Source of the DNA: Longimicrobiales bacterium
GTDB taxonomy: Bacteria; Gemmatimonadota; Gemmatimonadetes; Longimicrobiales; Gaopeijiaceae
Length of the DNA: 64,000 bases
Direction: 5' to 3'
NCBI GenBank assembly: GCA_965249725.1
Contig: CBDFMQ010000002.1
Coordinates: 1,888,001-1,952,000 of the forward strand
Shown: positions 1 through 64,000 of the stretch, one piece after another
Layout of the letters: each line of letters starts with the position of its first letter
How positions within the stretch are numbered: position 1 is the stretch's first letter
Made by a program: the position numbers and the translations under genes
The notes under the pieces: model-generated
Told to the model about the DNA's origin: nothing
The model's input: only the letters and a program-made list of their open reading frames with translations
The model's database searches: none

Positions 1-4
1 CGGG

Positions 5-1347
5 ATGCCGCTCAACCTGGAGGTCGGGCTGAATCCACGCGTGCTGGCGTTCACGGTCGGGACGACACTCGTCGCGGCGCTCTTCTTCGGCCTCGCTCCC
101 GGCCTGCATGCGACGCGCGTGCCGGTCGCCCCGACGCTGCGTGACGAGGGGGGCCACTCCGGCGGCCGAGCTAAAGCCAGGACCCGGGGCGTCCTGGTCG
201 CCGCCCAGATGACGCTGTCAACCGTCCTCATCGTTGCGACGGGGCTCTTTCTGAGGAGCCTCCAGGCTGCATCAGGAGTGGACGTCGGATTCTCGACCGA
301 ACCCGCGGGAGTCGTCACGGTCGGGACGTGGGCGAACCGATACGATGAAGAGCAGCAACGGGCGTTCGTGGAGCGCATGTTGGCCGACGGAGCCGCCCAG
401 CCGGGGATCTCGCAGATCGCTCTGACGACCCGGGTCCCCCTCGGGCTGGGTATGAGAAACAGAGGGCTGGACGTGCCGGGCGTCGATCCGCCGCTCGACG
501 CCGATTACCACATGCTCGAGGTGGCCGGCGTGAGCGCGGACTACTTCGCCACCATGGACATCCCGGTGATCTCGGGTCGGCCCTTCGGCCCCGAGGACAG
601 CGATGGCGCACCCCAGGTCGTCATCTTGAGCGAGGCCGCCCAGGCCAGGTTCTGGCCGGGCGAAGACGCCGTCGGTCGAGTCATCCACCCGGCCGGGCAG
701 CCCGAAGTGGACCTCACCGTGGTCGGGGTCGTGGCCAACGTGAAGATCTGGAATCTGGTCGAGCCCCCTCGGCCCTACCTCTATGTGCCCTTCGCCCAGG
801 CGACTAGCTCCACGTTCACGTTCATCGCCGAGGGCCTACCTCGGACGCAGCGTTGGCCGCGACCCTGAGCGCGACGGCCCGCAACCTCGATCCCGAGATC
901 TACCTCGAGTCCGTGGGGACGTTGGACAAGCACGTCTCGCTGAACTTCTATCTGCCTCGCTTGGCGGCCCTTCTCCTCGCCGGCCTCGGGTCCATTGCGC
1001 TCGTGCTGACATGCGTCGGCCTGTACGGCCTGGTCAGCTATGGCGCCGCCCGCCGAACCCGTGAGATCGGCATCCGACTCGCCTTGGGCGCGCCACGGGA
1101 CAGCCTCGTGAAGCTCGTCGTCCAGGGAGGACTGACGCTCGTGCTGGTGGGCGGCGGCGTAGGGATCGTCGCCGCTCTAGGCGTGAGCGGCCTGCTTCGT
1201 GGGTTCCTGATCGGCGTGGGACCGCTCGATCCTGTTGCCCTCCTGGGAGCGCCTCTCCTCTTGGGCGCCGTGGCGGCCCTGGCGGCGTACCTGCCCGCTC
1301 GACGGACCAGCCGGGTCGATCCCGTGGAGGCGCTCCGGAGCGAGTGA
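5..1347 (+). CDS. ABC transporter permease (MacB/FtsX, ADOP-like), 5'-partial, split by a frameshift near 835-850
   Basis: ORFs 5..868 and 853..1347 together give 'LVAAQMTLS..LFLRSL', 'GRPFGPED..VVILSE', 'GLYGLVSY..RRTREIGIRLALGA' and the C-terminal 'YLPARRTSRVDPVEALRSE'. Confidence 0.9.
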
Positions 1348-1401
1348 GGAGCCGACGGCCTACGCCTACCCCGCCCTCAGCATCCCGCCCCAGACCAGGG
1401 A

Positions 1402-3294
1402 CTAGGGACTGCCCAGGGCCGCTTCTTCTTGAGCGAAACGCTCCCTCATACCGCCGTGGATCCGCTCGAGGCCCGATCGGAAACGCGGAACCTCACGTAC
1501 ACCGTCGAACACGCCGGACGCCATAACTCGGAACTCGACTGCATTGTGTGACCAGGTGAACGCACGCTCCAACCACGTCAACGCCTGGTCGACATCTCCG
1601 ATCCAAGCGTAGAACGTGGCGATATCGCGATACGAAACCATCTCCGCGTGACTGGAGGGCACGGAGGTCTCGCCAAGAGAACTCTTCAACGAATCGACGG
1701 TCTGCATAGCCCCTGCCACGTCCCCTCGAGAGTGCCGACACATCGCCCGTAGACCAGGATACGAATCGCGTAGACCATCTCGGCAATCGTCGGGGCGACC
1801 GTCCAGGAGGCTGGCGATCGCTTCCAGAAAACGGGGCACGGCCAGCGTGGACTCGAGCGCGAGCGCCCGTTGGGTCTCCCGCACGACGAGGTCATAGCGC
1901 CGCGCGGCGATGGCGTCGAGCGCAAAGCCCACGCGTCTGCCGGGCGCCAAGGGATCGATCTCGATCGCGATAGTGGCCTCCGCCAACGCCTCTTCGTGCT
2001 GCTCCTCGCGCACCAGGTAATGAGCATACCATCCGTGCGCTTCGGCCGAGTTCGGGGTGAGTTCGAGCGCACGCAAAAAGTCCGCGGCCACTTCTTCCGG
2101 CGGGCCAAAAGCTTTCGTCCTCAGATACCCGCGTGTGGCATAGGCTTCGGCGGCCGAGCGGTCGAGTTCGATCGCCCGATTCGCCATGGCTAGGGCCCGG
2201 CCATAGAGCTGATATCCGTCCAGATCGGGGGGCCCGTATGTGATGGACAGACCGTATGAGCTCGCCAGCCCGGCATAAGCCAGGGCGTAGGTCGAATCCA
2301 GTACGACCGATCGTTCAAAGGAACGGATCGCCGCCAACAGCCCGGTGGCCGTCCGGGTATGCAACTGCGACTTCCCGGTCAGATAAGCCTCGTAGGCCAC
2401 GGGCTCCTCGGTCCGAGACGCCGCACTCGTGGGGCGAGGACCGCCGACCACGGTCGTGAGCGCCGAGGTCACCCTGATGGCGATATCCTCTTGCAGACTG
2501 AAGAGTTCGGCGAGCGGTCCATTGTATGAGTCCGCCCAGAGATGATTGTCGGTTTCCGCATGTATGAGCTGGGCCGTAACCCGAATCTGGTCGCCGAAGA
2601 CCTGGACCGAACCCTCCAGGATGTGCTGGACCCCAAGGGTGTCGGCGATCTGGGGAGTCGTGAGATTGCTGCCGCTGACAGCCTCGGCGGAGGTGCGGGA
2701 GATGACATGCAGGTCCGGAACCCGGGCGAGCTGGGCAGTGATCTCCTCGGTGATCCCCTCACTGAGGAACGCCATATCCTCCTGCCCGCCAATGTTGTCG
2801 AACGGCAGCACGGCGACGGAGGAGCCGCGTGAGGCACCAGCGGTCGAGGTGCTCTCTGCATCCCTACCCGAGGGCCACAGGTCGGTCGCGACCGCCAAGA
2901 CGGCGATCACCCCCAACCCGGCGAAGGCGAGAACGCCGCCCAGGATCGCATTCCGCCACGTGAATATGCGTTGGGCGCCGGCACGTGGTGGGGTTGCCGC
3001 CAAGCCCGATGCGTCCATCGGCTCACCAGTCCCCCCGGCAGCCCCCGACCCCGACGGATCGCCGTCCGCCGCAGTTCCGAGTCCTTCCTGGATGAACGCC
3101 GTCGCCGCCACGACGGGAAGCCCGATCAGGAGGAGGACCAGAGCGAACGGCGCAAGCCACCCCGGGAGTCCAGCGGTCTCGGAGATGCCCCCAATGGCCT
3201 CGAGCACGAGCCATGAGCCTCCGAGATAGATCCCCAGCACCTTCCAGATGGAGCGGCGGTAAATCTCGCGAATCAAATCTTCCAGGCCTGACAT
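1402..3294 (-). CDS. Membrane-anchored TolB_N-like/TPR repeat protein
   Basis: N-terminal TM helices, 'SVAVLPFDNIG..FLSEGITEEITAQLARVPDLHVISRTS' and a series of TPR-like repeats. Confidence 0.85.
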   Translation of the reverse strand: MSGLEDLIREIYRRSIWKVLGIYLGGSWLVLEAIGGISETAGLPGWLAPFALVLLLIGLPVVAATAFIQEGLGTAADGDPSGSGAAGGTGEPMDASGLAATPPRAGAQRIFTWRNAILGGVLAFAGLGVIAVLAVATDLWPSGRDAESTSTAGASRGSSVAVLPFDNIGGQEDMAFLSEGITEEITAQLARVPDLHVISRTSAEAVSGSNLTTPQIADTLGVQHILEGSVQVFGDQIRVTAQLIHAETDNHLWADSYNGPLAELFSLQEDIAIRVTSALTTVVGGPRPTSAASRTEEPVAYEAYLTGKSQLHTRTATGLLAAIRSFERSVVLDSTYALAYAGLASSYGLSITYGPPDLDGYQLYGRALAMANRAIELDRSAAEAYATRGYLRTKAFGPPEEVAADFLRALELTPNSAEAHGWYAHYLVREEQHEEALAEATIAIEIDPLAPGRRVGFALDAIAARRYDLVVRETQRALALESTLAVPRFLEAIASLLDGRPDDCRDGLRDSYPGLRAMCRHSRGDVAGAMQTVDSLKSSLGETSVPSSHAEMVSYRDIATFYAWIGDVDQALTWLERAFTWSHNAVEFRVMASGVFDGVREVPRFRSGLERIHGGMRERFAQEEAALGSP

Positions 3295-3382
3295 GGGTCG
3301 AACATGCGTGATGTCCGATCACGCATCAAGCTGGACGCAGATCCGGCTTGTCCCCGGCCGGGGACCCACCTACCGTGCCATC

Positions 3383-3760
3383 ATGAAACCCGAACACGCC
3401 TTCGCCATCGGAGCCTACGACTACTTCGCCGCTTATACGTTCGGTGTCGTGGCAGCCACGTCGGCCTGGTTCGTGGTCCCCGCCCTGCTTCCCATGCCTC
3501 TGGCGATGGTCGTCGGGATGGCGGTCGGCGTCGTATCCGTGTTCCCGTTGTTCGGCTTCTTCTCCTACGTCCTGGGGGGATTCGAGATCATCGTGATGTC
3601 GATGCAGATCGCGATGGTCACCGGCATGGTCGGCGTCATGATGGGAGACGGCACGATCATACCGGTGGTCGTGGCAGGCGGCGGGACCGGGCTGGCGATC
3701 CAGTTCATCCTCGACGTGGCCAACCGCCGGATGCGCGGCGAGGTGATCCACAATGACTGA
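3383..3760 (+). CDS. Small integral membrane protein
   Basis: ATG at 3383, about four hydrophobic segments, overlaps the start of the next gene. Confidence 0.7.
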   Translation: MKPEHAFAIGAYDYFAAYTFGVVAATSAWFVVPALLPMPLAMVVGMAVGVVSVFPLFGFFSYVLGGFEIIVMSMQIAMVTGMVGVMMGDGTIIPVVVAGGGTGLAIQFILDVANRRMRGEVIHND

Positions 3761-4367
3761 GCACGCCATCCAGAAGTGGAACAAGGCGGCCAAGATGCTC
3801 GACGCCGGCAAGCGCGGTGAGGAGACCCGCTACGGCGTCTTCAAGCGGCATCTCTTCGAGAAATCTCGGGGCAAGACTCTACTGGTGGCCGCCGGAACGG
3901 GCGTCGACTTCAAGTACTTCCCCGCCGACATCGAGCTGACGGCGATCGACTTCTCGCCGGTCATGCTCGAGCACGCCGCCGAGAAGGTCGACGAGTGCGC
4001 TGCACCGCTGACCCTGCTCGAGGCTGACGTGACGGACCTGGACTTCCCCGACGGTCACTTCGATACCGTCGTCACGTCCTGCACCTTCTGCTCCGTCCCC
4101 GACCCCATCAAGGGACTGAAGGAGCTACGCCGGGTTCTGAAGGACGACGGGGCCATGCTCATGTTCGAGCATGTGCGTCCGACCAACCCCTACCTCGGCT
4201 TCGTGATGGACCGAATGAACCCGTTGGTCGCCAAGGTCGGCCCCGACATCAATCAACGAACCGCCGACAACGTGCGGGCGGCGGGGTTCCGGCTGACACG
4301 CGAGTTCAACGTATATCTGGACATGGTGAAGCTGTTCGAGGCTAGAAACGCTGAAACGGCTTCTTGA
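3753..4367 (+). CDS. Class I SAM-dependent methyltransferase
   Basis: 'LLVAAGTG', 'AIDFSPVML', 'FDTVVTSCTFCSVPDP..LKELRRVLK..FEH'. Confidence 0.9.
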   Translation: MTEHAIQKWNKAAKMLDAGKRGEETRYGVFKRHLFEKSRGKTLLVAAGTGVDFKYFPADIELTAIDFSPVMLEHAAEKVDECAAPLTLLEADVTDLDFPDGHFDTVVTSCTFCSVPDPIKGLKELRRVLKDDGAMLMFEHVRPTNPYLGFVMDRMNPLVAKVGPDINQRTADNVRAAGFRLTREFNVYLDMVKLFEARNAETAS

Positions 4368-4390
4368 GAGACCGCTGATGGGAGGTGCGA

Positions 4391-5506
4391 ATGGCTAGGG
4401 TCCGGGTGCTGGTAGGAACGCGGAAGGGCGCGTTCGTCATAACCTCCGACGAGGCGAGACGGGACTGGACGATCGAGGGGCCCCATTTCGGGGGGTGGGA
4501 GGTGATGCACGTTCAGGCGTCTCCCGTCGACCCCGATCGGCTCTATGCCTCACAATGGACCGACTGGCACGGCCAGGTCGTACAGAGGTCCGACGACGGA
4601 GGAACGTCCTGGGAGCCCGTCGGGAACGAGTTCGCGTACGCCGGCGAGACCGGCACGCATCAGTGGTACGACGGCACGCCCCATCCGTGGGAGTTCAAGC
4701 GCGTGTGGCACCTGAAGCCGTCGCCGGACGATCCCGACACCGTATACGCCGGCGTTGAGGACGCGGCCCTGTTCCGATCGAGCGACGGCGGTCACACCTG
4801 GACCGAGCTTGCCGGCCTACGGACCCATTCGACGGGGCAGGACTGGGGGCCCGGGGCGGGCGGTATGTGTCTGCACACCATCCTCATCGACCCCGCCAAC
4901 GTGCAGCGCCTCTATGTGGCCATATCCGCTGCGGGTGCCTTCCGGAGCGACGACGCCGGCGAGTCGTGGAACGTGGCCACCGGAGGGCTGAACTCGGTCT
5001 ACCTTCCCGACCCCGGGGCGGCCGTCGGTCACTGTGTCCATAAGCTCGCCATCCACCCGACTCGTCCCGACACGGTGTTCATGCAAAAGCACTGGGACGT
5101 CTGCCGCAGCGACGACGCAGGTGAGTCCTGGACCGAGGTGAGCGGTAACCTGCCGTCCGATTTCGGATTCCCGATCGCCGTGCACGCGCACGAGCCAGAG
5201 ACCATCTACGTCGTGCCGATCCTCAGCGACACTGAGCACTATCCCCCCGAGGGCAAGCTCCGCGTATACCGCAGCCGTACCGGGGGGAACGACTGGGAGG
5301 CGCTGACCGACGGGCTCCCGCAACAGCACTGCTACGCGGACATCCTACGGGACGCCCTGGCGGTGGACTCGCTCGACTCGTGCGGAGTCTACTTCGGCAC
5401 CACGGGCGGGCAGGTATACGCGTCGGCCGACGAAGGCGATACCTGGACGACGATCGCGGACCACCTGCCGAGGATATCCTCGGTGGAGGTGCAGACGATC
5501 CCGTGA
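4391..5506 (+). CDS. BNR/Asp-box beta-propeller (exo-alpha-sialidase-like) protein
   Basis: Repeated SxDGGxTW Asp-boxes; '[10 protein letters not shown]' N-terminus; GGAGG RBS before ATG 4391. Confidence 0.88.
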
Positions 5507-5805
5507 CCGAGATCAGGGTCGCCCTGCCCCGGCACCTGCGCACGTTGGCTCGGGTCGAGGGGGAGCTTCAGCTCGGGGTCGACGACCCGGTCACGATCAC
5601 CACCGTGATGGACGCGCTGGAAGCGCGCTACCCGATGCTGCGCGGAACGATCAGAGACCACCGAAGCGAGGCCCGCCGTGCGTACATGCGGTTCTTCGCC
5701 TGCGGACGGGACCTCTCGCACGACCGGCCCGACGAGCCGCTGCCAGACTGCGTAACGTCCGGGGCGGACGTGCTGTGCGTGGTAGGCGCGATCTCGGGGG
5801 GGTGA
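5503..5805 (+). CDS. MoaD/ThiS family ubiquitin-like protein
   Basis: GTG start overlaps the upstream stop; '[14 protein letters not shown]' and a C-terminal 'AISGG' diglycine. Confidence 0.88.
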
Positions 5806-5817
5806 GGCGGGCGGAGG

Positions 5818-6234
5818 CTACTCGGCCCCGAACAGCAGCACACCTTCCGCCTCCGCCGCGGCCGCAAGCCTCCGATCGAGGGTCGCCAACGGCACCCCCA
5901 GGCGCCCGCCGAGCTCAAGGTAGGCTGCATCGTAGGAGGTCAGACTATAGGCCTGCGCAAGACGTCGTGTCTCTCCGAACGCGCGCCTCCTCTCGGCGGG
6001 GTCCATCGCAAGTGGGAGCGACAACAGGAAACGAGTGAACTTAGTGGCGGTCGCGGAGTCGATCCGACTCCTGCGCTCTGCGACCAGCAGCCCGTTCGTC
6101 ACCTCCAGCGTCCAAAGCGTGGGGACGACCGCCTCCAGCGTGCGAAGTGCGTGGAGGACCTGGAGCGCGTACTCGCTACCCTCATCCTCGAAGCACCACG
6201 ACAGAGCCACGGAGGCGTCGAGGACCAGATTCAC
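5818..6234 (-). CDS. vapC: PIN-domain toxin (VapC family)
   Basis: 'LVLDASVALSW', 'LTSYDAAYLEL', 'LATLDRRL'. Confidence 0.9.
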   Translation of the reverse strand: MNLVLDASVALSWCFEDEGSEYALQVLHALRTLEAVVPTLWTLEVTNGLLVAERRSRIDSATATKFTRFLLSLPLAMDPAERRRAFGETRRLAQAYSLTSYDAAYLELGGRLGVPLATLDRRLAAAAEAEGVLLFGAE

Positions 6235-6473
6235 CGACGCCCCTCGTCGATCAGAGCCCGCACCGTGAGGTCGGGCCCCAGCGTGCGGCCGCGTCGCAGC
6301 GCCACGATGCCGTCCACGGCCTCGTCCACCGTGTGCTCGACCGCCCCTGCCGCGGGGATCAGTTGGGCCACCGGCCGGCCGTGCCGGGTGATGGTAATGC
6401 GCTCCCCGAGTTCGACGCGGTCCAGTAGCTCCGCGAGATGCGTCTTAACGTGATATGCGCCAACGTCAGGCAT
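6231..6473 (-). CDS. Phd/YefM antitoxin
   Basis: 'KTHLAELLDRVELGERITITRHGRPVAQL'; 4-nt overlap with vapC. Confidence 0.9.
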   Translation of the reverse strand: MPDVGAYHVKTHLAELLDRVELGERITITRHGRPVAQLIPAAGAVEHTVDEAVDGIVALRRGRTLGPDLTVRALIDEGRR

Positions 6474-6584
6474 GGGGGTGAACTCCTAAAACAAACAAGA
6501 CCAGCCTAAGACCAGTCTAGGCCATTCGTGCTGCAACTGCAACACGCCCCGCTAGATACGCCGCGGGTGGGGTGTTACCCGGCT

Positions 6585-7349
6585 CTATCGGGGGGGCCTA
6601 TTTGCCTCCTCCTTGAGCTTCTTCTCCAACTCGGCCTTCATCTCGAGCGCCTGTTCCTGCTCGGCAGACTCCAGGGGATGCACGGCCGGACGTTGGAGGA
6701 CGTGCTCCAGTTCCTGCAACGCGAGCTCGGCCCGATCGGTGTCCGCGTAGAGGGCGGCGAGCTGGAGGTGGTGCCCCAAGACGTCCGGGGCCCGTTCTTC
6801 CGCGAACACGAGATGTTCCTCTGCCGCTTCCCAGGTCGGCTTCTCGCGCTCGCCTCCTCCCATGAGATTCTGCGCGATCCACTGCGTGAGTTCGTTCGAT
6901 CGGAGCAGGCCCGCATAGAGTCGTCCCAGCAGGTGACGGGCTCCGGCGTGCTCGGGATCGAGCGCTAGAACCGCGTCGACTTCCCGATTGAACTCCGCGC
7001 CGATCTGCACCTTGGTGAACCCGACCTCGACGTCTGCTCGGCTCCCGAGGACAGCAGCTAGCCCGAAGCGCCGTCCCGTATCGTCCGCATGGCCTTCAAG
7101 GGCCGCACGAGCATGGGCCTCAGCCCGCTCGAGAAGGGCTCTTGTTGCGTCTTCGGTGGCTGCGGCACCGGACTCCTCTACGAGCATCCACACCGAGTCC
7201 GGCACACCCTCGACCGCCCAGACGGGGCGGTCCGTACTCGTGAGAGGCACTCCCTGGGCAGAGAGGGTGCCCACGGCGGGGATCGACATGAGGATCACCC
7301 GAGGGATCACGGAGAGGATCGCTGAGAGCGCGGATTTAGACATAGTCAT
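6585..7349 (-). CDS. Secreted TPR-like hypothetical protein (start uncertain)
   Basis: Signal-peptide-like N-terminus; 'LALDPEHAGARHLLGRLY' TPR-like motif. Confidence 0.65.
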   Translation of the reverse strand: MTMSKSALSAILSVIPRVILMSIPAVGTLSAQGVPLTSTDRPVWAVEGVPDSVWMLVEESGAAATEDATRALLERAEAHARAALEGHADDTGRRFGLAAVLGSRADVEVGFTKVQIGAEFNREVDAVLALDPEHAGARHLLGRLYAGLLRSNELTQWIAQNLMGGGEREKPTWEAAEEHLVFAEERAPDVLGHHLQLAALYADTDRAELALQELEHVLQRPAVHPLESAEQEQALEMKAELEKKLKEEANRPPR

Positions 7350-7569
7350 GTAATAAGAGACAAGAGCCCCCCGATGTGAACACACCCGAGACGCCGGGCC
7401 GGGCCAACCGCGAGCCGCGCACGCGTGTTCGTGGGGTTGGATCACGTCCACCTCATCCGAGGCGAAACCGGACGGTTGGCCTCACATCTCGCGAGTCGTG
7501 GGCGGCGTGTGCTCCCCGACGAGCTAGGCGTCGGGGAGCAGCCGTCGTATCAGGTTACGAACAGCGACG

Positions 7570-8316
7570 CTAGTTGGTCACCGCCGGGTTGTTCCACATG
7601 TAATCCGTATGCGTGCGGCAAATGTCGTAGAACTCCTGGAACGCGATCGGATCGATCTCGGTGGCCTCTCCGTAAATAGCCCCCTGCATCTCGAGCAGCG
7701 TGGTATGGTCCGGGCCACTCATGGTCTCCAGCCGTCTGAACACACCACCGGCGCGATGCCCGTAGTAGCCGTACGAAGCGAGGTGCCCGGCATCGATGTG
7801 CTTCTGGTACAGGGGGGCCAGCAGCTCGGTGAAGATCTCGTCGGCACGAGTTTCCCTGGTCCGCTCGCACATGTGGTACGCGGAAAGCGAGGCGGCGCCG
7901 AACACGTCGGGGTTGTTTGTCGACAGGTCGAGCCCGTTCCAGATGTAATCGTCGTGCCCTGGGCAGGCTGACAGAAACTCGGCCATCTCATCGGCGTTGC
8001 TCTCGCCGAGCTCAGCGGTGATGCTCGCCCTAGCCCCCATCATCTGACCCATGTCGGTCCCGGTGAGGGCCCAAACGCGTCTCCAGGAGCCGCCCTGTTC
8101 GTGAGCGAGCCACAGCGCGCCAGTCAGGTGACCCGCGTCGACATGCTTCTGCACGATCGGAGCGACCACGCGCTCCATCACGGCGTCAGCCTGCGTCTCC
8201 AGGGCTTGGCTGCATCGATAGTAGATGCCGAAGACAAGGCCCGGGTCGTCCTGGGCGCTGGCGTTTGGCGCGAGGATGAACAGGCCGGCAGCGAGGGCGA
8301 TTCTTATCCGCTTCAT
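7570..8316 (-). CDS. Secreted hypothetical protein with an internal two-fold repeat
   Basis: AGGAGG RBS then MKRIRIALAAG signal peptide; two halves each with 'ADxxx..APxxQKHxDAGHL..H..GG..RR..C..HxDYxWN'. Confidence 0.8.
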   Translation of the reverse strand: MKRIRIALAAGLFILAPNASAQDDPGLVFGIYYRCSQALETQADAVMERVVAPIVQKHVDAGHLTGALWLAHEQGGSWRRVWALTGTDMGQMMGARASITAELGESNADEMAEFLSACPGHDDYIWNGLDLSTNNPDVFGAASLSAYHMCERTRETRADEIFTELLAPLYQKHIDAGHLASYGYYGHRAGGVFRRLETMSGPDHTTLLEMQGAIYGEATEIDPIAFQEFYDICRTHTDYMWNNPAVTN

Positions 8317-8618
8317 TGGACCTCCTGGTGCGGGAAAAGAGCGGGCGGAGAGTATAGAGGGTCGAAAAGGGCGGCGCGAGCAGGCTGTACACAGGGATGA
8401 GGATGGCGTCTGCGGATTCGCCCTACTACCGGCGGACCGTGACGCGTAGTCGGGGCGAGTGCTAGCCGACGACCGCGACTGGACGCCGGTCATGATCCGA
8501 CACGTGGAGAGCCGGGCCGGGTCGGCCCTTCATGATCTTGGCGACGAATGGCGATGTCATGGCTCTGAGTAGAGCGCCGTAGTTGACGTCGAATGGCACC
8601 TCGGTGCCGATGGACAGT

Positions 8619-9907
8619 CTAGTCCGCGGGCCGTAACTCCCTCAGGTCCCCTCCCGACGGCTCCTGGAAGGCCTGGAGTCCGAATTCGGGGAGGCTCGCA
8701 ATGAGGTGGTCCAGGATGTCGGCCTGCAGTCCCTCGTAGTTGCCCCAATCCGTGTCGTTCGAGAAGCAATAGATCTCCAAGGGCAATCCCTGGGCCCCGG
8801 GCTCGAGCTGACGCACCAGGAGCGTCATCTCGTCGTCGACCATGGCGTGGTTGCGCAAATAGTGGCGTACATACGCGCGGTAAGTGCCCACATTCGTGAG
8901 GCGTCGTGGGTCAGGCATGACGCCGTCGCTGACCTCACGGGCGTTGGCAACTTTCAGTTCGCTCTGCTTGGCCTGCAGGTACTCGTGCAGGAACTCGAAG
9001 CGCGACAACCGGGCGATCTCTTCGTCGGACAGGAAGTGAATGGAGTTCAGGTCCAGGTGGATCGCGCGCTTGATGCGCCGGCCGCCGGCCTCGGTCATTC
9101 CCCGCCAGTTCTTGAACGACTCGGAGATGAACTTGTGGGTGGGGATGGTGGAGATGGTCTTGTCCCAGTTCTGGATCTTCACCGTGTGAAGCGCAATGTC
9201 GATGACGTCACCATCGGCGTTGGCCTGGGGCATCTCCACCCAATCACCGATGCTGATCATGTTGTTGGACATGATCTGGACACTCGCCACCAGGGAGAGG
9301 ATCGTATCCTTGAAGACCAGCATCAGTATCGCGTGAGAGCTCCGAGGCCCGACAGGAAGACCACCGGATTGAGACCCGCCAGCACAGACACCACCAGAAT
9401 GCCCGCGACCACATAGAGGAAGAGGCTGACCACCTGCAAGTAGCCCTTGATTGGGCGGTTCCTGGCCTCGGCGTATGTCTCGGAGTAGATGTCGTTCAGG
9501 GCGTTGAGCAGACCCCCGGCGACCAAAGTGAGGGCGATCACCACCCAGGCTAGGGATACGCGGCGCACGAGAACCGCACCGGCGAGCGCGTATCCGTCCC
9601 AGCTCGTCGCTTGTAGATCGGCCGCCAAGGCGTCAGCCAGTGTGTCGGGACCGACGCCGAGTGCCCATCCGATTCCAGCGTAGGTGATCAGCGCGGGTGC
9701 AACGCTGGCCAGTTTGTGGAAGACCCGCCGTTCGATGAGGCGATCATCCCACGTAGACTGGGTTCTTTGGGCCACGCGGTGAACCAGCCCCAGGAACACG
9801 CGGCGGGCCACGACGTGGGTGAGCCACGCCAGGAGGATGAGCACCGACACCCCACCGACAGCCCGAAGCCAGTCGTTTCCAGCTATGCTCGAAAGGAGAT
9901 TCTGCAC
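8619..9907 (-). CDS. Small-conductance mechanosensitive channel (YbdG/MscM-like), frameshifted near 9330
   Basis: 'IKGYLQV..LSGLGALT' followed by 'MLVFKDTILSLVASVQI..IGDWVEMP..DGDVIDIALHTVKIQNWDKTI'. Confidence 0.88.
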
Positions 9908-9916
9908 GCTACGCGA

Positions 9917-10984
9917 TCAGTTCCGCACGTCAGGCGGGTCAACGATTGCGTCTGATCCACCCTGCAACACCAACGTTCGGATCGGGAACGGAATCTCGAT
10001 TCCTTCCTCGGCGAAACGCTGGTGCAGCCGCTTGATGAACTCGTGTTTCACCGGCCCCTGACTCTCGAACTCACGCACCATCATCCGCACATCGAAGTTG
10101 ATGCTCGAATCGGCAAAGGTGTGGTAGCGGACGATGGGATCTTCGCCCGGCATGCCACCATCCACCGCACTCAGCACTTGTCTGGACACATCCAAGGCGA
10201 CGGCTTCGACATGAGCCAGGTCGCTGTCGTAGCTAACACCGACCTCGACCGTGACCCATAGCGCTCGCTTGGGCATCGAGAAGTTCTTCACGATGGAGGA
10301 TGCAAGTACGGCATTGGGCACGTTGACGAGGTTGCCGTCCGGGAAGGTTTGGATGGTCGTGCTTCGGCCCTTCACGTCGGTCACCCACCCCTCCTCCCCC
10401 GAAGACAGTTGGATGTAGTCGCGCTGACGAACCTGCTTGGACAGGATGATCTGTACTCCGGCAAAGAGGTTTCCCAGCGTGTCCTGGAGCGCTAGTGCGA
10501 CCGCTATTCCTCCGATACCCGCCGCGGTGATCAGCGCGGTGATGTCGATTCCGAGGTTCTGGAGAATGATGAACAACCCCAGGACGCCGACGGCGAGCCG
10601 AGCGAGATTGACGACCAACGTCGGCGACTTGATCGCGCCGCCCGCTCGGCCCGACAGCATCTCGACTCCACCGCCTACCGCCCTCATCGAGGCGATCACC
10701 GCGACGCCGAGCACGAGGACCATGAGCAAACTGCGCACGGTACTCACCAAGAGCGGGTCCGGTGTGCCGACGTTGAGCGCAAGGTAGACGCCGCCTGCAC
10801 CCGACCAGGCGGTCGCCACGCCACGGAGCGAGTTGACGACCACGTCGTCCCACTTGAAGCGGGTTCGCTCGGCGAGTTTGTGGGCGCGTCGCACGACCAC
10901 GAACTCCAGCACGATACCCAGCAAAAGGCCGCCGACTACGAATGCGACCCGTTGAACCCATTGGTTGTCGAGGAGTGCGGTCAT
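9917..10984 (-). CDS. mscS: MscS family mechanosensitive channel
   Basis: 'GIGGIAVALALQDTLGNLFAG', 'VGVSYDSDL', 'EGIEIPFP'. Confidence 0.9.
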   Translation of the reverse strand: MTALLDNQWVQRVAFVVGGLLLGIVLEFVVVRRAHKLAERTRFKWDDVVVNSLRGVATAWSGAGGVYLALNVGTPDPLLVSTVRSLLMVLVLGVAVIASMRAVGGGVEMLSGRAGGAIKSPTLVVNLARLAVGVLGLFIILQNLGIDITALITAAGIGGIAVALALQDTLGNLFAGVQIILSKQVRQRDYIQLSSGEEGWVTDVKGRSTTIQTFPDGNLVNVPNAVLASSIVKNFSMPKRALWVTVEVGVSYDSDLAHVEAVALDVSRQVLSAVDGGMPGEDPIVRYHTFADSSINFDVRMMVREFESQGPVKHEFIKRLHQRFAEEGIEIPFPIRTLVLQGGSDAIVDPPDVRN

Positions 10985-11052
10985 CTCTCTCCGCTAGCCC
11001 AACAGATCGAACGGTCTGCGGGTGAGAGGCGGAGGATGTCCGTCGGGAGAGC

Positions 11053-11838
11053 TTGTTGCGTCATGCACTCAATCTCACTCCCCTATCCGGATCGCAGCAA
11101 TGGCCGCGCCTTGCGGTGGCCCGCCTGGGAAGGCTACAAATCCTCGCGACCTGCCACTTCTCGGAGGATCAACAACTGTCCAGTCGATATCGAGCAGACA
11201 ACGTGCCTGGCACGTTCCGTATTCCTTACCTGGTCTACGGGTACGTTGTGGGAGGCCTCTGGTTCACCTGGATCGTGCTGCTTCAGCTGACGCTGAGAGT
11301 CCGAGTTACCGGCACCGAAAATGTACCCAACGGCTCGAACTTCATCCTGTGCCAGTGGCATGAGTCTGGGCCGTTGGCGATTGAAACATGGGCGCCGCGT
11401 CTTCCCGCCTATTTGCGACAGCGGCCGCACGCTTGGATCGTGCACTCGGACTGGTATACGAAGCCGGTTTGGGTCCTCCTGAGATTGATCGGCGTACAGA
11501 AACTCGTTTCCGCGTCGGTGGGAAATGGCCGACGCGAAGCCGCGGAGGAGATCGTGGGCTTCCTCAAGAAGGGGTACTCGACCTTTGTCACTCCGGACGG
11601 TCCGAAGGGGCCGGCGCGAATACTGAAGAAAGGTGCGCTCCACATGGCGGTTCAGAGTGGCGTGCCGATCCTTCCCGTGCGCATTTCCGCGAACCGCTGC
11701 TATCGCACCGACTCATGGGACCGAAAGATGCATCCGCTGCCCTTTTCCACCATTCATGTGGACGTCGGAGCCCCGATCGCTGTGACGAGCAGCAACTTCG
11801 ACGAGAGCATCGAAGCACTGACCGACGCTCTCGGGTAG
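11053..11838 (+). CDS. Lysophospholipid acyltransferase-like (DUF374) protein; true start probably near 11200
   Basis: 'ILCQWH', 'TPDGPKGP..KKGALHMA..SGVPILP', 'SWDR..PLPFS'. Confidence 0.75.
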   Translation: MLRHALNLTPLSGSQQWPRLAVARLGRLQILATCHFSEDQQLSSRYRADNVPGTFRIPYLVYGYVVGGLWFTWIVLLQLTLRVRVTGTENVPNGSNFILCQWHESGPLAIETWAPRLPAYLRQRPHAWIVHSDWYTKPVWVLLRLIGVQKLVSASVGNGRREAAEEIVGFLKKGYSTFVTPDGPKGPARILKKGALHMAVQSGVPILPVRISANRCYRTDSWDRKMHPLPFSTIHVDVGAPIAVTSSNFDESIEALTDALG

Positions 11839-11901
11839 AGAAAGACAGTCCCGCACCGGCAAAAAATCGAGGGGGTGCAGTGCTGGACCCCGTGCGCTGC
11901 T

Positions 11902-13326
11902 CTACTCCTTCAGCACGCGCTCGATCTTCGAAGGCTCCTGCATGATCTGTTCGATGGCGTCGGCGTCAAACGGGACGATGTGCTCCGTGAAGGGCTCGAA
12001 CCCGGTATCCGTGATCGCACCGCAGTCTTCCACCTGAATCATGATGTTCAGCTCGGGTATGACCCACGCGGGGGGCTCGTAGGCGAGCACCTGCCCCGGC
12101 CTGAGCGGCTCGGCGTAGTCGCCCGCGTCCCGGACGTAGTGGCCGAGGAAGTGTCCCATGCGGTTGTAGGGTTCGAGCTCCTCGATGAACCTCGCCAGCT
12201 CGCGCTCGAGGACCGGGTGCTTCGTCTTTTCCTTCCCGAGCTCGGCGATGTAGTCCTGCACTAGGTCGCGGAACGTCTTCCCAGGACCGATCTCCTTCTT
12301 CGCCCTCAGGAACGGAAGGGTGTAGAGGTCGTATGCCTCCCGCTGCTCGTCGGTGAACGTCCCCGAGATCGGGAAGGTCCGCGCCATGTCCGCGTAGTAG
12401 TAGTTCACCTCCATCGCCCAATCCAAGAACACGAGATCGCCGTCGCGGATCTGGCGGTCCTTCCAGTCGTAGTAGTTCCCGATATACTGCCCCGCGCCAC
12501 GGAGCAGTATGTTCTCACCGGACTCTACGATCGGTAGCCAGGCGGGGCGGTTCCCGCCGAGCGAGCGGCTGGTGAACCAGGCCACCGCGGCCAGCTCGCG
12601 ATCGTAGACACCGGGCTGGGCGAAACGCAGCACTTCGAGGTACGCGAGCGCCGAGACGCGCGCGCTCTCTCGGATCTGCTCCAGTTCGAACTCGTCCTTG
12701 ATGGCTCGTTGCTCGAGCAGTGGCCGGGAGAGGTTGCGGATTTGCAGATAGGGAAAGCGGTCGCGAATCGATTCGGCGAGATCCTCCTCGGGGTACCGGA
12801 GATCCCTGAGGCCGGGCGGCGTGGTCCCGGTATACGAGTCGGGAATGAAGATGTCGGTGGCGGCTGGGCCCAGGACCCAGCACGTGTCCACTCCGTCGTG
12901 CTCGATGGTCTGGTAGACGTAATGCACGAAGTCTCGCGCTGCTTTTATCGAGTCGATGCCGGAAGCCCGAATCTCCTCGGCGAGCTGACGCTCCACCGTT
13001 TCCGCCACCCCCTCCCGCCGGGATGCGGGGCCGTAGACCGTGTCCACGGTGAGCCCGCCGAGATCCGGGAGGAACACCACCGCCTCTCGCCGCGCCCCGT
13101 TCAGGACGAGATACAGGTTCGGCACCTCGATGCCCGTCAAGTAGAAGAAGTTCTCCTCCTGCTTAAAGGCGTCGTGGATGTGCTCGGGATTGAAGCGCAT
13201 CAGCATGCGGATGCGGTTCCCGTCGGGCTGCGCTCTCAGGACGGCGACTGACTTGGGCCCGATGTCGTCCAGCAGACGGTCTCTGCGGTCGCGCAGAGCG
13301 TCGGTTGAGGCTTTCTCGGTAGCCAT
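11902..13326 (-). CDS. Xaa-Pro aminopeptidase (M24) family
   Basis: 'FKQEENFFYLTG', 'RAIKDEFEL', 'DLVFLD..YYADMARTFP', 'GHFLG', 'YEPP', 'VED'. Confidence 0.88.
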   Translation of the reverse strand: MATEKASTDALRDRRDRLLDDIGPKSVAVLRAQPDGNRIRMLMRFNPEHIHDAFKQEENFFYLTGIEVPNLYLVLNGARREAVVFLPDLGGLTVDTVYGPASRREGVAETVERQLAEEIRASGIDSIKAARDFVHYVYQTIEHDGVDTCWVLGPAATDIFIPDSYTGTTPPGLRDLRYPEEDLAESIRDRFPYLQIRNLSRPLLEQRAIKDEFELEQIRESARVSALAYLEVLRFAQPGVYDRELAAVAWFTSRSLGGNRPAWLPIVESGENILLRGAGQYIGNYYDWKDRQIRDGDLVFLDWAMEVNYYYADMARTFPISGTFTDEQREAYDLYTLPFLRAKKEIGPGKTFRDLVQDYIAELGKEKTKHPVLERELARFIEELEPYNRMGHFLGHYVRDAGDYAEPLRPGQVLAYEPPAWVIPELNIMIQVEDCGAITDTGFEPFTEHIVPFDADAIEQIMQEPSKIERVLKE

Positions 13327-13401
13327 GAAGCCGTCTTTCTCTCAAAGGGTGATGCCGTCGAGGCGAAGCCTGTTCCAACGTCCGTCGATCACGAGATTCG
13401 C

Positions 13402-14703
13402 GTGGTGAAAGAACCGAGTTCGCGGGGAGGAGCGGGGTCGCACCCACCGGGACTCTACGTGCTGTTCTTCACCGAGATGTGCGAACGGTACAGCTTCTAC
13501 TCGATGCTGGCCATTCTCGTCCTCTATATGGACGAGGCCCTCCTGTTCTCGCAGAGCGAGATCGGTCAGGTGTACGGAGGCTACAACGCCGCCGTGTGGT
13601 TTCTCCCCCTTCTGGGCGGCGTGATGGCCGATCGACTCCTCGGCTGCCGTCGTGCGGTGTTCGTCGGTGGCATCTTGATGGCCGGTGGCCATCTCCTGCT
13701 CGCCCTCGAGAGCATTGCCACGTTCTACCCGGCGCTCGCGCTGCTCGCCTGCGGCGTTGGGTTATTCAAGCCCAGCGTGTCGACCCTTGTTGGGAATCTC
13801 TACCGCGACCGCCCGGCGCTCAGAGACGCGGGGTTCAACATCTTCTACATGGGCGTGAGTCTGGGTGGCATTGTGGCACCTTTTGCCGTGGCGTACCTCC
13901 GGGCCACGCGCGGGTGGGGGGCAGCGTTCGGTTCTGCGGCCGTCGCGATGTTCCTCTCGCTTGCGATCTTCGCCGCGTTTCGGCGGCACGTCGTCGATAG
14001 TGGTGCCGGAGCGCTGCGGGTCGAGGAGGGGGCGGACCTGTCGCCGGCCGAGGCGCGGGCCCGGCTGGTGGCGCTCCTCGTGGTGTTCATCATCATGATC
14101 CCGGTCTGGATTCCGACCTTTCAAATCGGCTTTACGCTGACCCTCTGGGCACGCGACAACGTTCAAACCTCGCTCCCGCCCGAGGTATTTCAGTCGCTCA
14201 ATCCGCTCACCATCGTGGCGGGCACGCCGCTGATTGTCGCGCTGTGGAGCCGCCTTAGGCTCCGGGACGCCGAGCCGCCTGGCTACGGTAAGATGTTTCT
14301 CGGCATCCTGATCATCACGGCTGGGGTGGCCGTGGTCGTGCTCGCCGGGCTAAGCGGTGGCGATACGGAACGGGTGTCCGTCGTGTGGCTGGTCGCTGCC
14401 ATGGTCCTGATGTCGGCTAGCGAGCTGTTCACCACGCCCCCGGGACTCGCAATGGTCACCCGGGTCGCTCCCCCGCAGATCCGCGGGACCCTGATGGGCG
14501 GTTGGTTCGTGACGCTCGCTGTGGCGGCCTACATTTCCGGATGGCTTGGCACCCTTTGGGACCGCATCCCGCACAGCCAGTATTTCATGCTGATCGGCGC
14601 GCTCACGACGATATCTGCGCTGGCACTGGCGTGGGCGGGCAAGCGGCTCGGCCCCGTGCTGTTGGCCGGGGCATCTAGAGCCGATGATTCGGTGGCCGGA
14701 TAG
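13402..14703 (+). CDS. Proton-dependent oligopeptide transporter (POT/PTR, MFS)
   Basis: 'LFFTEMCERYSFYSM' (ExxERF-like), 'GGVMADRLLG', 'GLFKPS..VGNLY', 'DAGFNIFYMG'. Confidence 0.92.
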   Translation: MVKEPSSRGGAGSHPPGLYVLFFTEMCERYSFYSMLAILVLYMDEALLFSQSEIGQVYGGYNAAVWFLPLLGGVMADRLLGCRRAVFVGGILMAGGHLLLALESIATFYPALALLACGVGLFKPSVSTLVGNLYRDRPALRDAGFNIFYMGVSLGGIVAPFAVAYLRATRGWGAAFGSAAVAMFLSLAIFAAFRRHVVDSGAGALRVEEGADLSPAEARARLVALLVVFIIMIPVWIPTFQIGFTLTLWARDNVQTSLPPEVFQSLNPLTIVAGTPLIVALWSRLRLRDAEPPGYGKMFLGILIITAGVAVVVLAGLSGGDTERVSVVWLVAAMVLMSASELFTTPPGLAMVTRVAPPQIRGTLMGGWFVTLAVAAYISGWLGTLWDRIPHSQYFMLIGALTTISALALAWAGKRLGPVLLAGASRADDSVAG

Positions 14704-14746
14704 AGAGGACGAGTACCGCTAAGACCCTGTAAGATCCGTTACGCGG

Positions 14747-14788
14747 GAAAAAGCCCCCAGATGTGAGCACATCTGAGAGCCGAGCGGA
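14747..14788 (-). repeat. Second copy of the tRNA-array terminator hairpin
   Basis: GAAAAAGCCCCCAGATGTGAGCACATCTGAGAGC matches 15185-15218 with 1 mismatch. Confidence 0.85.
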
Positions 14789-14853
14789 CTTTGAGGGCGA
14801 TCTGGCACGGAGTTCTGGCGTCAGACGTCCGCTCCACCCGTTCGGCGCCGCCG

Positions 14854-15105
14854 CTAGGGGCGTCCGAACCGCGTCTCGAATCGATCGAAGCGTCCTTCAA
14901 GGCGGTCGATTCGCTCGGCGTTCCCTGTCACGCCCTCGGCCACCGCACGCAGGTCGTGGCCCAACTGTTCTTGGCCCACCTCAACACGGGTCAGCTGATC
15001 ACCGTGCTCCTCGTAGATGCGGCCGACCATCTCGTAGTTTCGCGAGATCCCCTTCGCGTTCTCTTGGATCAGGGATCTCAGTTCCTGGAATTGCCGTCGG
15101 GTCAT
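14854..15105 (-). CDS. Small coiled-coil hypothetical protein
   Basis: 83-aa ORF with heptad-like 'ERIDRLEGRFDRFETRF' and a purine-rich RBS. Confidence 0.6.
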   Translation of the reverse strand: MTRRQFQELRSLIQENAKGISRNYEMVGRIYEEHGDQLTRVEVGQEQLGHDLRAVAEGVTGNAERIDRLEGRFDRFETRFGRP

Positions 15106-15184
15106 CGGTCCCCGGAGTGCTTGGAAGGCTCAGAAGCGCAATCTACGTATCGGGGCCGAGCTGGAACATGTCTGGTTGAGACAA

Positions 15185-15218
15185 GAAAAAGCCCCCAGAT
15201 GTGAACACATCTGAGAGC
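15185..15218 (-). terminator. Rho-independent terminator of the tRNA array
   Basis: Minus strand GCTCTCAGATGTG-TT-CACATCTGGGGGC followed by TTTTT, directly after tRNA-Ser(CGA). Confidence 0.85.
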
Positions 15219-15222
15219 TAAG

Positions 15223-15306
15223 CGGAGCCGGTGGGACTCGAACCCACAAGTCCTTTTGGGACGCCGGTTTTCGAGACCGGTGCAATACCAGTTATGCGAC
15301 GGCTCC
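15223..15306 (-). tRNA. tRNA-Ser(CGA)
   Basis: Cloverleaf with anticodon arm CCGGT-CT-CGA-AA-ACCGG, long variable arm, GGTTCGAGTCC. Confidence 0.93.
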
Positions 15307-15345
15307 ATGCTGTCGCGGGTGGGTCTAGGTGAAGTGTGTGTATAG

Positions 15346-15419
15346 TCGGGGCGCCCGGATTCGAACCGGGGACCTCTGCGTCCCGAACGCAGCGCTCTAC
15401 CGGACTGAGCCACGCCCCG
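15346..15419 (-). tRNA. tRNA-Pro(CGG)
   Basis: CGGGGCG..CTGCG-TT-CGG-GA-CGCAG..GGTTCGAATCC..CGCCCCGA. Confidence 0.95.
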
Positions 15420-15454
15420 ATTTACTGCAACAACGACACCGGTCTATTCCTACC

Positions 15455-15605
15455 GGCGCCCGGATGGAGCTGCGGTCGCCTTCGGCGATCCTCGCTCGTC
15501 TCGGCGGATACCACCTCGATCTTCGAAACCGACCCGCCGCCTCGGCTCGAACCGGGGACCTCTGCGTCCCGAACGCAGCGCTCTACCGGACTGAGCCACG
15601 CCCCG
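15455..15605 (-). pseudogene. Interrupted tRNA-Pro(CGG) copy 1 with an 81-nt T-loop insert (15466-15546)
   Basis: Identical to the intact tRNA up to GGTTCGA, then the insert, then ATCCGGGCGCC; last acceptor bases diverged. Confidence 0.88.
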
Positions 15606-15640
15606 AATTACTGCAACAACGACACCGGTCTATTCCTACC

Positions 15641-15792
15641 GGCGCCCGGATGGAGCTGCGGTCGCCTTCGGCGATCCTCGCTCGTCTCGGCGGTTACCTC
15701 CTCGGTCTTCGAGACCCTAACAGGCGCCTCGGCTCGAACCGGGGACCTCTGCGTCCCGAACGCAGCGCTCTACCGGACTGAGCCACGCCCCG
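15641..15792 (-). pseudogene. Interrupted tRNA-Pro(CGG) copy 2 with an 82-nt T-loop insert (15652-15733)
   Basis: Same layout as copy 1; tandem period 186-187 nt. Confidence 0.88.
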
Positions 15793-15868
15793 AATTCACA
15801 TCTGACCGCCCAAAACACGTTTCCGCGGAAACGTGACATACGGGAGCAAGCGGGCGGTACTTCCAACC

Positions 15869-15965
15869 ACGGGGTGGGATTGGCCGAGCTCCGCTCGTCC
15901 GTCTCGGCGAAGATCACCTCGATCTTCAATACCAGCCCGACGCCTCGGCTCGAACCGAATCCCAC
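15869..15965 (-). repeat. tRNA-Ser(GGA) 3' fragment with a 69-nt T-loop insert (15881-15949)
   Basis: GTGGGATTC-GGTTCGA-[GCCGAGGCG...CGCCGAGAC...]-ATCCCACCCCGT matches the 3' end of the adjacent Ser(GGA). Confidence 0.85.
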
Positions 15966-15990
15966 ACACTACGCATTCAAATACTTGAAA

Positions 15991-16074
15991 CGGACGGGGT
16001 GGGATTCGAACCCACGAGGGTGTTAACCCACACGATTTCCAATCGTGCGCCTTAAGCCGCTCGGCCACCCGTCC
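15991..16074 (-). tRNA. tRNA-Ser(GGA)
   Basis: CACGA-TT-GGA-AA-TCGTG anticodon arm, long variable arm. Confidence 0.95.
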
Positions 16075-16106
16075 TGGGGGAGAGCCGTTTGCGGGCTCTC
16101 AGGCAA

Positions 16107-16207
16107 CGGAGGGAGTGGGATGGGCCGAGCTTCGCTCGGCGGTCTCGGCGAAGATCACGCTGCTCTCCGAAGAACACCCTGCCGCCTCGGCTCGAACCGA
16201 ATCCCAC
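16107..16207 (-). repeat. tRNA-Ser(GCT) 3' fragment with a 70-nt T-loop insert (16122-16191)
   Basis: GTGGGATTC-GGTTCGA-[insert]-ATCCCACTCCCTCCG matches the 3' end of the adjacent Ser(GCT). Confidence 0.85.
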
Positions 16208-16233
16208 ATCCTACGCGTTCTCGTACCTCTTAG

Positions 16234-16317
16234 CGGAGGGAGTGGGATTCGAACCCACGCGGACTTGCGTCCAACGCCTTAGCAGGGCGTCGCCTTAAGC
16301 CACTCGGCCATCCCTCC
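16234..16317 (-). tRNA. tRNA-Ser(GCT)
   Basis: ACGCC-CT-GCT-AA-GGCGT anticodon arm. Confidence 0.95.
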
Positions 16318-16340
16318 CAGAGTGTGGTGTTCCTCACCAA

Positions 16341-16413
16341 TTGCCCCTCTAGGGCTCGAACCTAGACTCTCCGGAACCAGAATCCGGCGTGTTGCCAGTT
16401 ACACCAAGGGGCA
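16341..16413 (-). tRNA. tRNA-Gln(CTG)
   Basis: CCGGA-TT-CTG-GT-TCCGG anticodon arm. Confidence 0.95.
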
Positions 16414-16419
16414 CTTAAG

Positions 16420-16492
16420 AGCCACCTGTCGGATTTGAACCGACGACCCCGTCATTACGAGTGACGTGCTCTACCAACTGAGCTAAGGTGGC
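16420..16492 (-). tRNA. tRNA-Thr(CGT)
   Basis: CGTCA-CT-CGT-AA-TGACG anticodon arm. Confidence 0.95.
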
Positions 16493-16499
16493 AAAACAA

Positions 16500-16572
16500 T
16501 GGAGCCGAGGGGAATCGAACCCCTGACCTCAGCGTTGCGAACGCTGCGCTCTCCCAACTGAGCTACGGCCCC
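16500..16572 (-). tRNA. tRNA-Ala(CGC)
   Basis: CAGCG-TT-CGC-AA-CGCTG anticodon arm; G3:U70. Confidence 0.95.
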
Positions 16573-16619
16573 CCAAACTCGTCGGCCACCCGGCCATTTC
16601 CGCTGAGGGCCGCCTTTAG

Positions 16620-16693
<74 letters not shown>

Positions 16694-16726
16694 GATCCTG
16701 CCATGCCTGCCTGTTCCTACACTCAA

Positions 16727-16800
16727 CGCGCCCGGAGGGATTCGAACCCCCGACCTCCTGGTCCGTAGCCAGGCACTCTATCCAGCTGAGCTACGGGCGC
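16727..16800 (-). tRNA. tRNA-Arg(ACG)
   Basis: CCTGG-CT-ACG-GA-CCAGG anticodon arm. Confidence 0.95.
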
Positions 16801-16943
16801 ATAAATGAACTCGAAGACCACTCTTTTCGCGAGGCGATTTTGGTGCAGGGCAAGGCGCCCCGACTGAGGCGTACAAACGTACGCCGCAGGGAGGGTCGAC
16901 CGTAGTCCCGACGCCACCATGCGCCAAAAGCGTCCGCGAAAAA

Positions 16944-17027
16944 TGCCCACGACAGGACTCGAACCTGTACGCCGTTTCCGACACTGGTCCCTCAAACCAG
17001 CCTGTCTACCAATTCCAGCACGTGGGC
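16944..17027 (-). tRNA. tRNA-Leu(GAG)
   Basis: CTGGT-TT-GAG-GG-ACCAG anticodon arm, variable arm. Confidence 0.95.
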
Positions 17028-17064
17028 AAGTCTGCCTGAATCAAACCGAGTCGAGCAGCACAAA

Positions 17065-17149
17065 TGCTCGAGGAGGGACTCGAACCCTCACGGGGTTAAC
17101 CCCCACAGGGTCCTGAACCCTGCGCGTCTACCAATTCCGCCACCCGAGC
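17065..17149 (-). tRNA. tRNA-Leu(CAG)
   Basis: CAGGG-TT-CAG-GA-CCCTG anticodon arm, variable arm. Confidence 0.95.
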
Positions 17150-17164
17150 CTGATTCGAAAGCAG

Positions 17165-17237
<73 letters not shown>

Positions 17238-17277
17238 CTCCACACTTCACCTATGAACTTTCAAAAAGCACATCCAA

Positions 17278-17352
17278 CGGGGCTGACGGGACTTGAACCC
17301 GCGACCTCCGGTGTGACAGACCGGCACTCTAACCAAACTGAGCTACAGCCCC
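17278..17352 (-). tRNA. tRNA-Asp(GTC)
   Basis: CCGGT-CT-GTC-AC-ACCGG anticodon arm. Confidence 0.95.
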
Positions 17353-17365
17353 TTCCCTAAAAACT

Positions 17366-17434
17366 CCGGACTAAAAGTCCGGTTACTGCCCGGACTACGA
17401 AAGTCCGGTAACTGCTCCGGACTCGTAAGTCCGG
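17366..17434. repeat. Three tandem CCGGACT-Nx-AGTCCGG hairpins
   Basis: ccggactaaaagtccgg / ccggactacgaaagtccgg / ccggactcgtaagtccgg joined by t(t/a)actgc linkers. Confidence 0.9.
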
Positions 17435-17444
17435 TTCCTACCTA

Positions 17445-17516
17445 TGCCCTCACGGGGAATCGAACCCCGATTACCAGGTTGAAAACCTGGCGTCCTAACC
17501 GTTAGACGATGAGGGC
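17445..17516 (-). tRNA. tRNA-Glu(TTC)
   Basis: CCAGG-TT-TTC-AA-CCTGG anticodon arm. Confidence 0.95.
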
Positions 17517-17538
17517 GACCCCTCTATTCGTTTTCAAA

Positions 17539-17611
17539 CAGGCCCGGAGGGACTCGAACCCCCAACCCCCGGTTTTGGAGACCGGTGCTCTACCAGTTGA
17601 GCTACGGACCT
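17539..17611 (-). tRNA. tRNA-Trp(CCA)
   Basis: CCGGT-CT-CCA-AA-ACCGG anticodon arm. Confidence 0.95.
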
Positions 17612-17653
17612 CTGATTTCAAGTGACCGCGCCTGATGCGATCCGCACTGCAAG

Positions 17654-17726
17654 TGGCCAGGGGCGGAATCGAACCACCGACACCGCGATTTTCAGTCGCG
17701 TGCTCTACCAACTGAGCTACCTGGCC
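17654..17726 (-). tRNA. tRNA-Phe(GAA)
   Basis: CGCGA-CT-GAA-AA-TCGCG anticodon arm. Confidence 0.95.
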
Positions 17727-17955
17727 GACAAAAAAACCGCCCGAGGCCAGTTGGCTGCGGACGGTCTTGCGAGAGGTGCGGGCTCGAAGTCTCTAGCCGC
17801 GCCCCCCGACCGTCGTCGATCGCGAGCTAGACCACGTATCGGCCATCGTCCATCCGCGCGCCTGCGTGGCATCCGTCTGAAACATTCGGGCCGACTCCTC
17901 AATCCAGCTTCACCATCACATGGAAACGCCGCCCGAGGGCGGCGCTGAAACCAAA

Positions 17956-18029
<74 letters not shown>

Positions 18030-18040
18030 ATGAGAAGGAA

Positions 18041-18069
18041 AAGATATTCGAGATCTCAGAAAGGTTCAA
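18041..18069 (-). promoter_or_regulatory. Sigma70-type promoter for the tRNA array
   Basis: TTGAAC-N17-TATCTT ending 11 nt upstream of tRNA-fMet. Confidence 0.65.
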
Positions 18070-18141
18070 CCCCGATCTGCGTACCTGATCCTGCTAGATT
18101 CTAGGACTCGCAAGACCATGACTGTTAGAGGAGAAGCGATA

Positions 18142-18741
18142 ATGAAGGGACGTTGGAACTGGGCCATCGTGGGCGCCGTGCTCGCCCTACCCATGGCCGT
18201 CACCGCGCAGGAGCCCATGGGTGGAATGGAAGGCATGGAGGGCATGGACCCCGAGATGCAGGAGCGGATGCACACCCTGCACCTAGCCCAGGCGGGCGAC
18301 TTCGAGACCATGAGGGACAAGTTTCTCGCCCTTGCCGACGCGTTCCCCGAGGAGACCTGGGACTGGAGCCCGATGGAAGGCGTTCGGTCCGTCCGGGACG
18401 TGATGGCCCTGATTGTGGCCGAGGGATACCACTTCCCTTCGTCCTGGGGCGTGGAGCCTCCGGCCGGAGCCGAGAGCGGGTTCGGACCCGAGATGGAGCG
18501 GGTTGGCGCGATGTCGAAGAGCGAAGTCATCGCCGAGATGGAGAAGTCCTTCGACCATCTGATCACGACAACCAGCAATCTGACCCACATGCAGCACATA
18601 GGTGACGAGGCGGACTGGTTCGGCCGCAAGGTGTCGGTCGCCAACGCCATGATGCTCGCCGGCGGAGACATGCACGAGCACCTCGGGCAGTCGATCGCTT
18701 ACGCGCGCACGAATCACATCGTGCCGCCCTGGAGCCGGTAG
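18142..18741 (+). CDS. Secreted DinB family protein
   Basis: Signal peptide, 'WSPMEGVRSV', 'HEHLGQSIAYARTNHIVPPWS'. Confidence 0.85.
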   Translation: MKGRWNWAIVGAVLALPMAVTAQEPMGGMEGMEGMDPEMQERMHTLHLAQAGDFETMRDKFLALADAFPEETWDWSPMEGVRSVRDVMALIVAEGYHFPSSWGVEPPAGAESGFGPEMERVGAMSKSEVIAEMEKSFDHLITTTSNLTHMQHIGDEADWFGRKVSVANAMMLAGGDMHEHLGQSIAYARTNHIVPPWSR

Positions 18742-18835
18742 GGACGGCCCCTAGGTAGAGGAGTACCCAACGGGGGTGCGGCCGAGAGCCGTGCCCCCGT
18801 TTGTTCTTCGGGGGCGGATTCCACGGGCCTACGGC

Positions 18836-19519
18836 CTAGAAGGCTCTGCCGAAGTCCGCCTGGAGCTGTGCTCGGGTGATCTGGGTCGGATCGAGGAACG
18901 TGGGCGAGCCCCGGAGGCAATCGGCCGCCATGAGGTTGCCCTCCTCGGTGCACGCGACGTGGACCAACCCCAGCGAGTGACCCAGCTCATGGGCGAGGAT
19001 GCGAGCCATGCTGCCCGTGACGTCGCGTTGACCCTGAGGATCGATCTCGGCGGAGACTACCACCTTCTGTCTGGGTAGGTAGGCACCGCCGAGGGTGGGA
19101 CCGAAGTCACGGATGAGGAAGACGTTCCAGACGTCGGGGTCGATGTTGTCCCGGGCCAAAACGGTCGGGAGGGCGTTGACCGGGCTGAGGGCTTGGTTGA
19201 CCAGGGCTTCGCGGAAGGCGGACTCGCTGCGGGCGTCCTCGCGGACGACGGTCTCTAGTGTCAAGGTGATGCCGGCTTGGGACCAGGTCTGGTTGACGGC
19301 GGCGATGAGGGTCTGGGCTTCCGCGTCGGTCAGGCGGGCGTTGAGGGCGTCCAGTTGGGTGGACTGCACGACGTGCAGGCGGACGTCCAGCGCGATGATG
19401 CCGGGCGTTTCGGTGGCGGGACCGGTCGGCTCATCGACGGCGTCGGAGCAGGCCCCGATGATGAAGACGACCGCTGCCAGGACCGAGAATCGGGTGGCGG
19501 AATGGGCTCTTTGCGTCAC
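18836..19519 (-). CDS. Lipoprotein metzincin zinc metalloprotease
   Basis: Lipobox-like 'IGAC'; HELGHSLGLVH zinc motif and a Met-turn 'NLM'. Confidence 0.85.
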   Translation of the reverse strand: MTQRAHSATRFSVLAAVVFIIGACSDAVDEPTGPATETPGIIALDVRLHVVQSTQLDALNARLTDAEAQTLIAAVNQTWSQAGITLTLETVVREDARSESAFREALVNQALSPVNALPTVLARDNIDPDVWNVFLIRDFGPTLGGAYLPRQKVVVSAEIDPQGQRDVTGSMARILAHELGHSLGLVHVACTEEGNLMAADCLRGSPTFLDPTQITRAQLQADFGRAF

Positions 19520-19732
19520 GTGTTCCCGCTTGGTGATGGGTGCAGGTCATACGGGCTCGCCACATGCAGGGTTCCACCTAGCGTCGAGGTAGCCCTGCAA
19601 AGGCGGAGCGCTACCCGAATCTTGGAGGGTCATCCAACCACCGCATCCGGTCCCACACATAGGCATGGCTGGCGCCCCTCCCCCACCGGCCACACCTTAA
19701 CAACGCGCTCCTTCAAGTGAGAGAGTCGACAC

Positions 19733-22540
19733 ATGGCCGAGAACACAACCCCCGGGCTCCAGGTGGGAGCCGACTACGGTTCGTATCAGTTGATCCGGAT
19801 CCTCGGCGAGGGGGGCGGTGGGCAGGTCTGGGAGGCCGACGATTCCCGAAGCGGGAGACGAGTCGCCCTCAAGGTGCTGACGGAACTGCGCGCGGAATCT
19901 CCGAAGGCCTTGGAGCGGTTCGAGCAAGAAGGACGCCTGGCAGCCTCGGTCACGCACCCCTCCTGTGTTTTCGTGTTCGGAGCGGAGGAGATCGAGGGTC
20001 GGCCGACCATCAGCATGGAACTGATGCGGGGCGGCACGCTTCGCGATCGGTTGAATGAGGGCGCACTCGAGTATCGCGACGCGGCCGCCAGCGTGCTGGA
20101 CATCATCGAAGGGCTCGAAGCCGCGCAGCATGTGGGTATCATCCACCGTGATGTGAAACCCTCGAATTGCTTTCTCGAGGAAGGTGGCGTCCGCACCAAG
20201 ATCGGCGACTTCGGCGTCTCACGAACGCTAGAGGTCCCGAGCGACCTTACCGTCACCGGGTCGTTCATCGGCACACCGTCCTACGCCTCACCGGAACAGA
20301 TAAGGGGTGGGGATCTCGACTTTCGCTCGGACATGTACTCCGTCGGCGCGACCCTGTACGAGCTTCTGACCGGTCAGGTCCCGTTCCCGGGGCCGGCCAT
20401 GGCCGCAGCGGCACAGATCCTCGCGGAGCCGCCCGCCGCACCCTCCTCCGTGAACCCCGCGGTCCCAAAGGGGTTGGACCGCATCGTGCAGCGACTGATG
20501 GAGAAGGATCCGGCGAAGCGATTCCCAAGCTACGCGGCGCTACGGAAAGCCATCACTCCCTTCACTCCCGGCGTTCTGTCGGTGGGGGGAGTCCTTCGGC
20601 GCGTGTCGGCGTACTTCCTCGACTTCCTCGTAATCGGGATCTGGGTCACCCTAATCCTCTCATCATACGCCGCGTATGAACGAGCGGGACCCCGATTGCT
20701 TGCAATGGCGGCCCAATTCTCAGTGGAGTTCCTGTATTACTGGGTCCTCGAGACCCGCTGGGGCGCGAGCCTAGGGAAACGGCTCCTGGGGATGACCGTG
20801 ACATCCGCCACAGGTGAGCGGCTCGGTGCACGAGCCGTGGCTCTGAGGACCTTTCTCTACGTCGGAATCACGAACGGACCCTTGACGCTAGCTCGCGCGG
20901 TGAGTGTAACTCCGGATTTGGAAGCGGACGTCTGGGCGGCGATCGGCGTCGCGGTGCTGTTCTTGACCATGCGAGCCAGGAACGGATACTCAGGCATACA
21001 CGACCTGCTCTCCAACTCCCGGGTCGTCTCGATCAGTCGGACCTCCACCGTCGGCGCACCGGACCGGCCGTTGCCGGCCCCCGAGCCGGCGGATGCTGTC
21101 TTCCCGAAAATGGGGCCCTACGTGGTCGAGTCCACGCTTTGGCACACCCCCACGGCACGTCTCCTGTTGGCCCACGACGTCGACCTGGACCGCCTCGTTT
21201 GGATCCACCACTACGATGATCCGAAGGCAGGCCCTGCGCTCGCTCGCCTGACGCACAGCACTCCAGGACGACTGCGATGGCTGCAGGGGTCCAGATCTGG
21301 AAGCCCGTATTGGGACGCTTATGCCGTGCCCTCCGGAAGCCCGTTGATCGCCTGGGTGGAGGAGAGGGGCCACTTGAGTTGGGTCGAGTCCCGGCAGATC
21401 CTCCGGGGACTGGCCGTCGAGCTCTCGCAGCCTGATCCGGAGCTCCCCTCCCTGCTATCCCCGAGACACGTTTGGGTCAGTGGGACCGGCGAGCCGAAGT
21501 TGCTCGACTTCCCAGTGGACGCTACCGACCGAGAAGGCCCCGGCGTTGATCCGGCCACATCAGTTCCAGCCGACTTCCTTCGTTGGATGGCCGTCTACAC
21601 GCTGGAGGGACGAGACGACGGGGGTCCAGCCGAACGATCGAACGGTCCGCGCTCTCCGGTTCCGGGCCATGCCCACGAGTTCCTGAGGGGACTATTCGCT
21701 CGGGACGTCCCGTCGTTAGGCACCCTCGCCGACCAACTCGGTGGACTCATGCTGGAGTCGCCCGCCGTGACCAGGGGCCGACGGGGTTCGGCCGTGCTGC
21801 TCGGTGCTTTCCCCTTTGTCTTCGTCGCAATCATCGGGCTCTCCATCGCGGCGTTGGTATTCTCCACACCGACCGAGCTGGACATCTTTCGAACCGACGA
21901 CCTTATCGAAGAGATCTACCAGCCCGCCACCGCCGCCGACGCATCCCCGGACAAACGTGCGGCGGCCGAAGTCTTGCTGATCAACCTGAAGAACCTCCCC
22001 GACAATCAAGCCGTCGACTCGTTTCTTGAGGGCATCCTGGCCAGTTCGCAACGAGATATCACGAGGGACGACCTGGTGGCCCTGATAGACTCCTTGGCCG
22101 AAAATCGCCCTCCGCCTACCGAGCAGGAGGTCCGAGCAGCCAGGCAGGTGCTGCGTCTCGGCGAAAACACAGAGGGTCGCATCGCCATCCTCACCTACAT
22201 GATCGCGCTTGGCCCGGCCGTCCTGGGTGCCATCGCGGTCGTCTTGGCACTACTCCTTCGGGGCGGACCGATGCTCGGAGCTCTCGGCATACAGGTCCGG
22301 ACGGCAGACGGGTCCCGAGCCGGACGCTGGCGTTGTGCGGCTCGTACCACCCTTGCGTGGTCGCCATTCTTCATCTCGATGCTCGTCCTAACGTTCGCAC
22401 CGAACGAACTGGGGCCCACCGCCGTTGGCGTCACCCTCGTCCTCATGCTCACCTGGCTGGTCGGGCTCGGGCTCACGCTAGAGAAGCCGCTCCGCGGGCC
22501 CCACGACCGGATGGCAGGTACGTATCTAGTGCCGAAGTGA
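19733..22540 (+). CDS. Membrane Ser/Thr protein kinase with RDD domains
   Basis: GEGGGG, VALK, HRDVKPSN, DFG, GTPSYASPE; RDD signatures 'RRVSAYFLD..GASLGKRLLG..HDLLSNSRV' and 'HDRMAGTYLV'. Confidence 0.9.
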   Translation: MAENTTPGLQVGADYGSYQLIRILGEGGGGQVWEADDSRSGRRVALKVLTELRAESPKALERFEQEGRLAASVTHPSCVFVFGAEEIEGRPTISMELMRGGTLRDRLNEGALEYRDAAASVLDIIEGLEAAQHVGIIHRDVKPSNCFLEEGGVRTKIGDFGVSRTLEVPSDLTVTGSFIGTPSYASPEQIRGGDLDFRSDMYSVGATLYELLTGQVPFPGPAMAAAAQILAEPPAAPSSVNPAVPKGLDRIVQRLMEKDPAKRFPSYAALRKAITPFTPGVLSVGGVLRRVSAYFLDFLVIGIWVTLILSSYAAYERAGPRLLAMAAQFSVEFLYYWVLETRWGASLGKRLLGMTVTSATGERLGARAVALRTFLYVGITNGPLTLARAVSVTPDLEADVWAAIGVAVLFLTMRARNGYSGIHDLLSNSRVVSISRTSTVGAPDRPLPAPEPADAVFPKMGPYVVESTLWHTPTARLLLAHDVDLDRLVWIHHYDDPKAGPALARLTHSTPGRLRWLQGSRSGSPYWDAYAVPSGSPLIAWVEERGHLSWVESRQILRGLAVELSQPDPELPSLLSPRHVWVSGTGEPKLLDFPVDATDREGPGVDPATSVPADFLRWMAVYTLEGRDDGGPAERSNGPRSPVPGHAHEFLRGLFARDVPSLGTLADQLGGLMLESPAVTRGRRGSAVLLGAFPFVFVAIIGLSIAALVFSTPTELDIFRTDDLIEEIYQPATAADASPDKRAAAEVLLINLKNLPDNQAVDSFLEGILASSQRDITRDDLVALIDSLAENRPPPTEQEVRAARQVLRLGENTEGRIAILTYMIALGPAVLGAIAVVLALLLRGGPMLGALGIQVRTADGSRAGRWRCAARTTLAWSPFFISMLVLTFAPNELGPTAVGVTLVLMLTWLVGLGLTLEKPLRGPHDRMAGTYLVPK

Positions 22541-22627
22541 CTGAAGGTGTTACAACAACCTGGGATCGCGGGGTTGGCGCGCGGGCAGTTGAGGGCAGGT
22601 AGCGCCGGGTTTACCTTTCCTGCTCTA

Positions 22628-22701
22628 CGGGACGTGGCGCAGCTCGGTAGCGCACCTGAATGGGGTTCAGGGGGTCGCCGGTTCGAATCCGGCCGTCCCG
22701 A
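22628..22701 (+). tRNA. tRNA-Pro(GGG)
   Basis: CGGGACG..CCTGA-AT-GGG-GT-TCAGG..GGTTCGAATCC..CGTCCCGA. Confidence 0.95.
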
Positions 22702-22894
22702 TTCATTGTGGAATAACGAGTTACGGGAACGGCTGCCTATTGAATAGGTGGCCGTTTCTCATGCCTACGTCGACTGCTCGAAAGAGCGTCCTTGTGCTCT
22801 CCACCTTTCGACTACCGCCGCTCTCCCAGCGATAGCACATAACGGTTCTGAGTTGCCGACGTGCCGAAGGCATGTCCCGTAGCGAAGCGAAGGG

Positions 22895-23059
22895 AGGGTT
22901 GTTCATCGGCTGGATGTCTACTTCGATTGACGTCCGCAGTCCCGGCGGCGCGGTCGGATGCTCACCAAGGATCGCTTGAGATCCAAAGACGAACAAATCA
23001 GTGTCGTCCGCGACGTCGCATGCCGCCCGGATGGCATGTTCAAGTTGATCGCGGGTCAT
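22895..23059 (-). pseudogene. Truncated nucleotidyltransferase-like (DUF6036-type) gene
   Basis: 'MTRDQLEHAIRAAC..FVFGSQAILG..SIEVDI' (GS..ExD) breaks off after about 55 aa. Confidence 0.65.
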
Positions 23060-23996
23060 TCTGTATCTCTAGATAGAGAAGAACCTCGTCTCGCTCATCG
23101 GCCGCCAAGGCAGCAAGAAACGGCGAGCTCTGTCGGAGTCGCTGGGCTCGGGAAGTCGTAGACACTAAGAACTCGCGAAGTCGCTCAATGGAATACTGCG
23201 ACAGTATGCTATGCCACTCTCGGAGATCATGAGCTGCTGCTCCCTGGTCTTTTTCCAAGACAAGCTCAAGGTGTCTAATCGCCCTCCGAACCAGCGACGG
23301 GTCGCGATCTAAGAGATCACTCACCGCTTCCGCTAGCCTCAATGCCCGCCGGTCACGGTCTCCATGGCCCGGAGGAGGACGGCTCGACGCGAGGGCTTCT
23401 ACGGAAGGCACGCCGGCGAGCAACGTCATCTTAGCCCAGTCAATGTTGGGTGCATCCGCACGACTGAAGCTGTGTACCTCGATGGTCAAGTCAAAGTCTC
23501 GCTCCACCTCCGCGATACGACTACGGATCTCGTCACTCAGCCACGCCAGTGAACCTGACTCTCCGACCACGCCAATGTGCAGCGGCTCTCCAGGCCGGGC
23601 CGGTGGGGCATCGAGCCAGGCAACTCGTATTTCGGTGAGGCTTTCAAGGGTATTGCGGATGCTCGCAAGTAGTCTCTGGTATCGGTCACTCTCACCTCGA
23701 AAGAGTGGAACGAGCTGTCTTGCGACCAGATCGTCGGTTCGTAATTCGAACTGCCGGGACCGTCCCCCGCCGACTCTTCGCACGAACCCAGTCTTGGCGA
23801 GGCGACCCAGCGCTCGCCGGGCACCGGCCTCCGTGAGGCCAGACCGATCTGCAGCATCGGCCACTGTAATCGGCCCAACTATCTCGTCAGCGAGAACTCT
23901 GAGGAGGCGTACCTGTGCCTTGGTTCCAAGTAGATCGTTAAGGGGGAACCGAAGCGTGTCTTGTTCTATCGCAATGGGTCTCATGTTGATACGCAA
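23040..23996 (-). CDS. wHTH plus nucleotidyltransferase-like protein (probable antitoxin or regulator)
   Basis: N-terminal HTH 'VADAADRSGLTEAGARRALGRLAKTGFV'; C-terminal 'SRAQRLRQSSPF'; overlaps the downstream NTase gene. Confidence 0.65.
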   Translation of the reverse strand: MRINMRPIAIEQDTLRFPLNDLLGTKAQVRLLRVLADEIVGPITVADAADRSGLTEAGARRALGRLAKTGFVRRVGGGRSRQFELRTDDLVARQLVPLFRGESDRYQRLLASIRNTLESLTEIRVAWLDAPPARPGEPLHIGVVGESGSLAWLSDEIRSRIAEVERDFDLTIEVHSFSRADAPNIDWAKMTLLAGVPSVEALASSRPPPGHGDRDRRALRLAEAVSDLLDRDPSLVRRAIRHLELVLEKDQGAAAHDLREWHSILSQYSIERLREFLVSTTSRAQRLRQSSPFLAALAADERDEVLLYLEIQNDPRST

Positions 23997-24005
23997 GTTC
24001 TGTAA

Positions 24006-24043
24006 TAGATACTATTGTACTTGTTTAGATACTATAGTATCTA
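24006..24043. promoter_or_regulatory. Palindromic operator upstream of the wHTH gene
   Basis: Perfect 18-bp palindrome TAGATACTATAGTATCTA (24026-24043) plus a half-site TAGATACTAT at 24006. Confidence 0.65.
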
Positions 24044-24173
24044 TGTTCCCCAGTCAAGGATCCTGTAAAGGGCACACCCCAAAACCGTTCGTGCGGGACT
24101 GATCTAGAATCAACTGCGACCCCGCATTTGTGGCGCGATTCGCGCCCCGCGGACCACCTAAAGTCATCTACAA

Positions 24174-24433
24174 CGGACACACGCACGGACACTCTTTTAG
24201 GGCCGGCAGAGTCCGGCATCCCCTCCCGCAAGAAACGGCAGATCGTGCACCCTACCAGTGATTTACACGGTTTCTTGCCGCCATTCGGCTAGTTGAAGGC
24301 TCGAATGGGGTTCAGGGGGTCGCCGGTTCGAGCCGAGGCGGCAGTGAGGCCTTCCGCGATGCGGCCAAAACACTCACCGCCGAGACGACCGGAGATCGCC
24401 GAAGGCGATCGGAGGTCAATCCGGCCGTCCCGA
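24174..24433 (+). mobile_element. att-like junction: element-end module plus tRNA-Pro(GGG) 3' half with an 87-nt T-loop insert (24332-24418)
   Basis: GAATGGGGTTCAGGGGGTCGCCGGTTCGA-[insert]-ATCCGGCCGTCCCGA; 24204-24314 is repeated at 37367-37477. Confidence 0.85.
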
Positions 24434-24629
24434 CTAAGGCCCTTCAGCAGAAATGCTGGAGGGCCTGTTTGTTTGGGGCCTGATCGGGGCGGCCGGACTC
24501 TGCGGGGTCGCGAAGCGAGGCGCTCACCGTCCCCTGACACCTGATCAGGTATCAGGAGTTCAGCAGAGCCGTCTGACAGAGGGTCAGGGGGACACTACTC
24601 AACCATGATCCTAGTCCCCGAGGCTGTAA

Positions 24630-25790
24630 TCAGCCCCGCTCACCGCTCTCGCTGAACAGTTGCATATATCTATCGAAGGCGAACATGCGATAGGTCTTCC
24701 TGCCGGTCGTTTCCCGCAAGACTCCGACCTTCTCCAACGCATTGGTGAGGGCGTTCGCAGCGGGCTGCGACAACCCGGTAATCGCCTTCACCTGCTTAAC
24801 GGTCACGATCGGAGTTCGAAACAGCTCTTCAAGGAGATCAAGCGCCGAGCCGGCGCGGCGTCCGAGCCGCTGATTGATCTCCGCTCTCGTCTCTTCTCGA
24901 AGGTTGACGATGTGTCGTGCGGTTGTGGTAGCTTCCTCTGAGACCGAGGCGACAGCCTCGAGGAAGAACGCCAGCCATCCCTCCCAGTCTCCCTTCTCCC
25001 GAATCGCTTGGAGTCGATCGTAGTACTCCTGACGGTGGCGTTTGAAGAATATCGAGAGATAGAGGATGGGCTCACGAAGCACTCGTTCGTGAACGAGCAT
25101 GAACGTGATCAAGAGCCGGCCGACCCTGCCGTTTCCATCCAGAAAAGGATGCACCGTCTCAAAGTGGGCGTGGGCAAGAGCGACGCGGATCAGTATGGGG
25201 AGGTCGGACTCGGCGTGGAGGAAGTCCTCGATCTGATAGAGTGAATCTCGCATCTCCGAGACAGGCGGAGGGACGAATCGAGCCGTTTCAGGTGTTGGAC
25301 CGCCGATCCAGTTCTGGGACTTACGGAACTCACCCGGGGTTTTCGACGACTCGCCTCCACGGACCCCGGTCATCAGCTTCTCATGGATCTCACGGATCAA
25401 CCGGAGCGACAGAGGAAGGTCCTTTACTCGATCGAGCCCAAAGCGCAACGCGTCGATGTAGTTCGTGATCTCTCGAACATCTACCCGCCGGTCACTCCGC
25501 TCCATCTGTGCTTCGTACTCCAGCAGATCGACTAGAGAGGCTTCGGTTCCTTCGATCTGACTAGATAGCACCGCTTCCCGGCGAACGTACATGAAGACGA
25601 ATAGGTCGGGATCCGGCAGGATTTCGGCAGATCCCACCAATCGTCCCAACGCCAAGGTTGCCCTTTCCAACAGGTCTGCTAGAGAATCCAATTGGAGGTC
25701 TCCCGGAGGGAACGCTTCGGGGATGAACGCCGCAAATCCTCCAGCCTGTTTCCGGAACACCCCTGCCCTGTGCTTGCTATCAGTGACCAC
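24630..25790 (-). CDS. Fic family protein (N-terminal extension, C-terminal HTH)
   Basis: HPFLDGNGRVGR Fic motif; 'REAVLSSQIEGT'; 'PGEFRKSQNWIGG'. Confidence 0.92.
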   Translation of the reverse strand: MVTDSKHRAGVFRKQAGGFAAFIPEAFPPGDLQLDSLADLLERATLALGRLVGSAEILPDPDLFVFMYVRREAVLSSQIEGTEASLVDLLEYEAQMERSDRRVDVREITNYIDALRFGLDRVKDLPLSLRLIREIHEKLMTGVRGGESSKTPGEFRKSQNWIGGPTPETARFVPPPVSEMRDSLYQIEDFLHAESDLPILIRVALAHAHFETVHPFLDGNGRVGRLLITFMLVHERVLREPILYLSIFFKRHRQEYYDRLQAIREKGDWEGWLAFFLEAVASVSEEATTTARHIVNLREETRAEINQRLGRRAGSALDLLEELFRTPIVTVKQVKAITGLSQPAANALTNALEKVGVLRETTGRKTYRMFAFDRYMQLFSESGERG

Positions 25791-26135
25791 GGTTATTCTT
25801 GCCTTGGGAAAGTTTATGAGCCGCTGCTGTTGGCATAAGTATAACTCCTAAAGCTTATGTCAAAACACCTCTGCCATAAGGCCCGGTTTTCCAGCCCCTG
25901 GACTGGTCACCTCACTGGAGTATGCAAGAGGCCGGTAAAGCAGCAGCCGAGAACAGCCCGACCACCCCCGCCCCTACTCCGTCCAGGACCTAATCTCCAG
26001 GACCCCCGCACCCCGTAGGCCTTTGATCTTCCGTCCTTTGCCCCACGACTTCTATGCGCCTATACTGCGGTATCCCGCCGTGCGCTCTCGAGCTGAAGTG
26101 CTTCCGGCCCTGCGCCGAACCAAGCGAGGTGAACC

Positions 26136-27449
26136 ATGATCAAGCGACCTTTCCTACTTGCTGCCGTGGCCCTCTTGGGTGTGGCGGCGCTTGTACCGGC
26201 AACCCCAGCCGTGGCCCAGGAAGACGCCGAAAAGCGCGGGAGCGACAACATCGAGGTCGTCTCGCACATACCCCTCGGCCCGAGAGTGTCCGACATCGAG
26301 ATCGAGCAGGACATGGATCGCCCCTAAGCCTATGTCGCGCGTCAGGACGGCGGGCTGGACATTATCGACCTACACGATCCGTACGACGCCAAGGTCATCC
26401 ACCGCTGGCGCATCGAGAACCAGGATCTCCACATCGGGTCCGCCGGGAAGGACATCAAGATCTTCAGTTGGGAGGGCCGACACTACGTGGTCCACTCCGT
26501 CCAGTTCCGCCAGGGGGGGCCGGACGCGGATCTCGGCGCCATCGTCTTCGACGCCACGGGCCTCCCCGATGTCTCGACGTGGAAGGAAGTGGGGCGCATC
26601 CAGGGTCCCGGTGAGTTCGCCGGCTTCCACAACATCTACGTCTACAACCACAGTAACGGCCGCCCGCTCTTGATCTCGACGGTAGCGGGACCGTTCGCCA
26701 ACGTCTACGACCTCGGCTATGTGGTCGAGGGTCGGCTCGACGATGCGCTCGTGGCTCAGATCCCCGTACCTCAGCCGGAGAATGTCCCGCCGGGTCGCTC
26801 GGGATACCATGACTTCTACGCAGGCTATCACGCCGACAGCGAGACGGACCGCTTCTACGGCGGAGGCACCGGCGGCTATTACGTCTACAACATTACCGAC
26901 CTCGAGAACCCGGAGCTGATGGTGAGCCTGACGGGAATCAACGGGGTCGGGCGAGGGCATACCTTCACACCTTCTCCCGACGGCCGTTATGTGGTCGCCG
27001 AGGTCGAGTACAAGTACGCGCCGCTCCGGATCTTCGACCTGAAACCGGGCCTCGACGGAGAGGTGGCGAACATCAACCGACCGATCTCGGCGTGGACGGC
27101 CGACTGGGAGCACCTGTCCCACAATCACGAGGTGCGCTGGCCGTTCGTGTTCGTCTCCGCCTACGTCGACGGCCTGCAGGTCTTTACCCTGTCGGATCCG
27201 AAGAACCCCAAGACCGTGGGTCACTACGACACCTACCTGGAGCCTGAGGGAGGGGGCGGCGGCTGCTGGGGTGTGGACGTGCGCAACGCGGACGGCCTGA
27301 TCGTGGTGTCCGACATCCGAACGGGGTTCTGGGCGTTCAAGATGGAGGGCTTCAACGGCTGGAACGGCCTGGATTGGGGTCAGCCCAACATCTCGAGCGC
27401 TCAGGATTGGGAGAACGGCCCGGCCGTGCAGGCGAGGACGCGGAACTAA
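26136..27449 (+). pseudogene. Secreted LVIVD-repeat beta-propeller protein with an in-frame TAA at 26325-26327
   Basis: ORFs 26136 and 26487 share a frame; reads 'QDMDRP*AYVARQDGGLDIIDL', later 'SAYVDGLQVFTLSDPKNPKTVGHYDT'. Confidence 0.8.
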
Positions 27450-27483
27450 GGAGGTTACCCCGCGGGACGCCTCCGGCGGAGGG

Positions 27484-27527
27484 TGAAGGCTCGAATGGGG
27501 TACACTTGTTGGTGCTTCAGTGGGTCG
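27484..27527 (+). repeat. Degenerate att-like junction (tRNA-Pro anticodon core plus shared tail)
   Basis: TGAAGGCTCGAATGGGGTACACTTGTTGGTGCTTCAGTGGGTCG is similar to 37457-37500. Confidence 0.75.
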
Positions 27528-27606
27528 CCGCGCGTCTCAGAATCAGGACCGCGGCCGTAGCATACCGCGACTGCGGCAATCGCTTGTCAAGCCGCCGCGC
27601 CCACGG

Positions 27607-28780
27607 TCAGAGCCCACCAACGGGCTGCGCCTCGTCGGGCCCACTTTCGCGGAGGCGCTCTGCCTGGCGCTCGTCGAGGAATGCGATCACAGCCACGCCG
27701 ACAAGCGCGATGCCGAGCGTGACGATGGGCGGCATGCCGGCCACCAGGTAGAGTGCAAGCGCGGCGGCACTGGCAATCAAAACGCGTCGCACCGGCGTCC
27801 CGCACGTGGCACGCCACATCGCTAGGGCCGTGCCACCAACGAAGAGCATGAGTCCGAGCGCGATCGCAAGGCGACCCGAGCCTGGGAGCGGCTCTGTAGG
27901 GTGAGCCAGGGCCTCCTCGAGCCCCACAGCATAGGCGATCACGCCACACAGCATGGGGAAGTGGCCGAAGGTCAACGCGTCCCGCGCAACGTTGGTGCGG
28001 ACCCTGCCCTCCGTTCGCTTCAGCGCGGCCTCCAACTCCGGCTTTGCGATCGGAAAGTAGGTCCACCACAGTCCGCACGAGATCGCCACGGCCAGGACGG
28101 CGGTGAGGAGCAATTGTCCCTGCAGCTCCGCACCGACCAAGGCTGCTGCCGCGACGATCAGTGACTCCCCAAGGGCGATTATCACGATCAGGCCGTGGCG
28201 CTCCGCGAAGTGCTCGGGGTGGATCTCCCACGCCCCATCGTCGCCCGCCGATGTAGCTGCGACGAAGTCCAAGAAGATCGTCATGCCCCACAAGTACAGC
28301 AGGGTGGAGCCGCCGAGGAATCCGCCCAACAAGGCTGTCCCTAAGCCGCCGATCGACAGCGCTCCAAAGCTCTTCACCGCCCTGCGCATCGTGGGGTGAG
28401 CGACTTCACGCGACCCATAGGTAGAGGCTCAAGCCTACGACGCGAACACCCACATACGTGCCGGCGAACCAAAGCGCGCCGTTCCCCTCTTCGAATACGC
28501 TCGGGATCGACACCGCCATGAAGAATGCGATAGCGGTCGCGACAAGCGTTGCGAACTCGACGAACGGATGTGTTGTGTCAGCAGCGTTAAGCGCCCACGT
28601 GAACTGCGTCCACGCCCACCAGACCATCCAGAAGACGAGGACGGTCTTCCCGGCCCCAACCCAGGTAAGGTCGTGGTGCAGGAGTCCGACAAGCTGGGTG
28701 ACCCCGAAGACGAACACGAGGTCGAAGAAGAGCTCGACGAAGGTGGCGCTCTGACCGATGGGGGAGACGATTGCCCTCAT
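27607..28780 (-). CDS. ltrA: Low temperature requirement protein A (LtrA), frameshifted near 28405
   Basis: 'ATFVELFFDLVFVF..WWAW' and 'HFAERHGLIVIIALGES..LWWTYF'. Confidence 0.85.
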
Positions 28781-29024
28781 CGTGCGCGCTCCCCCAGATC
28801 ACCACATGTGCGAACGGTACAGATTTGTGGCCCGTACGAGTCTGCCTCACCAGAGTCGAAGAGAGGCAGAATGTGCGGATGCTCCAGGTTGGCTGTGCGG
28901 GAGACTGAATCGGACATCGCTCGTTCCTCAGCATCGGAGGATCAAACGGACCAACATCCTATCCGCAGGTCGGGAAGCGCAAGAATAACAGTGTCCAGGT
29001 GCTGAGGTCGAGTTCCTGAGGGGG

Positions 29025-30989
29025 TCACGGCAGCGCGAACACCAGGATATCGGAGTTGCCGGCAACCGCTACGAACTGCCGGCCCTCGACCATATACGTC
29101 ATTGGTGACGCCTTCCAGTTCTGGTTGGCCCGGAAGCGCCAAAGCGGCCGCCCCTCTGCAGCGTCCGCCGCCGCGAAGGCTCCGCTGTCGTCACCGTAGA
29201 AGACCAACCCGCCCGCGGTACTGAGCACTCCACCCCAGGTCTCGGCGCGTCCGACCTGTGGGATCTCCCAGACGATCTCGCCGGTGTCGACGTTGATCGC
29301 ACGCAGGTACTTCTTGCCCGACTCTCCCGGGACCAGCCGGTAAGATCCGCCGTAGAAGGACTCACCCTCCCGCCACCACTCGTCCGACTTCGTGTAGATG
29401 TTGCACCTTTCGAGAGCCATCACATAGAAGAGTCCCGTCGCGGGGCTGAACGCCGTCGACATCCAGTTGTTGGCGCCCTCAATGGCTGGACACACCTTCA
29501 CTCCCTCGTACGTGGGCTCGGCTCCGGGGAGTAGCACCGGCCGCCCATCCGATCCGATCTCGCTCGCCCAGGTCAAGCTGTCCACGAACGGCTCTGCCAG
29601 GAGCAACTCGCCGCTCAACCGATCCAGCACGTAGAAGAACCCGTTGCGGCTCGCCTGGGCGAGCAGCCTCCGTTCGGTACCGCCGAAGGGCGCGTCGATG
29701 AGCATGGGGGTCTGCTGGGCGTCCCAGTCGTGCACATCGTGCGGTGTGTACTGGAAATACCACGAGAGCGAGCCATCGTCGGGATCGAGTGCGAGCACGG
29801 AGCTCGAGTACAGGTTGTCGCCCAAGCGCTCGTCACCGTTGAAGTCGGGGCATGGGTTGCCGGTGGTCCAATAAAGCAGGTCGGCTGCGGGATCGTAGGT
29901 CCCGGTAAGCCACGCGGTCGCGCATCCGTGCTCCAGGGCCCGGCCGATCCACGTCTCCGAGAGCGGCTCGCCTGGAAGGGGAATCGTCCAGAAGCGCCAG
30001 AGCTCCCGACCTGTAGCGGCACTGTATGCCGCCAGGAAGCCACGCACCCCCTCGTCGCCGCCCGACGTTCCCGAGATCACCATGTCCTTGACCACCAGGG
30101 GGGCCGATGTGGCGCCGTAGTGCTCGCGGTGGTCGGCCATCTCCGTCTCCCAGATCAGGCCGCCGGTTCGCCGGTGCAGCGCGATCAAGTGAGCATCGTC
30201 GGTCGCCAGGAAGACGCGGTCGTCCAGCACCGCCACCCCACGGTTGATGCCGGCGTCTCCCGGGATGCCACGGGTGCGAGGCCGAGAGTAGTGCCAGATC
30301 TCCCTTCCAGTCGTGGCATCGAGGGCGAAGACCTGGTTGGCCGTCGTCGCGTACATGGTGCCATCCACCACGATCGGCGTGACCCGCAGGCGACTCGCGT
30401 TCCGTATGGGAAAGATCCACTCCACCGACAGGTCGACCACGTTGTTCACATCGATCTGATCGAGTGCGCTGTGCCGGTTCCCGTTCAGCCGGCCGTCGTA
30501 GGTGGGCCACTCTCCCGGTCGGGGATCAGCGATCTCGGCAAAGGGGATCGGCCGAGGTGGCTCGATCATCGCCGCTCGGTCCGCGACGACGGGCCTTTCG
30601 GCCGCCGCGGCCACGAGTGATCGCACGAACGTGACCAAGGTCTCCAGCTCGCTCGCATCGAGTGACGAGGCCGGCATGCCGCTCTCGGGGATCCCCACCT
30701 GGATCAAGGATCGAAGCGCCTCGGGTGCCGTCGCACCGACTCCATCGCTGCGAACGATGCTCGGGCCGAGCTCACCGCCCGCTCCGTCGCCCCCATGGCA
30801 CCTGACACACGATCCCTCAAAGATCCCACGGCCGGACCGCAGTCGGTCCGGCTCCGAAGGCTCCTGTGCACCGATCACTGCCTGGGGGAAGAAGCTAGCG
30901 AGCAATCCGAGCGTGACCGCTAAGGACGGGCCTGCGCGACCCGGCCCGCCGCCGAGGATTCGAAACCTTCGTTCGGGTCGATCGGGCAT
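29025..30989 (-). CDS. PQQ-dependent dehydrogenase with an N-terminal cytochrome c domain
   Basis: CVRCH heme motif; PQQ propeller repeats 'ALDATTGREIW', 'NRGVA', 'WTTGNP', 'TPHDVHDWD', 'ASPMTYMVEGRQFV'. Confidence 0.92.
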   Translation of the reverse strand: MPDRPERRFRILGGGPGRAGPSLAVTLGLLASFFPQAVIGAQEPSEPDRLRSGRGIFEGSCVRCHGGDGAGGELGPSIVRSDGVGATAPEALRSLIQVGIPESGMPASSLDASELETLVTFVRSLVAAAAERPVVADRAAMIEPPRPIPFAEIADPRPGEWPTYDGRLNGNRHSALDQIDVNNVVDLSVEWIFPIRNASRLRVTPIVVDGTMYATTANQVFALDATTGREIWHYSRPRTRGIPGDAGINRGVAVLDDRVFLATDDAHLIALHRRTGGLIWETEMADHREHYGATSAPLVVKDMVISGTSGGDEGVRGFLAAYSAATGRELWRFWTIPLPGEPLSETWIGRALEHGCATAWLTGTYDPAADLLYWTTGNPCPDFNGDERLGDNLYSSSVLALDPDDGSLSWYFQYTPHDVHDWDAQQTPMLIDAPFGGTERRLLAQASRNGFFYVLDRLSGELLLAEPFVDSLTWASEIGSDGRPVLLPGAEPTYEGVKVCPAIEGANNWMSTAFSPATGLFYVMALERCNIYTKSDEWWREGESFYGGSYRLVPGESGKKYLRAINVDTGEIVWEIPQVGRAETWGGVLSTAGGLVFYGDDSGAFAAADAAEGRPLWRFRANQNWKASPMTYMVEGRQFVAVAGNSDILVFALP

Positions 30990-31089
30990 TGGCCAGTCCT
31001 TAGTCTGGAGTCCGCTATGGCGGCGGTCGCACCGCTCGCCACATGGTGGGATCCATGTTAGCAGGGGAGTGCCCCCGATCGCACGGTTT

Positions 31090-31575
31090 TCAGTTGAGAT
31101 TGTCCCATTCTTGCTGGGTCGCGCGCTGACGCTGGTATTCCATGAGCATCAGCCACTTCCCGTTCTTCTTCACCAGGAGGGCATCGAAGTGAACTAGAGC
31201 AACCCTTTCAGTCCCACCGCTCGGGGTGTTGGCGTCGCGGAAGATCCCGGTCTCGTGCGCGGTGACCTCGTCGTGGAGTCGCTGAGTGAATCGAAACGCA
31301 ACACTAGCTGAAGCGCCTTCCTCTCGGTTGGCGGCGAACTCGGGCTCAGCACCGACCATGAAGGTCGAGTTCAGTTGGCTAGTCCCCGAGTTCATAGAGA
31401 CCAAGACTGCGTCTGGATGATAGAGCGCGCCGTACGCTTCGAAATCACCCTCCGCCACAGTACGGCTCAGGGCAGCCCAATAGGCGTCGAGCTCTGCCAC
31501 GACCTGGGCCTCAGCCGTGATTGGGACGAGTAGGATCGATGCGGCAAAGCCGAGTCGGATCAACAACGTTGGCAT
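31090..31575 (-). CDS. Secreted NTF2/SnoaL-like (DUF4440) protein
   Basis: Signal peptide, 'GDFEAYGALYHPDAVLV', 'LLVKKNGKWLM'. Confidence 0.8.
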   Translation of the reverse strand: MPTLLIRLGFAASILLVPITAEAQVVAELDAYWAALSRTVAEGDFEAYGALYHPDAVLVSMNSGTSQLNSTFMVGAEPEFAANREEGASASVAFRFTQRLHDEVTAHETGIFRDANTPSGGTERVALVHFDALLVKKNGKWLMLMEYQRQRATQQEWDNLN

Positions 31576-31963
31576 CGTCGGCCACCGTGGTGTCTCGAGG
31601 ATTGCTTCAGGATTGATCGGCCTCCCCATTAGCCGGGCTACACGGAAGGTCGGCTGCGTACGGAAAAGTGGTGGGAACGGCTGTTGCGCGCGAGCGTGCG
31701 TCTAGATCGTCAGGGCTCACCGAGGGCGCACCGCGTACCCCTCGCGTTGCTGCCTGTGCTGCTACGCCTTCTAACCCTCCGCATAACCCGTCTAGGCGTT
31801 GGCCGCTCTATTCGAGCTGGCTGCTCGTCGCGTAGCGGACCGTCGCAGCTGACGTGGCGCGGCGCGCTGTTTGGTATCATTCTGGCACGAACCTGGCCAG
31901 GGTCCCTCGGCTGGCCGACTAGCGCCGTACATAAGGACACCTCATCACGGGGGATCAGAGCAA

Positions 31964-33670
31964 ATGAAGACGTCGACCGCGATCAAATCCGCTTCGGCGG
32001 TGACGCTGCTGATACTCCTTTTGACGGCGTTCCAATGGCAGGCGGGAGGCGCACGTCTGGAGGGTATGCCGGACGGATCGGGCACTTACGATGACCTCGT
32101 TGCACTGTTTCAAGAATTCCTCGAGTGGACGAATCCGGCCAGGGCGTCGGGCAACGTCCCGAACCGGGACATCGCCGGCAGCGCGACCGACGTTTATCCC
32201 GACTACGGCGAGGCCGCCGTCGAGCGGCGTCTCGCAAAGATGCGGGACTTCCAGGCGCAGCTCGAAGACATGGCAGTCGTAGACTGGGAACTCGATCAAC
32301 AGGTCGACTATCTGGCAGTTCGTTCCCGATTCGATCAGCACGATTTCCTCTTGAATGTGTCCCGCCCCTGGTCGAGAGACCCCGGCTTCTATGTGGATCA
32401 GATGCTGCGCATCACGTTCGCGGATTTGCCATTGGACGACGATGAGACCACCGCACTCCGCACGCGCCTCGAGGCCATTTCCCTCTTGGTGGAGCAGGCA
32501 AAGAACAACCTCACGGAAGTAGCCGCCGACTACGCGGACCTCGCGATCTTCAATCTGACCAATGCCGACGGCGTGGGGCACGGTTACCCGTATCGAGCAA
32601 CGCCGCCGGCCGGCGTCATTGGCTGGTACGACGACTTCGGCGAGCGGGCGGACAGCCAGCAGCCCGATCTCCGCGCCGACATCGCCGCGGCCGGGGAATC
32701 CGTCCGCGACTTCCACGACTGGCTCGTTGCGCATCGCGGCGACATGACCGGAAAAGGCGGCGTGGGTCGGGAGATGTTCGACTGGTATCTGAAGCACGTG
32801 AAGCTCATGCCGTACGACGCGGATCAGATCGTCACGCTGGGCCTGGGGGAGCTGAATCGCCTCTGGAGCGTGTATGCGCTGGAGCAGCACCGAAACCGGC
32901 ACCTGCCGCCGATCGAGCTGCCGGCGTCGGCGGAGGAGTATGCGGCGCGGATCGACAGCACCGACACGCGGATCCGCAAGTTCCTGGTGGAGGAGGACAT
33001 CATCACCATCCCGGACTACGTTAAAGAGTTCGACACGAACGTGCCGTGGATCGTCCGTCCCGCCGGCCCCAACTTTTGGGAGCAGGTGCAGTTCCGTGAC
33101 CCGACGCCCGATCACGTGCACGCCGTCATCCCCGGGCATCGTTTCGACGGCCTGGTCGCACGGCATAACACGCATCCCATCCGCGGCAAGATCGCCAGCG
33201 GGGCGCGCGTCGAAGGCTGGGGTACCTATCTGGAAGAAGCCACCATGAACGCCGGCTTGCTCGATGACATGCCACGGGTCCGCGAACTCATCTACGTCTT
33301 CGGTATCTTCCGGGCCGCCAGGGTGCCGGCGGACGTGTGGCTCCAGCTCAACGAGATGACGGTGAACGAAGTCGTAGCGTGGTGGATGGAGCGCACCCCG
33401 TGGCTGGACGAGAACGTTGCGCGCGTCGACGCCGAGATTTACTTGCGCCGGCCGCCCGGCTACGGGCTGGGGTACGCGATCGGCATGCTGCAGATGCAGC
33501 AGCTCCTTGCCGATCGCAAGCGCCAGCTGGGCGACGATTTCGACCTCGAGGAGTTCCACGACACGTTCATGGCAGCCGGGCGACTCCCAATCTCGCTGAT
33601 CCGCTGGGAGATGACGGGTCTGGACGACGGGGTGCGGGATCTCTGGAAGCGGGAGCGGCTCGACTACTAG
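31964..33670 (+). CDS. DUF885 family protein
   Basis: 'HAVIPGH', 'VEGWGTYLE', 'PGYGLGYAIG', 'LGDDFDLEEFHD'. Confidence 0.85.
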   Translation: MKTSTAIKSASAVTLLILLLTAFQWQAGGARLEGMPDGSGTYDDLVALFQEFLEWTNPARASGNVPNRDIAGSATDVYPDYGEAAVERRLAKMRDFQAQLEDMAVVDWELDQQVDYLAVRSRFDQHDFLLNVSRPWSRDPGFYVDQMLRITFADLPLDDDETTALRTRLEAISLLVEQAKNNLTEVAADYADLAIFNLTNADGVGHGYPYRATPPAGVIGWYDDFGERADSQQPDLRADIAAAGESVRDFHDWLVAHRGDMTGKGGVGREMFDWYLKHVKLMPYDADQIVTLGLGELNRLWSVYALEQHRNRHLPPIELPASAEEYAARIDSTDTRIRKFLVEEDIITIPDYVKEFDTNVPWIVRPAGPNFWEQVQFRDPTPDHVHAVIPGHRFDGLVARHNTHPIRGKIASGARVEGWGTYLEEATMNAGLLDDMPRVRELIYVFGIFRAARVPADVWLQLNEMTVNEVVAWWMERTPWLDENVARVDAEIYLRRPPGYGLGYAIGMLQMQQLLADRKRQLGDDFDLEEFHDTFMAAGRLPISLIRWEMTGLDDGVRDLWKRERLDY

Positions 33671-33806
33671 GCAGGGCGTGCAGGCCTGCGGCGGAGTATG
33701 GCTAGACGCTGGCTTGATCTCGAACGTCCCGAAAAGTGTGCCACTCCCCCCGACACCATCCTAGAACCCCAGAATGACGCCCGATTTAGTGTGCCGATTA
33801 GTTACC

Positions 33807-33844
33807 GAATGGGGTGCATTTGTGGGGGCTTCAGTGGGTCGGGT
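33807..33844 (+). repeat. Degenerate att-like junction
   Basis: GAATGGGGTGCATTTGTGGGGGCTTCAGTGGGTCGGGT is similar to 37466-37503. Confidence 0.65.
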
Positions 33845-33855
33845 CCCGGGTTAGT

Positions 33856-35043
33856 TCAACGGGCGGCGACCAGGCCTGGCCGGCCGGCCGGAAGACCCGA
33901 TAGCACCTTACCCGACAGCACCGCCCCCAGGAGCAGGATCGGGACCGTCCATCCCGCGGTCGCGTCATGGAGGTAACCGAATACGGCGGGGCCGATGGCG
34001 GCCACGAAGTAGCCCACCGACTGGGCCATGCCCGACAGCTCGCCCGCGGACTCGGCGTCGGGCGCGCGAAGCACCAGCAGCGTCAGTGCCAGCCCGAAGG
34101 TGCCGCCCAGGATGAAGCCGAGCAGCGAGACCCAGAGGGCTGCGAGCATACCACCCGGCAGGAGCAAGCCGCCCAGTCCCACGGCCTCGAGAACGGCGAG
34201 GGTCCAGATGATCCGGCGCTGGTCGGCCAACGTTCCGGCCCAGACCGGTATGAGGGCGGTTCCCAGAATCCCAGTGACTTGAGAGAGGGCGAGCATCCAA
34301 CCGGCGGCGGCCTCGCTGAGACCGCGACTCTGCAGAAGGTCGGGGAGCCAAGCGATGATGACGTAGAACGTGAGGGACTGGAGTCCCATGTAGAGAGCCA
34401 CCTGCCAGGCCAGCCTCGAGCGCCCCAGGACCCGGAGCGTGACCCCACCCGGCCGCCGGACCTGTAGCGCCGGCCGGGGCCCGGAGAGTTGGACGAGCCA
34501 CACGAGCAGCGCGAACACGGCCGGGAGCACCCCAATGCCCAGTGCTCCACGCCAGCCGAAGACCGCCGCGAGCGGTACGCTCAGCCCCGCCGCGGCGGTC
34601 GCGCCGAGCCCCATCATGCTCGAGTACAGGCTGGTGATCGGCCCGGGGTGGGCCGGGAAGTCACGCTTCGCTAGCACCGGCAGCAGGACGTTCCCAAGCG
34701 CGACCCCGACGCCCATGAGACTTGTCCCGAGATAGAGTGCCACGACCGACTCCGCGGCCCGGAGCCCGGTGCCGACGGCCAAGAGCACGAGCGCGAGAGC
34801 CACCGTCCGCTCGACCCCCACCCGGCGACTCACGACCGAGGTGAACGGGGACACGCACCCAAAGGCCAGGAGAGGCAGGGTCGTTAGCAGCCCGAGCGCA
34901 GTGTTGGAGAGCCCCGTGGCGGGTCGCATGACGGAGACCAAGGGCCCGACACTGGCGATCGCGGAACGGAGGTTCAGCGCGACGAGGACGATGCCGACGA
35001 TCAGAAGCAATCGGCGTGGGGAGGAGGAGGGAGACGGAGTCAT
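33856..35043 (-). CDS. CynX/NimT-type MFS transporter
   Basis: 'ALNLRSAIASVGPL', 'LGLLTTLPLLAFG', 'LSGMAQSVGY'. Confidence 0.9.
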   Translation of the reverse strand: MTPSPSSSPRRLLLIVGIVLVALNLRSAIASVGPLVSVMRPATGLSNTALGLLTTLPLLAFGCVSPFTSVVSRRVGVERTVALALVLLAVGTGLRAAESVVALYLGTSLMGVGVALGNVLLPVLAKRDFPAHPGPITSLYSSMMGLGATAAAGLSVPLAAVFGWRGALGIGVLPAVFALLVWLVQLSGPRPALQVRRPGGVTLRVLGRSRLAWQVALYMGLQSLTFYVIIAWLPDLLQSRGLSEAAAGWMLALSQVTGILGTALIPVWAGTLADQRRIIWTLAVLEAVGLGGLLLPGGMLAALWVSLLGFILGGTFGLALTLLVLRAPDAESAGELSGMAQSVGYFVAAIGPAVFGYLHDATAGWTVPILLLGAVLSGKVLSGLPAGRPGLVAAR

Positions 35044-35177
35044 GGAAGGAAGGGTCCGCCGGCCTCCGGGTGTCTATGCGGTTTCTTACCGCCATTCGTA
35101 AACATATGGAGTCGCATGGGGTCCAGCCGCAAACAGCGGCAGGAAACAGTCCCGGAAGTCAGATCGGACACGGCGCG

Positions 35178-37118
35178 CTACCCCCCCGCCCTCCCCGACT
35201 TCAAATGCTCGTCGAAGAACTCCAGCATGTCGAGGAGCATTTGTCGCACGTTGTCCCGGTTGGAGACGTAGTAGTCCTCGTCGTAGTAGACCTTCGCCCG
35301 GTGGGGCTTGTAGTGGCGCTCGAGCTCAGCGACGTAGCGGGCGGAGCTGTCCGACGCGGGCCAGCGGCCTTCTCCCCAGATCACGAACTGGGGTGTGTTG
35401 ACCTGCTCCACCCAGAACTGCGGTGAGACGTATCGGTAGGTCTCCTCGTTGCCCTCGAGTGGTCCGAACTCGTCTTCCGCCTGCTTGATGTGGCGGAGCT
35501 CTTGCGTATGGTAGTAGTGGATTCGATCAGCCGTCCCTCCGTGTGGGATGGACGCCCGGAATACATCAGGCGCGAACGTCGCACCCGCCATGCTGAGGAG
35601 CCCACCGTGGCTCGTCCCTGTGATTCCCATGTTGTCGGGGTCCACGTAGGGGAGCGTCTTGAGGTACTCCACACCCGCAACCAGGTCGTCGAGATCGCAG
35701 TGAGCCCAGCAGCCGTCGTTCAGGTCCGCGAACTCCCGCCCGTAGCCCGCTCCTCCGCGGAAGTTCGGTGCCAGGACAGCGTAGCCCTGCTCGGCGAAGA
35801 ACTGCATCTGAGTCTGGTACGTGTCGATGTATTGGCCGGTGGGTCCCCCGTGCGCGAACACGATTCCCGGCAGACGCTCCCCTTCGCGGATCGTCCTCGG
35901 GCGGAACAGGTAGGCGTTGATCCTCAGGCCGTCGCTCTGGTATGTGACCTTCTCGGGCACGATGAGCGCGTCGCCCGCGTTGCCCCCGGGAGAGGAGTCG
36001 GTCAAGCGCCGCGGTTCGCGGCTGTCCACGTCGATCACGAACAGGTCGGCGGCCTCGGTAGGCGTCTGGAGGGTGTAGCTGATCCGCCTGCCGTCCGGAG
36101 ACCACTCGGGCGCGCGCACGACGCCCATCCCCGGATCGACGAGAACGTCGGAGCGCCCCCCGGACGCCGCCGCGACGCGCAAATCGAACGTGCCATTACG
36201 GTTCGTCACGTAGGCGATCCGGCGGCCGTCCGGCGACCAGCGCGCGTCGCTCTGGTCCCAGGACTCCGGCGCGATCGGTCGAGGCTCCCCTCCCTGGATC
36301 GGCACCGTGTAGTAGTTGATCCAGCCACTCCGCCAGGATCGGAACAGAACCGTGCTCCCGTCCGGCGAAACCCGAGGCGGCGAGAAGTTCGGCGTCCCGG
36401 ACGACGTGCTGTAGTCGAAGAAGTCGGTGTCACGCACTACGAGCCGCATCCCCGAGCCGTCGGCGTTCATGATCATGACGTCGTGGTCCACCCAGTGGTC
36501 GTCGACGACCACGTAGACGATGCTCCGCGAATCCGGCGTCCACGTCGGTCCGATCTCGTAGCGCTCGTCGTTGGTGAGCCTCTCCACCCGTCCGTCGGGC
36601 ACCGAGACCCGCCAGATGTCGTAGTTCCCCGCGCCCCCGCCGGTGAACGTGATCCATCGACCATCGGGCGACCAGCTCGTCGTCGTCATGCGAGCGCCGA
36701 GGTGTGTGAGGCGCACGTCGCGGCCGTCCACGGCCGACCAGAGCCAGAGGTCCGGCGCGCCGTCCTCGGATCCACGGTCCGAGACGTAGGAGACCCACTC
36801 TCCGGTCGGTGACCATCGCGGGTGCCGGGCGAGCTGGAACGGGACCCCCCCGATGTCCTCCGCCATGCGACGCGGGAAGCCGCCCTCGGCCGGCACGCTC
36901 CAGAGCCCTCCCCCGAGAAGGCCCGAGGCGAACATGATCTCTGTCCCATCCGGGGACCATCGGGGTGGCTCGCCCGACAGCACGGAGCGTATGGACTGCA
37001 CCCGATCGACCCACTCTTCGGCGGGAAAGCGCGGATGCTGGGCTTTCGCAGTCGCGGGAATGTAGAGGGGGATGAGGCAGAGGGGTGCCCATCGTGCCAA
37101 CGCTTGCCGTGAGATCAT
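35178..37118 (-). CDS. S9 family peptidase-like protein with PD40/TolB propeller
   Basis: Repeated 'WSPDG', 'HGGP', 'PNFRG..GYG', nucleophile elbow GTSHGG. Confidence 0.88.
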   Translation of the reverse strand: MISRQALARWAPLCLIPLYIPATAKAQHPRFPAEEWVDRVQSIRSVLSGEPPRWSPDGTEIMFASGLLGGGLWSVPAEGGFPRRMAEDIGGVPFQLARHPRWSPTGEWVSYVSDRGSEDGAPDLWLWSAVDGRDVRLTHLGARMTTTSWSPDGRWITFTGGGAGNYDIWRVSVPDGRVERLTNDERYEIGPTWTPDSRSIVYVVVDDHWVDHDVMIMNADGSGMRLVVRDTDFFDYSTSSGTPNFSPPRVSPDGSTVLFRSWRSGWINYYTVPIQGGEPRPIAPESWDQSDARWSPDGRRIAYVTNRNGTFDLRVAAASGGRSDVLVDPGMGVVRAPEWSPDGRRISYTLQTPTEAADLFVIDVDSREPRRLTDSSPGGNAGDALIVPEKVTYQSDGLRINAYLFRPRTIREGERLPGIVFAHGGPTGQYIDTYQTQMQFFAEQGYAVLAPNFRGGAGYGREFADLNDGCWAHCDLDDLVAGVEYLKTLPYVDPDNMGITGTSHGGLLSMAGATFAPDVFRASIPHGGTADRIHYYHTQELRHIKQAEDEFGPLEGNEETYRYVSPQFWVEQVNTPQFVIWGEGRWPASDSSARYVAELERHYKPHRAKVYYDEDYYVSNRDNVRQMLLDMLEFFDEHLKSGRAGG

Positions 37119-37319
37119 GGTGTCGGCCTCCTTCGAGACGTGGCGTAGAGGTGTGCCGCTGCCGGTGGCAACGCTCCTCGAGCGCATTCGGGCAGTGCAT
37201 TGAGGCGGGATAAGGCGTCAGACATGGCCGCAAGATGCGCCTAGGTCGTGTTGGGCCACAAGCGTTACAGGCCCCCGCCTCCGAGGACGACGCACCTGAC
37301 ACCCGACGGGGCGTCATCT

Positions 37320-37503
37320 GTGTCCGTTCGCGTGCCCATTGGGCCCGTTATTGTGCCTCCAAATGACGGCAGATTCCGGCATCCCTTCCGGCAAGAAACG
37401 GCAGATCGTGCGCCCTACCAGTGGTTTACACGGTTTCTTGCCGCCATTCGGCTAGTTGAAGGCTCGAATGGGGTTCACTTGTCCGTGCTTCAGTGGGTCG
37501 GGT
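37320..37503 (+). mobile_element. Element-end module and att-like core
   Basis: 111 nt (37367-37477) match 24204-24314 with about 5 mismatches, ending in the tRNA-Pro anticodon-loop core GAATGGGGTTCA. Confidence 0.82.
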
Positions 37504-37504
37504 G

Positions 37505-40171
37505 CTACCGCCCTCCCGTCACTTCCTGCACCCAGTTGCGGACGAGGACTAGCTGGGCCTGCGCCGCCCCCCCGACTCGCGTGGAGAAGAGGAAGCGGCC
37601 GTCGGGCGCGACGTCGAAGAGTCGGCGTTGAACGTCGGTCCTCAGCGAGGGGTCCAACTCGAAGAGCCGCTCGCGTGACTCGACGACGAAGCTCGACGCG
37701 TCATGTGTCACCGTGGCGCTCCACATGCACCCGTCCAGGCCGATGAAGAAGACTTCCCCGCCGTCCCTCGACCACATGGCCTGAGAACCGCCCTCGATCG
37801 AGACCGACTCAACGCGGCCGCCCTCGGGATACGGTTGAGCGTAGACTTCGTCACGTCCCGACTGATTGGAGGTATAGACGAGCCAGTTCCCGTCGGGGGA
37901 GGGTTCCGGGCTTCGCTCGTTGAACGCCCGGTCGAGCCATGGCTCCGGCGCGTCATGCTCGCCCGGATCGAAGCGCCAGATGCTCCGAAGCGAGGCGCCG
38001 GGCATGCGCACCAAGAGCTCCCGGCCGTTTCGGGTCCACCACGCGTCAGCGGGCATGCCAGAGAGCTCGACGATGCTCTCGGCCACCCCCGACCCGCCCG
38101 TGGTGATGGACATGACCCAAGTGCGCGAGTCGCGTGAGCCGATGAACGAGATCCGTGGCTCCGTCGGATGCCACTGCGGACGTACACTCACCCCGTCCCG
38201 CGTGAGCGGAAGCCGTGAGCGTCCCACCAGGTCGAAGACCCAAATGTCCTGCTCGCCGAGGCTCTCCGATCCGCTTGCCCATGCGGCAACGACCGAATCT
38301 CCCGAGGCGGACAGGGCAACTCCCTCGAAGCCGCCCGGCTCGATCCAGTCGATGAGTTGGGCCTGACCAGCCCGATTCAGCCAGACGAGCTGTTCCGTGT
38401 CGCCGGCGGCGCCGCTCGCGTAAACGAGCGTCCCGTCGTCTGCAACCGCAAACTCCGCGCCCGTTGGCCCGCTCAAGCCAACCTGAGCGGAGGTCGATAC
38501 GGCCGGGCCGGTCGCGCTCAAGGTCTTGAGATCAAACGGTCGGACGAGGAGCGCGTTGTCCTCGAGCCGTCGGTAGACGATGTGTCCCGAACTCAAGTAT
38601 CGCGGCCGCCTTCCCTCTCCGAGGTCGTGCGCCTCGCCTGCCGCGATGTCGACGGCGAACATCGTCGTGTTCGACACGGTTCCCGACGTTAAGATCGCTC
38701 CGATGCCGGGAAGCACGTCCGACACGACACCCACGACGCCGATGTCGCCCAGCGACACCGATTCGGCCGAGCCGGGCATCCAGCGCCTCAACTCCGGCAG
38801 TTCCGGCACCGTGTAGTAGATCGCCCCGTCATCTCCCCAGGCGAAGCGTGCATTGGCCTCCAACCACACGGGAGTCCCGCCCTCGGCCGGCATCACGCCG
38901 ACGCCCCGCTCCTGCACCCGGAACGCTAGAAATTGGCCGTCTCGGGAGAACTGGGGGGCAACCGCTGATCCAGTGCCCGCGATCGGAGTCGCCTCCAGCT
39001 CGTTCAGGCGTCTCAGCCAGAGCTGGTGCGTCTGGCCCGCATCGCCCCGGCCCCGGTAGACGAGCTGGCTTCCGTCGGGACTCAGCGCCATGGCCGACTG
39101 ATCAAGGAACATGGCGGCTTTGGAGAACTCCTGACCTTGGGGCGTGGTAAGACCCACGCGCGTCACAGGTGCAGGCGCCGGTTCGTCTCCCAGGCTCCAA
39201 GCTGCCACGCCCGTTGCCACCGCCGCGACGACCCACGGGAGCGCGGTGGTCCAACGCCGTGCCGACGTGGCTGTTCTGGCGGTCGCAACCGCAACGGGCG
39301 CCGCCGTCGTCCGTGCCACGGTCTCATACCTGAACCCCACATCATCGAGGGCCGTCATGAACTCGGCCGCGCTTTCGAACCGGTCGGCGGGGAGCTTCTC
39401 CAACGCCCGGGCCAATACCCCCTCGACGTGTGGAGGCACCGTTCTCCGGACCGCGGTGATAGGGGGCGCATCCGTCGTGAGGATCTTGACCAAGACCGCT
39501 TGGGCGCTGGAGGCCGAAAACGGCGGATCACCGGAGAGCATCTCGTACAGAACACATCCGAGCGCATAGACGTCCGACCGGGGATCGACATCCCGGTCGC
39601 CCGTGGCCTGCTCGGGACTCATGTAGTGGGGAGTGCCCAGGCTGAGCCCAGTCTCGGTGATGCGACCGGAACCCGCCTGGGCAACGGCGAGCGCGATCCC
39701 GAAGTCGGCCACCAGCGGCTCTCCACGTTCACTGAGCAGAACGTTCGCGGGCTTGATGTCCCGGTGGACCACGCCGCGCTCGTGCGCGTAGTCCAGTGCG
39801 TCGGCGACCTTGGTGGTGATCGCGAGGGCGTCCTTTACACCGAGTTGCTTCTCGCGGTCGATCCTCTGCCTGAGCGTTTCCCCCTCGACGAACGGCATGA
39901 CGTAGTAGAGGAAGCCGTCGGCTTCACCGGAATCATGGAGTGGCAGGATATGCGGGTGTTGGAGGTTGGCGGTGGTCTTGATCTCGGCGAGGAACCGCTC
40001 GGCGCCGACCACGGCCGCCAGCTCGGGCTTGAGGACCTTGAGCGCTATCTTGCGCTCGTGCTTTAGATCGTCGGCCAGGTAGACCGTAGCCATCCCGCCT
40101 TCGCCGAGTTCACGCTCAATGGCGTAGCGGCCCTCGAGAGTCGCGTTCAGCCGGGTGACGGGGTCAGACAT
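37505..40171 (-). CDS. Ser/Thr protein kinase with a C-terminal TolB/PD40 propeller
   Basis: GEGGMATVY, HRDIKPAN, DFG, GTPHYMSPE, one TM helix, 'SPDG' repeats. Confidence 0.93.
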   Translation of the reverse strand: MSDPVTRLNATLEGRYAIERELGEGGMATVYLADDLKHERKIALKVLKPELAAVVGAERFLAEIKTTANLQHPHILPLHDSGEADGFLYYVMPFVEGETLRQRIDREKQLGVKDALAITTKVADALDYAHERGVVHRDIKPANVLLSERGEPLVADFGIALAVAQAGSGRITETGLSLGTPHYMSPEQATGDRDVDPRSDVYALGCVLYEMLSGDPPFSASSAQAVLVKILTTDAPPITAVRRTVPPHVEGVLARALEKLPADRFESAAEFMTALDDVGFRYETVARTTAAPVAVATARTATSARRWTTALPWVVAAVATGVAAWSLGDEPAPAPVTRVGLTTPQGQEFSKAAMFLDQSAMALSPDGSQLVYRGRGDAGQTHQLWLRRLNELEATPIAGTGSAVAPQFSRDGQFLAFRVQERGVGVMPAEGGTPVWLEANARFAWGDDGAIYYTVPELPELRRWMPGSAESVSLGDIGVVGVVSDVLPGIGAILTSGTVSNTTMFAVDIAAGEAHDLGEGRRPRYLSSGHIVYRRLEDNALLVRPFDLKTLSATGPAVSTSAQVGLSGPTGAEFAVADDGTLVYASGAAGDTEQLVWLNRAGQAQLIDWIEPGGFEGVALSASGDSVVAAWASGSESLGEQDIWVFDLVGRSRLPLTRDGVSVRPQWHPTEPRISFIGSRDSRTWVMSITTGGSGVAESIVELSGMPADAWWTRNGRELLVRMPGASLRSIWRFDPGEHDAPEPWLDRAFNERSPEPSPDGNWLVYTSNQSGRDEVYAQPYPEGGRVESVSIEGGSQAMWSRDGGEVFFIGLDGCMWSATVTHDASSFVVESRERLFELDPSLRTDVQRRLFDVAPDGRFLFSTRVGGAAQAQLVLVRNWVQEVTGGR

Positions 40172-40262
40172 GCCCGCAAGATGAGCCTAAGTTGCGCCCT
40201 GCCACAAGGATCGCTCACTCACCGGCTACCTCGGCCGTCAAAGGACCTGTCGGACGGGTCCC

Positions 40263-40489
40263 CTCCAATACGTTCTCCAATAGTTGACCCTCCTAGATGC
40301 CCGGAAACACCGATCCCGATCCCGGGCCATCCACTCCGAAACCGCACTGAAACCAGGCATTTCCCCGTGATTTGGCGTATAAGCTGTGGGGAATGGGTTT
40401 CAGGGGGTCGCCGGTTCGAGGCGAGGCGGCTGTGAGGTCTTCCGCGGTGTAGGTCAGATGCTCACCGCAGGTCAATCCGGCCGTCCCGA
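40263..40489 (+). mobile_element. att-like junction: arm-like repeats plus tRNA-Pro(GGG) 3' half (40391-40489) with a 55-nt T-loop insert (40420-40474)
   Basis: GAATGGGTTTCAGGGGGTCGCCGGTTCGA-[GGCGAGGCGG..CTCACCGCAGGTCA]-ATCCGGCCGTCCCGA; CTCCAATA direct repeats at 40263 and 40275. Confidence 0.82.
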
Positions 40490-40825
40490 CTGTGGTAAGA
40501 ATCTGCCACGCTTGATGCTACGACATCAGGCAGGGCTTTTCTTTCGTCCCACAAACGGAATGTGTGTCCGTTTGTGTGTCCGGTCGTGCGCCATTCTGGC
40601 ACCGATTTCGGCGTTCCAACGCCCCTCGGAGCTTGTGCCAGATTCGATCTTGCCCACGTGGCACCCCGGCTGGTTTGGTTCCTATCCATCGCTTGTCCTA
40701 AGCCGTCATGACAAGGGTACTCTCGAGCCTCGAGGCTTCCCGTCGTTTAGCTGGCCGCACAGAACCCGGCCTCGTACGTTGCAAACTGTAACGCTCGCCC
40801 GTCCCTCAATGTGGAGCGGAGCCCA

Positions 40826-42514
40826 ATGAGCGAGAAGCGCACGCGACGGACCTATCAGACCCGGTTCGCGAGAGTTGTCCGCCTGGTTCTCCTGTCACTC
40901 TTGACGGGCACCCTGTCTTGTGGCGGTGGCGGCGGAGATGATCCGGACGAGCCGACAGGCCCGAATGCCCCTCAGACCAATTTCACTGAGGACACGAGCG
41001 TCTCAGGCGTGGTCACCCTTACCGAGCTCACCGTTGCGGCTGGGGTCACCATCACCGCCACCGGCAATCTCGTCTGCGACATCGAGGGCGACATCGTGAT
41101 CGACGGGGACCTGGTGGGCGACTGCGTGGAGATCACAGTGTTCGGCCAGGGCAGTCTTACCATCAACGGAACGATCCGCAACCAGTGCAGTGTCCCTCCG
41201 GCAACTGGCGCGGCGCCGACCCTTCTCATCGCCAACCAGGGCGACATGAGCTTGACCGGGGCCACGATCCGGTCCTCTGGCAGGATCGACATCATGAATT
41301 CCAACCTGGGGGTGCCCCTATTCGACGGGAACCCGGCGGACGTGCCGTCCCCCTCGGGCGAGCCACCAGCGGTCCTCAGCATCGTCAATAGCACGATCGA
41401 GGTGGGGCCTGAACGGGCCCCCGACGGACAGGCCGGCACTGACGGCGAGACCGGCGACCTTGTTCTGATCATTGCGAATGGAGACATCGTGTTCGGCGGC
41501 ACCACGTTCATCAAGAGCCAGGACGGGGGGAACGGCGCCGACGCCGTGCATGAGGGAGCTCCGGCCGATGCGGTGGGCAGCCGTGGGGGCTTCGGTGGTC
41601 CGCTCGAGATCCTGGCCTCCGGGAAGATCGACTTTGGGGCCGGGAGTGTGACGATCCAGTCGGGGAGAGGCGGAGACGGGGGCGGCGCCACCGCCATCGG
41701 GACTCCAGGGAGCGGCGTGGCCGCCCCGGATGCTCGGGCTGAGGGTGGGGCCGGAGAGAGCGGGGGCGAGTTACGGATCTTCGGGGTCGCCGGCGTGCTG
41801 GGGGGTGTGAATTCCAATGTACGGATGGGTGGATCCGGTGCGGGCGGATGGGCCGAGGCGACCGGACCGGACGGCGATCCGGAGCAATGCACGAATGGGC
41901 AGGCTCAGTCGGGGGGAGGAGCGACGGCGGCGGGCGGAGAAGGATCTTCTTCTCCTGAGGGACCAGTGATCTTTGGTGCGTCCATCATCTTCGACAGGGA
42001 TCCCGTTGAAGGCGGAGACGGCGGAGACGGCGGAGACGCCCGCTCTGACGGCGGTCGGGGCGCCGACGGCTCCGGCGACTGTAGGCTTCGCGGTGGAGAC
42101 GGGGGCGGAAGCTCTGCCTGGGGAGGTGACGGAGCCGACTCCAGGACGTTCAATCTAGAGGGCAATCCAGCCGGTGAGGGTGGCCTTCCCGGCAACATCG
42201 TGCTTGAGGGTGGAACTGGCGGAAGTGGATTCAACGCTTGTTCGCCCCCGGACATAGGCGGGGAGGGTGGGACTGGGGGGACTGCCGGGGGCCGCGTGGC
42301 GCTCGGGGGGGCTGGGAGGAGTGGATCTGGAGGCCCCGGCCCATTCACGCTGAACGGGGTGGGCAACGGTGGAAACGGGGGAGATGGAGGAGGAGAGGCG
42401 GGCCCAGGGGCGGGCGGGCCTGCGGGCGAAGACATATTGGAGCGGCAGGGCGGTGTCGGCAGCGCGCCCACTCCCTCATTCCTGCCCGGCCAAGCAGGCG
42501 GGCAATGTAGCTAG
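40826..42514 (+). CDS. Glycine-rich surface lipoprotein
   Basis: Lipobox-like 'TLSC'; many GGxGGxGG repeats. Confidence 0.75.
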   Translation: MSEKRTRRTYQTRFARVVRLVLLSLLTGTLSCGGGGGDDPDEPTGPNAPQTNFTEDTSVSGVVTLTELTVAAGVTITATGNLVCDIEGDIVIDGDLVGDCVEITVFGQGSLTINGTIRNQCSVPPATGAAPTLLIANQGDMSLTGATIRSSGRIDIMNSNLGVPLFDGNPADVPSPSGEPPAVLSIVNSTIEVGPERAPDGQAGTDGETGDLVLIIANGDIVFGGTTFIKSQDGGNGADAVHEGAPADAVGSRGGFGGPLEILASGKIDFGAGSVTIQSGRGGDGGGATAIGTPGSGVAAPDARAEGGAGESGGELRIFGVAGVLGGVNSNVRMGGSGAGGWAEATGPDGDPEQCTNGQAQSGGGATAAGGEGSSSPEGPVIFGASIIFDRDPVEGGDGGDGGDARSDGGRGADGSGDCRLRGGDGGGSSAWGGDGADSRTFNLEGNPAGEGGLPGNIVLEGGTGGSGFNACSPPDIGGEGGTGGTAGGRVALGGAGRSGSGGPGPFTLNGVGNGGNGGDGGGEAGPGAGGPAGEDILERQGGVGSAPTPSFLPGQAGGQCS

Positions 42515-42699
42515 CGGTTCGGTTGGGTCGGACGTTATGTGGCCATTGCCCCCGATGGGTCGAGCATGATCCGGCGGAGAGACCCTGAATGTCCCTCGAC
42601 TGCTTCGAAGAAGGCACGTGTTACGTCCTTGTTCTTGCGATCCTCGAGCTGTTACCAGAGCGTGATCTGGGCTCCAGGTCCATCGGGATCGCCCACCCC

Positions 42700-44457
42700 T
42701 CAGTCTTGGACGCTGAACGCGACGTCGGATGCCAGAACGTCACCATCGTCCTTGAGCACGCCCTCGGCCTCGCCTCTGATAGCAAGACCGGCCTCAAGGG
42801 CCTCGGCCGCCGCACCCAAGCTCTCGAACTGCCCGTGGAAGACCGTGAGCTCGTTCACGGTAACCGTTACCTCGTCATCGCCCGTTACCAACGTGAAGGT
42901 GCCGGCGTCCGGGTTCACGGCCGTCACGGTGCCGCCGACATCCACCTCGTCGACGTCCTCTTGATCGTCCTCTTGATCGTCCTCTTGATCGTCTTCTTGG
43001 ACGCCGAACGCTACGTCGGATGCCAGAACGCTGCCGTCGTCCTGGAGCTGGCCCTCGGCCTCGCCTCTGACGGTGTGGCCGGCCTCGAGGGCCTCGGCCA
43101 CCCCAACCAGGCTCTCGATCTGTCCGTGGAAGTGGGTGTGCTCGTTCACGACGACCGTCACCTCGTGATCGCCCTTCGCCAACGTAAAGGTGCCTCCGTC
43201 CGGGTGGACCGCCGTGACGTGGCCCCAGACCTCGACCTGCTCGACCTCGTCTTTCCTGACTGAGAACTCGACCTCGGTCGCCAGCAGGGTGCCGTCGTCC
43301 TGGAGCAGGCCCTCGGCTTCGGCGTGGATTACGTGGTCGGAGAGGAGGGCCTCGGCAACCGCCACGAGGCTCTCAAAGTCACCCTCGAGCTCGGTGTAGT
43401 CGTCCACGGCGACCGTCACTTGGTGATCGCCCTTCACCAACGTGAAGGTGTCCTCGTCCGGGTGGACCGACGTGACATGGCCCTTTACCTCGACCTCGTC
43501 ATCGTCGTCCCCTTCCGGGTCCTCTCCGTCGGTCTCGAACTCGACCTTGACCGCGCGCATGGAACCGTCGTCCAGGAGCGTACCCTTGGCCTCGGCCCGC
43601 ACGGCCTCTTCCGCGGCCAGGGCTTCGGATACGGCCTCGAGAGTGAACAGATCACCGTCGATCTCCGTATGATCGTCCACCCGGACCACGGTCTCGTCCA
43701 GCAGCGTGAAGCTACCGTCGCCGACCGACATGACGAGACCTTCGACCTCGTCCAGCTCCTCGCCGTCTTCGTTCTCGTCCTCCGACTCGAGCTCACCGAT
43801 CTTCTTGCCGTCCTCGCCCCGCACCTGAAGCTCGGGAGAGATCTTGAGCACGCCGGACCCGGTGGCCGTCACCTTGCGGACTGTGGCTCCGCCATCGACG
43901 ACGATCGTTAGGATCTCGCCGCCCGCATCCACCGTGAACTCGGCATGGAGACGGAGCCCGTTCTGCTCGGCGCTCGGGATCGATAGGGGGTGCTCGCCTG
44001 CCTCGTAGGTGGTTCGCCCAACTCGGACATCGGTGTTCAGCGTGATCGTGGGATCCGCGGTCAGGAAGAGCCGAAGCATCTGGTACTCGCCTGTGGGCAG
44101 CGAGCTGTCCAGGAGCTCGAACCCCTCGTCCGGCAGGTTGAGCAGGTCCAAGCTAGCGTTCACCACTCCGGCGTCCACCCAGCCCCCGTCCGCTCGCTTC
44201 GCATCCACGCGGCCGATTTCCAGCGTGATGGAGACCACCTTGTCCAGCGAGACGCTGGCCAAGGCCGGGCCGCCCGCGGTCGGGACAGGGCTAGAGTCCG
44301 CGCTGGGGGCCGACTGTACGACGATGCCGAACATGCCAGCCGGGACGTCCGTCAGTTCGTCTGTGAGTCCGGTGAGGCTCTGCGCGTCCGTGCACGCGCC
44401 TCCAGAGAGCGCTATCACTGCAGCGATCTGCCAAAGTCGTCGGATAGTCCGTGTCAT
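42700..44457 (-). CDS. Lipoprotein with a DUF4382-like domain and four DUF5666-like repeats
   Basis: 'GGAC' lipobox; 'LDLLNL..LPTGEYQMLRL'; four acidic repeats 'EVxGxVTxV..FTL..T..G..EAEGxLxDDG..LA..V.F'. Confidence 0.8.
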   Translation of the reverse strand: MTRTIRRLWQIAAVIALSGGACTDAQSLTGLTDELTDVPAGMFGIVVQSAPSADSSPVPTAGGPALASVSLDKVVSITLEIGRVDAKRADGGWVDAGVVNASLDLLNLPDEGFELLDSSLPTGEYQMLRLFLTADPTITLNTDVRVGRTTYEAGEHPLSIPSAEQNGLRLHAEFTVDAGGEILTIVVDGGATVRKVTATGSGVLKISPELQVRGEDGKKIGELESEDENEDGEELDEVEGLVMSVGDGSFTLLDETVVRVDDHTEIDGDLFTLEAVSEALAAEEAVRAEAKGTLLDDGSMRAVKVEFETDGEDPEGDDDDEVEVKGHVTSVHPDEDTFTLVKGDHQVTVAVDDYTELEGDFESLVAVAEALLSDHVIHAEAEGLLQDDGTLLATEVEFSVRKDEVEQVEVWGHVTAVHPDGGTFTLAKGDHEVTVVVNEHTHFHGQIESLVGVAEALEAGHTVRGEAEGQLQDDGSVLASDVAFGVQEDDQEDDQEDDQEDVDEVDVGGTVTAVNPDAGTFTLVTGDDEVTVTVNELTVFHGQFESLGAAAEALEAGLAIRGEAEGVLKDDGDVLASDVAFSVQD

Positions 44458-44521
44458 CGGTCTTCACCTGGTTCGAGTTCTCCCGTTCGAGTGCAGAAGC
44501 CCGGCGCGGCCACGATTCAGC

Positions 44522-44595
44522 AAAAAAAAACGAGGACCGTGCTCGGTGCCGGGGAGCCCCCTAAGGGTCTGCCCGGCAGCGTAACACGGTCCTCG
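44522..44595 (-). terminator. Long stem-loop with U-tract in the leader of the DUF4382/DUF5666 gene
   Basis: Minus strand CGAGGACCGTG...CACGGTCCTCG followed by T9, ending about 65 nt before the ATG. Confidence 0.65.
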
Positions 44596-44932
44596 CGGAC
44601 CCGGTCGCTACTCTGCCTGCCCCGCTTTCGTGCACCTTTTGTGCCAGCGGGTGGTTGCGGGGGCCGTAACTACTGGAGGTGTATGGACTTCCACACGGAG
44701 CAATCCGGGCGCTGCACCCTCATCGTGCGGCATCACCTCTCGCGAAAGGCGTCAAAAGGTATCCGACTTGCGACAATTCTGCCCATCGCGAAGCGACGTG
44801 CCGTCCGTCCAGTGGGGGGCCGGGTCAGTCGGGCACCCGCTCCTTCAGGCCGCCTTGAGGTGATTCAGGGTGTGTTCGGTATCTTAATCGGCCGCCGGGA
44901 GCACCGTTAGGTTTCAGTCACGGACCTGACGC

Positions 44933-45751
44933 ATGACCCGCGAGACCTCGGACGCGTGGAGACCTACCAACGTGAAACTCAGAGGCTATTTGGCCTTATC
45001 CCTCGCCGCCGTCTTTCTGCTGGCTGGCGACCCGATTCAGCGCCTTGTCATCTGCCCTGCGACGCGCATGTTTCCTTCGGCCGGGCCACATATACTGGGA
45101 GCATGGCAGCGCTTTCTCGCGCGCGTAGTGTTTTTCATCCTAGGCTGGATCGGCGGCGCGGCTCTGCCGGCGGCTCCCCGCATCCCGGGAGAGGCTGGGG
45201 TCCTTATTCTCATGAACCACCAGTCTTTCCTAGACATTCCCCTGATCATTGCGTCCCTTGACGGCTTCTATCCCAGGATCGTCACCCGCAGTAGGTATGC
45301 CAGGTGGATTCCCCTCATCTCCCACACTCTCAGGAAATTCGCGTACCCCTTGGTGGATCCCGGGGCGAAGGCAGGCACGGGGAGGCGAAACCTAGACGAC
45401 CTAGCTGAGGTGGCACGCACCAGTGCCGTCCCGCTGGCCCTGTTTCCCGAGGGCAGACGCACCAGGGACGGCAAGATCGGTCGCTTCAGGACCAGAGGCC
45501 TGGAGAGGATTCTGGGAGCAAGGGATTGGAGCGTATACGTTCTCGTCTGTGACGGCTACTGGAAGCACGCCACATTCGTACAATTCCTGGGGGAGATCAG
45601 TGGCATCGAAGGTCGTGTGAGTCTGCACGGGCCCTTCCCGTGGACGGACCCCGATTCCGACCCGGGCGCGTTCATCGCGGGCATCCGCGAGGTCATGGTG
45701 GAAGAGCTGGCGCGGGTGCGGACGGCGGCCCCCGCAATGGCGCTCCCCTAG
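44933..45751 (+). CDS. 1-acyl-sn-glycerol-3-phosphate acyltransferase family
   Basis: NHQSFLD (HX4D) and FPEGRRT motifs. Confidence 0.88.
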   Translation: MTRETSDAWRPTNVKLRGYLALSLAAVFLLAGDPIQRLVICPATRMFPSAGPHILGAWQRFLARVVFFILGWIGGAALPAAPRIPGEAGVLILMNHQSFLDIPLIIASLDGFYPRIVTRSRYARWIPLISHTLRKFAYPLVDPGAKAGTGRRNLDDLAEVARTSAVPLALFPEGRRTRDGKIGRFRTRGLERILGARDWSVYVLVCDGYWKHATFVQFLGEISGIEGRVSLHGPFPWTDPDSDPGAFIAGIREVMVEELARVRTAAPAMALP

Positions 45752-45850
45752 CCCTCCAATACCTCAGTCCACAGAAGTGCAACACCGACTAGATCGAGTC
45801 TAAAGAGCCGCACTCCAATACCTTCTCCAATACGTACCCCCCCAGGGTCT

Positions 45851-45949
45851 CTGGGATACCGTGCCCTCTCCGTCCGTGACGAGGACACCTGGATCTGGTT
45901 CTGGATCGGCTCCCATTCCGATTACGACCAATTGCTCTCTCGTTTGTAG
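45851..45949 (+). pseudogene. C-terminal remnant of a RelE/ParE-like toxin
   Basis: Translates LGYRALSVRDEDTWIWFWIGSHSDYDQLLSRL*; no start codon; absent from the ORF track. Confidence 0.65.
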
Positions 45950-46032
45950 CCCCTTAGATCTGGACACGGTAGCACGTTAGTGCTATGTTGCCTTCGCGCT
46001 TCACCTTTGCACTTCAGCCTTTCGAGGTACCC

Positions 46033-46260
46033 ATGGTCCGCACTGTCACGCTACGCAAGATGGGTGGCTCCGTCGGTGCCACTCTCCCCAAGGATCTGGC
46101 TGACCGTCTGCATCTCGATGTGGGCGATCAGGTCTTCGTGGTCGCCACCGACAAGGGCCTACTCATTACCCCGTACGATCCGACCTTTGAGGAGGCGATG
46201 GCTGTTTACCGCCGCGGGGCAAAGAAGTATAAGAATGCCCTTCGTGAACTTGCAAAGTAG
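46033..46260 (+). CDS. AbrB/MazE-type antitoxin
   Basis: 'LRKMGGSVGATLPKDLADRLHLDVGD', 'KYKNALRELAK'. Confidence 0.9.
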   Translation: MVRTVTLRKMGGSVGATLPKDLADRLHLDVGDQVFVVATDKGLLITPYDPTFEEAMAVYRRGAKKYKNALRELAK

Positions 46261-46269
46261 ACTCATCCC

Positions 46270-46668
46270 TTGCCGACCGAGCCCACCTGGCTCAACCGCC
46301 CGATTGTCGAAGCACTTCATGCCGACCAGATCCTGGAGCATGGAGGTAGCCTCGGCATTCGCGACGTCGGGCTACTCGAGTCCGCCCTAACTCGGCCGCA
46401 GCAGAAGTGGCACTACACACCCGGCACGGACCTGGCGACTCATGCAGCCGCATACGCCTTCGGCATCGCCAAGAACCATCCCTTTATCGACGGGAACAAG
46501 CGGGCTGCGCTCGTTGCTGCCTATACTTTTCTCGCCATCAACGATTTTGAGCTCGCAGCGCCCGAGCCCGAAGCGGTTAACGCAATCGTCGGCCTCGCAG
46601 ATGGATCGCTTTCCGAGGAAGATCTCGCGTCGTGGATCCGATCCCATCTCACTCCCTGGATTGACTGA
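46270..46668 (+). CDS. doc: Death-on-curing (Doc) toxin
   Basis: 'GIRDVGLLESAL', HPFIDGNKR. Confidence 0.92.
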   Translation: MPTEPTWLNRPIVEALHADQILEHGGSLGIRDVGLLESALTRPQQKWHYTPGTDLATHAAAYAFGIAKNHPFIDGNKRAALVAAYTFLAINDFELAAPEPEAVNAIVGLADGSLSEEDLASWIRSHLTPWID

Positions 46669-46687
46669 ATCGCAACGCCCTTCAGTG

Positions 46688-46843
46688 GCGTCTAACGTTC
46701 CAGGGCCTCCGAACCGGCCCAATCACTTCTGTTCCGAACACCCTCGTTCTTCGTTCCAAGCACTTCTACTCACCAAGACCCGTCCGCTCATGGCCGGTTG
46801 GGTCGCAGCTCCCGAGCGCACAAGGGACCTCGGCTTAGGATGC
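46688..46843 (+). mobile_element. attC-like site (degenerate R' box)
   Basis: GTCTAAC R'' 20 nt after the doc stop; shares TAACGTTCnAGG(G)CCTCCGAACCGGCCC..GGCCGGTTG with 49865-50022. Confidence 0.6.
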
Positions 46844-47477
46844 TGACCCCCACCTTTCTGCCACGAGTCGATGCACGCCTCGCGAAGACCAATAGCCTGT
46901 GTGACTCTTCCGAAGATCCCAGGACGACCGCACGTGCCTGTCTTCAACTGCAACCGAGGGTTCCACCATCGGCCCCACCGGAAACGACACCGGATCGTTC
47001 TTATTCCACAAGTTCAGCCACCGAACAGCTGGCGAGGTGTCGTCGGAGGGCACCCCGTACCGGTGCGAGGGGGATTCTATCGCCATAACACAGCCCCCGG
47101 ACCGACGGGTCACTCCTCAGCGCGAGCATGCAGATCGGCGAACCCATGGTAACGAGCAGACGGAGGCGTACCCGACCCTCAACTACGTGCTCCTTGAAGC
47201 GCCTGAGCCGGTGCACCGCTCCAAACGTGTGCGAATCCCATTCGGTGTGGTCCCACCCCCACTCCACACCGCAAATCGCAGCCTGGTCCCATTCGGACCG
47301 AGACGTGGTCGAGAGGAAACGAAGTACCCCTTGATGGAATGAACCGTACTGGCGCGTGTGGGCGAATCCTGAATCCAATTCCACCTGACCAGGGTCGCGA
47401 GTGTCGCTCCGCGGACGCTCAAGTTCTGTTCCATGGGGCGACACACCGTGGATAAAGACGATCGCCTGCTTGTTCAT
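46835..47477 (-). pseudogene. Fragmented alpha/beta-hydrolase-like gene
   Basis: 'IVFIHGV', 'LVTMGSP' in one frame and 'WLNLWNKNDPVS..SHTGYW' in another. Confidence 0.65.
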
Positions 47478-47633
47478 CTCCTTCTCTCCCGGAGCCTTGG
47501 TCCATCGTCGCCGAACATCACCCTATCTCCCTTCCGTCCTTGGTCCCTCTCAGTCTACGCGGCCCGAATCGGCATTGCCTCGCTCAATATTGGTCATTAT
47601 AGTCTATTTGACCATACTGACTGGAGGACTACC

Positions 47634-47912
47634 ATGTTGAAGAACCGATCTGTCTCCGAGGTGAAGGCCAAGCTCAGCGAGTACGTCCGCGAGGCCCAGC
47701 GCGGTGATCCGGTTGTGATCACTCGGCATGGCAAGGCGATCGCCGCACTCGTCGGCTCTGACGAACTCCAGACCCTCGAACGCCTCCGCTCGGCCGGTCC
47801 CGAAGGAGGGCTCGCGAGCGTGGCCGGGGGGTGGAAGGGTTCCGATGACCTCGTGCGCATCCTACGGACCTCCTCCCGTGTGGGGACCCGAAGCGGCCCT
47901 TCTCTCGACTGA
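47634..47912 (+). CDS. Phd/YefM antitoxin
   Basis: GGAGG RBS; 'SEVKAKLSEYVREAQRGDPVVITRHGK'. Confidence 0.9.
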   Translation: MLKNRSVSEVKAKLSEYVREAQRGDPVVITRHGKAIAALVGSDELQTLERLRSAGPEGGLASVAGGWKGSDDLVRILRTSSRVGTRSGPSLD

Positions 47913-47917
47913 TCATT

Positions 47918-48343
47918 TTGGTCTATCTCTTCGACACTGACGCGGTCTCGGAACTCCTGCGCCCCCGTCCTCTTCACCGCTATCTCGATTGGATCAGAAC
48001 TGTCCCGCGTGATGCCCAATTCGCCAGCGCTGTAACGATCGGCGAGCTCTTCAAAGGAGCCTATCGTTCCACCGCCAGAGAGCGCCACTTGACCAACATC
48101 GAGCAGCGGGTCCTGCTCGCTGTCACGATCCTCCCCTTCGATCTCTCCACCGCACGCGTCTTCGGTCAGATTCGAGCTGACCTTGAGCGCGACGGAAACA
48201 TCCTTCCCGACGCCGACCTGCAAATCGCAGCCACAGCCCTCTATCACGACCTCGAGTTGGTTACAGGCAACCTCTGCCATTTCCAACGCATTCCCAACCT
48301 CCGGCTGAATCACATCCTCTCCGACTCTCGCGTCGGTCGTTGA
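47918..48343 (+). CDS. vapC: PIN-domain toxin (VapC)
   Basis: 'YLFDTDAVSE', 'DLQIAATAL..LVTGN..HF'. Confidence 0.9.
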   Translation: MVYLFDTDAVSELLRPRPLHRYLDWIRTVPRDAQFASAVTIGELFKGAYRSTARERHLTNIEQRVLLAVTILPFDLSTARVFGQIRADLERDGNILPDADLQIAATALYHDLELVTGNLCHFQRIPNLRLNHILSDSRVGR

Positions 48344-48375
48344 CCCCAACACCACACCCGTATCCGCCCTCAGTT

Positions 48376-48470
48376 GCAGTTAACGTTCAAAGTTGCCGTC
48401 GCGGCTCGCGAATGCGAGCCGTGATCGTCGTAGTGAGCGTAGCGAACGAAGCCGGCAACCGCGACCCGCA
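48376..48470 (+). mobile_element. Partial attC-like site
   Basis: AGTTAAC R'', GTTGCCG..CGGCAAC inverted L boxes, no intact R'. Confidence 0.5.
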
Positions 48471-48574
48471 CGATGGGCGCTACCTGGATAGGAAGGTGCA
48501 GGTCGTGTCGGGTTGAACGCTGGACCACTCTGACCCTCTGGGCGATCTGCTCTCCCGCCGCCGCCGTGGTGCGG

Positions 48575-48985
48575 TCAGCTCGCGTGTTTCAGCGGCTTGA
48601 GGGTAGCGATCTCTTTGGCGCTCTCTGACCTCAGCGCGTGCCACAGGTCCCAATCCTGCTGGAGTCCCAACCAGAAGTCAGCACTCATTCCAGTCACCCT
48701 TGCCAACCGAAGGGCAGTGTCTGGCGTCACGCTCCGCTTTCCATTGATCACCTCGTTAAGCCGCGGAAACGAGACGCCGAGCTGAATCGCGAAAGCGGAT
48801 TGAGTGATCTCTAGAGGCTTCAGAAACTCCTCAAGTAGCATTTCGCCAGGATGGGTCGGAGGCCGATGCGTAGGCAGGCGTCGCTCTACGAGTGGCTCCT
48901 TCCCTGCGCCTCTAGTGATAGTCCGTGACTTCGACCTTGTAGGCATTGCTCTCCTCCCAACGGAAACAGATCCGGTACTGTTCAT
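48575..48985 (-). CDS. higA: HigA antitoxin (true start probably near 48900)
   Basis: 'HPGEMLLEEFL', 'VTPDTALRLA..FWLGLQ'. Confidence 0.9.
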   Translation of the reverse strand: MNSTGSVSVGRRAMPTRSKSRTITRGAGKEPLVERRLPTHRPPTHPGEMLLEEFLKPLEITQSAFAIQLGVSFPRLNEVINGKRSVTPDTALRLARVTGMSADFWLGLQQDWDLWHALRSESAKEIATLKPLKHAS

Positions 48986-49205
48986 TGATCCGAATGCTAT
49001 GTTGACCTTCCCGGCCTCCCCTCAGTTTCTCCAGGCGATTCCCGGGCGGAACACTCAACTCCGGAAGGTCCTTTACGCGATTCAGTTGGTCCAATTTGCG
49101 ACGCACCACCGGCCAAAGAGCCTGCGGGCAGGCCCTCCGCGCCCGGCGGCTGTCCAGACCGAGAAAAAGGTCTTCCGTGGCACTGTCAGCAAAAGAGTGT
49201 ATCAC
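48912..49205 (-). CDS. higB: HigB toxin
   Basis: 'PPGNRLEKLRG.REGQHSIRINEQYRICFRW..VTDYH'. Confidence 0.92.
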   Translation of the reverse strand: MIHSFADSATEDLFLGLDSRRARRACPQALWPVVRRKLDQLNRVKDLPELSVPPGNRLEKLRGGREGQHSIRINEQYRICFRWEESNAYKVEVTDYH

Positions 49206-49256
49206 GGCATCTATTATAATACATCGCGGAATTCCCAGCCAGCACCGGGGGCATCA

Positions 49257-49730
49257 TCACTCATCAATCACGGACCAGAGCCGCGACGGAGACTCGATAA
49301 GGCTTGCAGCTAGATCGAGAGTCCTACGTTCCAGGTCCGAGCCAGGGTCTTGGTCCTCCAACCGCATAGTGTGACGGACGGAGCCCGCTATCCGAGTCGC
49401 GAGCTTCAAGGCGCGGTCCGATAGCATCGCCAGAAGCGGTCGCTCAGGGACAACAGCGTAGACGACACGCGCACCGAGTGCTTCCGCTGCCTGTTCCAAG
49501 GCACTGAGTGTGATAGAGCCGTCGACCTCTCGCTTCTCAAGTTGGCTAATGGCCTGCCGCGAAACGCGCATCCGGTGGGCAAGGTGAGACTGAGGCATAC
49601 CTAGCGCCCGTCGAAGCGTCGCGATCCACCCGCGACGGGGGCGCTCAAACAGACCACTTGCCTCGCGGATGTTGGCTAGGCGTTCGTCGAGCTTGCGGCG
49701 CGCAATCACATCAACGGGACGTTCGGACAT
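49257..49730 (-). CDS. Mobile mystery protein A (XRE HTH)
   Basis: 'PRRGWIATLRRALGM..LA.RM..EKREVDGSITL..HTMRLEDQ..LW'. Confidence 0.85.
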   Translation of the reverse strand: MSERPVDVIARRKLDERLANIREASGLFERPRRGWIATLRRALGMPQSHLAHRMRVSRQAISQLEKREVDGSITLSALEQAAEALGARVVYAVVPERPLLAMLSDRALKLATRIAGSVRHTMRLEDQDPGSDLERRTLDLAASLIESPSRLWSVIDE

Positions 49731-49864
49731 GGTGTAAAGCCATAGGTTGCAAATGAATAGGATAATAGCAAGCTATAACTTTACACAGGACTCGCATTTG
49801 CGCAAGTTATACGTTGACATCGAAGCCCCCTCCGCCCTGCCGTCCCATCCCCAACCGGAGATGG

Positions 49865-50022
49865 CATATAACGTTCTAGGCCTCCGAACCGGCCCGTCGA
49901 CCACGTTCAGGTAACCCGCAACGGATGTCATCGCCAACGCCTTATTCACGGCACACCGCTCGTGGGCCGGTTGCGTCGAGGGTCGCCGGAGGCGGCCCGA
50001 GCCGGAGGCCCAGTGTTATATG
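49865..50022 (+). mobile_element. Integron attC-like site
   Basis: CATATAAC..GTTATATG (R''/R'), GGCCTCCG..CGGAGGCC (L boxes), inner stem AACCGGCCC/GGGCCGGTT. Confidence 0.75.
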
Positions 50023-50200
50023 ATGTGACGCTGCTCAACCTCAGCCACGTGCGTGGTCTAGTCGAATCCTTCGACCATCAAAGACCTCATGCTGCATGAG
50101 CGTGAGCGGCGAGTTCGCTAGGTCCGCGACCGAGCCACCTGAGAGTTGAGCGAGCGCGCCCGCGCCAGGTCCACGCCAAATGGTGATCACATCGGGATTT

Positions 50201-50227
50201 ATACTTGACATGCAAACTATTTGCATG
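50201..50227. promoter_or_regulatory. Putative MarR operator overlapping a TTGACA -35 box
   Basis: CATGCAAA-CTA-TTTGCATG palindrome; ATACTTnnCATGCAAACTAT recurs at 50713-50732 before the nmrA-like gene. Confidence 0.7.
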
Positions 50228-50250
50228 CAGATTGCTCTTGTTCACCTGAA

Positions 50251-50694
50251 ATGATCCCAACCCGACAAATGGCTCTTTCTGCGCACCAGCAAGCGATCGT
50301 CTCCCTCATGCAGGCCGCAGGACGAATCCGTCGCCAGTTCGGGGATCTGCTGGGGGAGGAGGGGATCGGTTCTTCTCAGTACAACATCCTCCGCATTCTG
50401 CGAGGGGCAGGGGGACCGCTCGCCATCATGACGATCCGGGATCGCATGTTCGATCCGCAGCCGTCGATCACACGACTCATCGATCGACTCGTCGAGCGCG
50501 GACTGGTGTATCGCGAGCCGTGTGCGGACGACCGACGCCGTGTGGACTGCACGATCACGGCGGAGGGTCTCGCGGTGCTCAATCGGCTGGACGAGCCGGT
50601 CGACGTGCGGGATCGGGAGCTCATGGCCCGGCTCACGAAGGCTGAGCTGGAGGCGCTGTCGACGCTGCTGGAGCGCGTCGGCGAGCCGAGGTAG
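50251..50694 (+). CDS. MarR family regulator
   Basis: 'SQYNILRILRG', 'ITRLIDRLVERGLV.R..DDRR..ITAEG'. Confidence 0.92.
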   Translation: MIPTRQMALSAHQQAIVSLMQAAGRIRRQFGDLLGEEGIGSSQYNILRILRGAGGPLAIMTIRDRMFDPQPSITRLIDRLVERGLVYREPCADDRRRVDCTITAEGLAVLNRLDEPVDVRDRELMARLTKAELEALSTLLERVGEPR

Positions 50695-50760
50695 GCAATT
50701 TTCTTTCGACGAATACTTCGCATGCAAACTATCGAGAACAGGTTGAAAAGGAGCGGGATC

Positions 50761-51639
50761 ATGACGAACCAGAAGCGGCTGGTCTTGGTGACGGGGGCGA
50801 CGGGACAGCAGGGTGGTGCAGTCACGCGCGCACTGCTCGAGAGCGGACACGACGTTCGCGCCATGATTCGGGACACGCAGAGCGAGAAGGCTGTAGAACT
50901 CCGGCACATGGGTGTGGAGCTCGTCGAGGGCGACATGGAAGACACGGCGAGCATCGCCGCGGCTGCCCAGGGCGTGGATTCGATGTTCGCGGTGACATCA
51001 CCTTTCGTGGGGGGCACGGACCACGAGACAGAGCTAGGGAAGAACCTCGTCGACGGTGCGGTAGCCGCCGGCGTTGGTCACGTCGTGTACTCCTCCGTGG
51101 CCTCGGCTGACAAAGGGACAGGGATCCCCCATTTCGAGAGCAAGTGGCAGGTGGAGAAGCACCTGGTCGAGTCGAATTTGGACTGGACTGTTACGGCCCC
51201 GGTGTTCTTCTATGAAAACACCTCTTCCCCGTGGCTCGCTGAGGACCTAGCGAGGGGACGGTACCGGCAGGCCATGCCCGTCGACCGGGATCTGCAGATG
51301 ATAGGCTTGGCTTCGATCGGGGCGTTCAACGCCATCGTGATCGCTGGACGCGAGGACTTCTACGGCCAGCGGATCGACATCGCTTCCGATGAGCTCTCGG
51401 GTGCTAATACAGCCGCGGCGCTCTCCGCCGCGACAGGGCATACGGTCACGTTCGAGGAGCAGCCGATTGACGAAGTGCGAGCCGGCGTCGGCGAGGACAT
51501 AGCGCTGATGTACGAATGGTTCAACGAGGTCGGTTACGACGTCGACCTCGTTAGGCTGCACGCCCGGTTCCCGAGCGTCGGTTGGGCGTCTTTCTCCGAT
51601 TGGTCCGCGGGGGCGCTCGCGCCGGTGGGGGCATCGTGA
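50761..51639 (+). CDS. NmrA family NAD(P)-binding protein
   Basis: 'VTGATGQQGGAV', 'IPHFESK..VE'. Confidence 0.9.
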   Translation: MTNQKRLVLVTGATGQQGGAVTRALLESGHDVRAMIRDTQSEKAVELRHMGVELVEGDMEDTASIAAAAQGVDSMFAVTSPFVGGTDHETELGKNLVDGAVAAGVGHVVYSSVASADKGTGIPHFESKWQVEKHLVESNLDWTVTAPVFFYENTSSPWLAEDLARGRYRQAMPVDRDLQMIGLASIGAFNAIVIAGREDFYGQRIDIASDELSGANTAAALSAATGHTVTFEEQPIDEVRAGVGEDIALMYEWFNEVGYDVDLVRLHARFPSVGWASFSDWSAGALAPVGAS

Positions 51640-52070
51640 GCGGCCCTCGCGTCGTTCACCCGCACGATGTGGCGACCGTGATCCACGGTGCCGGCGACGA
51701 ATACCGCTACCTCGCAACGGGTGCACACACGGGCGGGGCCTACTTCATGCTCGAGGCCGTCGTCCCACCCGGTGCCGGACCACCGCCCCACGTGCAGACG
51801 CGTGAGGACGAAGGCTTCTACATGCTAGAGGGGACTCTGACCTTCTACCCGGACGGCGAAGAGGTCGTCGCGGGCCCCGGTACATTCCTTCACGTCCCGC
51901 GCGGCGTAGTACACAACTTCAAGAACCTCACCGACGAGTCGGCACGGGTGCTCATTTGGTTCGCACCGGCCGGCATCGAAGAGATGTTCAGCAAGATGGC
52001 GGCGGACCCGGAGCGGTACCTGCAGATCGGTGCGGAATACGGCGTTACTTTCCCAGGTATTGAGGGATGA
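51636..52070 (+). CDS. Cupin domain protein
   Basis: 'PPPHVQTREDEGFYMLEG', 'VPRGVVHNFKN'. Confidence 0.88.
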   Translation: MSGPRVVHPHDVATVIHGAGDEYRYLATGAHTGGAYFMLEAVVPPGAGPPPHVQTREDEGFYMLEGTLTFYPDGEEVVAGPGTFLHVPRGVVHNFKNLTDESARVLIWFAPAGIEEMFSKMAADPERYLQIGAEYGVTFPGIEG

Positions 52071-52154
52071 CGGACGCTAGCCGGCCCACTCATCCTCTCG
52101 CGTCGTCTGGACGTGCTGAACTCCCGTCAAAGAACGGCTTAGAAGGAGATAGCC

Positions 52155-52727
52155 ATGCCAAAGTGGACATTTGAACCCGGTCACACTGCTGCGGCATTCC
52201 GCGCGCGGCATATGATGGTCACGTGGGTGAGGGGCTCCTTCAAGAACGTCCATGGGACTTTGGACTTCGATCCGGAGAACCCCAAGCTGTCGTCGGTCGA
52301 GGCGGTTATCGATGCGGACGCCCTCTGGTCGGGCGACCACGATCGTGACGTGCATCTTCGATCTCCAGACTTCCTCGACGCTGAGTCACACGCTCAGATC
52401 TCCTTCAAGGGGAATCACGTGGAGCTCATCGGAGACCATGATTACCTCGTCCGCGGTGATCTCACGATTCGAGGTGTGACCCGTGAAGTGCCCCTCAGGG
52501 TCAGGTACCTAGGGAAATGGCCGACGCCTTGGTGGGAGGAGGTCGACGGCGAGTGGGTCAACAAGGGGCCGAAGCTACGAGCAGGCTTCCTGGCCGAGAC
52601 CGAGATCAATCGACATGACTTCGGAGTGTCGTGGAACGACAAGATCGACAGGGGGGGTCTCGTCGTCGGCGACACCGTCTATATCACGATCGACGCGGAA
52701 GCCGTTGCGGAGGAGGACCGAGCTTAG
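52155..52727 (+). CDS. YceI family protein
   Basis: 'RHMMVTWVRG.F', 'RDVHLRSPDFLD', 'GDLTIRGVT', 'INRHDFG'. Confidence 0.92.
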   Translation: MPKWTFEPGHTAAAFRARHMMVTWVRGSFKNVHGTLDFDPENPKLSSVEAVIDADALWSGDHDRDVHLRSPDFLDAESHAQISFKGNHVELIGDHDYLVRGDLTIRGVTREVPLRVRYLGKWPTPWWEEVDGEWVNKGPKLRAGFLAETEINRHDFGVSWNDKIDRGGLVVGDTVYITIDAEAVAEEDRA

Positions 52728-52785
52728 CAGCGCGTCTTGGCCAGCGGCCGGACTGCCCGGGAATCAAGCGCCTGGCGAGAGGTTG

Positions 52786-52954
52786 TCCTGTCGGTTCTCC
52801 TGTCGATTGAACCCGGCAGATCACGGCATCGGGGAATCGCGAAGGCGGCAAATCGCGCGATCCATCTGAGTTTTCCGACATCTTGCCGTGATTCCGACCC
52901 CTACTCAGGCGCCTGATAAGCGTGAGGTCGGTAGTTCGAGTCTACCCAGGCCCA
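52786..52954 (+). mobile_element. Element-end module plus tRNA-Ile(GAT) 3' fragment (about 52910-52954), att-like
   Basis: CGCCTGATAAGCGTGAGGTCGGTAGTTCGAGTCTACCCAGGCCCA lacks the 5' acceptor strand and D arm; TCCTGTCG repeats upstream. Confidence 0.8.
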
Positions 52955-53043
52955 CTTGTGGAAAGAACTGCCCCGCTTGGTCTTAGGTGACTGGGCGGGG
53001 TTTCCGCTCTAGCGGTGAGAGTACCGCGGTGACCGGAGGGACG

Positions 53044-53691
53044 CTACACGATCCGGCCGCCCTGGTAGATCCTCGTTCCGTGCGTCGTGTGAAGCACCAA
53101 GCGAGCGTCTTCGCGGCCGTGGCAGCGCATCAGGTCGAGCATCATCGGCTCCTCCCCCATCCACGGGAATCCGTAGACGACATCGAAGTCGCCGAGCGCT
53201 CGCCCCAGCTCCAGGTAGCCAGACGGCCCTTGACCGATGGTTCCGTGGCGGCCATTGCCGCTTGAGCGTTTCCATTCCCATCCCATCGGAATGAAGCTCC
53301 CCGCAGCGAACCGCGCGTTGGAATGCCACCGTGCGGCGAGTTCCCGCGCAAGGTCGACGAGAGATGAGTCGAGCTCGATACCGCAGGAATCAAAGCCGAG
53401 CAGGTCCGCCATGATCGTGATGACGCCCGTGGCCGATCCCCACTCGAGGAACCGTCGACCCGGCTTGCGGAGCGACATCAGCGTGGTCCGGACAGAGTCG
53501 TAGTCGGCGGCCACGAAGGGGTGCCAGTCGTCCTGGCGGACCTCCGCGTCGAAGCGGTGCCAGAACTCACGACCTTCCTCGCACAGCGCATCGATGCGTG
53601 CGCCGAGCTCCCGGTCGAGCTCGGGCGCTACGTCAACCGTTATCGGGCGGTCCCGACTCGGGAGGAGTCTCGTCTGCGGCTTCACCGCCAT
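53044..53691 (-). CDS. Class I SAM-dependent methyltransferase-like protein (start uncertain)
   Basis: 'FLEWGSATGV..GIELD..L'; 'FDVVYGFPW'. Confidence 0.75.
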   Translation of the reverse strand: MAVKPQTRLLPSRDRPITVDVAPELDRELGARIDALCEEGREFWHRFDAEVRQDDWHPFVAADYDSVRTTLMSLRKPGRRFLEWGSATGVITIMADLLGFDSCGIELDSSLVDLARELAARWHSNARFAAGSFIPMGWEWKRSSGNGRHGTIGQGPSGYLELGRALGDFDVVYGFPWMGEEPMMLDLMRCHGREDARLVLHTTHGTRIYQGGRIV

Positions 53692-53809
53692 CGGGCGCCG
53701 TGTTGGCTTCCTCTTCAACTCTGCGGCGTTCCGCCTTCTCCTCCTTCTTCTTCTTCTTCCTGACCTCTCGCTGCTGCTTCTCGAAGCCGTAATTCGTTCG
53801 TCTCGCCAC
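53633..53809 (-). CDS. Small 58-aa charged protein (missing from the ORF track)
   Basis: AAGGAGG RBS, GTG start; MARRTNYGFEKQQREVRKKKKKEEKAERRR.. then an acidic/Pro tail. Confidence 0.7.
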   Translation of the reverse strand: MARRTNYGFEKQQREVRKKKKKEEKAERRRVEEEANTAPDGGEAADETPPESGPPDNG

Positions 53810-53981
53810 GGTCCCTCCTTATGCAATCGACTCGCGCCCTCCCGAGTGGAGTCCGCGCGATGTTGGACGGAAGGGGCCCCACGGGCTGCGCTCAAGAGGG
53901 GCGTTCGTCGTCCAGGTCCTCTGAGAATGTACTTCATTCACCAGTGGAGGAAGCAGGTTGGCCGCGTTGGTGGGCTAGCGG

Positions 53982-55166
53982 TTACTCGATGCCGCGTAGC
54001 ATTTCGGCTGCAGCTTCCCGCTGAGACAGCTTCGTGGATTTGCCCTGGAAGATGCCCCCCGAGCCGCCTCCGCGGCCTCCCAGCAGTTCCGCCACTCGCG
54101 GGCCAACCTCCTTCAGATCCGTGGCAGTCCCGTCCCCGGCCCCGATGATGAAAGCGCCGTCCTCCCCCGCGCCGCTCGTCAGGAATACGACACGGTCTGG
54201 GTCCACGCGCACCACCTCCCGGGCCACACCTTGAAGGAAGGGTAGGTCGCGCCGAGGCCAGTGGGCCGTCAGGACGCGGTCTGGCCCGGCCACGAGCGCT
54301 TCGGCGGCGCAAGCCGCGAGTTCCTTCTCCAGGTCACGGATCGTGCGGTCCGCGTCCTTCAACTGCTCGAGCCTCGCCGTCAGGTTGTCCACCAGCTCGT
54401 CATCGCACGCTCCGAGCAGGGACCGCAATTCCGCGTTCCGGTCGTGATGCGCCTCATGAAGCCTGCGTAGCCTCGCGCCCGCCGCGTAGAAGAGCCGGGT
54501 GCCACCCCGCGTCGCCTCGGTACCCAGAAGCTTCAGGGCCTCCAGCTCGGCCGTGGAGGCGCAGTGGGTCCCACCGCACGTGTTGAGATCGACTCCCTCG
54601 ATTTCAACGAGCCGAATGCTCCCCGTGTGCCCCTCGGGGAGCCCCCTACTGCGGATGGGCAGCCCTTCGTACTCCTTCTGGCTGACCCGTCGCGTGGTCA
54701 CCGGTCGGGCCGCGCGGATCTCGGCTGCGACGGCCTCTTCCAGCTCGTCCAGCTCCTCGGCGCTTAGGTCCGGACTGTCCAACTCGATATCCGATATCCG
54801 ATCCCCCAGATGGAAGGCTTGTGTGTGCCAACCGAATCGCTGGTCCGCAACGGCCGTGAGGAGATGCTGACCGGTGTGCTGCTGCATGTGGTCGAAGCGA
54901 CGCTCCCAATCGAGCTCGACCGTGACTTGGCCAGACGGTGCCGAACCGCTCAGGAAATGGCGTATTACTCCACCCGACTTCTGGACGTCGAGGACAGGGA
55001 TGCCGTCCACCGTCCCCCGGTCGGCTGGCTGGCCCCCGCCCTCGGGGTAGAGGATCGTGTCGGCGAGGACGACGAACGGCCGGCCCTCGTCCTCACCGGC
55101 GCCTACGACTTCGGTGTCGAGGCGAGTCAGACTCGGGTCGCGTTCAAAAGCGAGAATGTCGGACAC
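53982..55166 (-). CDS. Alanyl-tRNA editing protein (AlaX) with a DHHA1 domain
   Basis: 'YPEGGGQPADRG', 'MQQHTGQH', 'CGGTH', 'GGRGGG..QG'. Confidence 0.92.
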   Translation of the reverse strand: MSDILAFERDPSLTRLDTEVVGAGEDEGRPFVVLADTILYPEGGGQPADRGTVDGIPVLDVQKSGGVIRHFLSGSAPSGQVTVELDWERRFDHMQQHTGQHLLTAVADQRFGWHTQAFHLGDRISDIELDSPDLSAEELDELEEAVAAEIRAARPVTTRRVSQKEYEGLPIRSRGLPEGHTGSIRLVEIEGVDLNTCGGTHCASTAELEALKLLGTEATRGGTRLFYAAGARLRRLHEAHHDRNAELRSLLGACDDELVDNLTARLEQLKDADRTIRDLEKELAACAAEALVAGPDRVLTAHWPRRDLPFLQGVAREVVRVDPDRVVFLTSGAGEDGAFIIGAGDGTATDLKEVGPRVAELLGGRGGGSGGIFQGKSTKLSQREAAAEMLRGIE

Positions 55167-55430
55167 ATGGACCTCGGGATGGGTGGGTGTGAGGGTCAGC
55201 AAGGTGTCGCGGCGGTGGGTGCGGCTGCAAGCCGCCGGAACAGCCCTACCTGACCCCTCCGTCCACACATCGTGACACTCGCCGTCCCGCATTCCGGTCA
55301 CTCCAGGGACCTTTGGAGCCACAAGACCGGTCCTATCCCAGGAATCTTTGCGATTAGCATGACTCTTACAGGTCGAGCTGCGGCGACCGATAGCGGTTCA
55401 GGTCAGTTCACGAGGGCGAGGGGGGTATCG

Positions 55431-56724
55431 ATGGGCTGTCGCACCGTGGTAGCTGTGGTGATCTCGTTGGTATTGGTCGGTGCAGCGCCGCTGCTTGCCC
55501 AAGAAGACGCTGACGCCGAGCGGATCAGGGTGTTTCTGGACTGCCAGCCCTTCATATGCGACTTCGACCTGACCCGCCGTGAGATCACCTGGGTGGCGTG
55601 GGTAAGGGACCGTGCGGATTCCGAGGTGCATGTCTTGGTCGCGTCGACCGCAGCGGGTTCGGGAACCGTGTACGACATCAGCTTCATCGGGTTGGGCCGG
55701 TTCCTGGGCCACGACCACGACCTGAGCCACTCCGCTTCATCTACGGACACAGCGGACGAGCGCCGCCGGGGGTTGATCGCGAAATTCGAGGTCGGCCTCG
55801 TGACGTATGCGGGCTCGACCCCGGCCGCCGATTTCCTCCGGGTCCAGTATCGGGGACCCGGCACAGACGGTCGGGGTGGAGCGGTGCAGGCCACCCCCGA
55901 GGATGATCCGTGGAACCTGTGGGTCTTCACGGTGAGCATTGGGGGCTCGGCACGGGGCCAATCCCGCACCTCCTCGGCCAGTGGGAACGGGTCCCTCAGT
56001 GCCAACCGCACGTCGGAAGCTTGGAAGTTCGAGTGGGGTGCCCGGCTTCGATACTCCGAGGATCAGTTCGAGCTCGACGACGGCTCCACCGTGACGAGCA
56101 TCCGGCGCAGCTCCGGCACGGACGTAATGCTGGTGAAGCATGGGCGACCATTGGGGTATGGGCGGGCGGGCCTCCGTCACTGCGAATACCTTCGACAACA
56201 CCGACAGCAAAGCGAGCCTTCAGCCCACGATCGAGTACAACATCTTTCCTTACTCGGAGTCGAGCAGGCGTCAGCTCACGCTGCAGTATCACGTCGGGGC
56301 GTCTCGGGTTCGGTATGACCAGGAGACGATCTTCGAGGTCACCGGGGAGAACATCTACGAAGAGAGCCTGACCGCCGGTTTGAGCCTGCGACAACCGTGG
56401 GGATCCGTGTCCACGTCGCTTTCGGCCTCCCACTTCCTCGACGACGTCCAGAAGAATCGGTTGAGCCTGTTTGGTAGCGCGAATTTCCGCATTGTCCGGG
56501 GACTCTCGATCAACTTCTTTGGCAACATCTCGCGGCTTCGGGACCAAGTATTCCTGGCTCGGAGCGACGCCTCGGACGAAGACGTCCTGCTGCGCCGTCG
56601 CGCCCTCGAGACGAACTTCGACTACTTCACGAACATCAGCCTCCGCTTCACCTTCGGCTCGATCTTCAATGACATCGTGAATCCGCGCTTCGGAGGCGCG
56701 GGCCGAGAGTTCTTCTTCTTCTAG
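55431..56724 (+). CDS. Secreted or outer-membrane hypothetical protein, frameshifted near 56138
   Basis: Signal peptide, 'RVFLDC..CD', 'DDPWNLWVF', continuing as 'EYNIFPYSESSRRQLT..FGSIFNDIVNPRF'. Confidence 0.72.
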
Positions 56725-56931
56725 ACGCGGTTGAGGTCCGGATCGAGAGTCCCTGCTCTTCAACGCGCTGTGGGGGTCGTCGATCGAAGAACTGCCCACG
56801 GGGGGCGCCGGGCGCGTGCGGGGGCGGATAGCTCAGAGAGCCGCTGGTAGGACTTCGCCCCACTAGCCCCCCCACGTCCGTAGTTTGTAGCTTCCGATCG
56901 CCCTGATCGGGCATACACATACGGAGACTCC

Positions 56932-58271
56932 ATGCGTTTGGTGATCGTAGTGGGCGGCGGCGAGGTCGGCTTCCATCTCGCTGAGCGTCTTTCCGAAGAG
57001 ATTCAAGACGTCGTGCTGATCGACTCCAGCGCGGAACGAGCCGAGGACGTGGGCAATCGGCTCGACATCATGACGGTCGTCGGCAACGGGGCCTCCCTGT
57101 CCGTTCTCGAAAAGGCGGGCATAAAGGACGCCAAGATGGTGTTGGCCGTGACGAGCGTCGATGAGGTCAACCTCATCGCGAGCCTCGCCGCGCGGCGACT
57201 CGGGGTCGAATACGTGGCCGCCCGCATCTCGAGCCCGGAGTACTATGAGCGCGGTAGTGTGCTCTCGCGTGACGACCTCGGGATCGACCTGATGATCAAC
57301 CCCGAGCGCGAGTGCGCGCGCGAGACTTTCGAGTTGATTCGGAGTGAGGTAGCGACGGAAGTCGCCTCGTTTGCCGGTGGCCGAGTGCGCCTGCTCGGTC
57401 TCAAGGTCCGTGAGGGTGCTCGGGTGGCGGGGAAGTCGTTGAAACAGCTCGGAGCGGAGCTCGCCGACCATCACTACGTCACGGCCGCGATTCAGCGCGG
57501 GAAGGAGACCATCCTTCCGGGCGCCGACGATAGGATCGAGGCCGGGGACCACGTCTATCTGCTCTCTCCCCAGGGTGAGCTGGACGACATTCCTCCGGCT
57601 ATGAGCCGTTCAAGCTCCAGCGGGTCATGATCGCGGGCGGCACGCAGGAGGCCTTCCATATCGCGGAGCTGCTCGCGCAGCACGGCGTCGAGGCGACGAT
57701 CATCGACAGTGACCGGAAGCGCTGCCTCGAACTCGCCGAGGCGCTGCCCAAGGCGCTGGTGCTCAACGGAGACGCCACGGACCTGGAGCTGCTGGAGATG
57801 GAGGGCGTGGCCGGGATGGACGCCTTCGTGGCGAGCACCGGAAACGATCAGACGAACCTGCTGTCCAGTCTGCTGGCCAAGACGGTGGGCGCCAGGAAGG
57901 TCGTGTCGCTGATCGACGACTTCTCCTACCTGCACTTGATCCCGCGCCTGGACATCGACGCGTCGGTCTCGCCGCGGCTATCCACGGTGAACGCCATTCT
58001 CCGTGACGTGCGCGGGCAGAGTATCACTAGCGTCGCGACGCTGAAGGGGATCGACGCGGAGGCCATCGAGTTCGAGGTGGGTGAGGGGTCGAAGATGGTG
58101 GGCAAGCGATTGGGTGACGTGCACTTCCCCCACGGGGGGATCGTCGGCTTGCTGGTCCGGGGCGAGGAGGTCTTCGCACCTCAGGGCGACACCGAGTTCA
58201 TGGTGGGTGACATTGCGGTCGTGTTCGCTCTGCCGACCTGCATCCGCGACATCGAGAAGCTGTTCGCCTGA
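56932..58271 (+). CDS. trkA: Trk potassium uptake NAD-binding subunit, frameshifted near 57595
   Basis: 'VVGGGEVGFHLA..L', 'GNGAS..L..AG', 'INPE'; second RCK 'RVMIAGG..GDATD..LL..EG' lies in another frame. Confidence 0.9.
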
Positions 58272-59773
58272 TGTCCATCCGACACCTGCTCAACATCATC
58301 GGGCTGCTACTCGTCTTCATATCCATCGCCATGGCGGCCACCGGCGTCGGAGCCTCGTTCTTCGAAGACGGGGCTGCTTCCGCGCTATTCGCCTCTGCGG
58401 GTATTACGCTCTTGGTGGGGCTCGTTACGTACGTCATGACGAGGTTCGAGCGGGAGCCGCTCACCGCCCGCGAGGGCTACGCCATCGTCACGTTTGCGTG
58501 GACCGCCCTCGCTGTTTTCGGTGCCCTTCCGTTCCTGCTTTCCGGCACCCTGGATGGGGTGGCCCCCGCGATCTTCGAAGCGATGTCCGGGTTCACGACC
58601 ACGGGGGCTACGGTGTTTTCAGACATCGAAGCGCTCCCCGAGGGGATCCTCCTGTGGCGGTCGGTGACGCACTGGATCGGCGGCATGGGGATCATCGTGC
58701 TGGCCATTGCGATCCTCCCTTACATCGGCGTAGGTGGCATGCAGCTCTTTCGTGCCGAGGTCCCCGGACCCACGCCCGAACGTCTCAGGCCGCGCATCGC
58801 GCAGACCGCCAAGCTGTTGTGGGGGGTCTACGTGGGACTTACGGGTGTACAGATCGTGCTTTATCTGTTCGGGGGGATGTCCCTGTTCGATGCCGTGAAC
58901 CACGCGTTCGCGACCCTCGCCACCGGCGGATTCTCGACGAAGAACGCATCGATCGCCGGATTCGATTCGGCGTATATCCACTACGTGACGATCGTCTTCA
59001 TGTACATCGCCGGCGTGAACTTCGCGCTGCACTTCAGAGCCGCGACGGGACACATAGAGTACTTCAAGGATGAGGAGTGGCAGTTCTTCACGATGGTGAT
59101 CGTCGGGGCTGGCCTGTTTCTGATGGTCAGCAACCTGATGGCCGGCGGCTACGGGCTCACCGCGTCCGGCATGGAGCACGCGTTTCGGGACGGCATGTTC
59201 CAAGCGGTGGCGATCACCACCACGACCGGATTCGTGTCCGCCGACTTCGAGATGTGGACGCCGGCCGCTCAGGGGCTGCTCGTCACGCTGATGTTCGTCG
59301 GCGGCATGGCCGGGTCGACGGGCGGCGGCATCAAGGCGGGGCGGGTGTTGGTCCTGCTTCGGCACACCGCAAGCGAGATCCGAAAGCACCTGCATCCGCG
59401 AGCGATCCTGATGGTGCGGGTCGGGAAGCGGGTGGTGCGCGAGGACGTCCTGCTGAACATCCTTGGTTTCGTGAGCCTCTACATCTTGCTCGTGCTCTTC
59501 GGGGGCATGCTGCTCACTTTCTTCGGGATGGACATTCTGACGGCGGTCGGTGCCAGCGCCGCGTCCGTCGGCAACATCGGCCCCGGGCTCGGAGGTGTTG
59601 GTGCGACCGACAACTACGGGTGGATCACCGATCCCGGTCTCGTTGTGATCACGTTTCTGATGCTGGTGGGGCGACTGGAGATCTACACGGTGCTGCTGCT
59701 CTTCCACCCCGACACGTGGAAGCGACAGCACGCCCAGACGAGTGAGACGCACATCGTGCGTCCCCGGAAGTAG
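58271..59773 (+). CDS. trkH: Trk potassium uptake permease
   Basis: 'FEAMSGFTTTGAT', 'WIGGMGI', 'TGGFS', 'GSTGGGIK', 'NIGPG', 'GRLEI'. Confidence 0.95.
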   Translation: MSIRHLLNIIGLLLVFISIAMAATGVGASFFEDGAASALFASAGITLLVGLVTYVMTRFEREPLTAREGYAIVTFAWTALAVFGALPFLLSGTLDGVAPAIFEAMSGFTTTGATVFSDIEALPEGILLWRSVTHWIGGMGIIVLAIAILPYIGVGGMQLFRAEVPGPTPERLRPRIAQTAKLLWGVYVGLTGVQIVLYLFGGMSLFDAVNHAFATLATGGFSTKNASIAGFDSAYIHYVTIVFMYIAGVNFALHFRAATGHIEYFKDEEWQFFTMVIVGAGLFLMVSNLMAGGYGLTASGMEHAFRDGMFQAVAITTTTGFVSADFEMWTPAAQGLLVTLMFVGGMAGSTGGGIKAGRVLVLLRHTASEIRKHLHPRAILMVRVGKRVVREDVLLNILGFVSLYILLVLFGGMLLTFFGMDILTAVGASAASVGNIGPGLGGVGATDNYGWITDPGLVVITFLMLVGRLEIYTVLLLFHPDTWKRQHAQTSETHIVRPRK

Positions 59774-59786
59774 CAGAGAGTAGGAT

Positions 59787-61763
59787 ATGTCCCGGTTGCT
59801 GTTCGCTGCACTGCTTCTCGTCGGATCGATCCCTCGGCCTGGAGCGGCGCAGGCGCCCGCCTCGGCCCCAGCGCGGATCACCGAAGAGGTGACCACGCTC
59901 CCCACGTACCCCTTCTCGGAGCCGAACCCCGTTCCGATTCTGAGTCGGGATCCCCGCCTCTACCCGTATCACTCGTTCGATGGCTACTCCGCCACGGCCG
60001 AGCCTCGGGAGTGGAAGGTCGTGCGGTTGGAGAACGACTTCATCGAGGTGTTCGTGCTGCCGGAAGCCGGGGGCAAGGTCTGGGGCGCGGTGGTCAAGGA
60101 GACCGGCCACGAGTTCATCTATCGCAACGAAGTGATGAAGTTCAGGAACATCGCGCTCCGCGGTCCGTGGACCTCGGGCGGGATCGAATTCAACTTCGGC
60201 GTCATCGGGCACACTCCGGCCACGGCGACTCCGGTCGATTACGTGATCCGGGAGAATCCGGACGGGAGCGTCAGCTGTTGGGTCGGCGGGATGGACCCGC
60301 CCTCGCGGACGCACTGGCGGGTCGAGATCAGGTTGCCCGCGGATCGCGCGTACTTCGAGACCAACGTGCTCTGGTACAACCCGACCCCACTGGAGCAGCC
60401 CTACTACAACTGGATGACGGCGGCGGCGTTCGCTCAGGACGACCTGGAGATGTCGATCCCGGGAGACGCCTTCCTGACCCATCCGGGCGGCGAGCGATCG
60501 TGGCCGTTGGATGACCAGGGCCGTTCTCTGCCCCTGTACGACAACAACCGCTTCGGCGGCAGCAAGTCGTACCACGTCGTGGGGGAGTTGAACGACTTCT
60601 TCGGCGGCTACTTCCACGAAGAGGACTACGGATTCGGACACTGGGCCCGATACGAGGACATGCCGGGTCAGAAGCTCTGGCTGTGGGCCCTCTCCCGCCA
60701 AGGCGGCATCTGGGAGGATCTGCTCACCGACACCGACGGGCAGTACATCGAGTTCCAGGCCGGCCGGCTCTTCGTGCAGTATCAGCCGGGGGACGAGAGG
60801 AATCCCATTACCCAGGCGGCGTTCGATCCGATGTCCGCCAGCCGATGGACGGAGACGTGGTTTCCGTTGGAGGAGACGGGTGGGCTCACCGACGCGTCTC
60901 GCGACGGGGCCATGTACGTCTCACACGAGGGTGATCGGCTCGCCATCACCGTCAATGCGTTCGGTGCCGTCGAAGACACGCTCAAGGTCTGGTCTGAGGA
61001 TCGACTCGTGACCTCGATTCCGGTGGATCTCGAGGTGCTGGACCCATTCCGGGCCGCGGTGGAAGTGCCGGCCGGCGGTTCCTACCGTGTCCAACTCCGT
61101 GCTCTCGGACTCGACTACGATTCGGATCCGTCCGGTCGCCTTCTCGGGCGGCCGTTCAGCACGGATCCAGGGGCCGTGTCGGACACTCCCGAGGCCGATC
61201 GCGTGGTCTTTCAGGCCAAGGAACTCCTCAAGGGGCGGCGACACGGAGCGGCCCGTGAGTTGTTCAACGCTGCGCTGAGCCTGGAGCCATGGAACCGCGA
61301 CGCTCATCTGGGGCTTGCGGAGCTCCTCTACAGGGCTGGGCTGAACGGTCCGGGATTGGACCACGTGAACCGGGTGCTGCAGCTGGACGCTTACGACGCG
61401 AAGGCCAACTTCCTGGCCGGTACGCTTTATCGGGCCCTGGAACGCACGGCCGACGCACGCGACGCCTTCGGATGGGCGGCACGCTCCACCGGGTATCGCT
61501 CGGCCGCGTACGCGCAGTTGGCGGAGATCATGATCGGCCAAAGTGAGTACGCCGAGGCTGCCCGGTACGCTCGGTTGGCCGTGGATTACGATCGGCACAG
61601 CGTTCCGGGGTGGCGAGTGCTGGCCATCGTCGGACGTCTGACGGGGGGCCGTGTGCTCGCGCGGGAGGCAGTGGACGAGCTGCTGACGGTTGATCAGCTC
61701 GGAGAGGAGTCGCGAAGCTTCGGCGGGCGAGAGCATCTCGATCGGCGTGTGCTCCCCTACTAG
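59787..61763 (+). CDS. DUF5107 plus TPR protein, probably 3'-truncated near 61690
   Basis: 'LENDFIEVFVLPEAGGK..', 'WTSGGIEFNF..H', 'GQKLWLW..W..LTD.DGQYIE.QAG', TPRs; the tail runs into virB4 antisense. Confidence 0.82.
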   Translation: MSRLLFAALLLVGSIPRPGAAQAPASAPARITEEVTTLPTYPFSEPNPVPILSRDPRLYPYHSFDGYSATAEPREWKVVRLENDFIEVFVLPEAGGKVWGAVVKETGHEFIYRNEVMKFRNIALRGPWTSGGIEFNFGVIGHTPATATPVDYVIRENPDGSVSCWVGGMDPPSRTHWRVEIRLPADRAYFETNVLWYNPTPLEQPYYNWMTAAAFAQDDLEMSIPGDAFLTHPGGERSWPLDDQGRSLPLYDNNRFGGSKSYHVVGELNDFFGGYFHEEDYGFGHWARYEDMPGQKLWLWALSRQGGIWEDLLTDTDGQYIEFQAGRLFVQYQPGDERNPITQAAFDPMSASRWTETWFPLEETGGLTDASRDGAMYVSHEGDRLAITVNAFGAVEDTLKVWSEDRLVTSIPVDLEVLDPFRAAVEVPAGGSYRVQLRALGLDYDSDPSGRLLGRPFSTDPGAVSDTPEADRVVFQAKELLKGRRHGAARELFNAALSLEPWNRDAHLGLAELLYRAGLNGPGLDHVNRVLQLDAYDAKANFLAGTLYRALERTADARDAFGWAARSTGYRSAAYAQLAEIMIGQSEYAEAARYARLAVDYDRHSVPGWRVLAIVGRLTGGRVLAREAVDELLTVDQLGEESRSFGGREHLDRRVLPY

Positions 61764-62330
61764 CGCCCGGCCCGCGTCCACCGTCGCGCGAAAGCGGGCG
61801 GCGGCGGCCTCGATCTCGGAAGAGAGGTAGGTCGGTGCGCCCCCTCGGCGGCGCTTCCACCACTGCGTCAGACGGGACGCCCTTCCCGATGGCGATCCGT
61901 CCGCGACCGTCCGTAGACGGGGATCGTGCGACCAGACCAGGTAGGCCTCGAGCTGCTGCACTCGCCCGGCCAGAAACGCACTCCGCTTCCGCTGCGACAC
62001 CGCTACGATGCCGGAGCCCTCGTCGTCCGCGGCCTCGGGCGAGACCGGCCGACGGAGCATATAGAAGTAGAGGCGCGTGTCAGAGTCCAACCCCGAGAGC
62101 AACCGCTGCCAGCGGCCGAGCACGCGGTCGATCTGTTCGGGCGAACGCCCGTCGACCACGGCGGGCGCCAGCCGGCCGGCCGCGATCAGCTCGCCGGACC
62201 GGGTCAGGCAGGTGCGGCCGTCCTCGAGCCAGCCCCAGTAGGGCAGCTCCTCGGCCAACGAGCCGGCCGCCTCGTGGTCCCTGAGCTCCGCGGCGATCCT
62301 CACCGCCCGCTCCGGATCACGAGATGCCAC
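61686..62330 (-). pseudogene. N-terminal fragment of a VirB4/TrbE-like T4SS ATPase
   Basis: Follows virB2/virB3; 'GSLAEELPYWGWL..TCLTRSGEL'; no Walker A; the ORF beyond about 61690 is antisense of the DUF5107 gene. Confidence 0.7.
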
Positions 62331-62602
62331 GGCTCATCGGCCCACTTGCCCGGGTCGAAACGCGACGGGTAGCGCGTCCCGGCGCGGAGCACGCCAAGCA
62401 TGTCCGGGTCTTTGCGGCCGGCCAGCCATCCGGCCCCAAAGCCGACCGCGAACACCACGCCGCCCGTCACGAGCGAAGCCGTCGCGTTCCACATCGCGAG
62501 CCCGAGCGTGGCGACGAGGAGAAACCCCCTACGCTCCACGCCCAGGATCGTCAGCGGACGGTTCAGCGCCGCATAGCCGGCCCAACGCCTGAGACCCCTC
62601 AT
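62300..62602 (-). CDS. VirB3/TrbD-like membrane protein
   Basis: 'ALNRPLTILGVER', two TM segments, 'RKDP'; ATG overlaps the pilin stop. Confidence 0.82.
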   Translation of the reverse strand: MRGLRRWAGYAALNRPLTILGVERRGFLLVATLGLAMWNATASLVTGGVVFAVGFGAGWLAGRKDPDMLGVLRAGTRYPSRFDPGKWADEPWHLVIRSGR

Positions 62603-62910
62603 CAGAACAGCCACGCCACGAAGTTCGCCGCGCCCATCGCCATCCCGAGACCGAAGATGATCCCGGCCAGCGTCCGCTTGCTCCCACCCTCGCCGAACGC
62701 GAACATCAGCCCGCCCACCACGATCGCAATCAGCGACAGCCCCCGAGCGATCGGGCCCGTGAACTGCGCCTGAAGCTCGTTGACCGCCTCTACCCACGGG
62801 CTCGTCCCCTGAGCCCACAGCACCCCGGGGAACAGCAACCACAGCGTGGCCCAGGCCGCCGCTCGTACCGTCCTTAACAAAGGTTGCATCGTCTGCTCCT
62901 TGGTCTCCAT
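62602..62910 (-). CDS. VirB2/TrbC pilin
   Basis: 'AQGTSPW..L..FTGPIARGLSLIAIVVGGLMFAFGEG'. Confidence 0.9.
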   Translation of the reverse strand: METKEQTMQPLLRTVRAAAWATLWLLFPGVLWAQGTSPWVEAVNELQAQFTGPIARGLSLIAIVVGGLMFAFGEGGSKRTLAGIIFGLGMAMGAANFVAWLF

Positions 62911-62922
62911 TGAATGCGTCGC

Positions 62923-63414
62923 TCACTCGGCTTCGCCGCGGCTCGCCACGATCCGCTGGCGGATCCACTCGTCCACCTCCGCCTCGATCCAGCCGACAGC
63001 GCGCGCGCCTAGCTGGACGGGTCTGGGGAAGGACCCCTCGGCCAGCCGCACGTAGATCGTGCTCCGCCCGAGCCCCGTGCGGGCTTGCACGGCCGGGAGC
63101 CGCACGATGCGGATCGGCACCTCCATTTCCTGCACCATGGTTCTCGTCATCGGTCTGCCTCTCCGTTCTCTCTGGGAAGAATCCCGGAGCTGGGTGCTCC
63201 GGGAGGAAACAGGGTCCACACCGGCCTCGTCGAAGCCTTCCATGAACGCCAGGAGCTGATCGGCCGTCGCGAGCGTCGGGGAGCGGCCATGGCGTAGCTC
63301 ACGCACCAGGTTCGGATCGCCCACCGCCTGCCGACCCAGCGTCGCCGGCGCCACTCCCGTGCGATCGAGGAACGCATCCACTCGCGCCATGAAAAGCCCC
63401 TTCAGCGTCTCCAT
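62923..63414 (-). CDS. Cro-like HTH fused to an AlpA-family excisionase/regulator
   Basis: 'GRQAVGDPNLV..LR.GRSPTL.TAD' followed by 'RLPAVQARTGLGRSTIY..FPRPVQLGARAVGW..EV..W'. Confidence 0.85.
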   Translation of the reverse strand: METLKGLFMARVDAFLDRTGVAPATLGRQAVGDPNLVRELRHGRSPTLATADQLLAFMEGFDEAGVDPVSSRSTQLRDSSQRERRGRPMTRTMVQEMEVPIRIVRLPAVQARTGLGRSTIYVRLAEGSFPRPVQLGARAVGWIEAEVDEWIRQRIVASRGEAE

Positions 63415-63461
63415 GCGAGGGACGGTGAAGGCACTTGCGCAACAATGTCAATCCGTAGGAA

Positions 63462-63865
63462 ATGACCGACGTTCTTAGTGGATCTATTGGAATTGAAGTA
63501 GAACAGCGGCCTCTCCGACCGCTCTGCCAGCGGGGCTCCGAGCAGGTGCCGGAGAGCCGCGCGAAGGTGTGGAGGGTCCGGGTCGCGATCGCTCAAGACG
63601 CGGCCTATCTGCAGCAGCGCAGCCGCTGCGGCAAACCCCGGATCCCGCCGCGGAAGGTGTTTCTACGCGAACCGAAGGCCCCCAGCGGGCCGCGCCGCGC
63701 AGACTACAGCGCGATTCGCGATATTGATGCCCGCGAGGTGGCGGGCCGCGGGAGGTGGTACGAAGGCTGACGCAAGCCGAGAAGGTGGCTCTTGACCGGT
63801 TCGCTAATTCGTCATGAATTCCGGGCCAAGCCTGAGGATCTGCCGGTGATCACCGTGGATGGAAT
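63462..63865 (+). pseudogene. Decayed S24/CI-like repressor, divergent from alpA
   Basis: One frame across the TGA at 63768: 'YSAIRDIDAREVAGRG..*..SLIRHEFRAKPEDLPVITVDG', resembling an S24 domain start but lacking DSMEP. Confidence 0.55.
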
Positions 63866-64000
63866 GCCTGAGCGGCCTATGTGGAATATATTCACGCATC
63901 TGGCCAGATTGGTTGCCTACCCGGTCATCCGCCGCCAGTTGGGCATCAACGGCTGGGAAGGAGACTCCGGTTAAGAAGCACTCGACCGCCGAGGGCACAA

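Follow-up and report, generated by a model that had tools for sequence, protein, structure and literature searches.

The window analysed here is a stretch of 64,000 nucleotides from a Longimicrobiales genome (G000; contig CBDFMQ010000002.1, positions 1,888,001 to 1,952,000). It carries a cluster of 17 intact tRNA genes, in which ARAGORN makes 19 calls with two twins counted in. Near the end of this cluster, two units stand on the minus strand before an intact tRNA-Pro(CGG) gene (Table 1), exactly as laid out, at 186-187 nt each, in a preliminary description of this DNA. Global alignment of the units yields 10 differences in all, namely eight substitutions and one indel in the core (32 and 31 nt) and a single difference in the spacer. 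The earlier statement that the differences are confined to a middle of about 32 nt is thus borne out (9 in the 32-nt core against 1 in the other 155 nt, Fisher p = 4e-7; core against spacer alone, p = 0.005), and both cores keep a central hairpin, as had also been noted. Plain duplication had been expected to scatter differences evenly, and we agree: duplication followed by point mutation cannot yield 9/32 against 1/155, so that a block exchange, whether by conversion or by independent insertion, is needed.

Excision of the insert would not give a chargeable tRNA, again in keeping with the preliminary description. Their acceptor stem retains 4 of 7 pairs (CGCCGGT against CGCCCCG), and removing the insert leaves an incomplete tRNA, which is not what a tRNA intron would leave. 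In addition, folding predicts that a fold-back hairpin ties up the 3' strand of the acceptor (RNA z = -2.43); the congeneric genome G001 keeps this hairpin with a different loop. The palindrome just upstream of unit 1 has close copies at G000:C3:148064 and 2413571 and is possibly a protein-binding site.

Table 1. Features of the tRNA-Pro(CGG) locus and related elements in the window
Feature	Position	Strand	Remarks
Unit 1, whole	15792-15606	minus	187 nt
Unit 1, tRNA part	15734..15792	minus	First 59 nt of tRNA-Pro(CGG), same as intact gene, ending in T-loop GGTTCGA
Unit 1, module	15652..15733	minus	82 nt, RtT/TLR-type, at GGTTCGA^ATCC; first helix (P1) with a variable extension, second helix (P2) closed by a GAA triloop; model R1 90.2 bits (this copy belonged to the R1 training set)
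Unit 1, variable core	15693..15724	minus	7-nt left loop, capped hairpin, 11-nt right loop
Unit 1, tail	15606..15651	minus	11-nt copy of tRNA 3' part (acceptor broken), fold-back hairpin, spacer
Unit 2, whole	15605-15420	minus	186 nt
Unit 2, tRNA part	15547..15605	minus	First 59 nt of tRNA-Pro(CGG)
Unit 2, module	15466..15546	minus	81 nt; model R1 89.6 bits
Unit 2, core	15537-15507	minus	Ancestral-like; G001, with one unit, differs by 3
Unit 2, tail	15420..15465	minus	11-nt copy of tRNA 3' part, fold-back hairpin, spacer
Intact tRNA-Pro(CGG)	15419-15346	minus	67.7 bits; both units stand ahead of it
Module behind tRNA-Ser(GGA)	15877-15956	minus	In a classic downstream TLR
Module behind tRNA-Ser(GCT)	16118-16198	minus	In a downstream TLR
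Part of the tRNA-Pro(GGG) island region	22628-22701		
Displaced tRNA-Pro(GGG) 3' half with module	24325-24422	plus	Module in T-loop
Second displaced tRNA-Pro(GGG) 3' half with module	40413-40478	plus	Module internally deleted
Palindrome	about 15816-15835		About 20 nt, near-perfect; kept in G001
Hairpin/terminator-like repeat	14747-14788 and 15185-15226		42 nt, copies 93% identical
ORF between the 42-nt repeats	14854-15105		83 aa, no NCBIfam match
Three repeats of 26-nt period	17375-17442		Gap between tRNA-Glu and tRNA-Asp; unrelated to the module

The insert is not tied to tRNA-Pro. It is an 81-82-nt two-domain hairpin module set into the T-loop at GGTTCGA^ATCC, with a scaffold that runs from an anchor through the variable core to a second anchor and a second helix, then ATC. 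A covariance model of it (R1) makes 19 matches in G000, and relatives occur across Gemmatimonadota, at the ends of Ser, Cys, Arg and Pro tRNA genes, in displaced tRNA halves and in integron attC sites. The constant scaffold around the core, earlier taken to be tRNA-derived, is instead this dispersed RtT/TLR-type module, of which four further copies within the window had been overlooked. The copy behind tRNA-Ser(GGA) consists of a reverse-complement tRNA end, the module and a copy of the 3' end of that tRNA; the downstream repeats hold 15 nt of the tRNA behind tRNA-Ser(GCT) and the full 3' end at tRNA-Pro(TGG) and tRNA-Arg(CCG).

Other elements of the window deserve mention. The two displaced tRNA-Pro(GGG) 3' halves, each of which holds a module, bound stacked cargo islands; at a matching displaced half, G001 has two stacked modules (L166). 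A scan of 14 ORFs from the two islands that follow tRNA-Pro(GGG) revealed no integrase, nor does the genome-wide PF00589 list hold one for that range. The 42-nt repeat includes the last bases of tRNA-Ser(CGA), and its two copies, together with the ORF that they flank, are probably a mini-island at that gene.

Over 51 aligned modules, 96% of the cells of the proposed structure are paired and 17 of its 21 pairs show two-sided changes, although the covariation of P1 rests on four divergent rows, most rows having been picked by exact P1 anchors. None of 500 shuffles reached as high a pairing, and controls with slid partners were 24-44% paired. P1 carries tandem G-A mismatches, whereas P2 is closed in 49 of 65 modules by a GNA triloop, a motif that folds stably in single-stranded DNA and mainly in DNA. 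The variable core occupies the upper portion of P1, where a 7-nt left strand and an 11-nt right strand enclose a capped hairpin. The lengths of this 7+11-nt loop are fixed and its sequence varies; even so, 73 of the 77 distinct cores have C at position -12 and 70 have G at -6, and the loops are rich in purines (83% and 69%, three positions each). In other lineages simpler stems take its place (L163, L129 and L175). Taken singly, modules have unremarkable folding energies (z -0.2 to -1.7), and a search for pairing or identity between left and right loops gave best z values of 3.2-3.6 among 196 cells each, with no convincing signal. We take the core to be an internal loop that is under structural constraint and turns over fast, and not a guide.

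An exact-anchor scan of GTDB returned 52 loci, 49 of them titled Gemmatimonadota or its subgroups, and the distribution is patchy, with the exact pattern in 7 of 41 relatives. Upstream tRNA-Pro(CGG) twins with an insert and 10-12 nt of the 3' part, all with a broken acceptor, are also present in G001, G024, G466, L173 and L175; across the order, 3 of 401 genomes showed the exact twin junction. Tallies such as these (7/41, 3/401) take in one unpublished genome, G025, on which no sequence claim rests. A model search across the phylum was positive in 5 of 81 genomes, a figure that is no estimate of prevalence, since in each genome just 51 candidates were scored out of several hundred to several thousand. 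Six pattern matches in viral contigs, none having a T-loop or P2, were taken as chance and, together with L033 and L090 (8 of 91 rows), removed before every count.

Single loci illustrate the range of forms. Behind tRNA-Ser(GGA) in G001 (L176) the downstream repeat is kept and the module is absent, two bases leading from GGTTCGA to ATCC, which is a near-precise module loss. In G002 a module-bearing repeat follows the apparent 3' end of the tmRNA gene (L164), so that the target appears not to be limited to tRNA genes. R1 matches in G063 (L123, L128) lie on the strand opposite to tRNA-Ser genes and have a simple P1 stem. The tRNA-Ser(TGA) region is found twice in the G000 assembly (C3:3783-4039 and 750846-751256), with one and two module units, respectively.

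The closest known counterparts are the tRNA-linked repeats (TLR/RtT) of Escherichia coli. The four repeats of tyrT-tyrV consist of a reverse-complement tRNA end, GGTTCGA, a 68-nt hairpin core, ATCC and a tRNA 3' end. Our module shares with them its place in a tRNA operon beside the cognate tRNA, the insertion of a multi-hairpin core between GGTTCGA and ATCC followed by a 3' copy of the neighbouring tRNA, a first helix with tandem G-A mismatches at the matching place, GNA-capped hairpins and tandem arrays. Likewise, the downstream module copies resemble TLRs in the reverse-complement tRNA end ahead of them, with a GGATGAGAACC-type leader in 13 of 71. The base of P1 in L011 is the same as in two of the four E. 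coli repeats over 14 of 14 nt, and R1 finds all four repeats, weakly (11.7-18.1 bits), at the same place in each. In spite of these likenesses, the Rfam RtT model (RF00391) has no match at E <= 10 in positions 14500-18200 of the window, nor in G000 among the 150 of 415 candidates scored, and the Rfam sX4 match is weak (22.9 bits against 70).

There are differences in build as well. The 3' end of an E. coli TLR is described as repeating 18-19 bp of the tRNA immediately upstream (PMC8144298), whereas the Pro units stand upstream of their tRNA and hold the whole 5' 59 nt of it but just 11 nt of the 3' part. The extension of P1, moreover, is 31-40 nt long with its 7+11 loop, where E. coli has a 4-nt loop, and the module occurs in attC sites and stacks too. 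In view of the Rfam result and of the missing 18-19-bp repeat, we regard the module as a variant rather than a formal member of TLR/RtT; it is built like the TLR/RtT core and probably homologous to it. TLRs were first described in 1978, and PMC8144298 lists 22 of them in K-12, gives them no known function and notes that the RtT phenotype was retracted; the mode of action of rttR is described as unknown (bioRxiv 10.1101/2024.07.17.603846).

The behaviour of the module outside tRNA genes bears on how it spreads. G000 encodes an integron integrase (IntI, 335 bits) and has an attC family of 96 nt, in which one complete filled site measures 165 nt and holds a clean 69-nt module at GCAGA^ATCGC. Under one regular expression, 21 attC right ends in G000 are empty and 4 are filled, and empty sites were present in all four genomes checked. 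With a stricter pattern, which the G000 copies miss, filled sites were found in 3 of the 121 genomes of the family (G001, G011 and G383). The module always occupies one and the same point of this attC family, at G000:C3:2595293-2595446 and in further attC copies at C3:2596580, 2601829, 970543, 757905 and 2275226. The targets in tRNA genes and in attC have GA^ATC in common and both lie within hairpins, and modules are also stacked head to tail with unlike cores (L049, L071, L072 and L166). The precise attC site beside many empty ones, together with this stacking, indicates that the module behaves as a mobile insertion, and a pairing of precise filled and empty sites is what a non-autonomous insertion element leaves behind.

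Comparison of orthologous sites in G000 and G001 adds a measure of turnover. Cores lie 3 nt apart at unit 2 of Pro(CGG) and in attC, and 12-15 nt apart at Cys, Ser(GCT) and Pro(TGG), a spread that looks like replacement rather than steady drift. The attC modules of G000 and G001 are nearly identical and may come from one insertion event; those of G011 and G383 are unlike them in core and P2, which suggests one or two events. The several attC copies of G000 were probably spread by attC recombination.

As for a mobilising enzyme, neither a Y1 HUH transposase in G000 (a genome 95.8% complete) nor a recurrent neighbouring gene family among 112 of the 136 candidate flanking ORFs at 51 loci was found. 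Unlinked candidates in G000 are IntI, 14 tyrosine recombinase matches, five IS110 matches, one weak IS91-type match and one reverse transcriptase. IS200/IS605 and REP/RAYT elements are small hairpin-ended units with precise insertion, no clear target duplication and a strand-specific fold; the module is like them in these respects and unlike them in that G000 has no Y1 and neither a cognate enzyme nor a guide tetranucleotide was found. IS1111-attC insertion sequences and group IIC-attC introns are attC parasites of over 1 kb with an enzyme of their own. The module parasitises attC sites as they do, but it is non-coding and 69-90 nt long.

Two further observations concern the attC sites and the integrase. 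The attC family that takes up the module is also a target, a few bases away, of an IS110-family element with sub-terminal inverted repeats (C3, about 2273760-2275220 and 754450-755910); by inspection, this element has no end sequence in common with the module. At G000:C3:1028977-1030607 (L115, L100), tRNA-Pro(TGG) and its module-bearing repeat are followed at once, on the same strand, by the integron integrase gene and then by attC cassettes.

The layout of the module, the covariation of its fold, the exact filled sites beside empty ones, its stacking and its turnover at orthologous tRNA genes make us lean, with moderate confidence, towards the TLR/RtT core being an undescribed kind of mobile single-stranded-DNA element that inserts at GA^ATC of folded DNA. 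A different use of the same fold has been considered, in which the units would be processed, structured RNAs from the tRNA operon, as RtT and RrA/B/F are in E. coli, and the fold would be kept for RNA function instead of DNA mobility. Folding of the sense strand is favoured as RNA (z -1.5 and -1.7 against -0.2 and -0.4), the G-T pairs lie on that strand, and TLR-derived RNAs are described as transcribed and processed in E. coli (PMC8144298). The 49 of 65 P2 loops that are GNA triloops, the copies in attC sites and displaced tRNA halves and the patchy distribution all count against RNA function as the main explanation, which we consider doubtful; such a function is, however, compatible with a mobile module and the two are not exclusive.

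Far less likely still is a guide function, which the preliminary description had raised for the variable segment. The 7-nt and 11-nt loops would then be paired guides for extra-genomic targets and the units a small guide array. IS110 bridge RNAs, IS1111 seekRNAs and TIGR arrays are guide systems with two variable segments, a hairpin and a constant scaffold, and the module is like them in its two short variable segments around a hairpin; the fixed loop lengths with varying sequence, the conserved C and G noted above and the different cores of stacked modules fit such a role. The segments, however, encode neither the insertion site nor a genomic site. Across 74 modules no offset matched a local target, with best identity about 35% against 26-30% expected and top z values of 3.6-4.2 at inconsistent offsets among several hundred tested, kinship being uncontrolled. 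The 12 cores of G000 match their own genome no better than 22 of the foreign cores do (mean best mismatches 2.0/2.1 against 2.0/2.0), and an 11-fold tie for the attC-type core dissolved into scattered chance matches. Searches of both cores against phages and of both whole modules against plasmids gave chance matches only (best E 0.3), though targets may lie in mobile DNA beyond these collections, and no linked effector or partner protein recurs among the flanking ORFs scored.

The composition and descent of the loops argue against guides as well. Their purine bias, the 4-nt loop that is all E. coli has at this place, the retention of cores by recent duplicates and the mere 6 differences between the unit 2 core and that of an unrelated metagenome contig (L174) all stand on that side. 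When loops from one tRNA type are compared between genomes, 7.1 of 18 nt agree, as against 6.4 at different sites (permutation p = 0.004 over 61 modules). The effect is small and is explained by descent; loops within one genome likewise share 7.1 nt (p = 0.014). The extended proposal, a mobile TLR/RtT core whose Gemmatimonadota 7+11-nt loop is a swappable bipartite guide, served by an enzyme in trans and arrayed against extra-genomic targets, appears to us just as improbable. Mutagenesis of adenines in the manner of a diversity-generating retroelement (DGR) is excluded by inspection, as the core changes include G/C and G/T.

These findings allow us to propose a model for the pair. Each unit would be a dead tRNA-Pro(CGG) twin whose T-loop holds an RtT/TLR-type tRNA-linked repeat core. 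The module would be a small, non-coding, non-autonomous insertion with a conserved fold that enters hairpin-forming DNA precisely at GA^ATC, be it in a tRNA T-loop, on the L-box side of attC or at the end of another module, and it may move as folded single-stranded DNA with a candidate enzyme acting in trans. The tandem pair would go back to a recent unequal recombination in which the tRNA part of a twin was joined with the intact gene. The core of unit 1 would have arrived as a block, swapped in by recombination between the P1 anchors, which are conserved, either earlier or later than the duplication. We give this whole account a probability of about two-thirds (0.68).

Genome G001 supplies the main reference. 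It has one unit, with a core 3 changes from that of unit 2 and 8 from that of unit 1, and with a spacer about a third different from both; unit 2 therefore appears ancestral-like, its core having changed less than the spacer. As for the single difference outside the core, unit 2 has the leader AATT as unit 1 does, while the intact gene has AAAT as in G001. An unequal crossover immediately 5' of the copied tRNA would leave this pattern, in which case there may have been no point mutation at all outside the core. The last base of P2 is common to both units and different in G001, which suggests that P2 was duplicated with the unit and that the exchange took place only between the P1 anchors. A search of 18 short-class cores for a donor to unit 1 found none, the nearest being 8 differences away.

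Other tandem pairs put this one in perspective. Fifteen loci entered the comparison and five gave no pair, among them L039 and L068 with different cores and diverged flanks. In the 12 other adjacent pairs (9 loci), nine have at most 2 core differences, one has 5/39 and two have 10-12 along with diverged leaders. The comparison among relatives that the preliminary description had called for thus goes largely against it: core-only divergence stands for this pair, but it is the exception in the family. The nearest parallel is the L055 pair, which leans towards a core-centred pattern (10/37 in the core, 1/54 downstream, 7/45 upstream). The two-core pair is probably a one-off recombination product, and a swap after duplication, a duplication between alleles and an old duplication with recent homogenisation all fit equally well.

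The last of these scenarios, taken as a full alternative, has the cores of an old duplication drift under structural constraint while recent conversion or unequal crossover homogenised the rest. The tRNA part of the twin is the same as the intact gene in both G000 and G001 although the spacer has diverged by about a third, which points to frequent local conversion; in addition, two of the unit 1 core changes convert G-T to G-C pairs in the hairpin, and L031 shows patchwork homogenisation. Since the split of G000 and G001, however, the unit 2 core has changed by 3/31 nt and that of unit 1 by 8, and a conversion tract would have to end exactly at both anchors. We hold this course of events, which departs from the preferred recombination account in timing only, to be unlikely.

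It is more improbable still that the pair is an assembly artefact joining two one-unit strain alleles. That G001 has one unit would agree with this, as would the probable origin of the genome in a metagenome assembly, judging from its kin, and no public contig in four sets from four studies runs across both units. Contig set X1 lacks coverage of both cores at the positions listed, and in X1 and X3 the summed contig depth of the shared part is roughly 3-4x that of the unique flanks, a depth that does not amount to copy number. Against an artefact, three contigs for 4.16 Mb suggest long reads, which would easily span 400 nt; tandem units are common in the family, and L175 opens in the last part of a second Pro unit lying upstream; and the leader at the internal junction is of the unit 1 type, which fits a crossover. 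Were the pair an artefact, the two alleles would still differ in the core only.

Taken together, the contrast between the two units is real, beyond chance and mostly explained by a Gemmatimonadota variant of the TLR/RtT core lodged in dead tRNA twins. What is new is the fixed-length 7+11-nt variable loop of the first helix and the presence of the module inside integron attC sites and in stacks; in the literature searched, which covered subscription journals thinly, we found no description of a TLR core as an insertion element or inside attC. Twins of this kind are miscalled as extra tRNA-Pro genes, as ARAGORN did with both. Within attC, the module lengthens the site by about 70 nt beside the L box and may alter cassette excision. 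Since clean filled and empty attC sites and stacks fix the exact ends of the core and its target, GA^ATC, mobility becomes testable, and the long-standing puzzle of the TLRs is recast as a question about a small mobile element and its enzyme.

Follow-up and report, generated by a model that had tools for sequence, protein, structure and literature searches.

The window, a 64,000-nt stretch of the Longimicrobiales bacterium GCA_965249725.1 genome, was analyzed together with the rest of the host genome and with its relatives. Six inserts were confirmed in it between GGTTCGA and ATCC, at the coordinates given by the initial annotation, and all four cognate tRNA genes were found intact, as claimed there. 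The relevant features are the following:

15345..15419, minus strand: intact tRNA-Pro(CGG) (tRNA search)
15452..15605, minus strand: interrupted tRNA-Pro(CGG) copy (5' part 15547-15605, decayed 3' part 15452-15465)
15466..15546, minus strand: element copy 1, 81 nt, at position 58/59 of the full-length tRNA-Pro(CGG) copy (sequence and covariance model)
15638..15792, minus strand: second interrupted tRNA-Pro(CGG) copy (5' part 15734-15792, decayed 3' part 15638-15651)
15652..15733, minus strand: element copy 2, 82 nt, at 58/59 of the second tRNA-Pro(CGG) copy
15869..15880, minus strand: displaced, decaying tRNA-Ser(GGA) 3' fragment (sequence)
15881..15949, minus strand: element copy 3, 69 nt, within the tRNA-Ser(GGA) unit
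15950..16005, minus strand: 56-nt companion unit at tRNA-Ser(GGA) (sequence)
15991..16074, minus strand: intact tRNA-Ser(GGA) (tRNA search)
16107..16121, minus strand: displaced tRNA-Ser(GCT) 3' fragment (sequence)
16122..16191, minus strand: element copy 4, 70 nt, within the tRNA-Ser(GCT) unit
16192..16248, minus strand: 57-nt companion unit at tRNA-Ser(GCT), of the same design as at tRNA-Ser(GGA) (sequence)
16233..16317, minus strand: intact tRNA-Ser(GCT) (tRNA search)
22628..22701, plus strand: intact tRNA-Pro(GGG) (tRNA search)
24303..24433, plus strand: attR-like tRNA-Pro(GGG) half, from the anticodon arm onward, containing copy 5 (sequence)
24332..24418, plus strand: element copy 5, 87 nt, within this displaced 3' half
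40391..40489, plus strand: second attR-like tRNA-Pro(GGG) half, containing copy 6 (sequence)
40420..40474, plus strand: element copy 6, 55 nt, internally deleted, within the second displaced 3' half

The element is non-coding and measures about 69-96 nt. The ends of the five full window copies were placed exactly by a covariance model, all five being part of its training set, while copy 6 lacks about 32 nt, apparently through a deletion between two ACCGC repeats, judging from its sequence. Copies 1 and 2 have identical second hairpins and different variable loops. Support from other sequencing was uneven, as both Ser inserts were spanned by contigs of two other studies with 0-1 differences and the Pro(CGG) copies were covered in pieces only, by one low-depth run. 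In the host genome, a 20-base core pattern gave 14 matches against none for the reversed control, so these matches are not due to chance; in total, 19 full copies and 2 broken ones were counted there, and the element is present in 68 of the 151 genomes of the host family. Copy 5 had no blastn match in plasmid or phage collections, and viral contigs gave nine matches with a loose pattern (eight of them read, one a near-duplicate), which were judged to be chance, and none with two stricter patterns. The initial annotation recognized no named family for these small, structured and non-autonomous inserts, in agreement with the Rfam search, where tRNAs were the only matches in the window at gathering score and weaker ones (E up to 10) were all below it.

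The shared target is GA^AT(C), entered cleanly and without duplication: of 126 model matches, 107 have GA as their 5' flank and 101 have ATC as their 3' flank, and the target-site duplication amounts to 0-1 nt in 198 of 235 elements. Nine of the 14 tRNA types with a TTCGAATC T-loop were hit, compared with one of 34 other types (p = 1e-5). The proposed restriction to T-loops proved too narrow, as attC sites hold 6 of the 19 full copies of the host genome, with the GA^AT junction falling in the L box of the top strand. Including relatives, the range covers tRNA T-loops (58/59), tRNA-Pro(GGG) 31/32, tmRNA, attC L boxes and occasionally coding DNA, with two cases inside IS91-type transposase remnants. 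The element always lies in tRNA sense or on the top strand of attC; the leading/lagging-strand bias that was observed is confounded with the orientation of tRNA genes and attC sites. In one attC family, filled and empty sites coexist, and the element is identical in three filled sites with different left flanks, observations that we counted as support for mobility. Ten head-to-tail tandem pairs were found, whose joints would be at most an indirect sign of a circular intermediate; neither a circle nor a precise-excision joint was seen in the contigs of four runs, in which rare circles would be invisible.

The fold consists of two abutting hairpins followed by one final base (A or C). The first hairpin begins with base 1 of the element; its 9-bp stem includes an invariant CGAG/CGAG sheared-pair block and leads through an open loop of about 7 x 11 nt to a distal stem-loop. 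The second abuts it directly and is capped by a C(GNA)G loop (196 of 235 elements; GNRA in 7, UUCG in none). A GGCG/CGCC helix kept while the enclosed sequence changes had been taken as a sign of structure, and the covariance model that we built bears this out: 94% of cells are paired with two-sided changes at 20 of 21 pairs in an alignment fitted to the model, a level reached in 0 of 500 shuffles (slid controls, 26-45%), and a plain MAFFT alignment still gives 93% and 13 of 21 pairs. Pairwise identity is 0.78-0.84 in stems versus 0.34 in loops, which is near random. Single-sequence folding z-scores are modest as RNA (-0.8 to -2.6), and the structural support comes from covariation rather than from them; folding energy hardly distinguishes one strand from the other, or DNA from RNA (150 vs. 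145 of 235), and is uninformative on strand asymmetry. The CGAG/CGAG block and the C(GNA)G triloops are DNA-hairpin features, CGAG blocks and GNA triloops being stable DNA structures according to PMC10085684. As an internal control, 19 of 22 attC-pattern matches in the host genome carry GC(GNA)GC on the bottom strand, the one used in ssDNA recombination (PMC5027507).

At core tRNA loci an intact gene lies beside the element, often through a companion unit of 34-146 nt that supplies a new 3' end, in line with the earlier suggestion that the inserts spread among tRNA loci on spare copies; they were found on spare copies or fragments beside the intact gene. The 56-nt unit of tRNA-Ser(GGA) comprises the tRNA 3' end from position 59, a spacer, an inverted copy of the 3' strand of the T-arm, and GGTTCGA. 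The flanks had been described as always matching the cognate tRNA, which holds in part: left of the Ser inserts, the sequence beyond GGTTCGA differs from the 5' side of the cognate tRNA and carries an inverted copy of the tRNA 3' arm, and the acceptor 3' strand is decayed in both Pro(CGG) copies. Companion units also build tandem arrays, and one genus has perfect inverted copies of the tRNA 3' half. Empty units (hairpin followed directly by ATC) gave five matches in 101 genomes, none at a tRNA, and the small cargo ORFs between tRNA and element had no Pfam match or encoded HTH proteins. The spare tRNA array of genome G059 has three of its seven GA^ATC tRNAs filled and none of its other tRNAs, with the element alone and no regenerated copy beside the filled ones (counted by eye). 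tRNA-targeting genomic islands likewise leave attL/attR fragments, regenerate an intact gene and displace its 3' fragment, and the two tRNA-Pro(GGG) halves may be attR-like ends closing a 1.6-kb island (24303..24433) and a 16-kb stretch (40391..40489). Unlike such islands, the units of 34-146 nt have no integrase and often an inverted target copy, and the inner element also inserts alone.

The initial annotation had offered an intron- or ribozyme-like RNA among its options, and a tiny intron that leaves the pre-tRNA by splicing and is propagated through reverse splicing and reverse transcription would suit an element that is always on the transcribed strand, the more so as the three filled tRNAs of the G059 array become perfect cloverleaves after in-silico removal and tandem G.A pairs form in RNA too. 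However, in-silico excision yields an ARAGORN tRNA in 19 of 223 cases and none in 204, and a full 7-bp acceptor stem in 3 of 223; the full-length tRNA copies of the window have decayed acceptor stems, and an intact gene adjoins the element at the core loci examined. Most copies thus lie in fragments unable to become a tRNA by splicing, which argues against an intron. The loops are GNA triloops and not GNRA or UUCG, RT genes co-occur weakly, group I/II termini are absent (n = 235, 69-96 nt: no GTGYG, no AY, two ending in G, no exon ending in T), and so is the hammerhead CUGANGA...GAAA core (0/235). Archaeal non-canonical tRNA introns at 58/59 are of similar size; the element differs from them by its bacterial host, its mostly non-functional fragments, its presence outside RNA genes, and the absence of a bulge-helix-bulge (checked by hand on the window copies, where exon -6..-3 is unpaired with insert -6..-3). 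In one RNA run, coverage was limited to conserved tRNA parts and came from other organisms, and it is uninformative on splicing. The inserts cause tRNA finders to report false genes. We consider an intron or ribozyme very improbable, and the element looks like an undescribed miniature mobile element instead. A MITE was the closest of the options offered, although the terminal inverted repeats and target duplication of a classical MITE are missing.

Nearest-neighbour elements agree in the tRNA that they target in 98 of 184 cases, more than in the background, and much of the spread may thus be old and vertical. The element could accordingly be an old, partly domesticated module, now inherited vertically, multiplied by duplication and gene conversion, and retained for a benefit to the host, for instance because it blocks integrases, or acts as a decoy for them, at tRNA 3' ends and attC sites, or because it fixes islands in place by spoiling their attR. 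Besides this clustering by target, such a history would fit the recurrence of units at the same tRNAs (Ser GCT, Ser GGA, Pro CGG, Cys, Arg CCG) in many genera, the resemblance of the companion units of one tRNA across genera, the location of several copies within attR-like fragments, and stems still conserved with no enzyme nearby. Against it, clean single insertions occur in attC, tmRNA, 31/32, transposase genes and array tRNAs, unrelated targets that call for a targeting reaction beyond duplication alone; moreover, species within one genus differ in whether they carry the element, and deleted copies are frequent. We regard domestication as unlikely.

Among known mobile systems, REP/REPIN/BIME sequences with TnpA(REP) and the peel-and-paste elements of the IS200/IS605 type share several traits with the element (PMC8266576), being short, non-coding ssDNA hairpins that are cut at a short nearby motif and moved in trans without target duplication. 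In contrast to them, the element has two abutting hairpins, a large open loop and a strict GA^AT target in tRNA/attC, the GTAG tetranucleotide of REP/RAYT is found at the 5' hairpin foot in 0 of 235 elements, and a Y1 HUH transposase was not found in the host genome and is present in 7 of 151 family genomes, with no element near eight such loci. IS1111-attC elements such as ISKpn4 and ISPst6 (PMC11187229) also insert precisely into attC, through a circle and with no extra bases; the element has no transposase, its loops do not match the flanks, and it lacks the subterminal inverted repeats of 11-13 bp that lie 7 and 3 nt from the ends in IS1111/IS110 (the best agreement was 8 of 12 positions, mode 3). 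The IS1111-type element of the host genome occupies the same attC family several bases away, with unrelated ends. For the IS91 family, bioRxiv 10.1101/2025.01.24.634351 reports ssDNA circles, use of one strand only, a short target, no target duplication, subterminal palindromes and flank capture, but also CTTG/GTTC/CTCG targets instead of GA^AT, and oriIS-like motifs were found at transposase ends only, not on the element. Integron attC sites (PMC5027507) are structure-conserved, sequence-variable ssDNA hairpins (with GNA loops in the host genome) recombining as single strands, whereas the element has no RYYYAAC/GTTRRRY box, its junction is not at AAC, and it folds on the strand opposite to the recombining one.

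Small hairpin repeats that act as ssDNA and are cut a few bases from the stem are also described for Ssn NTS/SRM repeats in PMC11893778, where SsnA cuts ssDNA near such repeats. The element might then be an orphan hairpin of an Ssn-like GIY-YIG cassette, a nick beside the hairpin and its repair both spreading the hairpins and building duplicated or inverted tRNA pieces; the perfect inverted 3'-half copies of one genus do resemble fold-back repair. The element is, however, longer, two-hairpin and site-specific, the published SRM motif occurs in 0 of 235 elements and is not enriched in the host genome (42 vs. 44-55 in shuffles), and no ssnA-like gene was found. Both GIY-YIG matches of the host genome lie within long UvrC-type frames, UvrC saturates the profile across the family (146/151 genomes), and four small GIY-YIG genes in relatives have neither tRNA nor element nearby. 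A single-domain GIY-YIG gene flanked by a repeat was found neither in the host genome nor at these four matches, with a filter that may miss short divergent genes. We judge this origin quite improbable.

The search for the moving enzyme gave no autonomous, ORF-bearing version at 75 distinct metagenome right ends (a few ended at contig ends or were degenerate), no enzyme that recurred next to the copies among the 1,582 open frames in the flanking loci, and no Y1 transposase, Cas1 or Ssn-like nuclease in the host genome. With related genomes counted as independent, and with a first model that missed divergent copies, IntI was found in 33 of 68 element-bearing versus 9 of 83 other family genomes (odds ratio 7.8) and Y2 transposase in 43 of 68 versus 19 of 83 (odds ratio 5.8), with weaker values for IS110 (2.4) and RT (2.5); 17 of the 68 element-bearing genomes have neither IntI nor Y2. 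Neither known cut rule fits: IntI cuts in AAC and IS91 uses its own tetranucleotides, and the junction matches neither. Other candidates were rejected: the multi-copy IS91-type elements of G011 and G164, which have other ends and sites; and the IS1111-type element and single RT gene of the host genome, which show no link to the element. A guide-loop system (bridge/seekRNA- or TIGR-like) was likewise rejected, as the 7-nt and 11-nt loops show no pairing, either with one another or with the flanks of the same element, which they matched no better than shuffled flanks in 79 elements.

We favour, with moderate confidence, an insertion element that is non-autonomous, works as folded single-stranded DNA and is moved in trans through a single strand exchange. 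The element would exit as a closed dumbbell, whose joint would be the head-to-tail joint of the tandem pairs, and would enter, through this exchange, a target that is transiently single-stranded and forms a hairpin. The chemistry would be provided in trans by a transesterase, the lead candidates being an HUH (IS91-type) enzyme or an integron integrase acting outside its known rule. As insertion would inactivate the tRNA copy, only events that leave or regenerate an intact gene should survive. It is also conceivable, if somewhat doubtful, that a new, shape-defined class of mobile DNA has its first representatives in the element and its companion unit, with splint-regenerated tRNA and a protein or DNA catalyst. 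A single-stranded dumbbell would here join a hairpin target without homology by one strand exchange, forming a four-way junction, and the inverted tRNA arm would serve as a built-in splint, with which the unit could insert into an essential tRNA gene and still restore it. Catalysis would come from an unrecognized protein or, with lower probability, from the folded DNA. Should a second, unrelated phylum share this design, the system would span phyla.

Phages, islands and gene cassettes integrate mainly at tRNA genes and attC sites. Here, an 80-base parasite enters both at one base step in nearly half of the genomes of the family, and points to an as yet unrecorded activity of single-strand recombination. 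The short target rule and hundreds of natural variants define the important bases, making direct testing with oligonucleotides possible, and the element matters for the interpretation of tRNA-gene fragments and of bacterial 'tRNA introns'. If the splint idea is true, it would be a natural case of DNA-guided, duplication-free insertion.

All six inserts described in the initial annotation were recovered between GGTTCGA and ATCC, at the following positions of the window:
15466-15546, insert in a Pro(CGG) copy
15652-15733, insert in a second Pro(CGG) copy
15881-15949, insert in a Ser(GGA) 3' fragment
16122-16191, insert in a Ser(GCT) 3' fragment
24332-24418, insert in a Pro(GGG) 3' half
40420-40474, insert in a second Pro(GGG) 3' half, internally deleted

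The four cognate tRNAs are complete within the window, as had been stated, and a search against Rfam returned only tRNAs at the gathering score, i.e., no family match for the inserts. The Ser(GGA) insert is spanned by contigs of two other studies (0 differences) and the Ser(GCT) insert by one of them (one difference), so that the inserts are no assembly artefact. One of these studies additionally contains a variant of the Ser(GGA) unit that differs at 8 positions and has a go-back joint, pointing to a tandem unit. At the Ser loci, the intact gene is followed by a companion unit (a segment supplying a new 3' end to the tRNA gene), the element and the displaced 3' fragment, at the Pro(CGG) locus the entire gene is copied upstream of its intact version, and the inserts in Pro(GGG) are located in attR-like, displaced tRNA halves. 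In the window at 22721-23996 and 24630-25790, a 1.6-kb island after tRNA-Pro(GGG) has genes for an HTH protein and a perhaps truncated product of 112 residues, and a Fic-domain gene comes after the first attR-like half; an LtrA-family gene at 27607-28780 is broken into two ORFs.

In the 4.16 Mb genome containing the window (G000), two covariance models detected 19 full copies (16 by the first and three more by the second). Of these, thirteen are in sequence derived from tRNAs and six in attC sites; the deleted copy of the window and a truncated one come in addition. When 185,579 species genomes were scanned with a strict pattern, 55 loci were obtained. Gemmatimonadota-type titles applied to 49 of them (many Longimicrobiales), and of the remaining six, four resembled chance when read. 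Within the host family the first model matched in 68 of 151 genomes, and in other families of the phylum in none of 134. The second found further divergent copies in genera initially scored negative, as well as a related hairpin repeat, away from tRNAs, in one genome among 101 from two sister families. In another phylum, of lower GC content, 3 of 65 genomes showed the same design at tRNA-Pro; these copies were not scored by the model, and wider relatives were therefore missed. The element was absent from the viral contigs, plasmids and phages searched. Some copies are in intergenic hairpins unrelated to tRNAs or attC sites (loci L271, L333, L033, L198, L200; one directly after an ssb-like gene), and two other genomes carry larger dispersed multi-hairpin repeats, not at tRNAs, that include H2-like (see below) or entire element-like modules (L352, L363, L370, L408 in G390; L354, L366, L373 in G101). 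A near-duplicate block from tRNA-Ser(TGA), with elements and cassettes (G000:C3:3783-7900 and 750846-753500), is either genuinely duplicated or a repeat produced by the assembly.

Of 126 distinct model matches, 107 had a 5' flank ending in GA and 101 a 3' flank beginning with ATC, and in the own genome a copy or fragment was found at 9 of 14 tRNA types with TTCGAATC vs. 1 of 34 other types. In this genome the attC family concerned also includes about 20 empty sites, which fix the insertion point there (GCAGA^ATCGC, L box, top strand). Outside T-loops, 18 copies are at CCTGA^ATGGGG of tRNA-Pro(GGG) (31/32), several in the tmRNA 3' arm at GA^CTC, and two as independent insertions in IS91-type transposase remnants (one in frame). 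Ten copies have another element directly 3' of them. T-loop targeting, as proposed initially, holds in so far as the matches do not lie mostly outside T-loops, but the T-loop as such is not the rule: the target is a short sequence within a hairpin. The apparent target duplication was 0-1 base in 198 of 235 copies. Members of this attC family also house an IS1111-type element whose subterminal repeats are 13 bp long (G000:C3:2273760-2275225, 754450-755915, with further copies near 5600 and 752800); it is inserted a few bases from the hairpin element's site, and one attC contains both.

For the anatomy, 273 distinct matches were pooled, partly from patterns requiring an upstream TTCGA or a fixed right end, and 235 well-formed ones (69-96 nt) were retained, leaving out 38 truncated or degenerate rows. 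The element consists of two hairpins abutting without a gap. H1 starts at base 1 with G-C, C.A, a CGAG/CGAG block (demanded by the filter, and nearly invariant in unfiltered alignments too) and three covarying pairs, followed by an open loop, typically 7 by 11 nt, with G at the sixth position of the long side in 185/235. Beyond the loop come a G-C pair, a bulge and a hairpin. The four closing pairs of H2 covary strongly, its loop is C(GNA)G in 196/235 (GNRA in 7, UUCG in none), and the final base of the element is A (136) or C (97). In both alignments, pair counts, which are inflated by relatedness, were higher than in every one of the 500 shuffles and every slid control. The stems are conserved and the loops near random, matching neither one another nor their own flanks. 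In divergent copies the GA/GA pair is swapped for GGA/GGA or GAA/GAA, which are zipper motifs of DNA. CGAG blocks and GNA triloops are weak in RNA. Both form stable DNA structures according to PMC10085684. The same C(GNA)G-type loop was present on the recombining strand of the own genome's attC sites (19 of 22 pattern matches), which act as single-stranded DNA.

An intron-like or ribozyme-like RNA had also been considered initially. At a relaxed threshold, removing the element in silico gave an ARAGORN tRNA over the junction in only 19 of 223 cases, three with a full acceptor stem, and signatures of group I, group II and hammerhead RNAs were absent from the set, which makes an RNA intron very unlikely. 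The three cases all belong to an extra tRNA array of a relative (G059), in which the element occupies three of seven GA^ATC genes without any regenerated copy; this fits the loss of dispensable genes, but also leaves splicing a small residual probability. This chromosomal array (L176, G059:C1:1036000-1038800) comprises about 20 divergent tRNA genes beside a transposase fragment, and three hold the element.

The order seen at the Ser loci is the usual one at core tRNAs. The companion unit begins at position 59, has a 3' end and trailer, closes with GGTTCGA, and often carries an inverted copy of the empty target. For 107 elements, a copy of the 3' flank was present within 150 nt upstream, at spacings of 34-146 nt, the full 150 nt being available for 214 elements. 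In 28/30 Cys and 28/41 Pro(CGG/TGG) cases, at least 13 of the 16 bases in the empty site are complementary to the inverted arm, which is a perfect inverted copy in one genus; an ungapped test found no such pairing for Ser, Arg or attC. Unit and element can be drawn by hand as a four-way junction, a fold that energy minimisation recovers only in part. Up to four units can stand in tandem, a cargo gene is present in two units at a Ser tRNA, and one pattern found no element-free units in 101 genomes. At a Ser tRNA fragment, L178 (G123:C27:36900-40800) has tandem 1.2-1.5-kb units, each with one element and a 195-198-residue gene of no Pfam family.

No enzyme moving the element was found in the genomes and flanks examined, and none of 75 right ends belonged to a long (autonomous) version. 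Y1 transposases are rare in the host family, Cas1 is absent from the own genome, and neither the SRM motif nor tiny GIY-YIG genes were found with the element. Co-occurrence was compared between genomes with and without the element, whereby kin are not independent and the negative genomes include missed copies: integron integrase (33/68 vs. 9/83), IS91-type Y2 transposase (43/68 vs. 19/83), IS110 (42/68 vs. 33/83) and RT (33/68 vs. 23/83). Seventeen element-positive genomes have neither integron integrase nor Y2, and the cut rules published for integron integrase (PMC5027507) and IS91 (bioRxiv 10.1101/2025.01.24.634351) do not fit GA^AT. The own genome's integron integrase gene (G000:C3:1028977-1029906) is separated from the Pro(TGG) unit by about 0.4 kb. 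In this region (G000:C3:1022000-1030600), the gene comes immediately after tRNA-Pro(TGG) on its downstream side and is followed by attC sites of the same orientation, and attC clusters are also dispersed elsewhere in the genome. Two relatives carry multi-copy elements with IS91-type transposase (G011, L410-L416, seven copies of about 2.5 kb; G164, L421-L423). Their ends are at R' boxes of attC type (GTTAG) and they are seemingly located in attC sites, one G011 copy adjoining the integron integrase. A lone 413-residue reverse transcriptase (G000:C3:198388-199629) falls under all NCBIfam cut-offs and weakly resembles DRT-type RTs. As to the nature of the element, a domesticated relic is unlikely, and orphan nuclease-cassette hairpins are somewhat less likely again.

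No description of the element was encountered in the searchable full-text literature (subscription papers were outside its scope, and supplementary motif lists could hold a relative), or in the available main text of PMC5737381, PMC8632094, PMC11187229, PMC8266576 and PMC11893778. Peel-and-paste, REP-type and SRM-type elements have a similar way of working, but when tested for membership the element belonged to none of them. Overall, we consider the element to be real, family-wide and apparently undescribed, and most likely a miniature insertion element working as folded single-stranded DNA.
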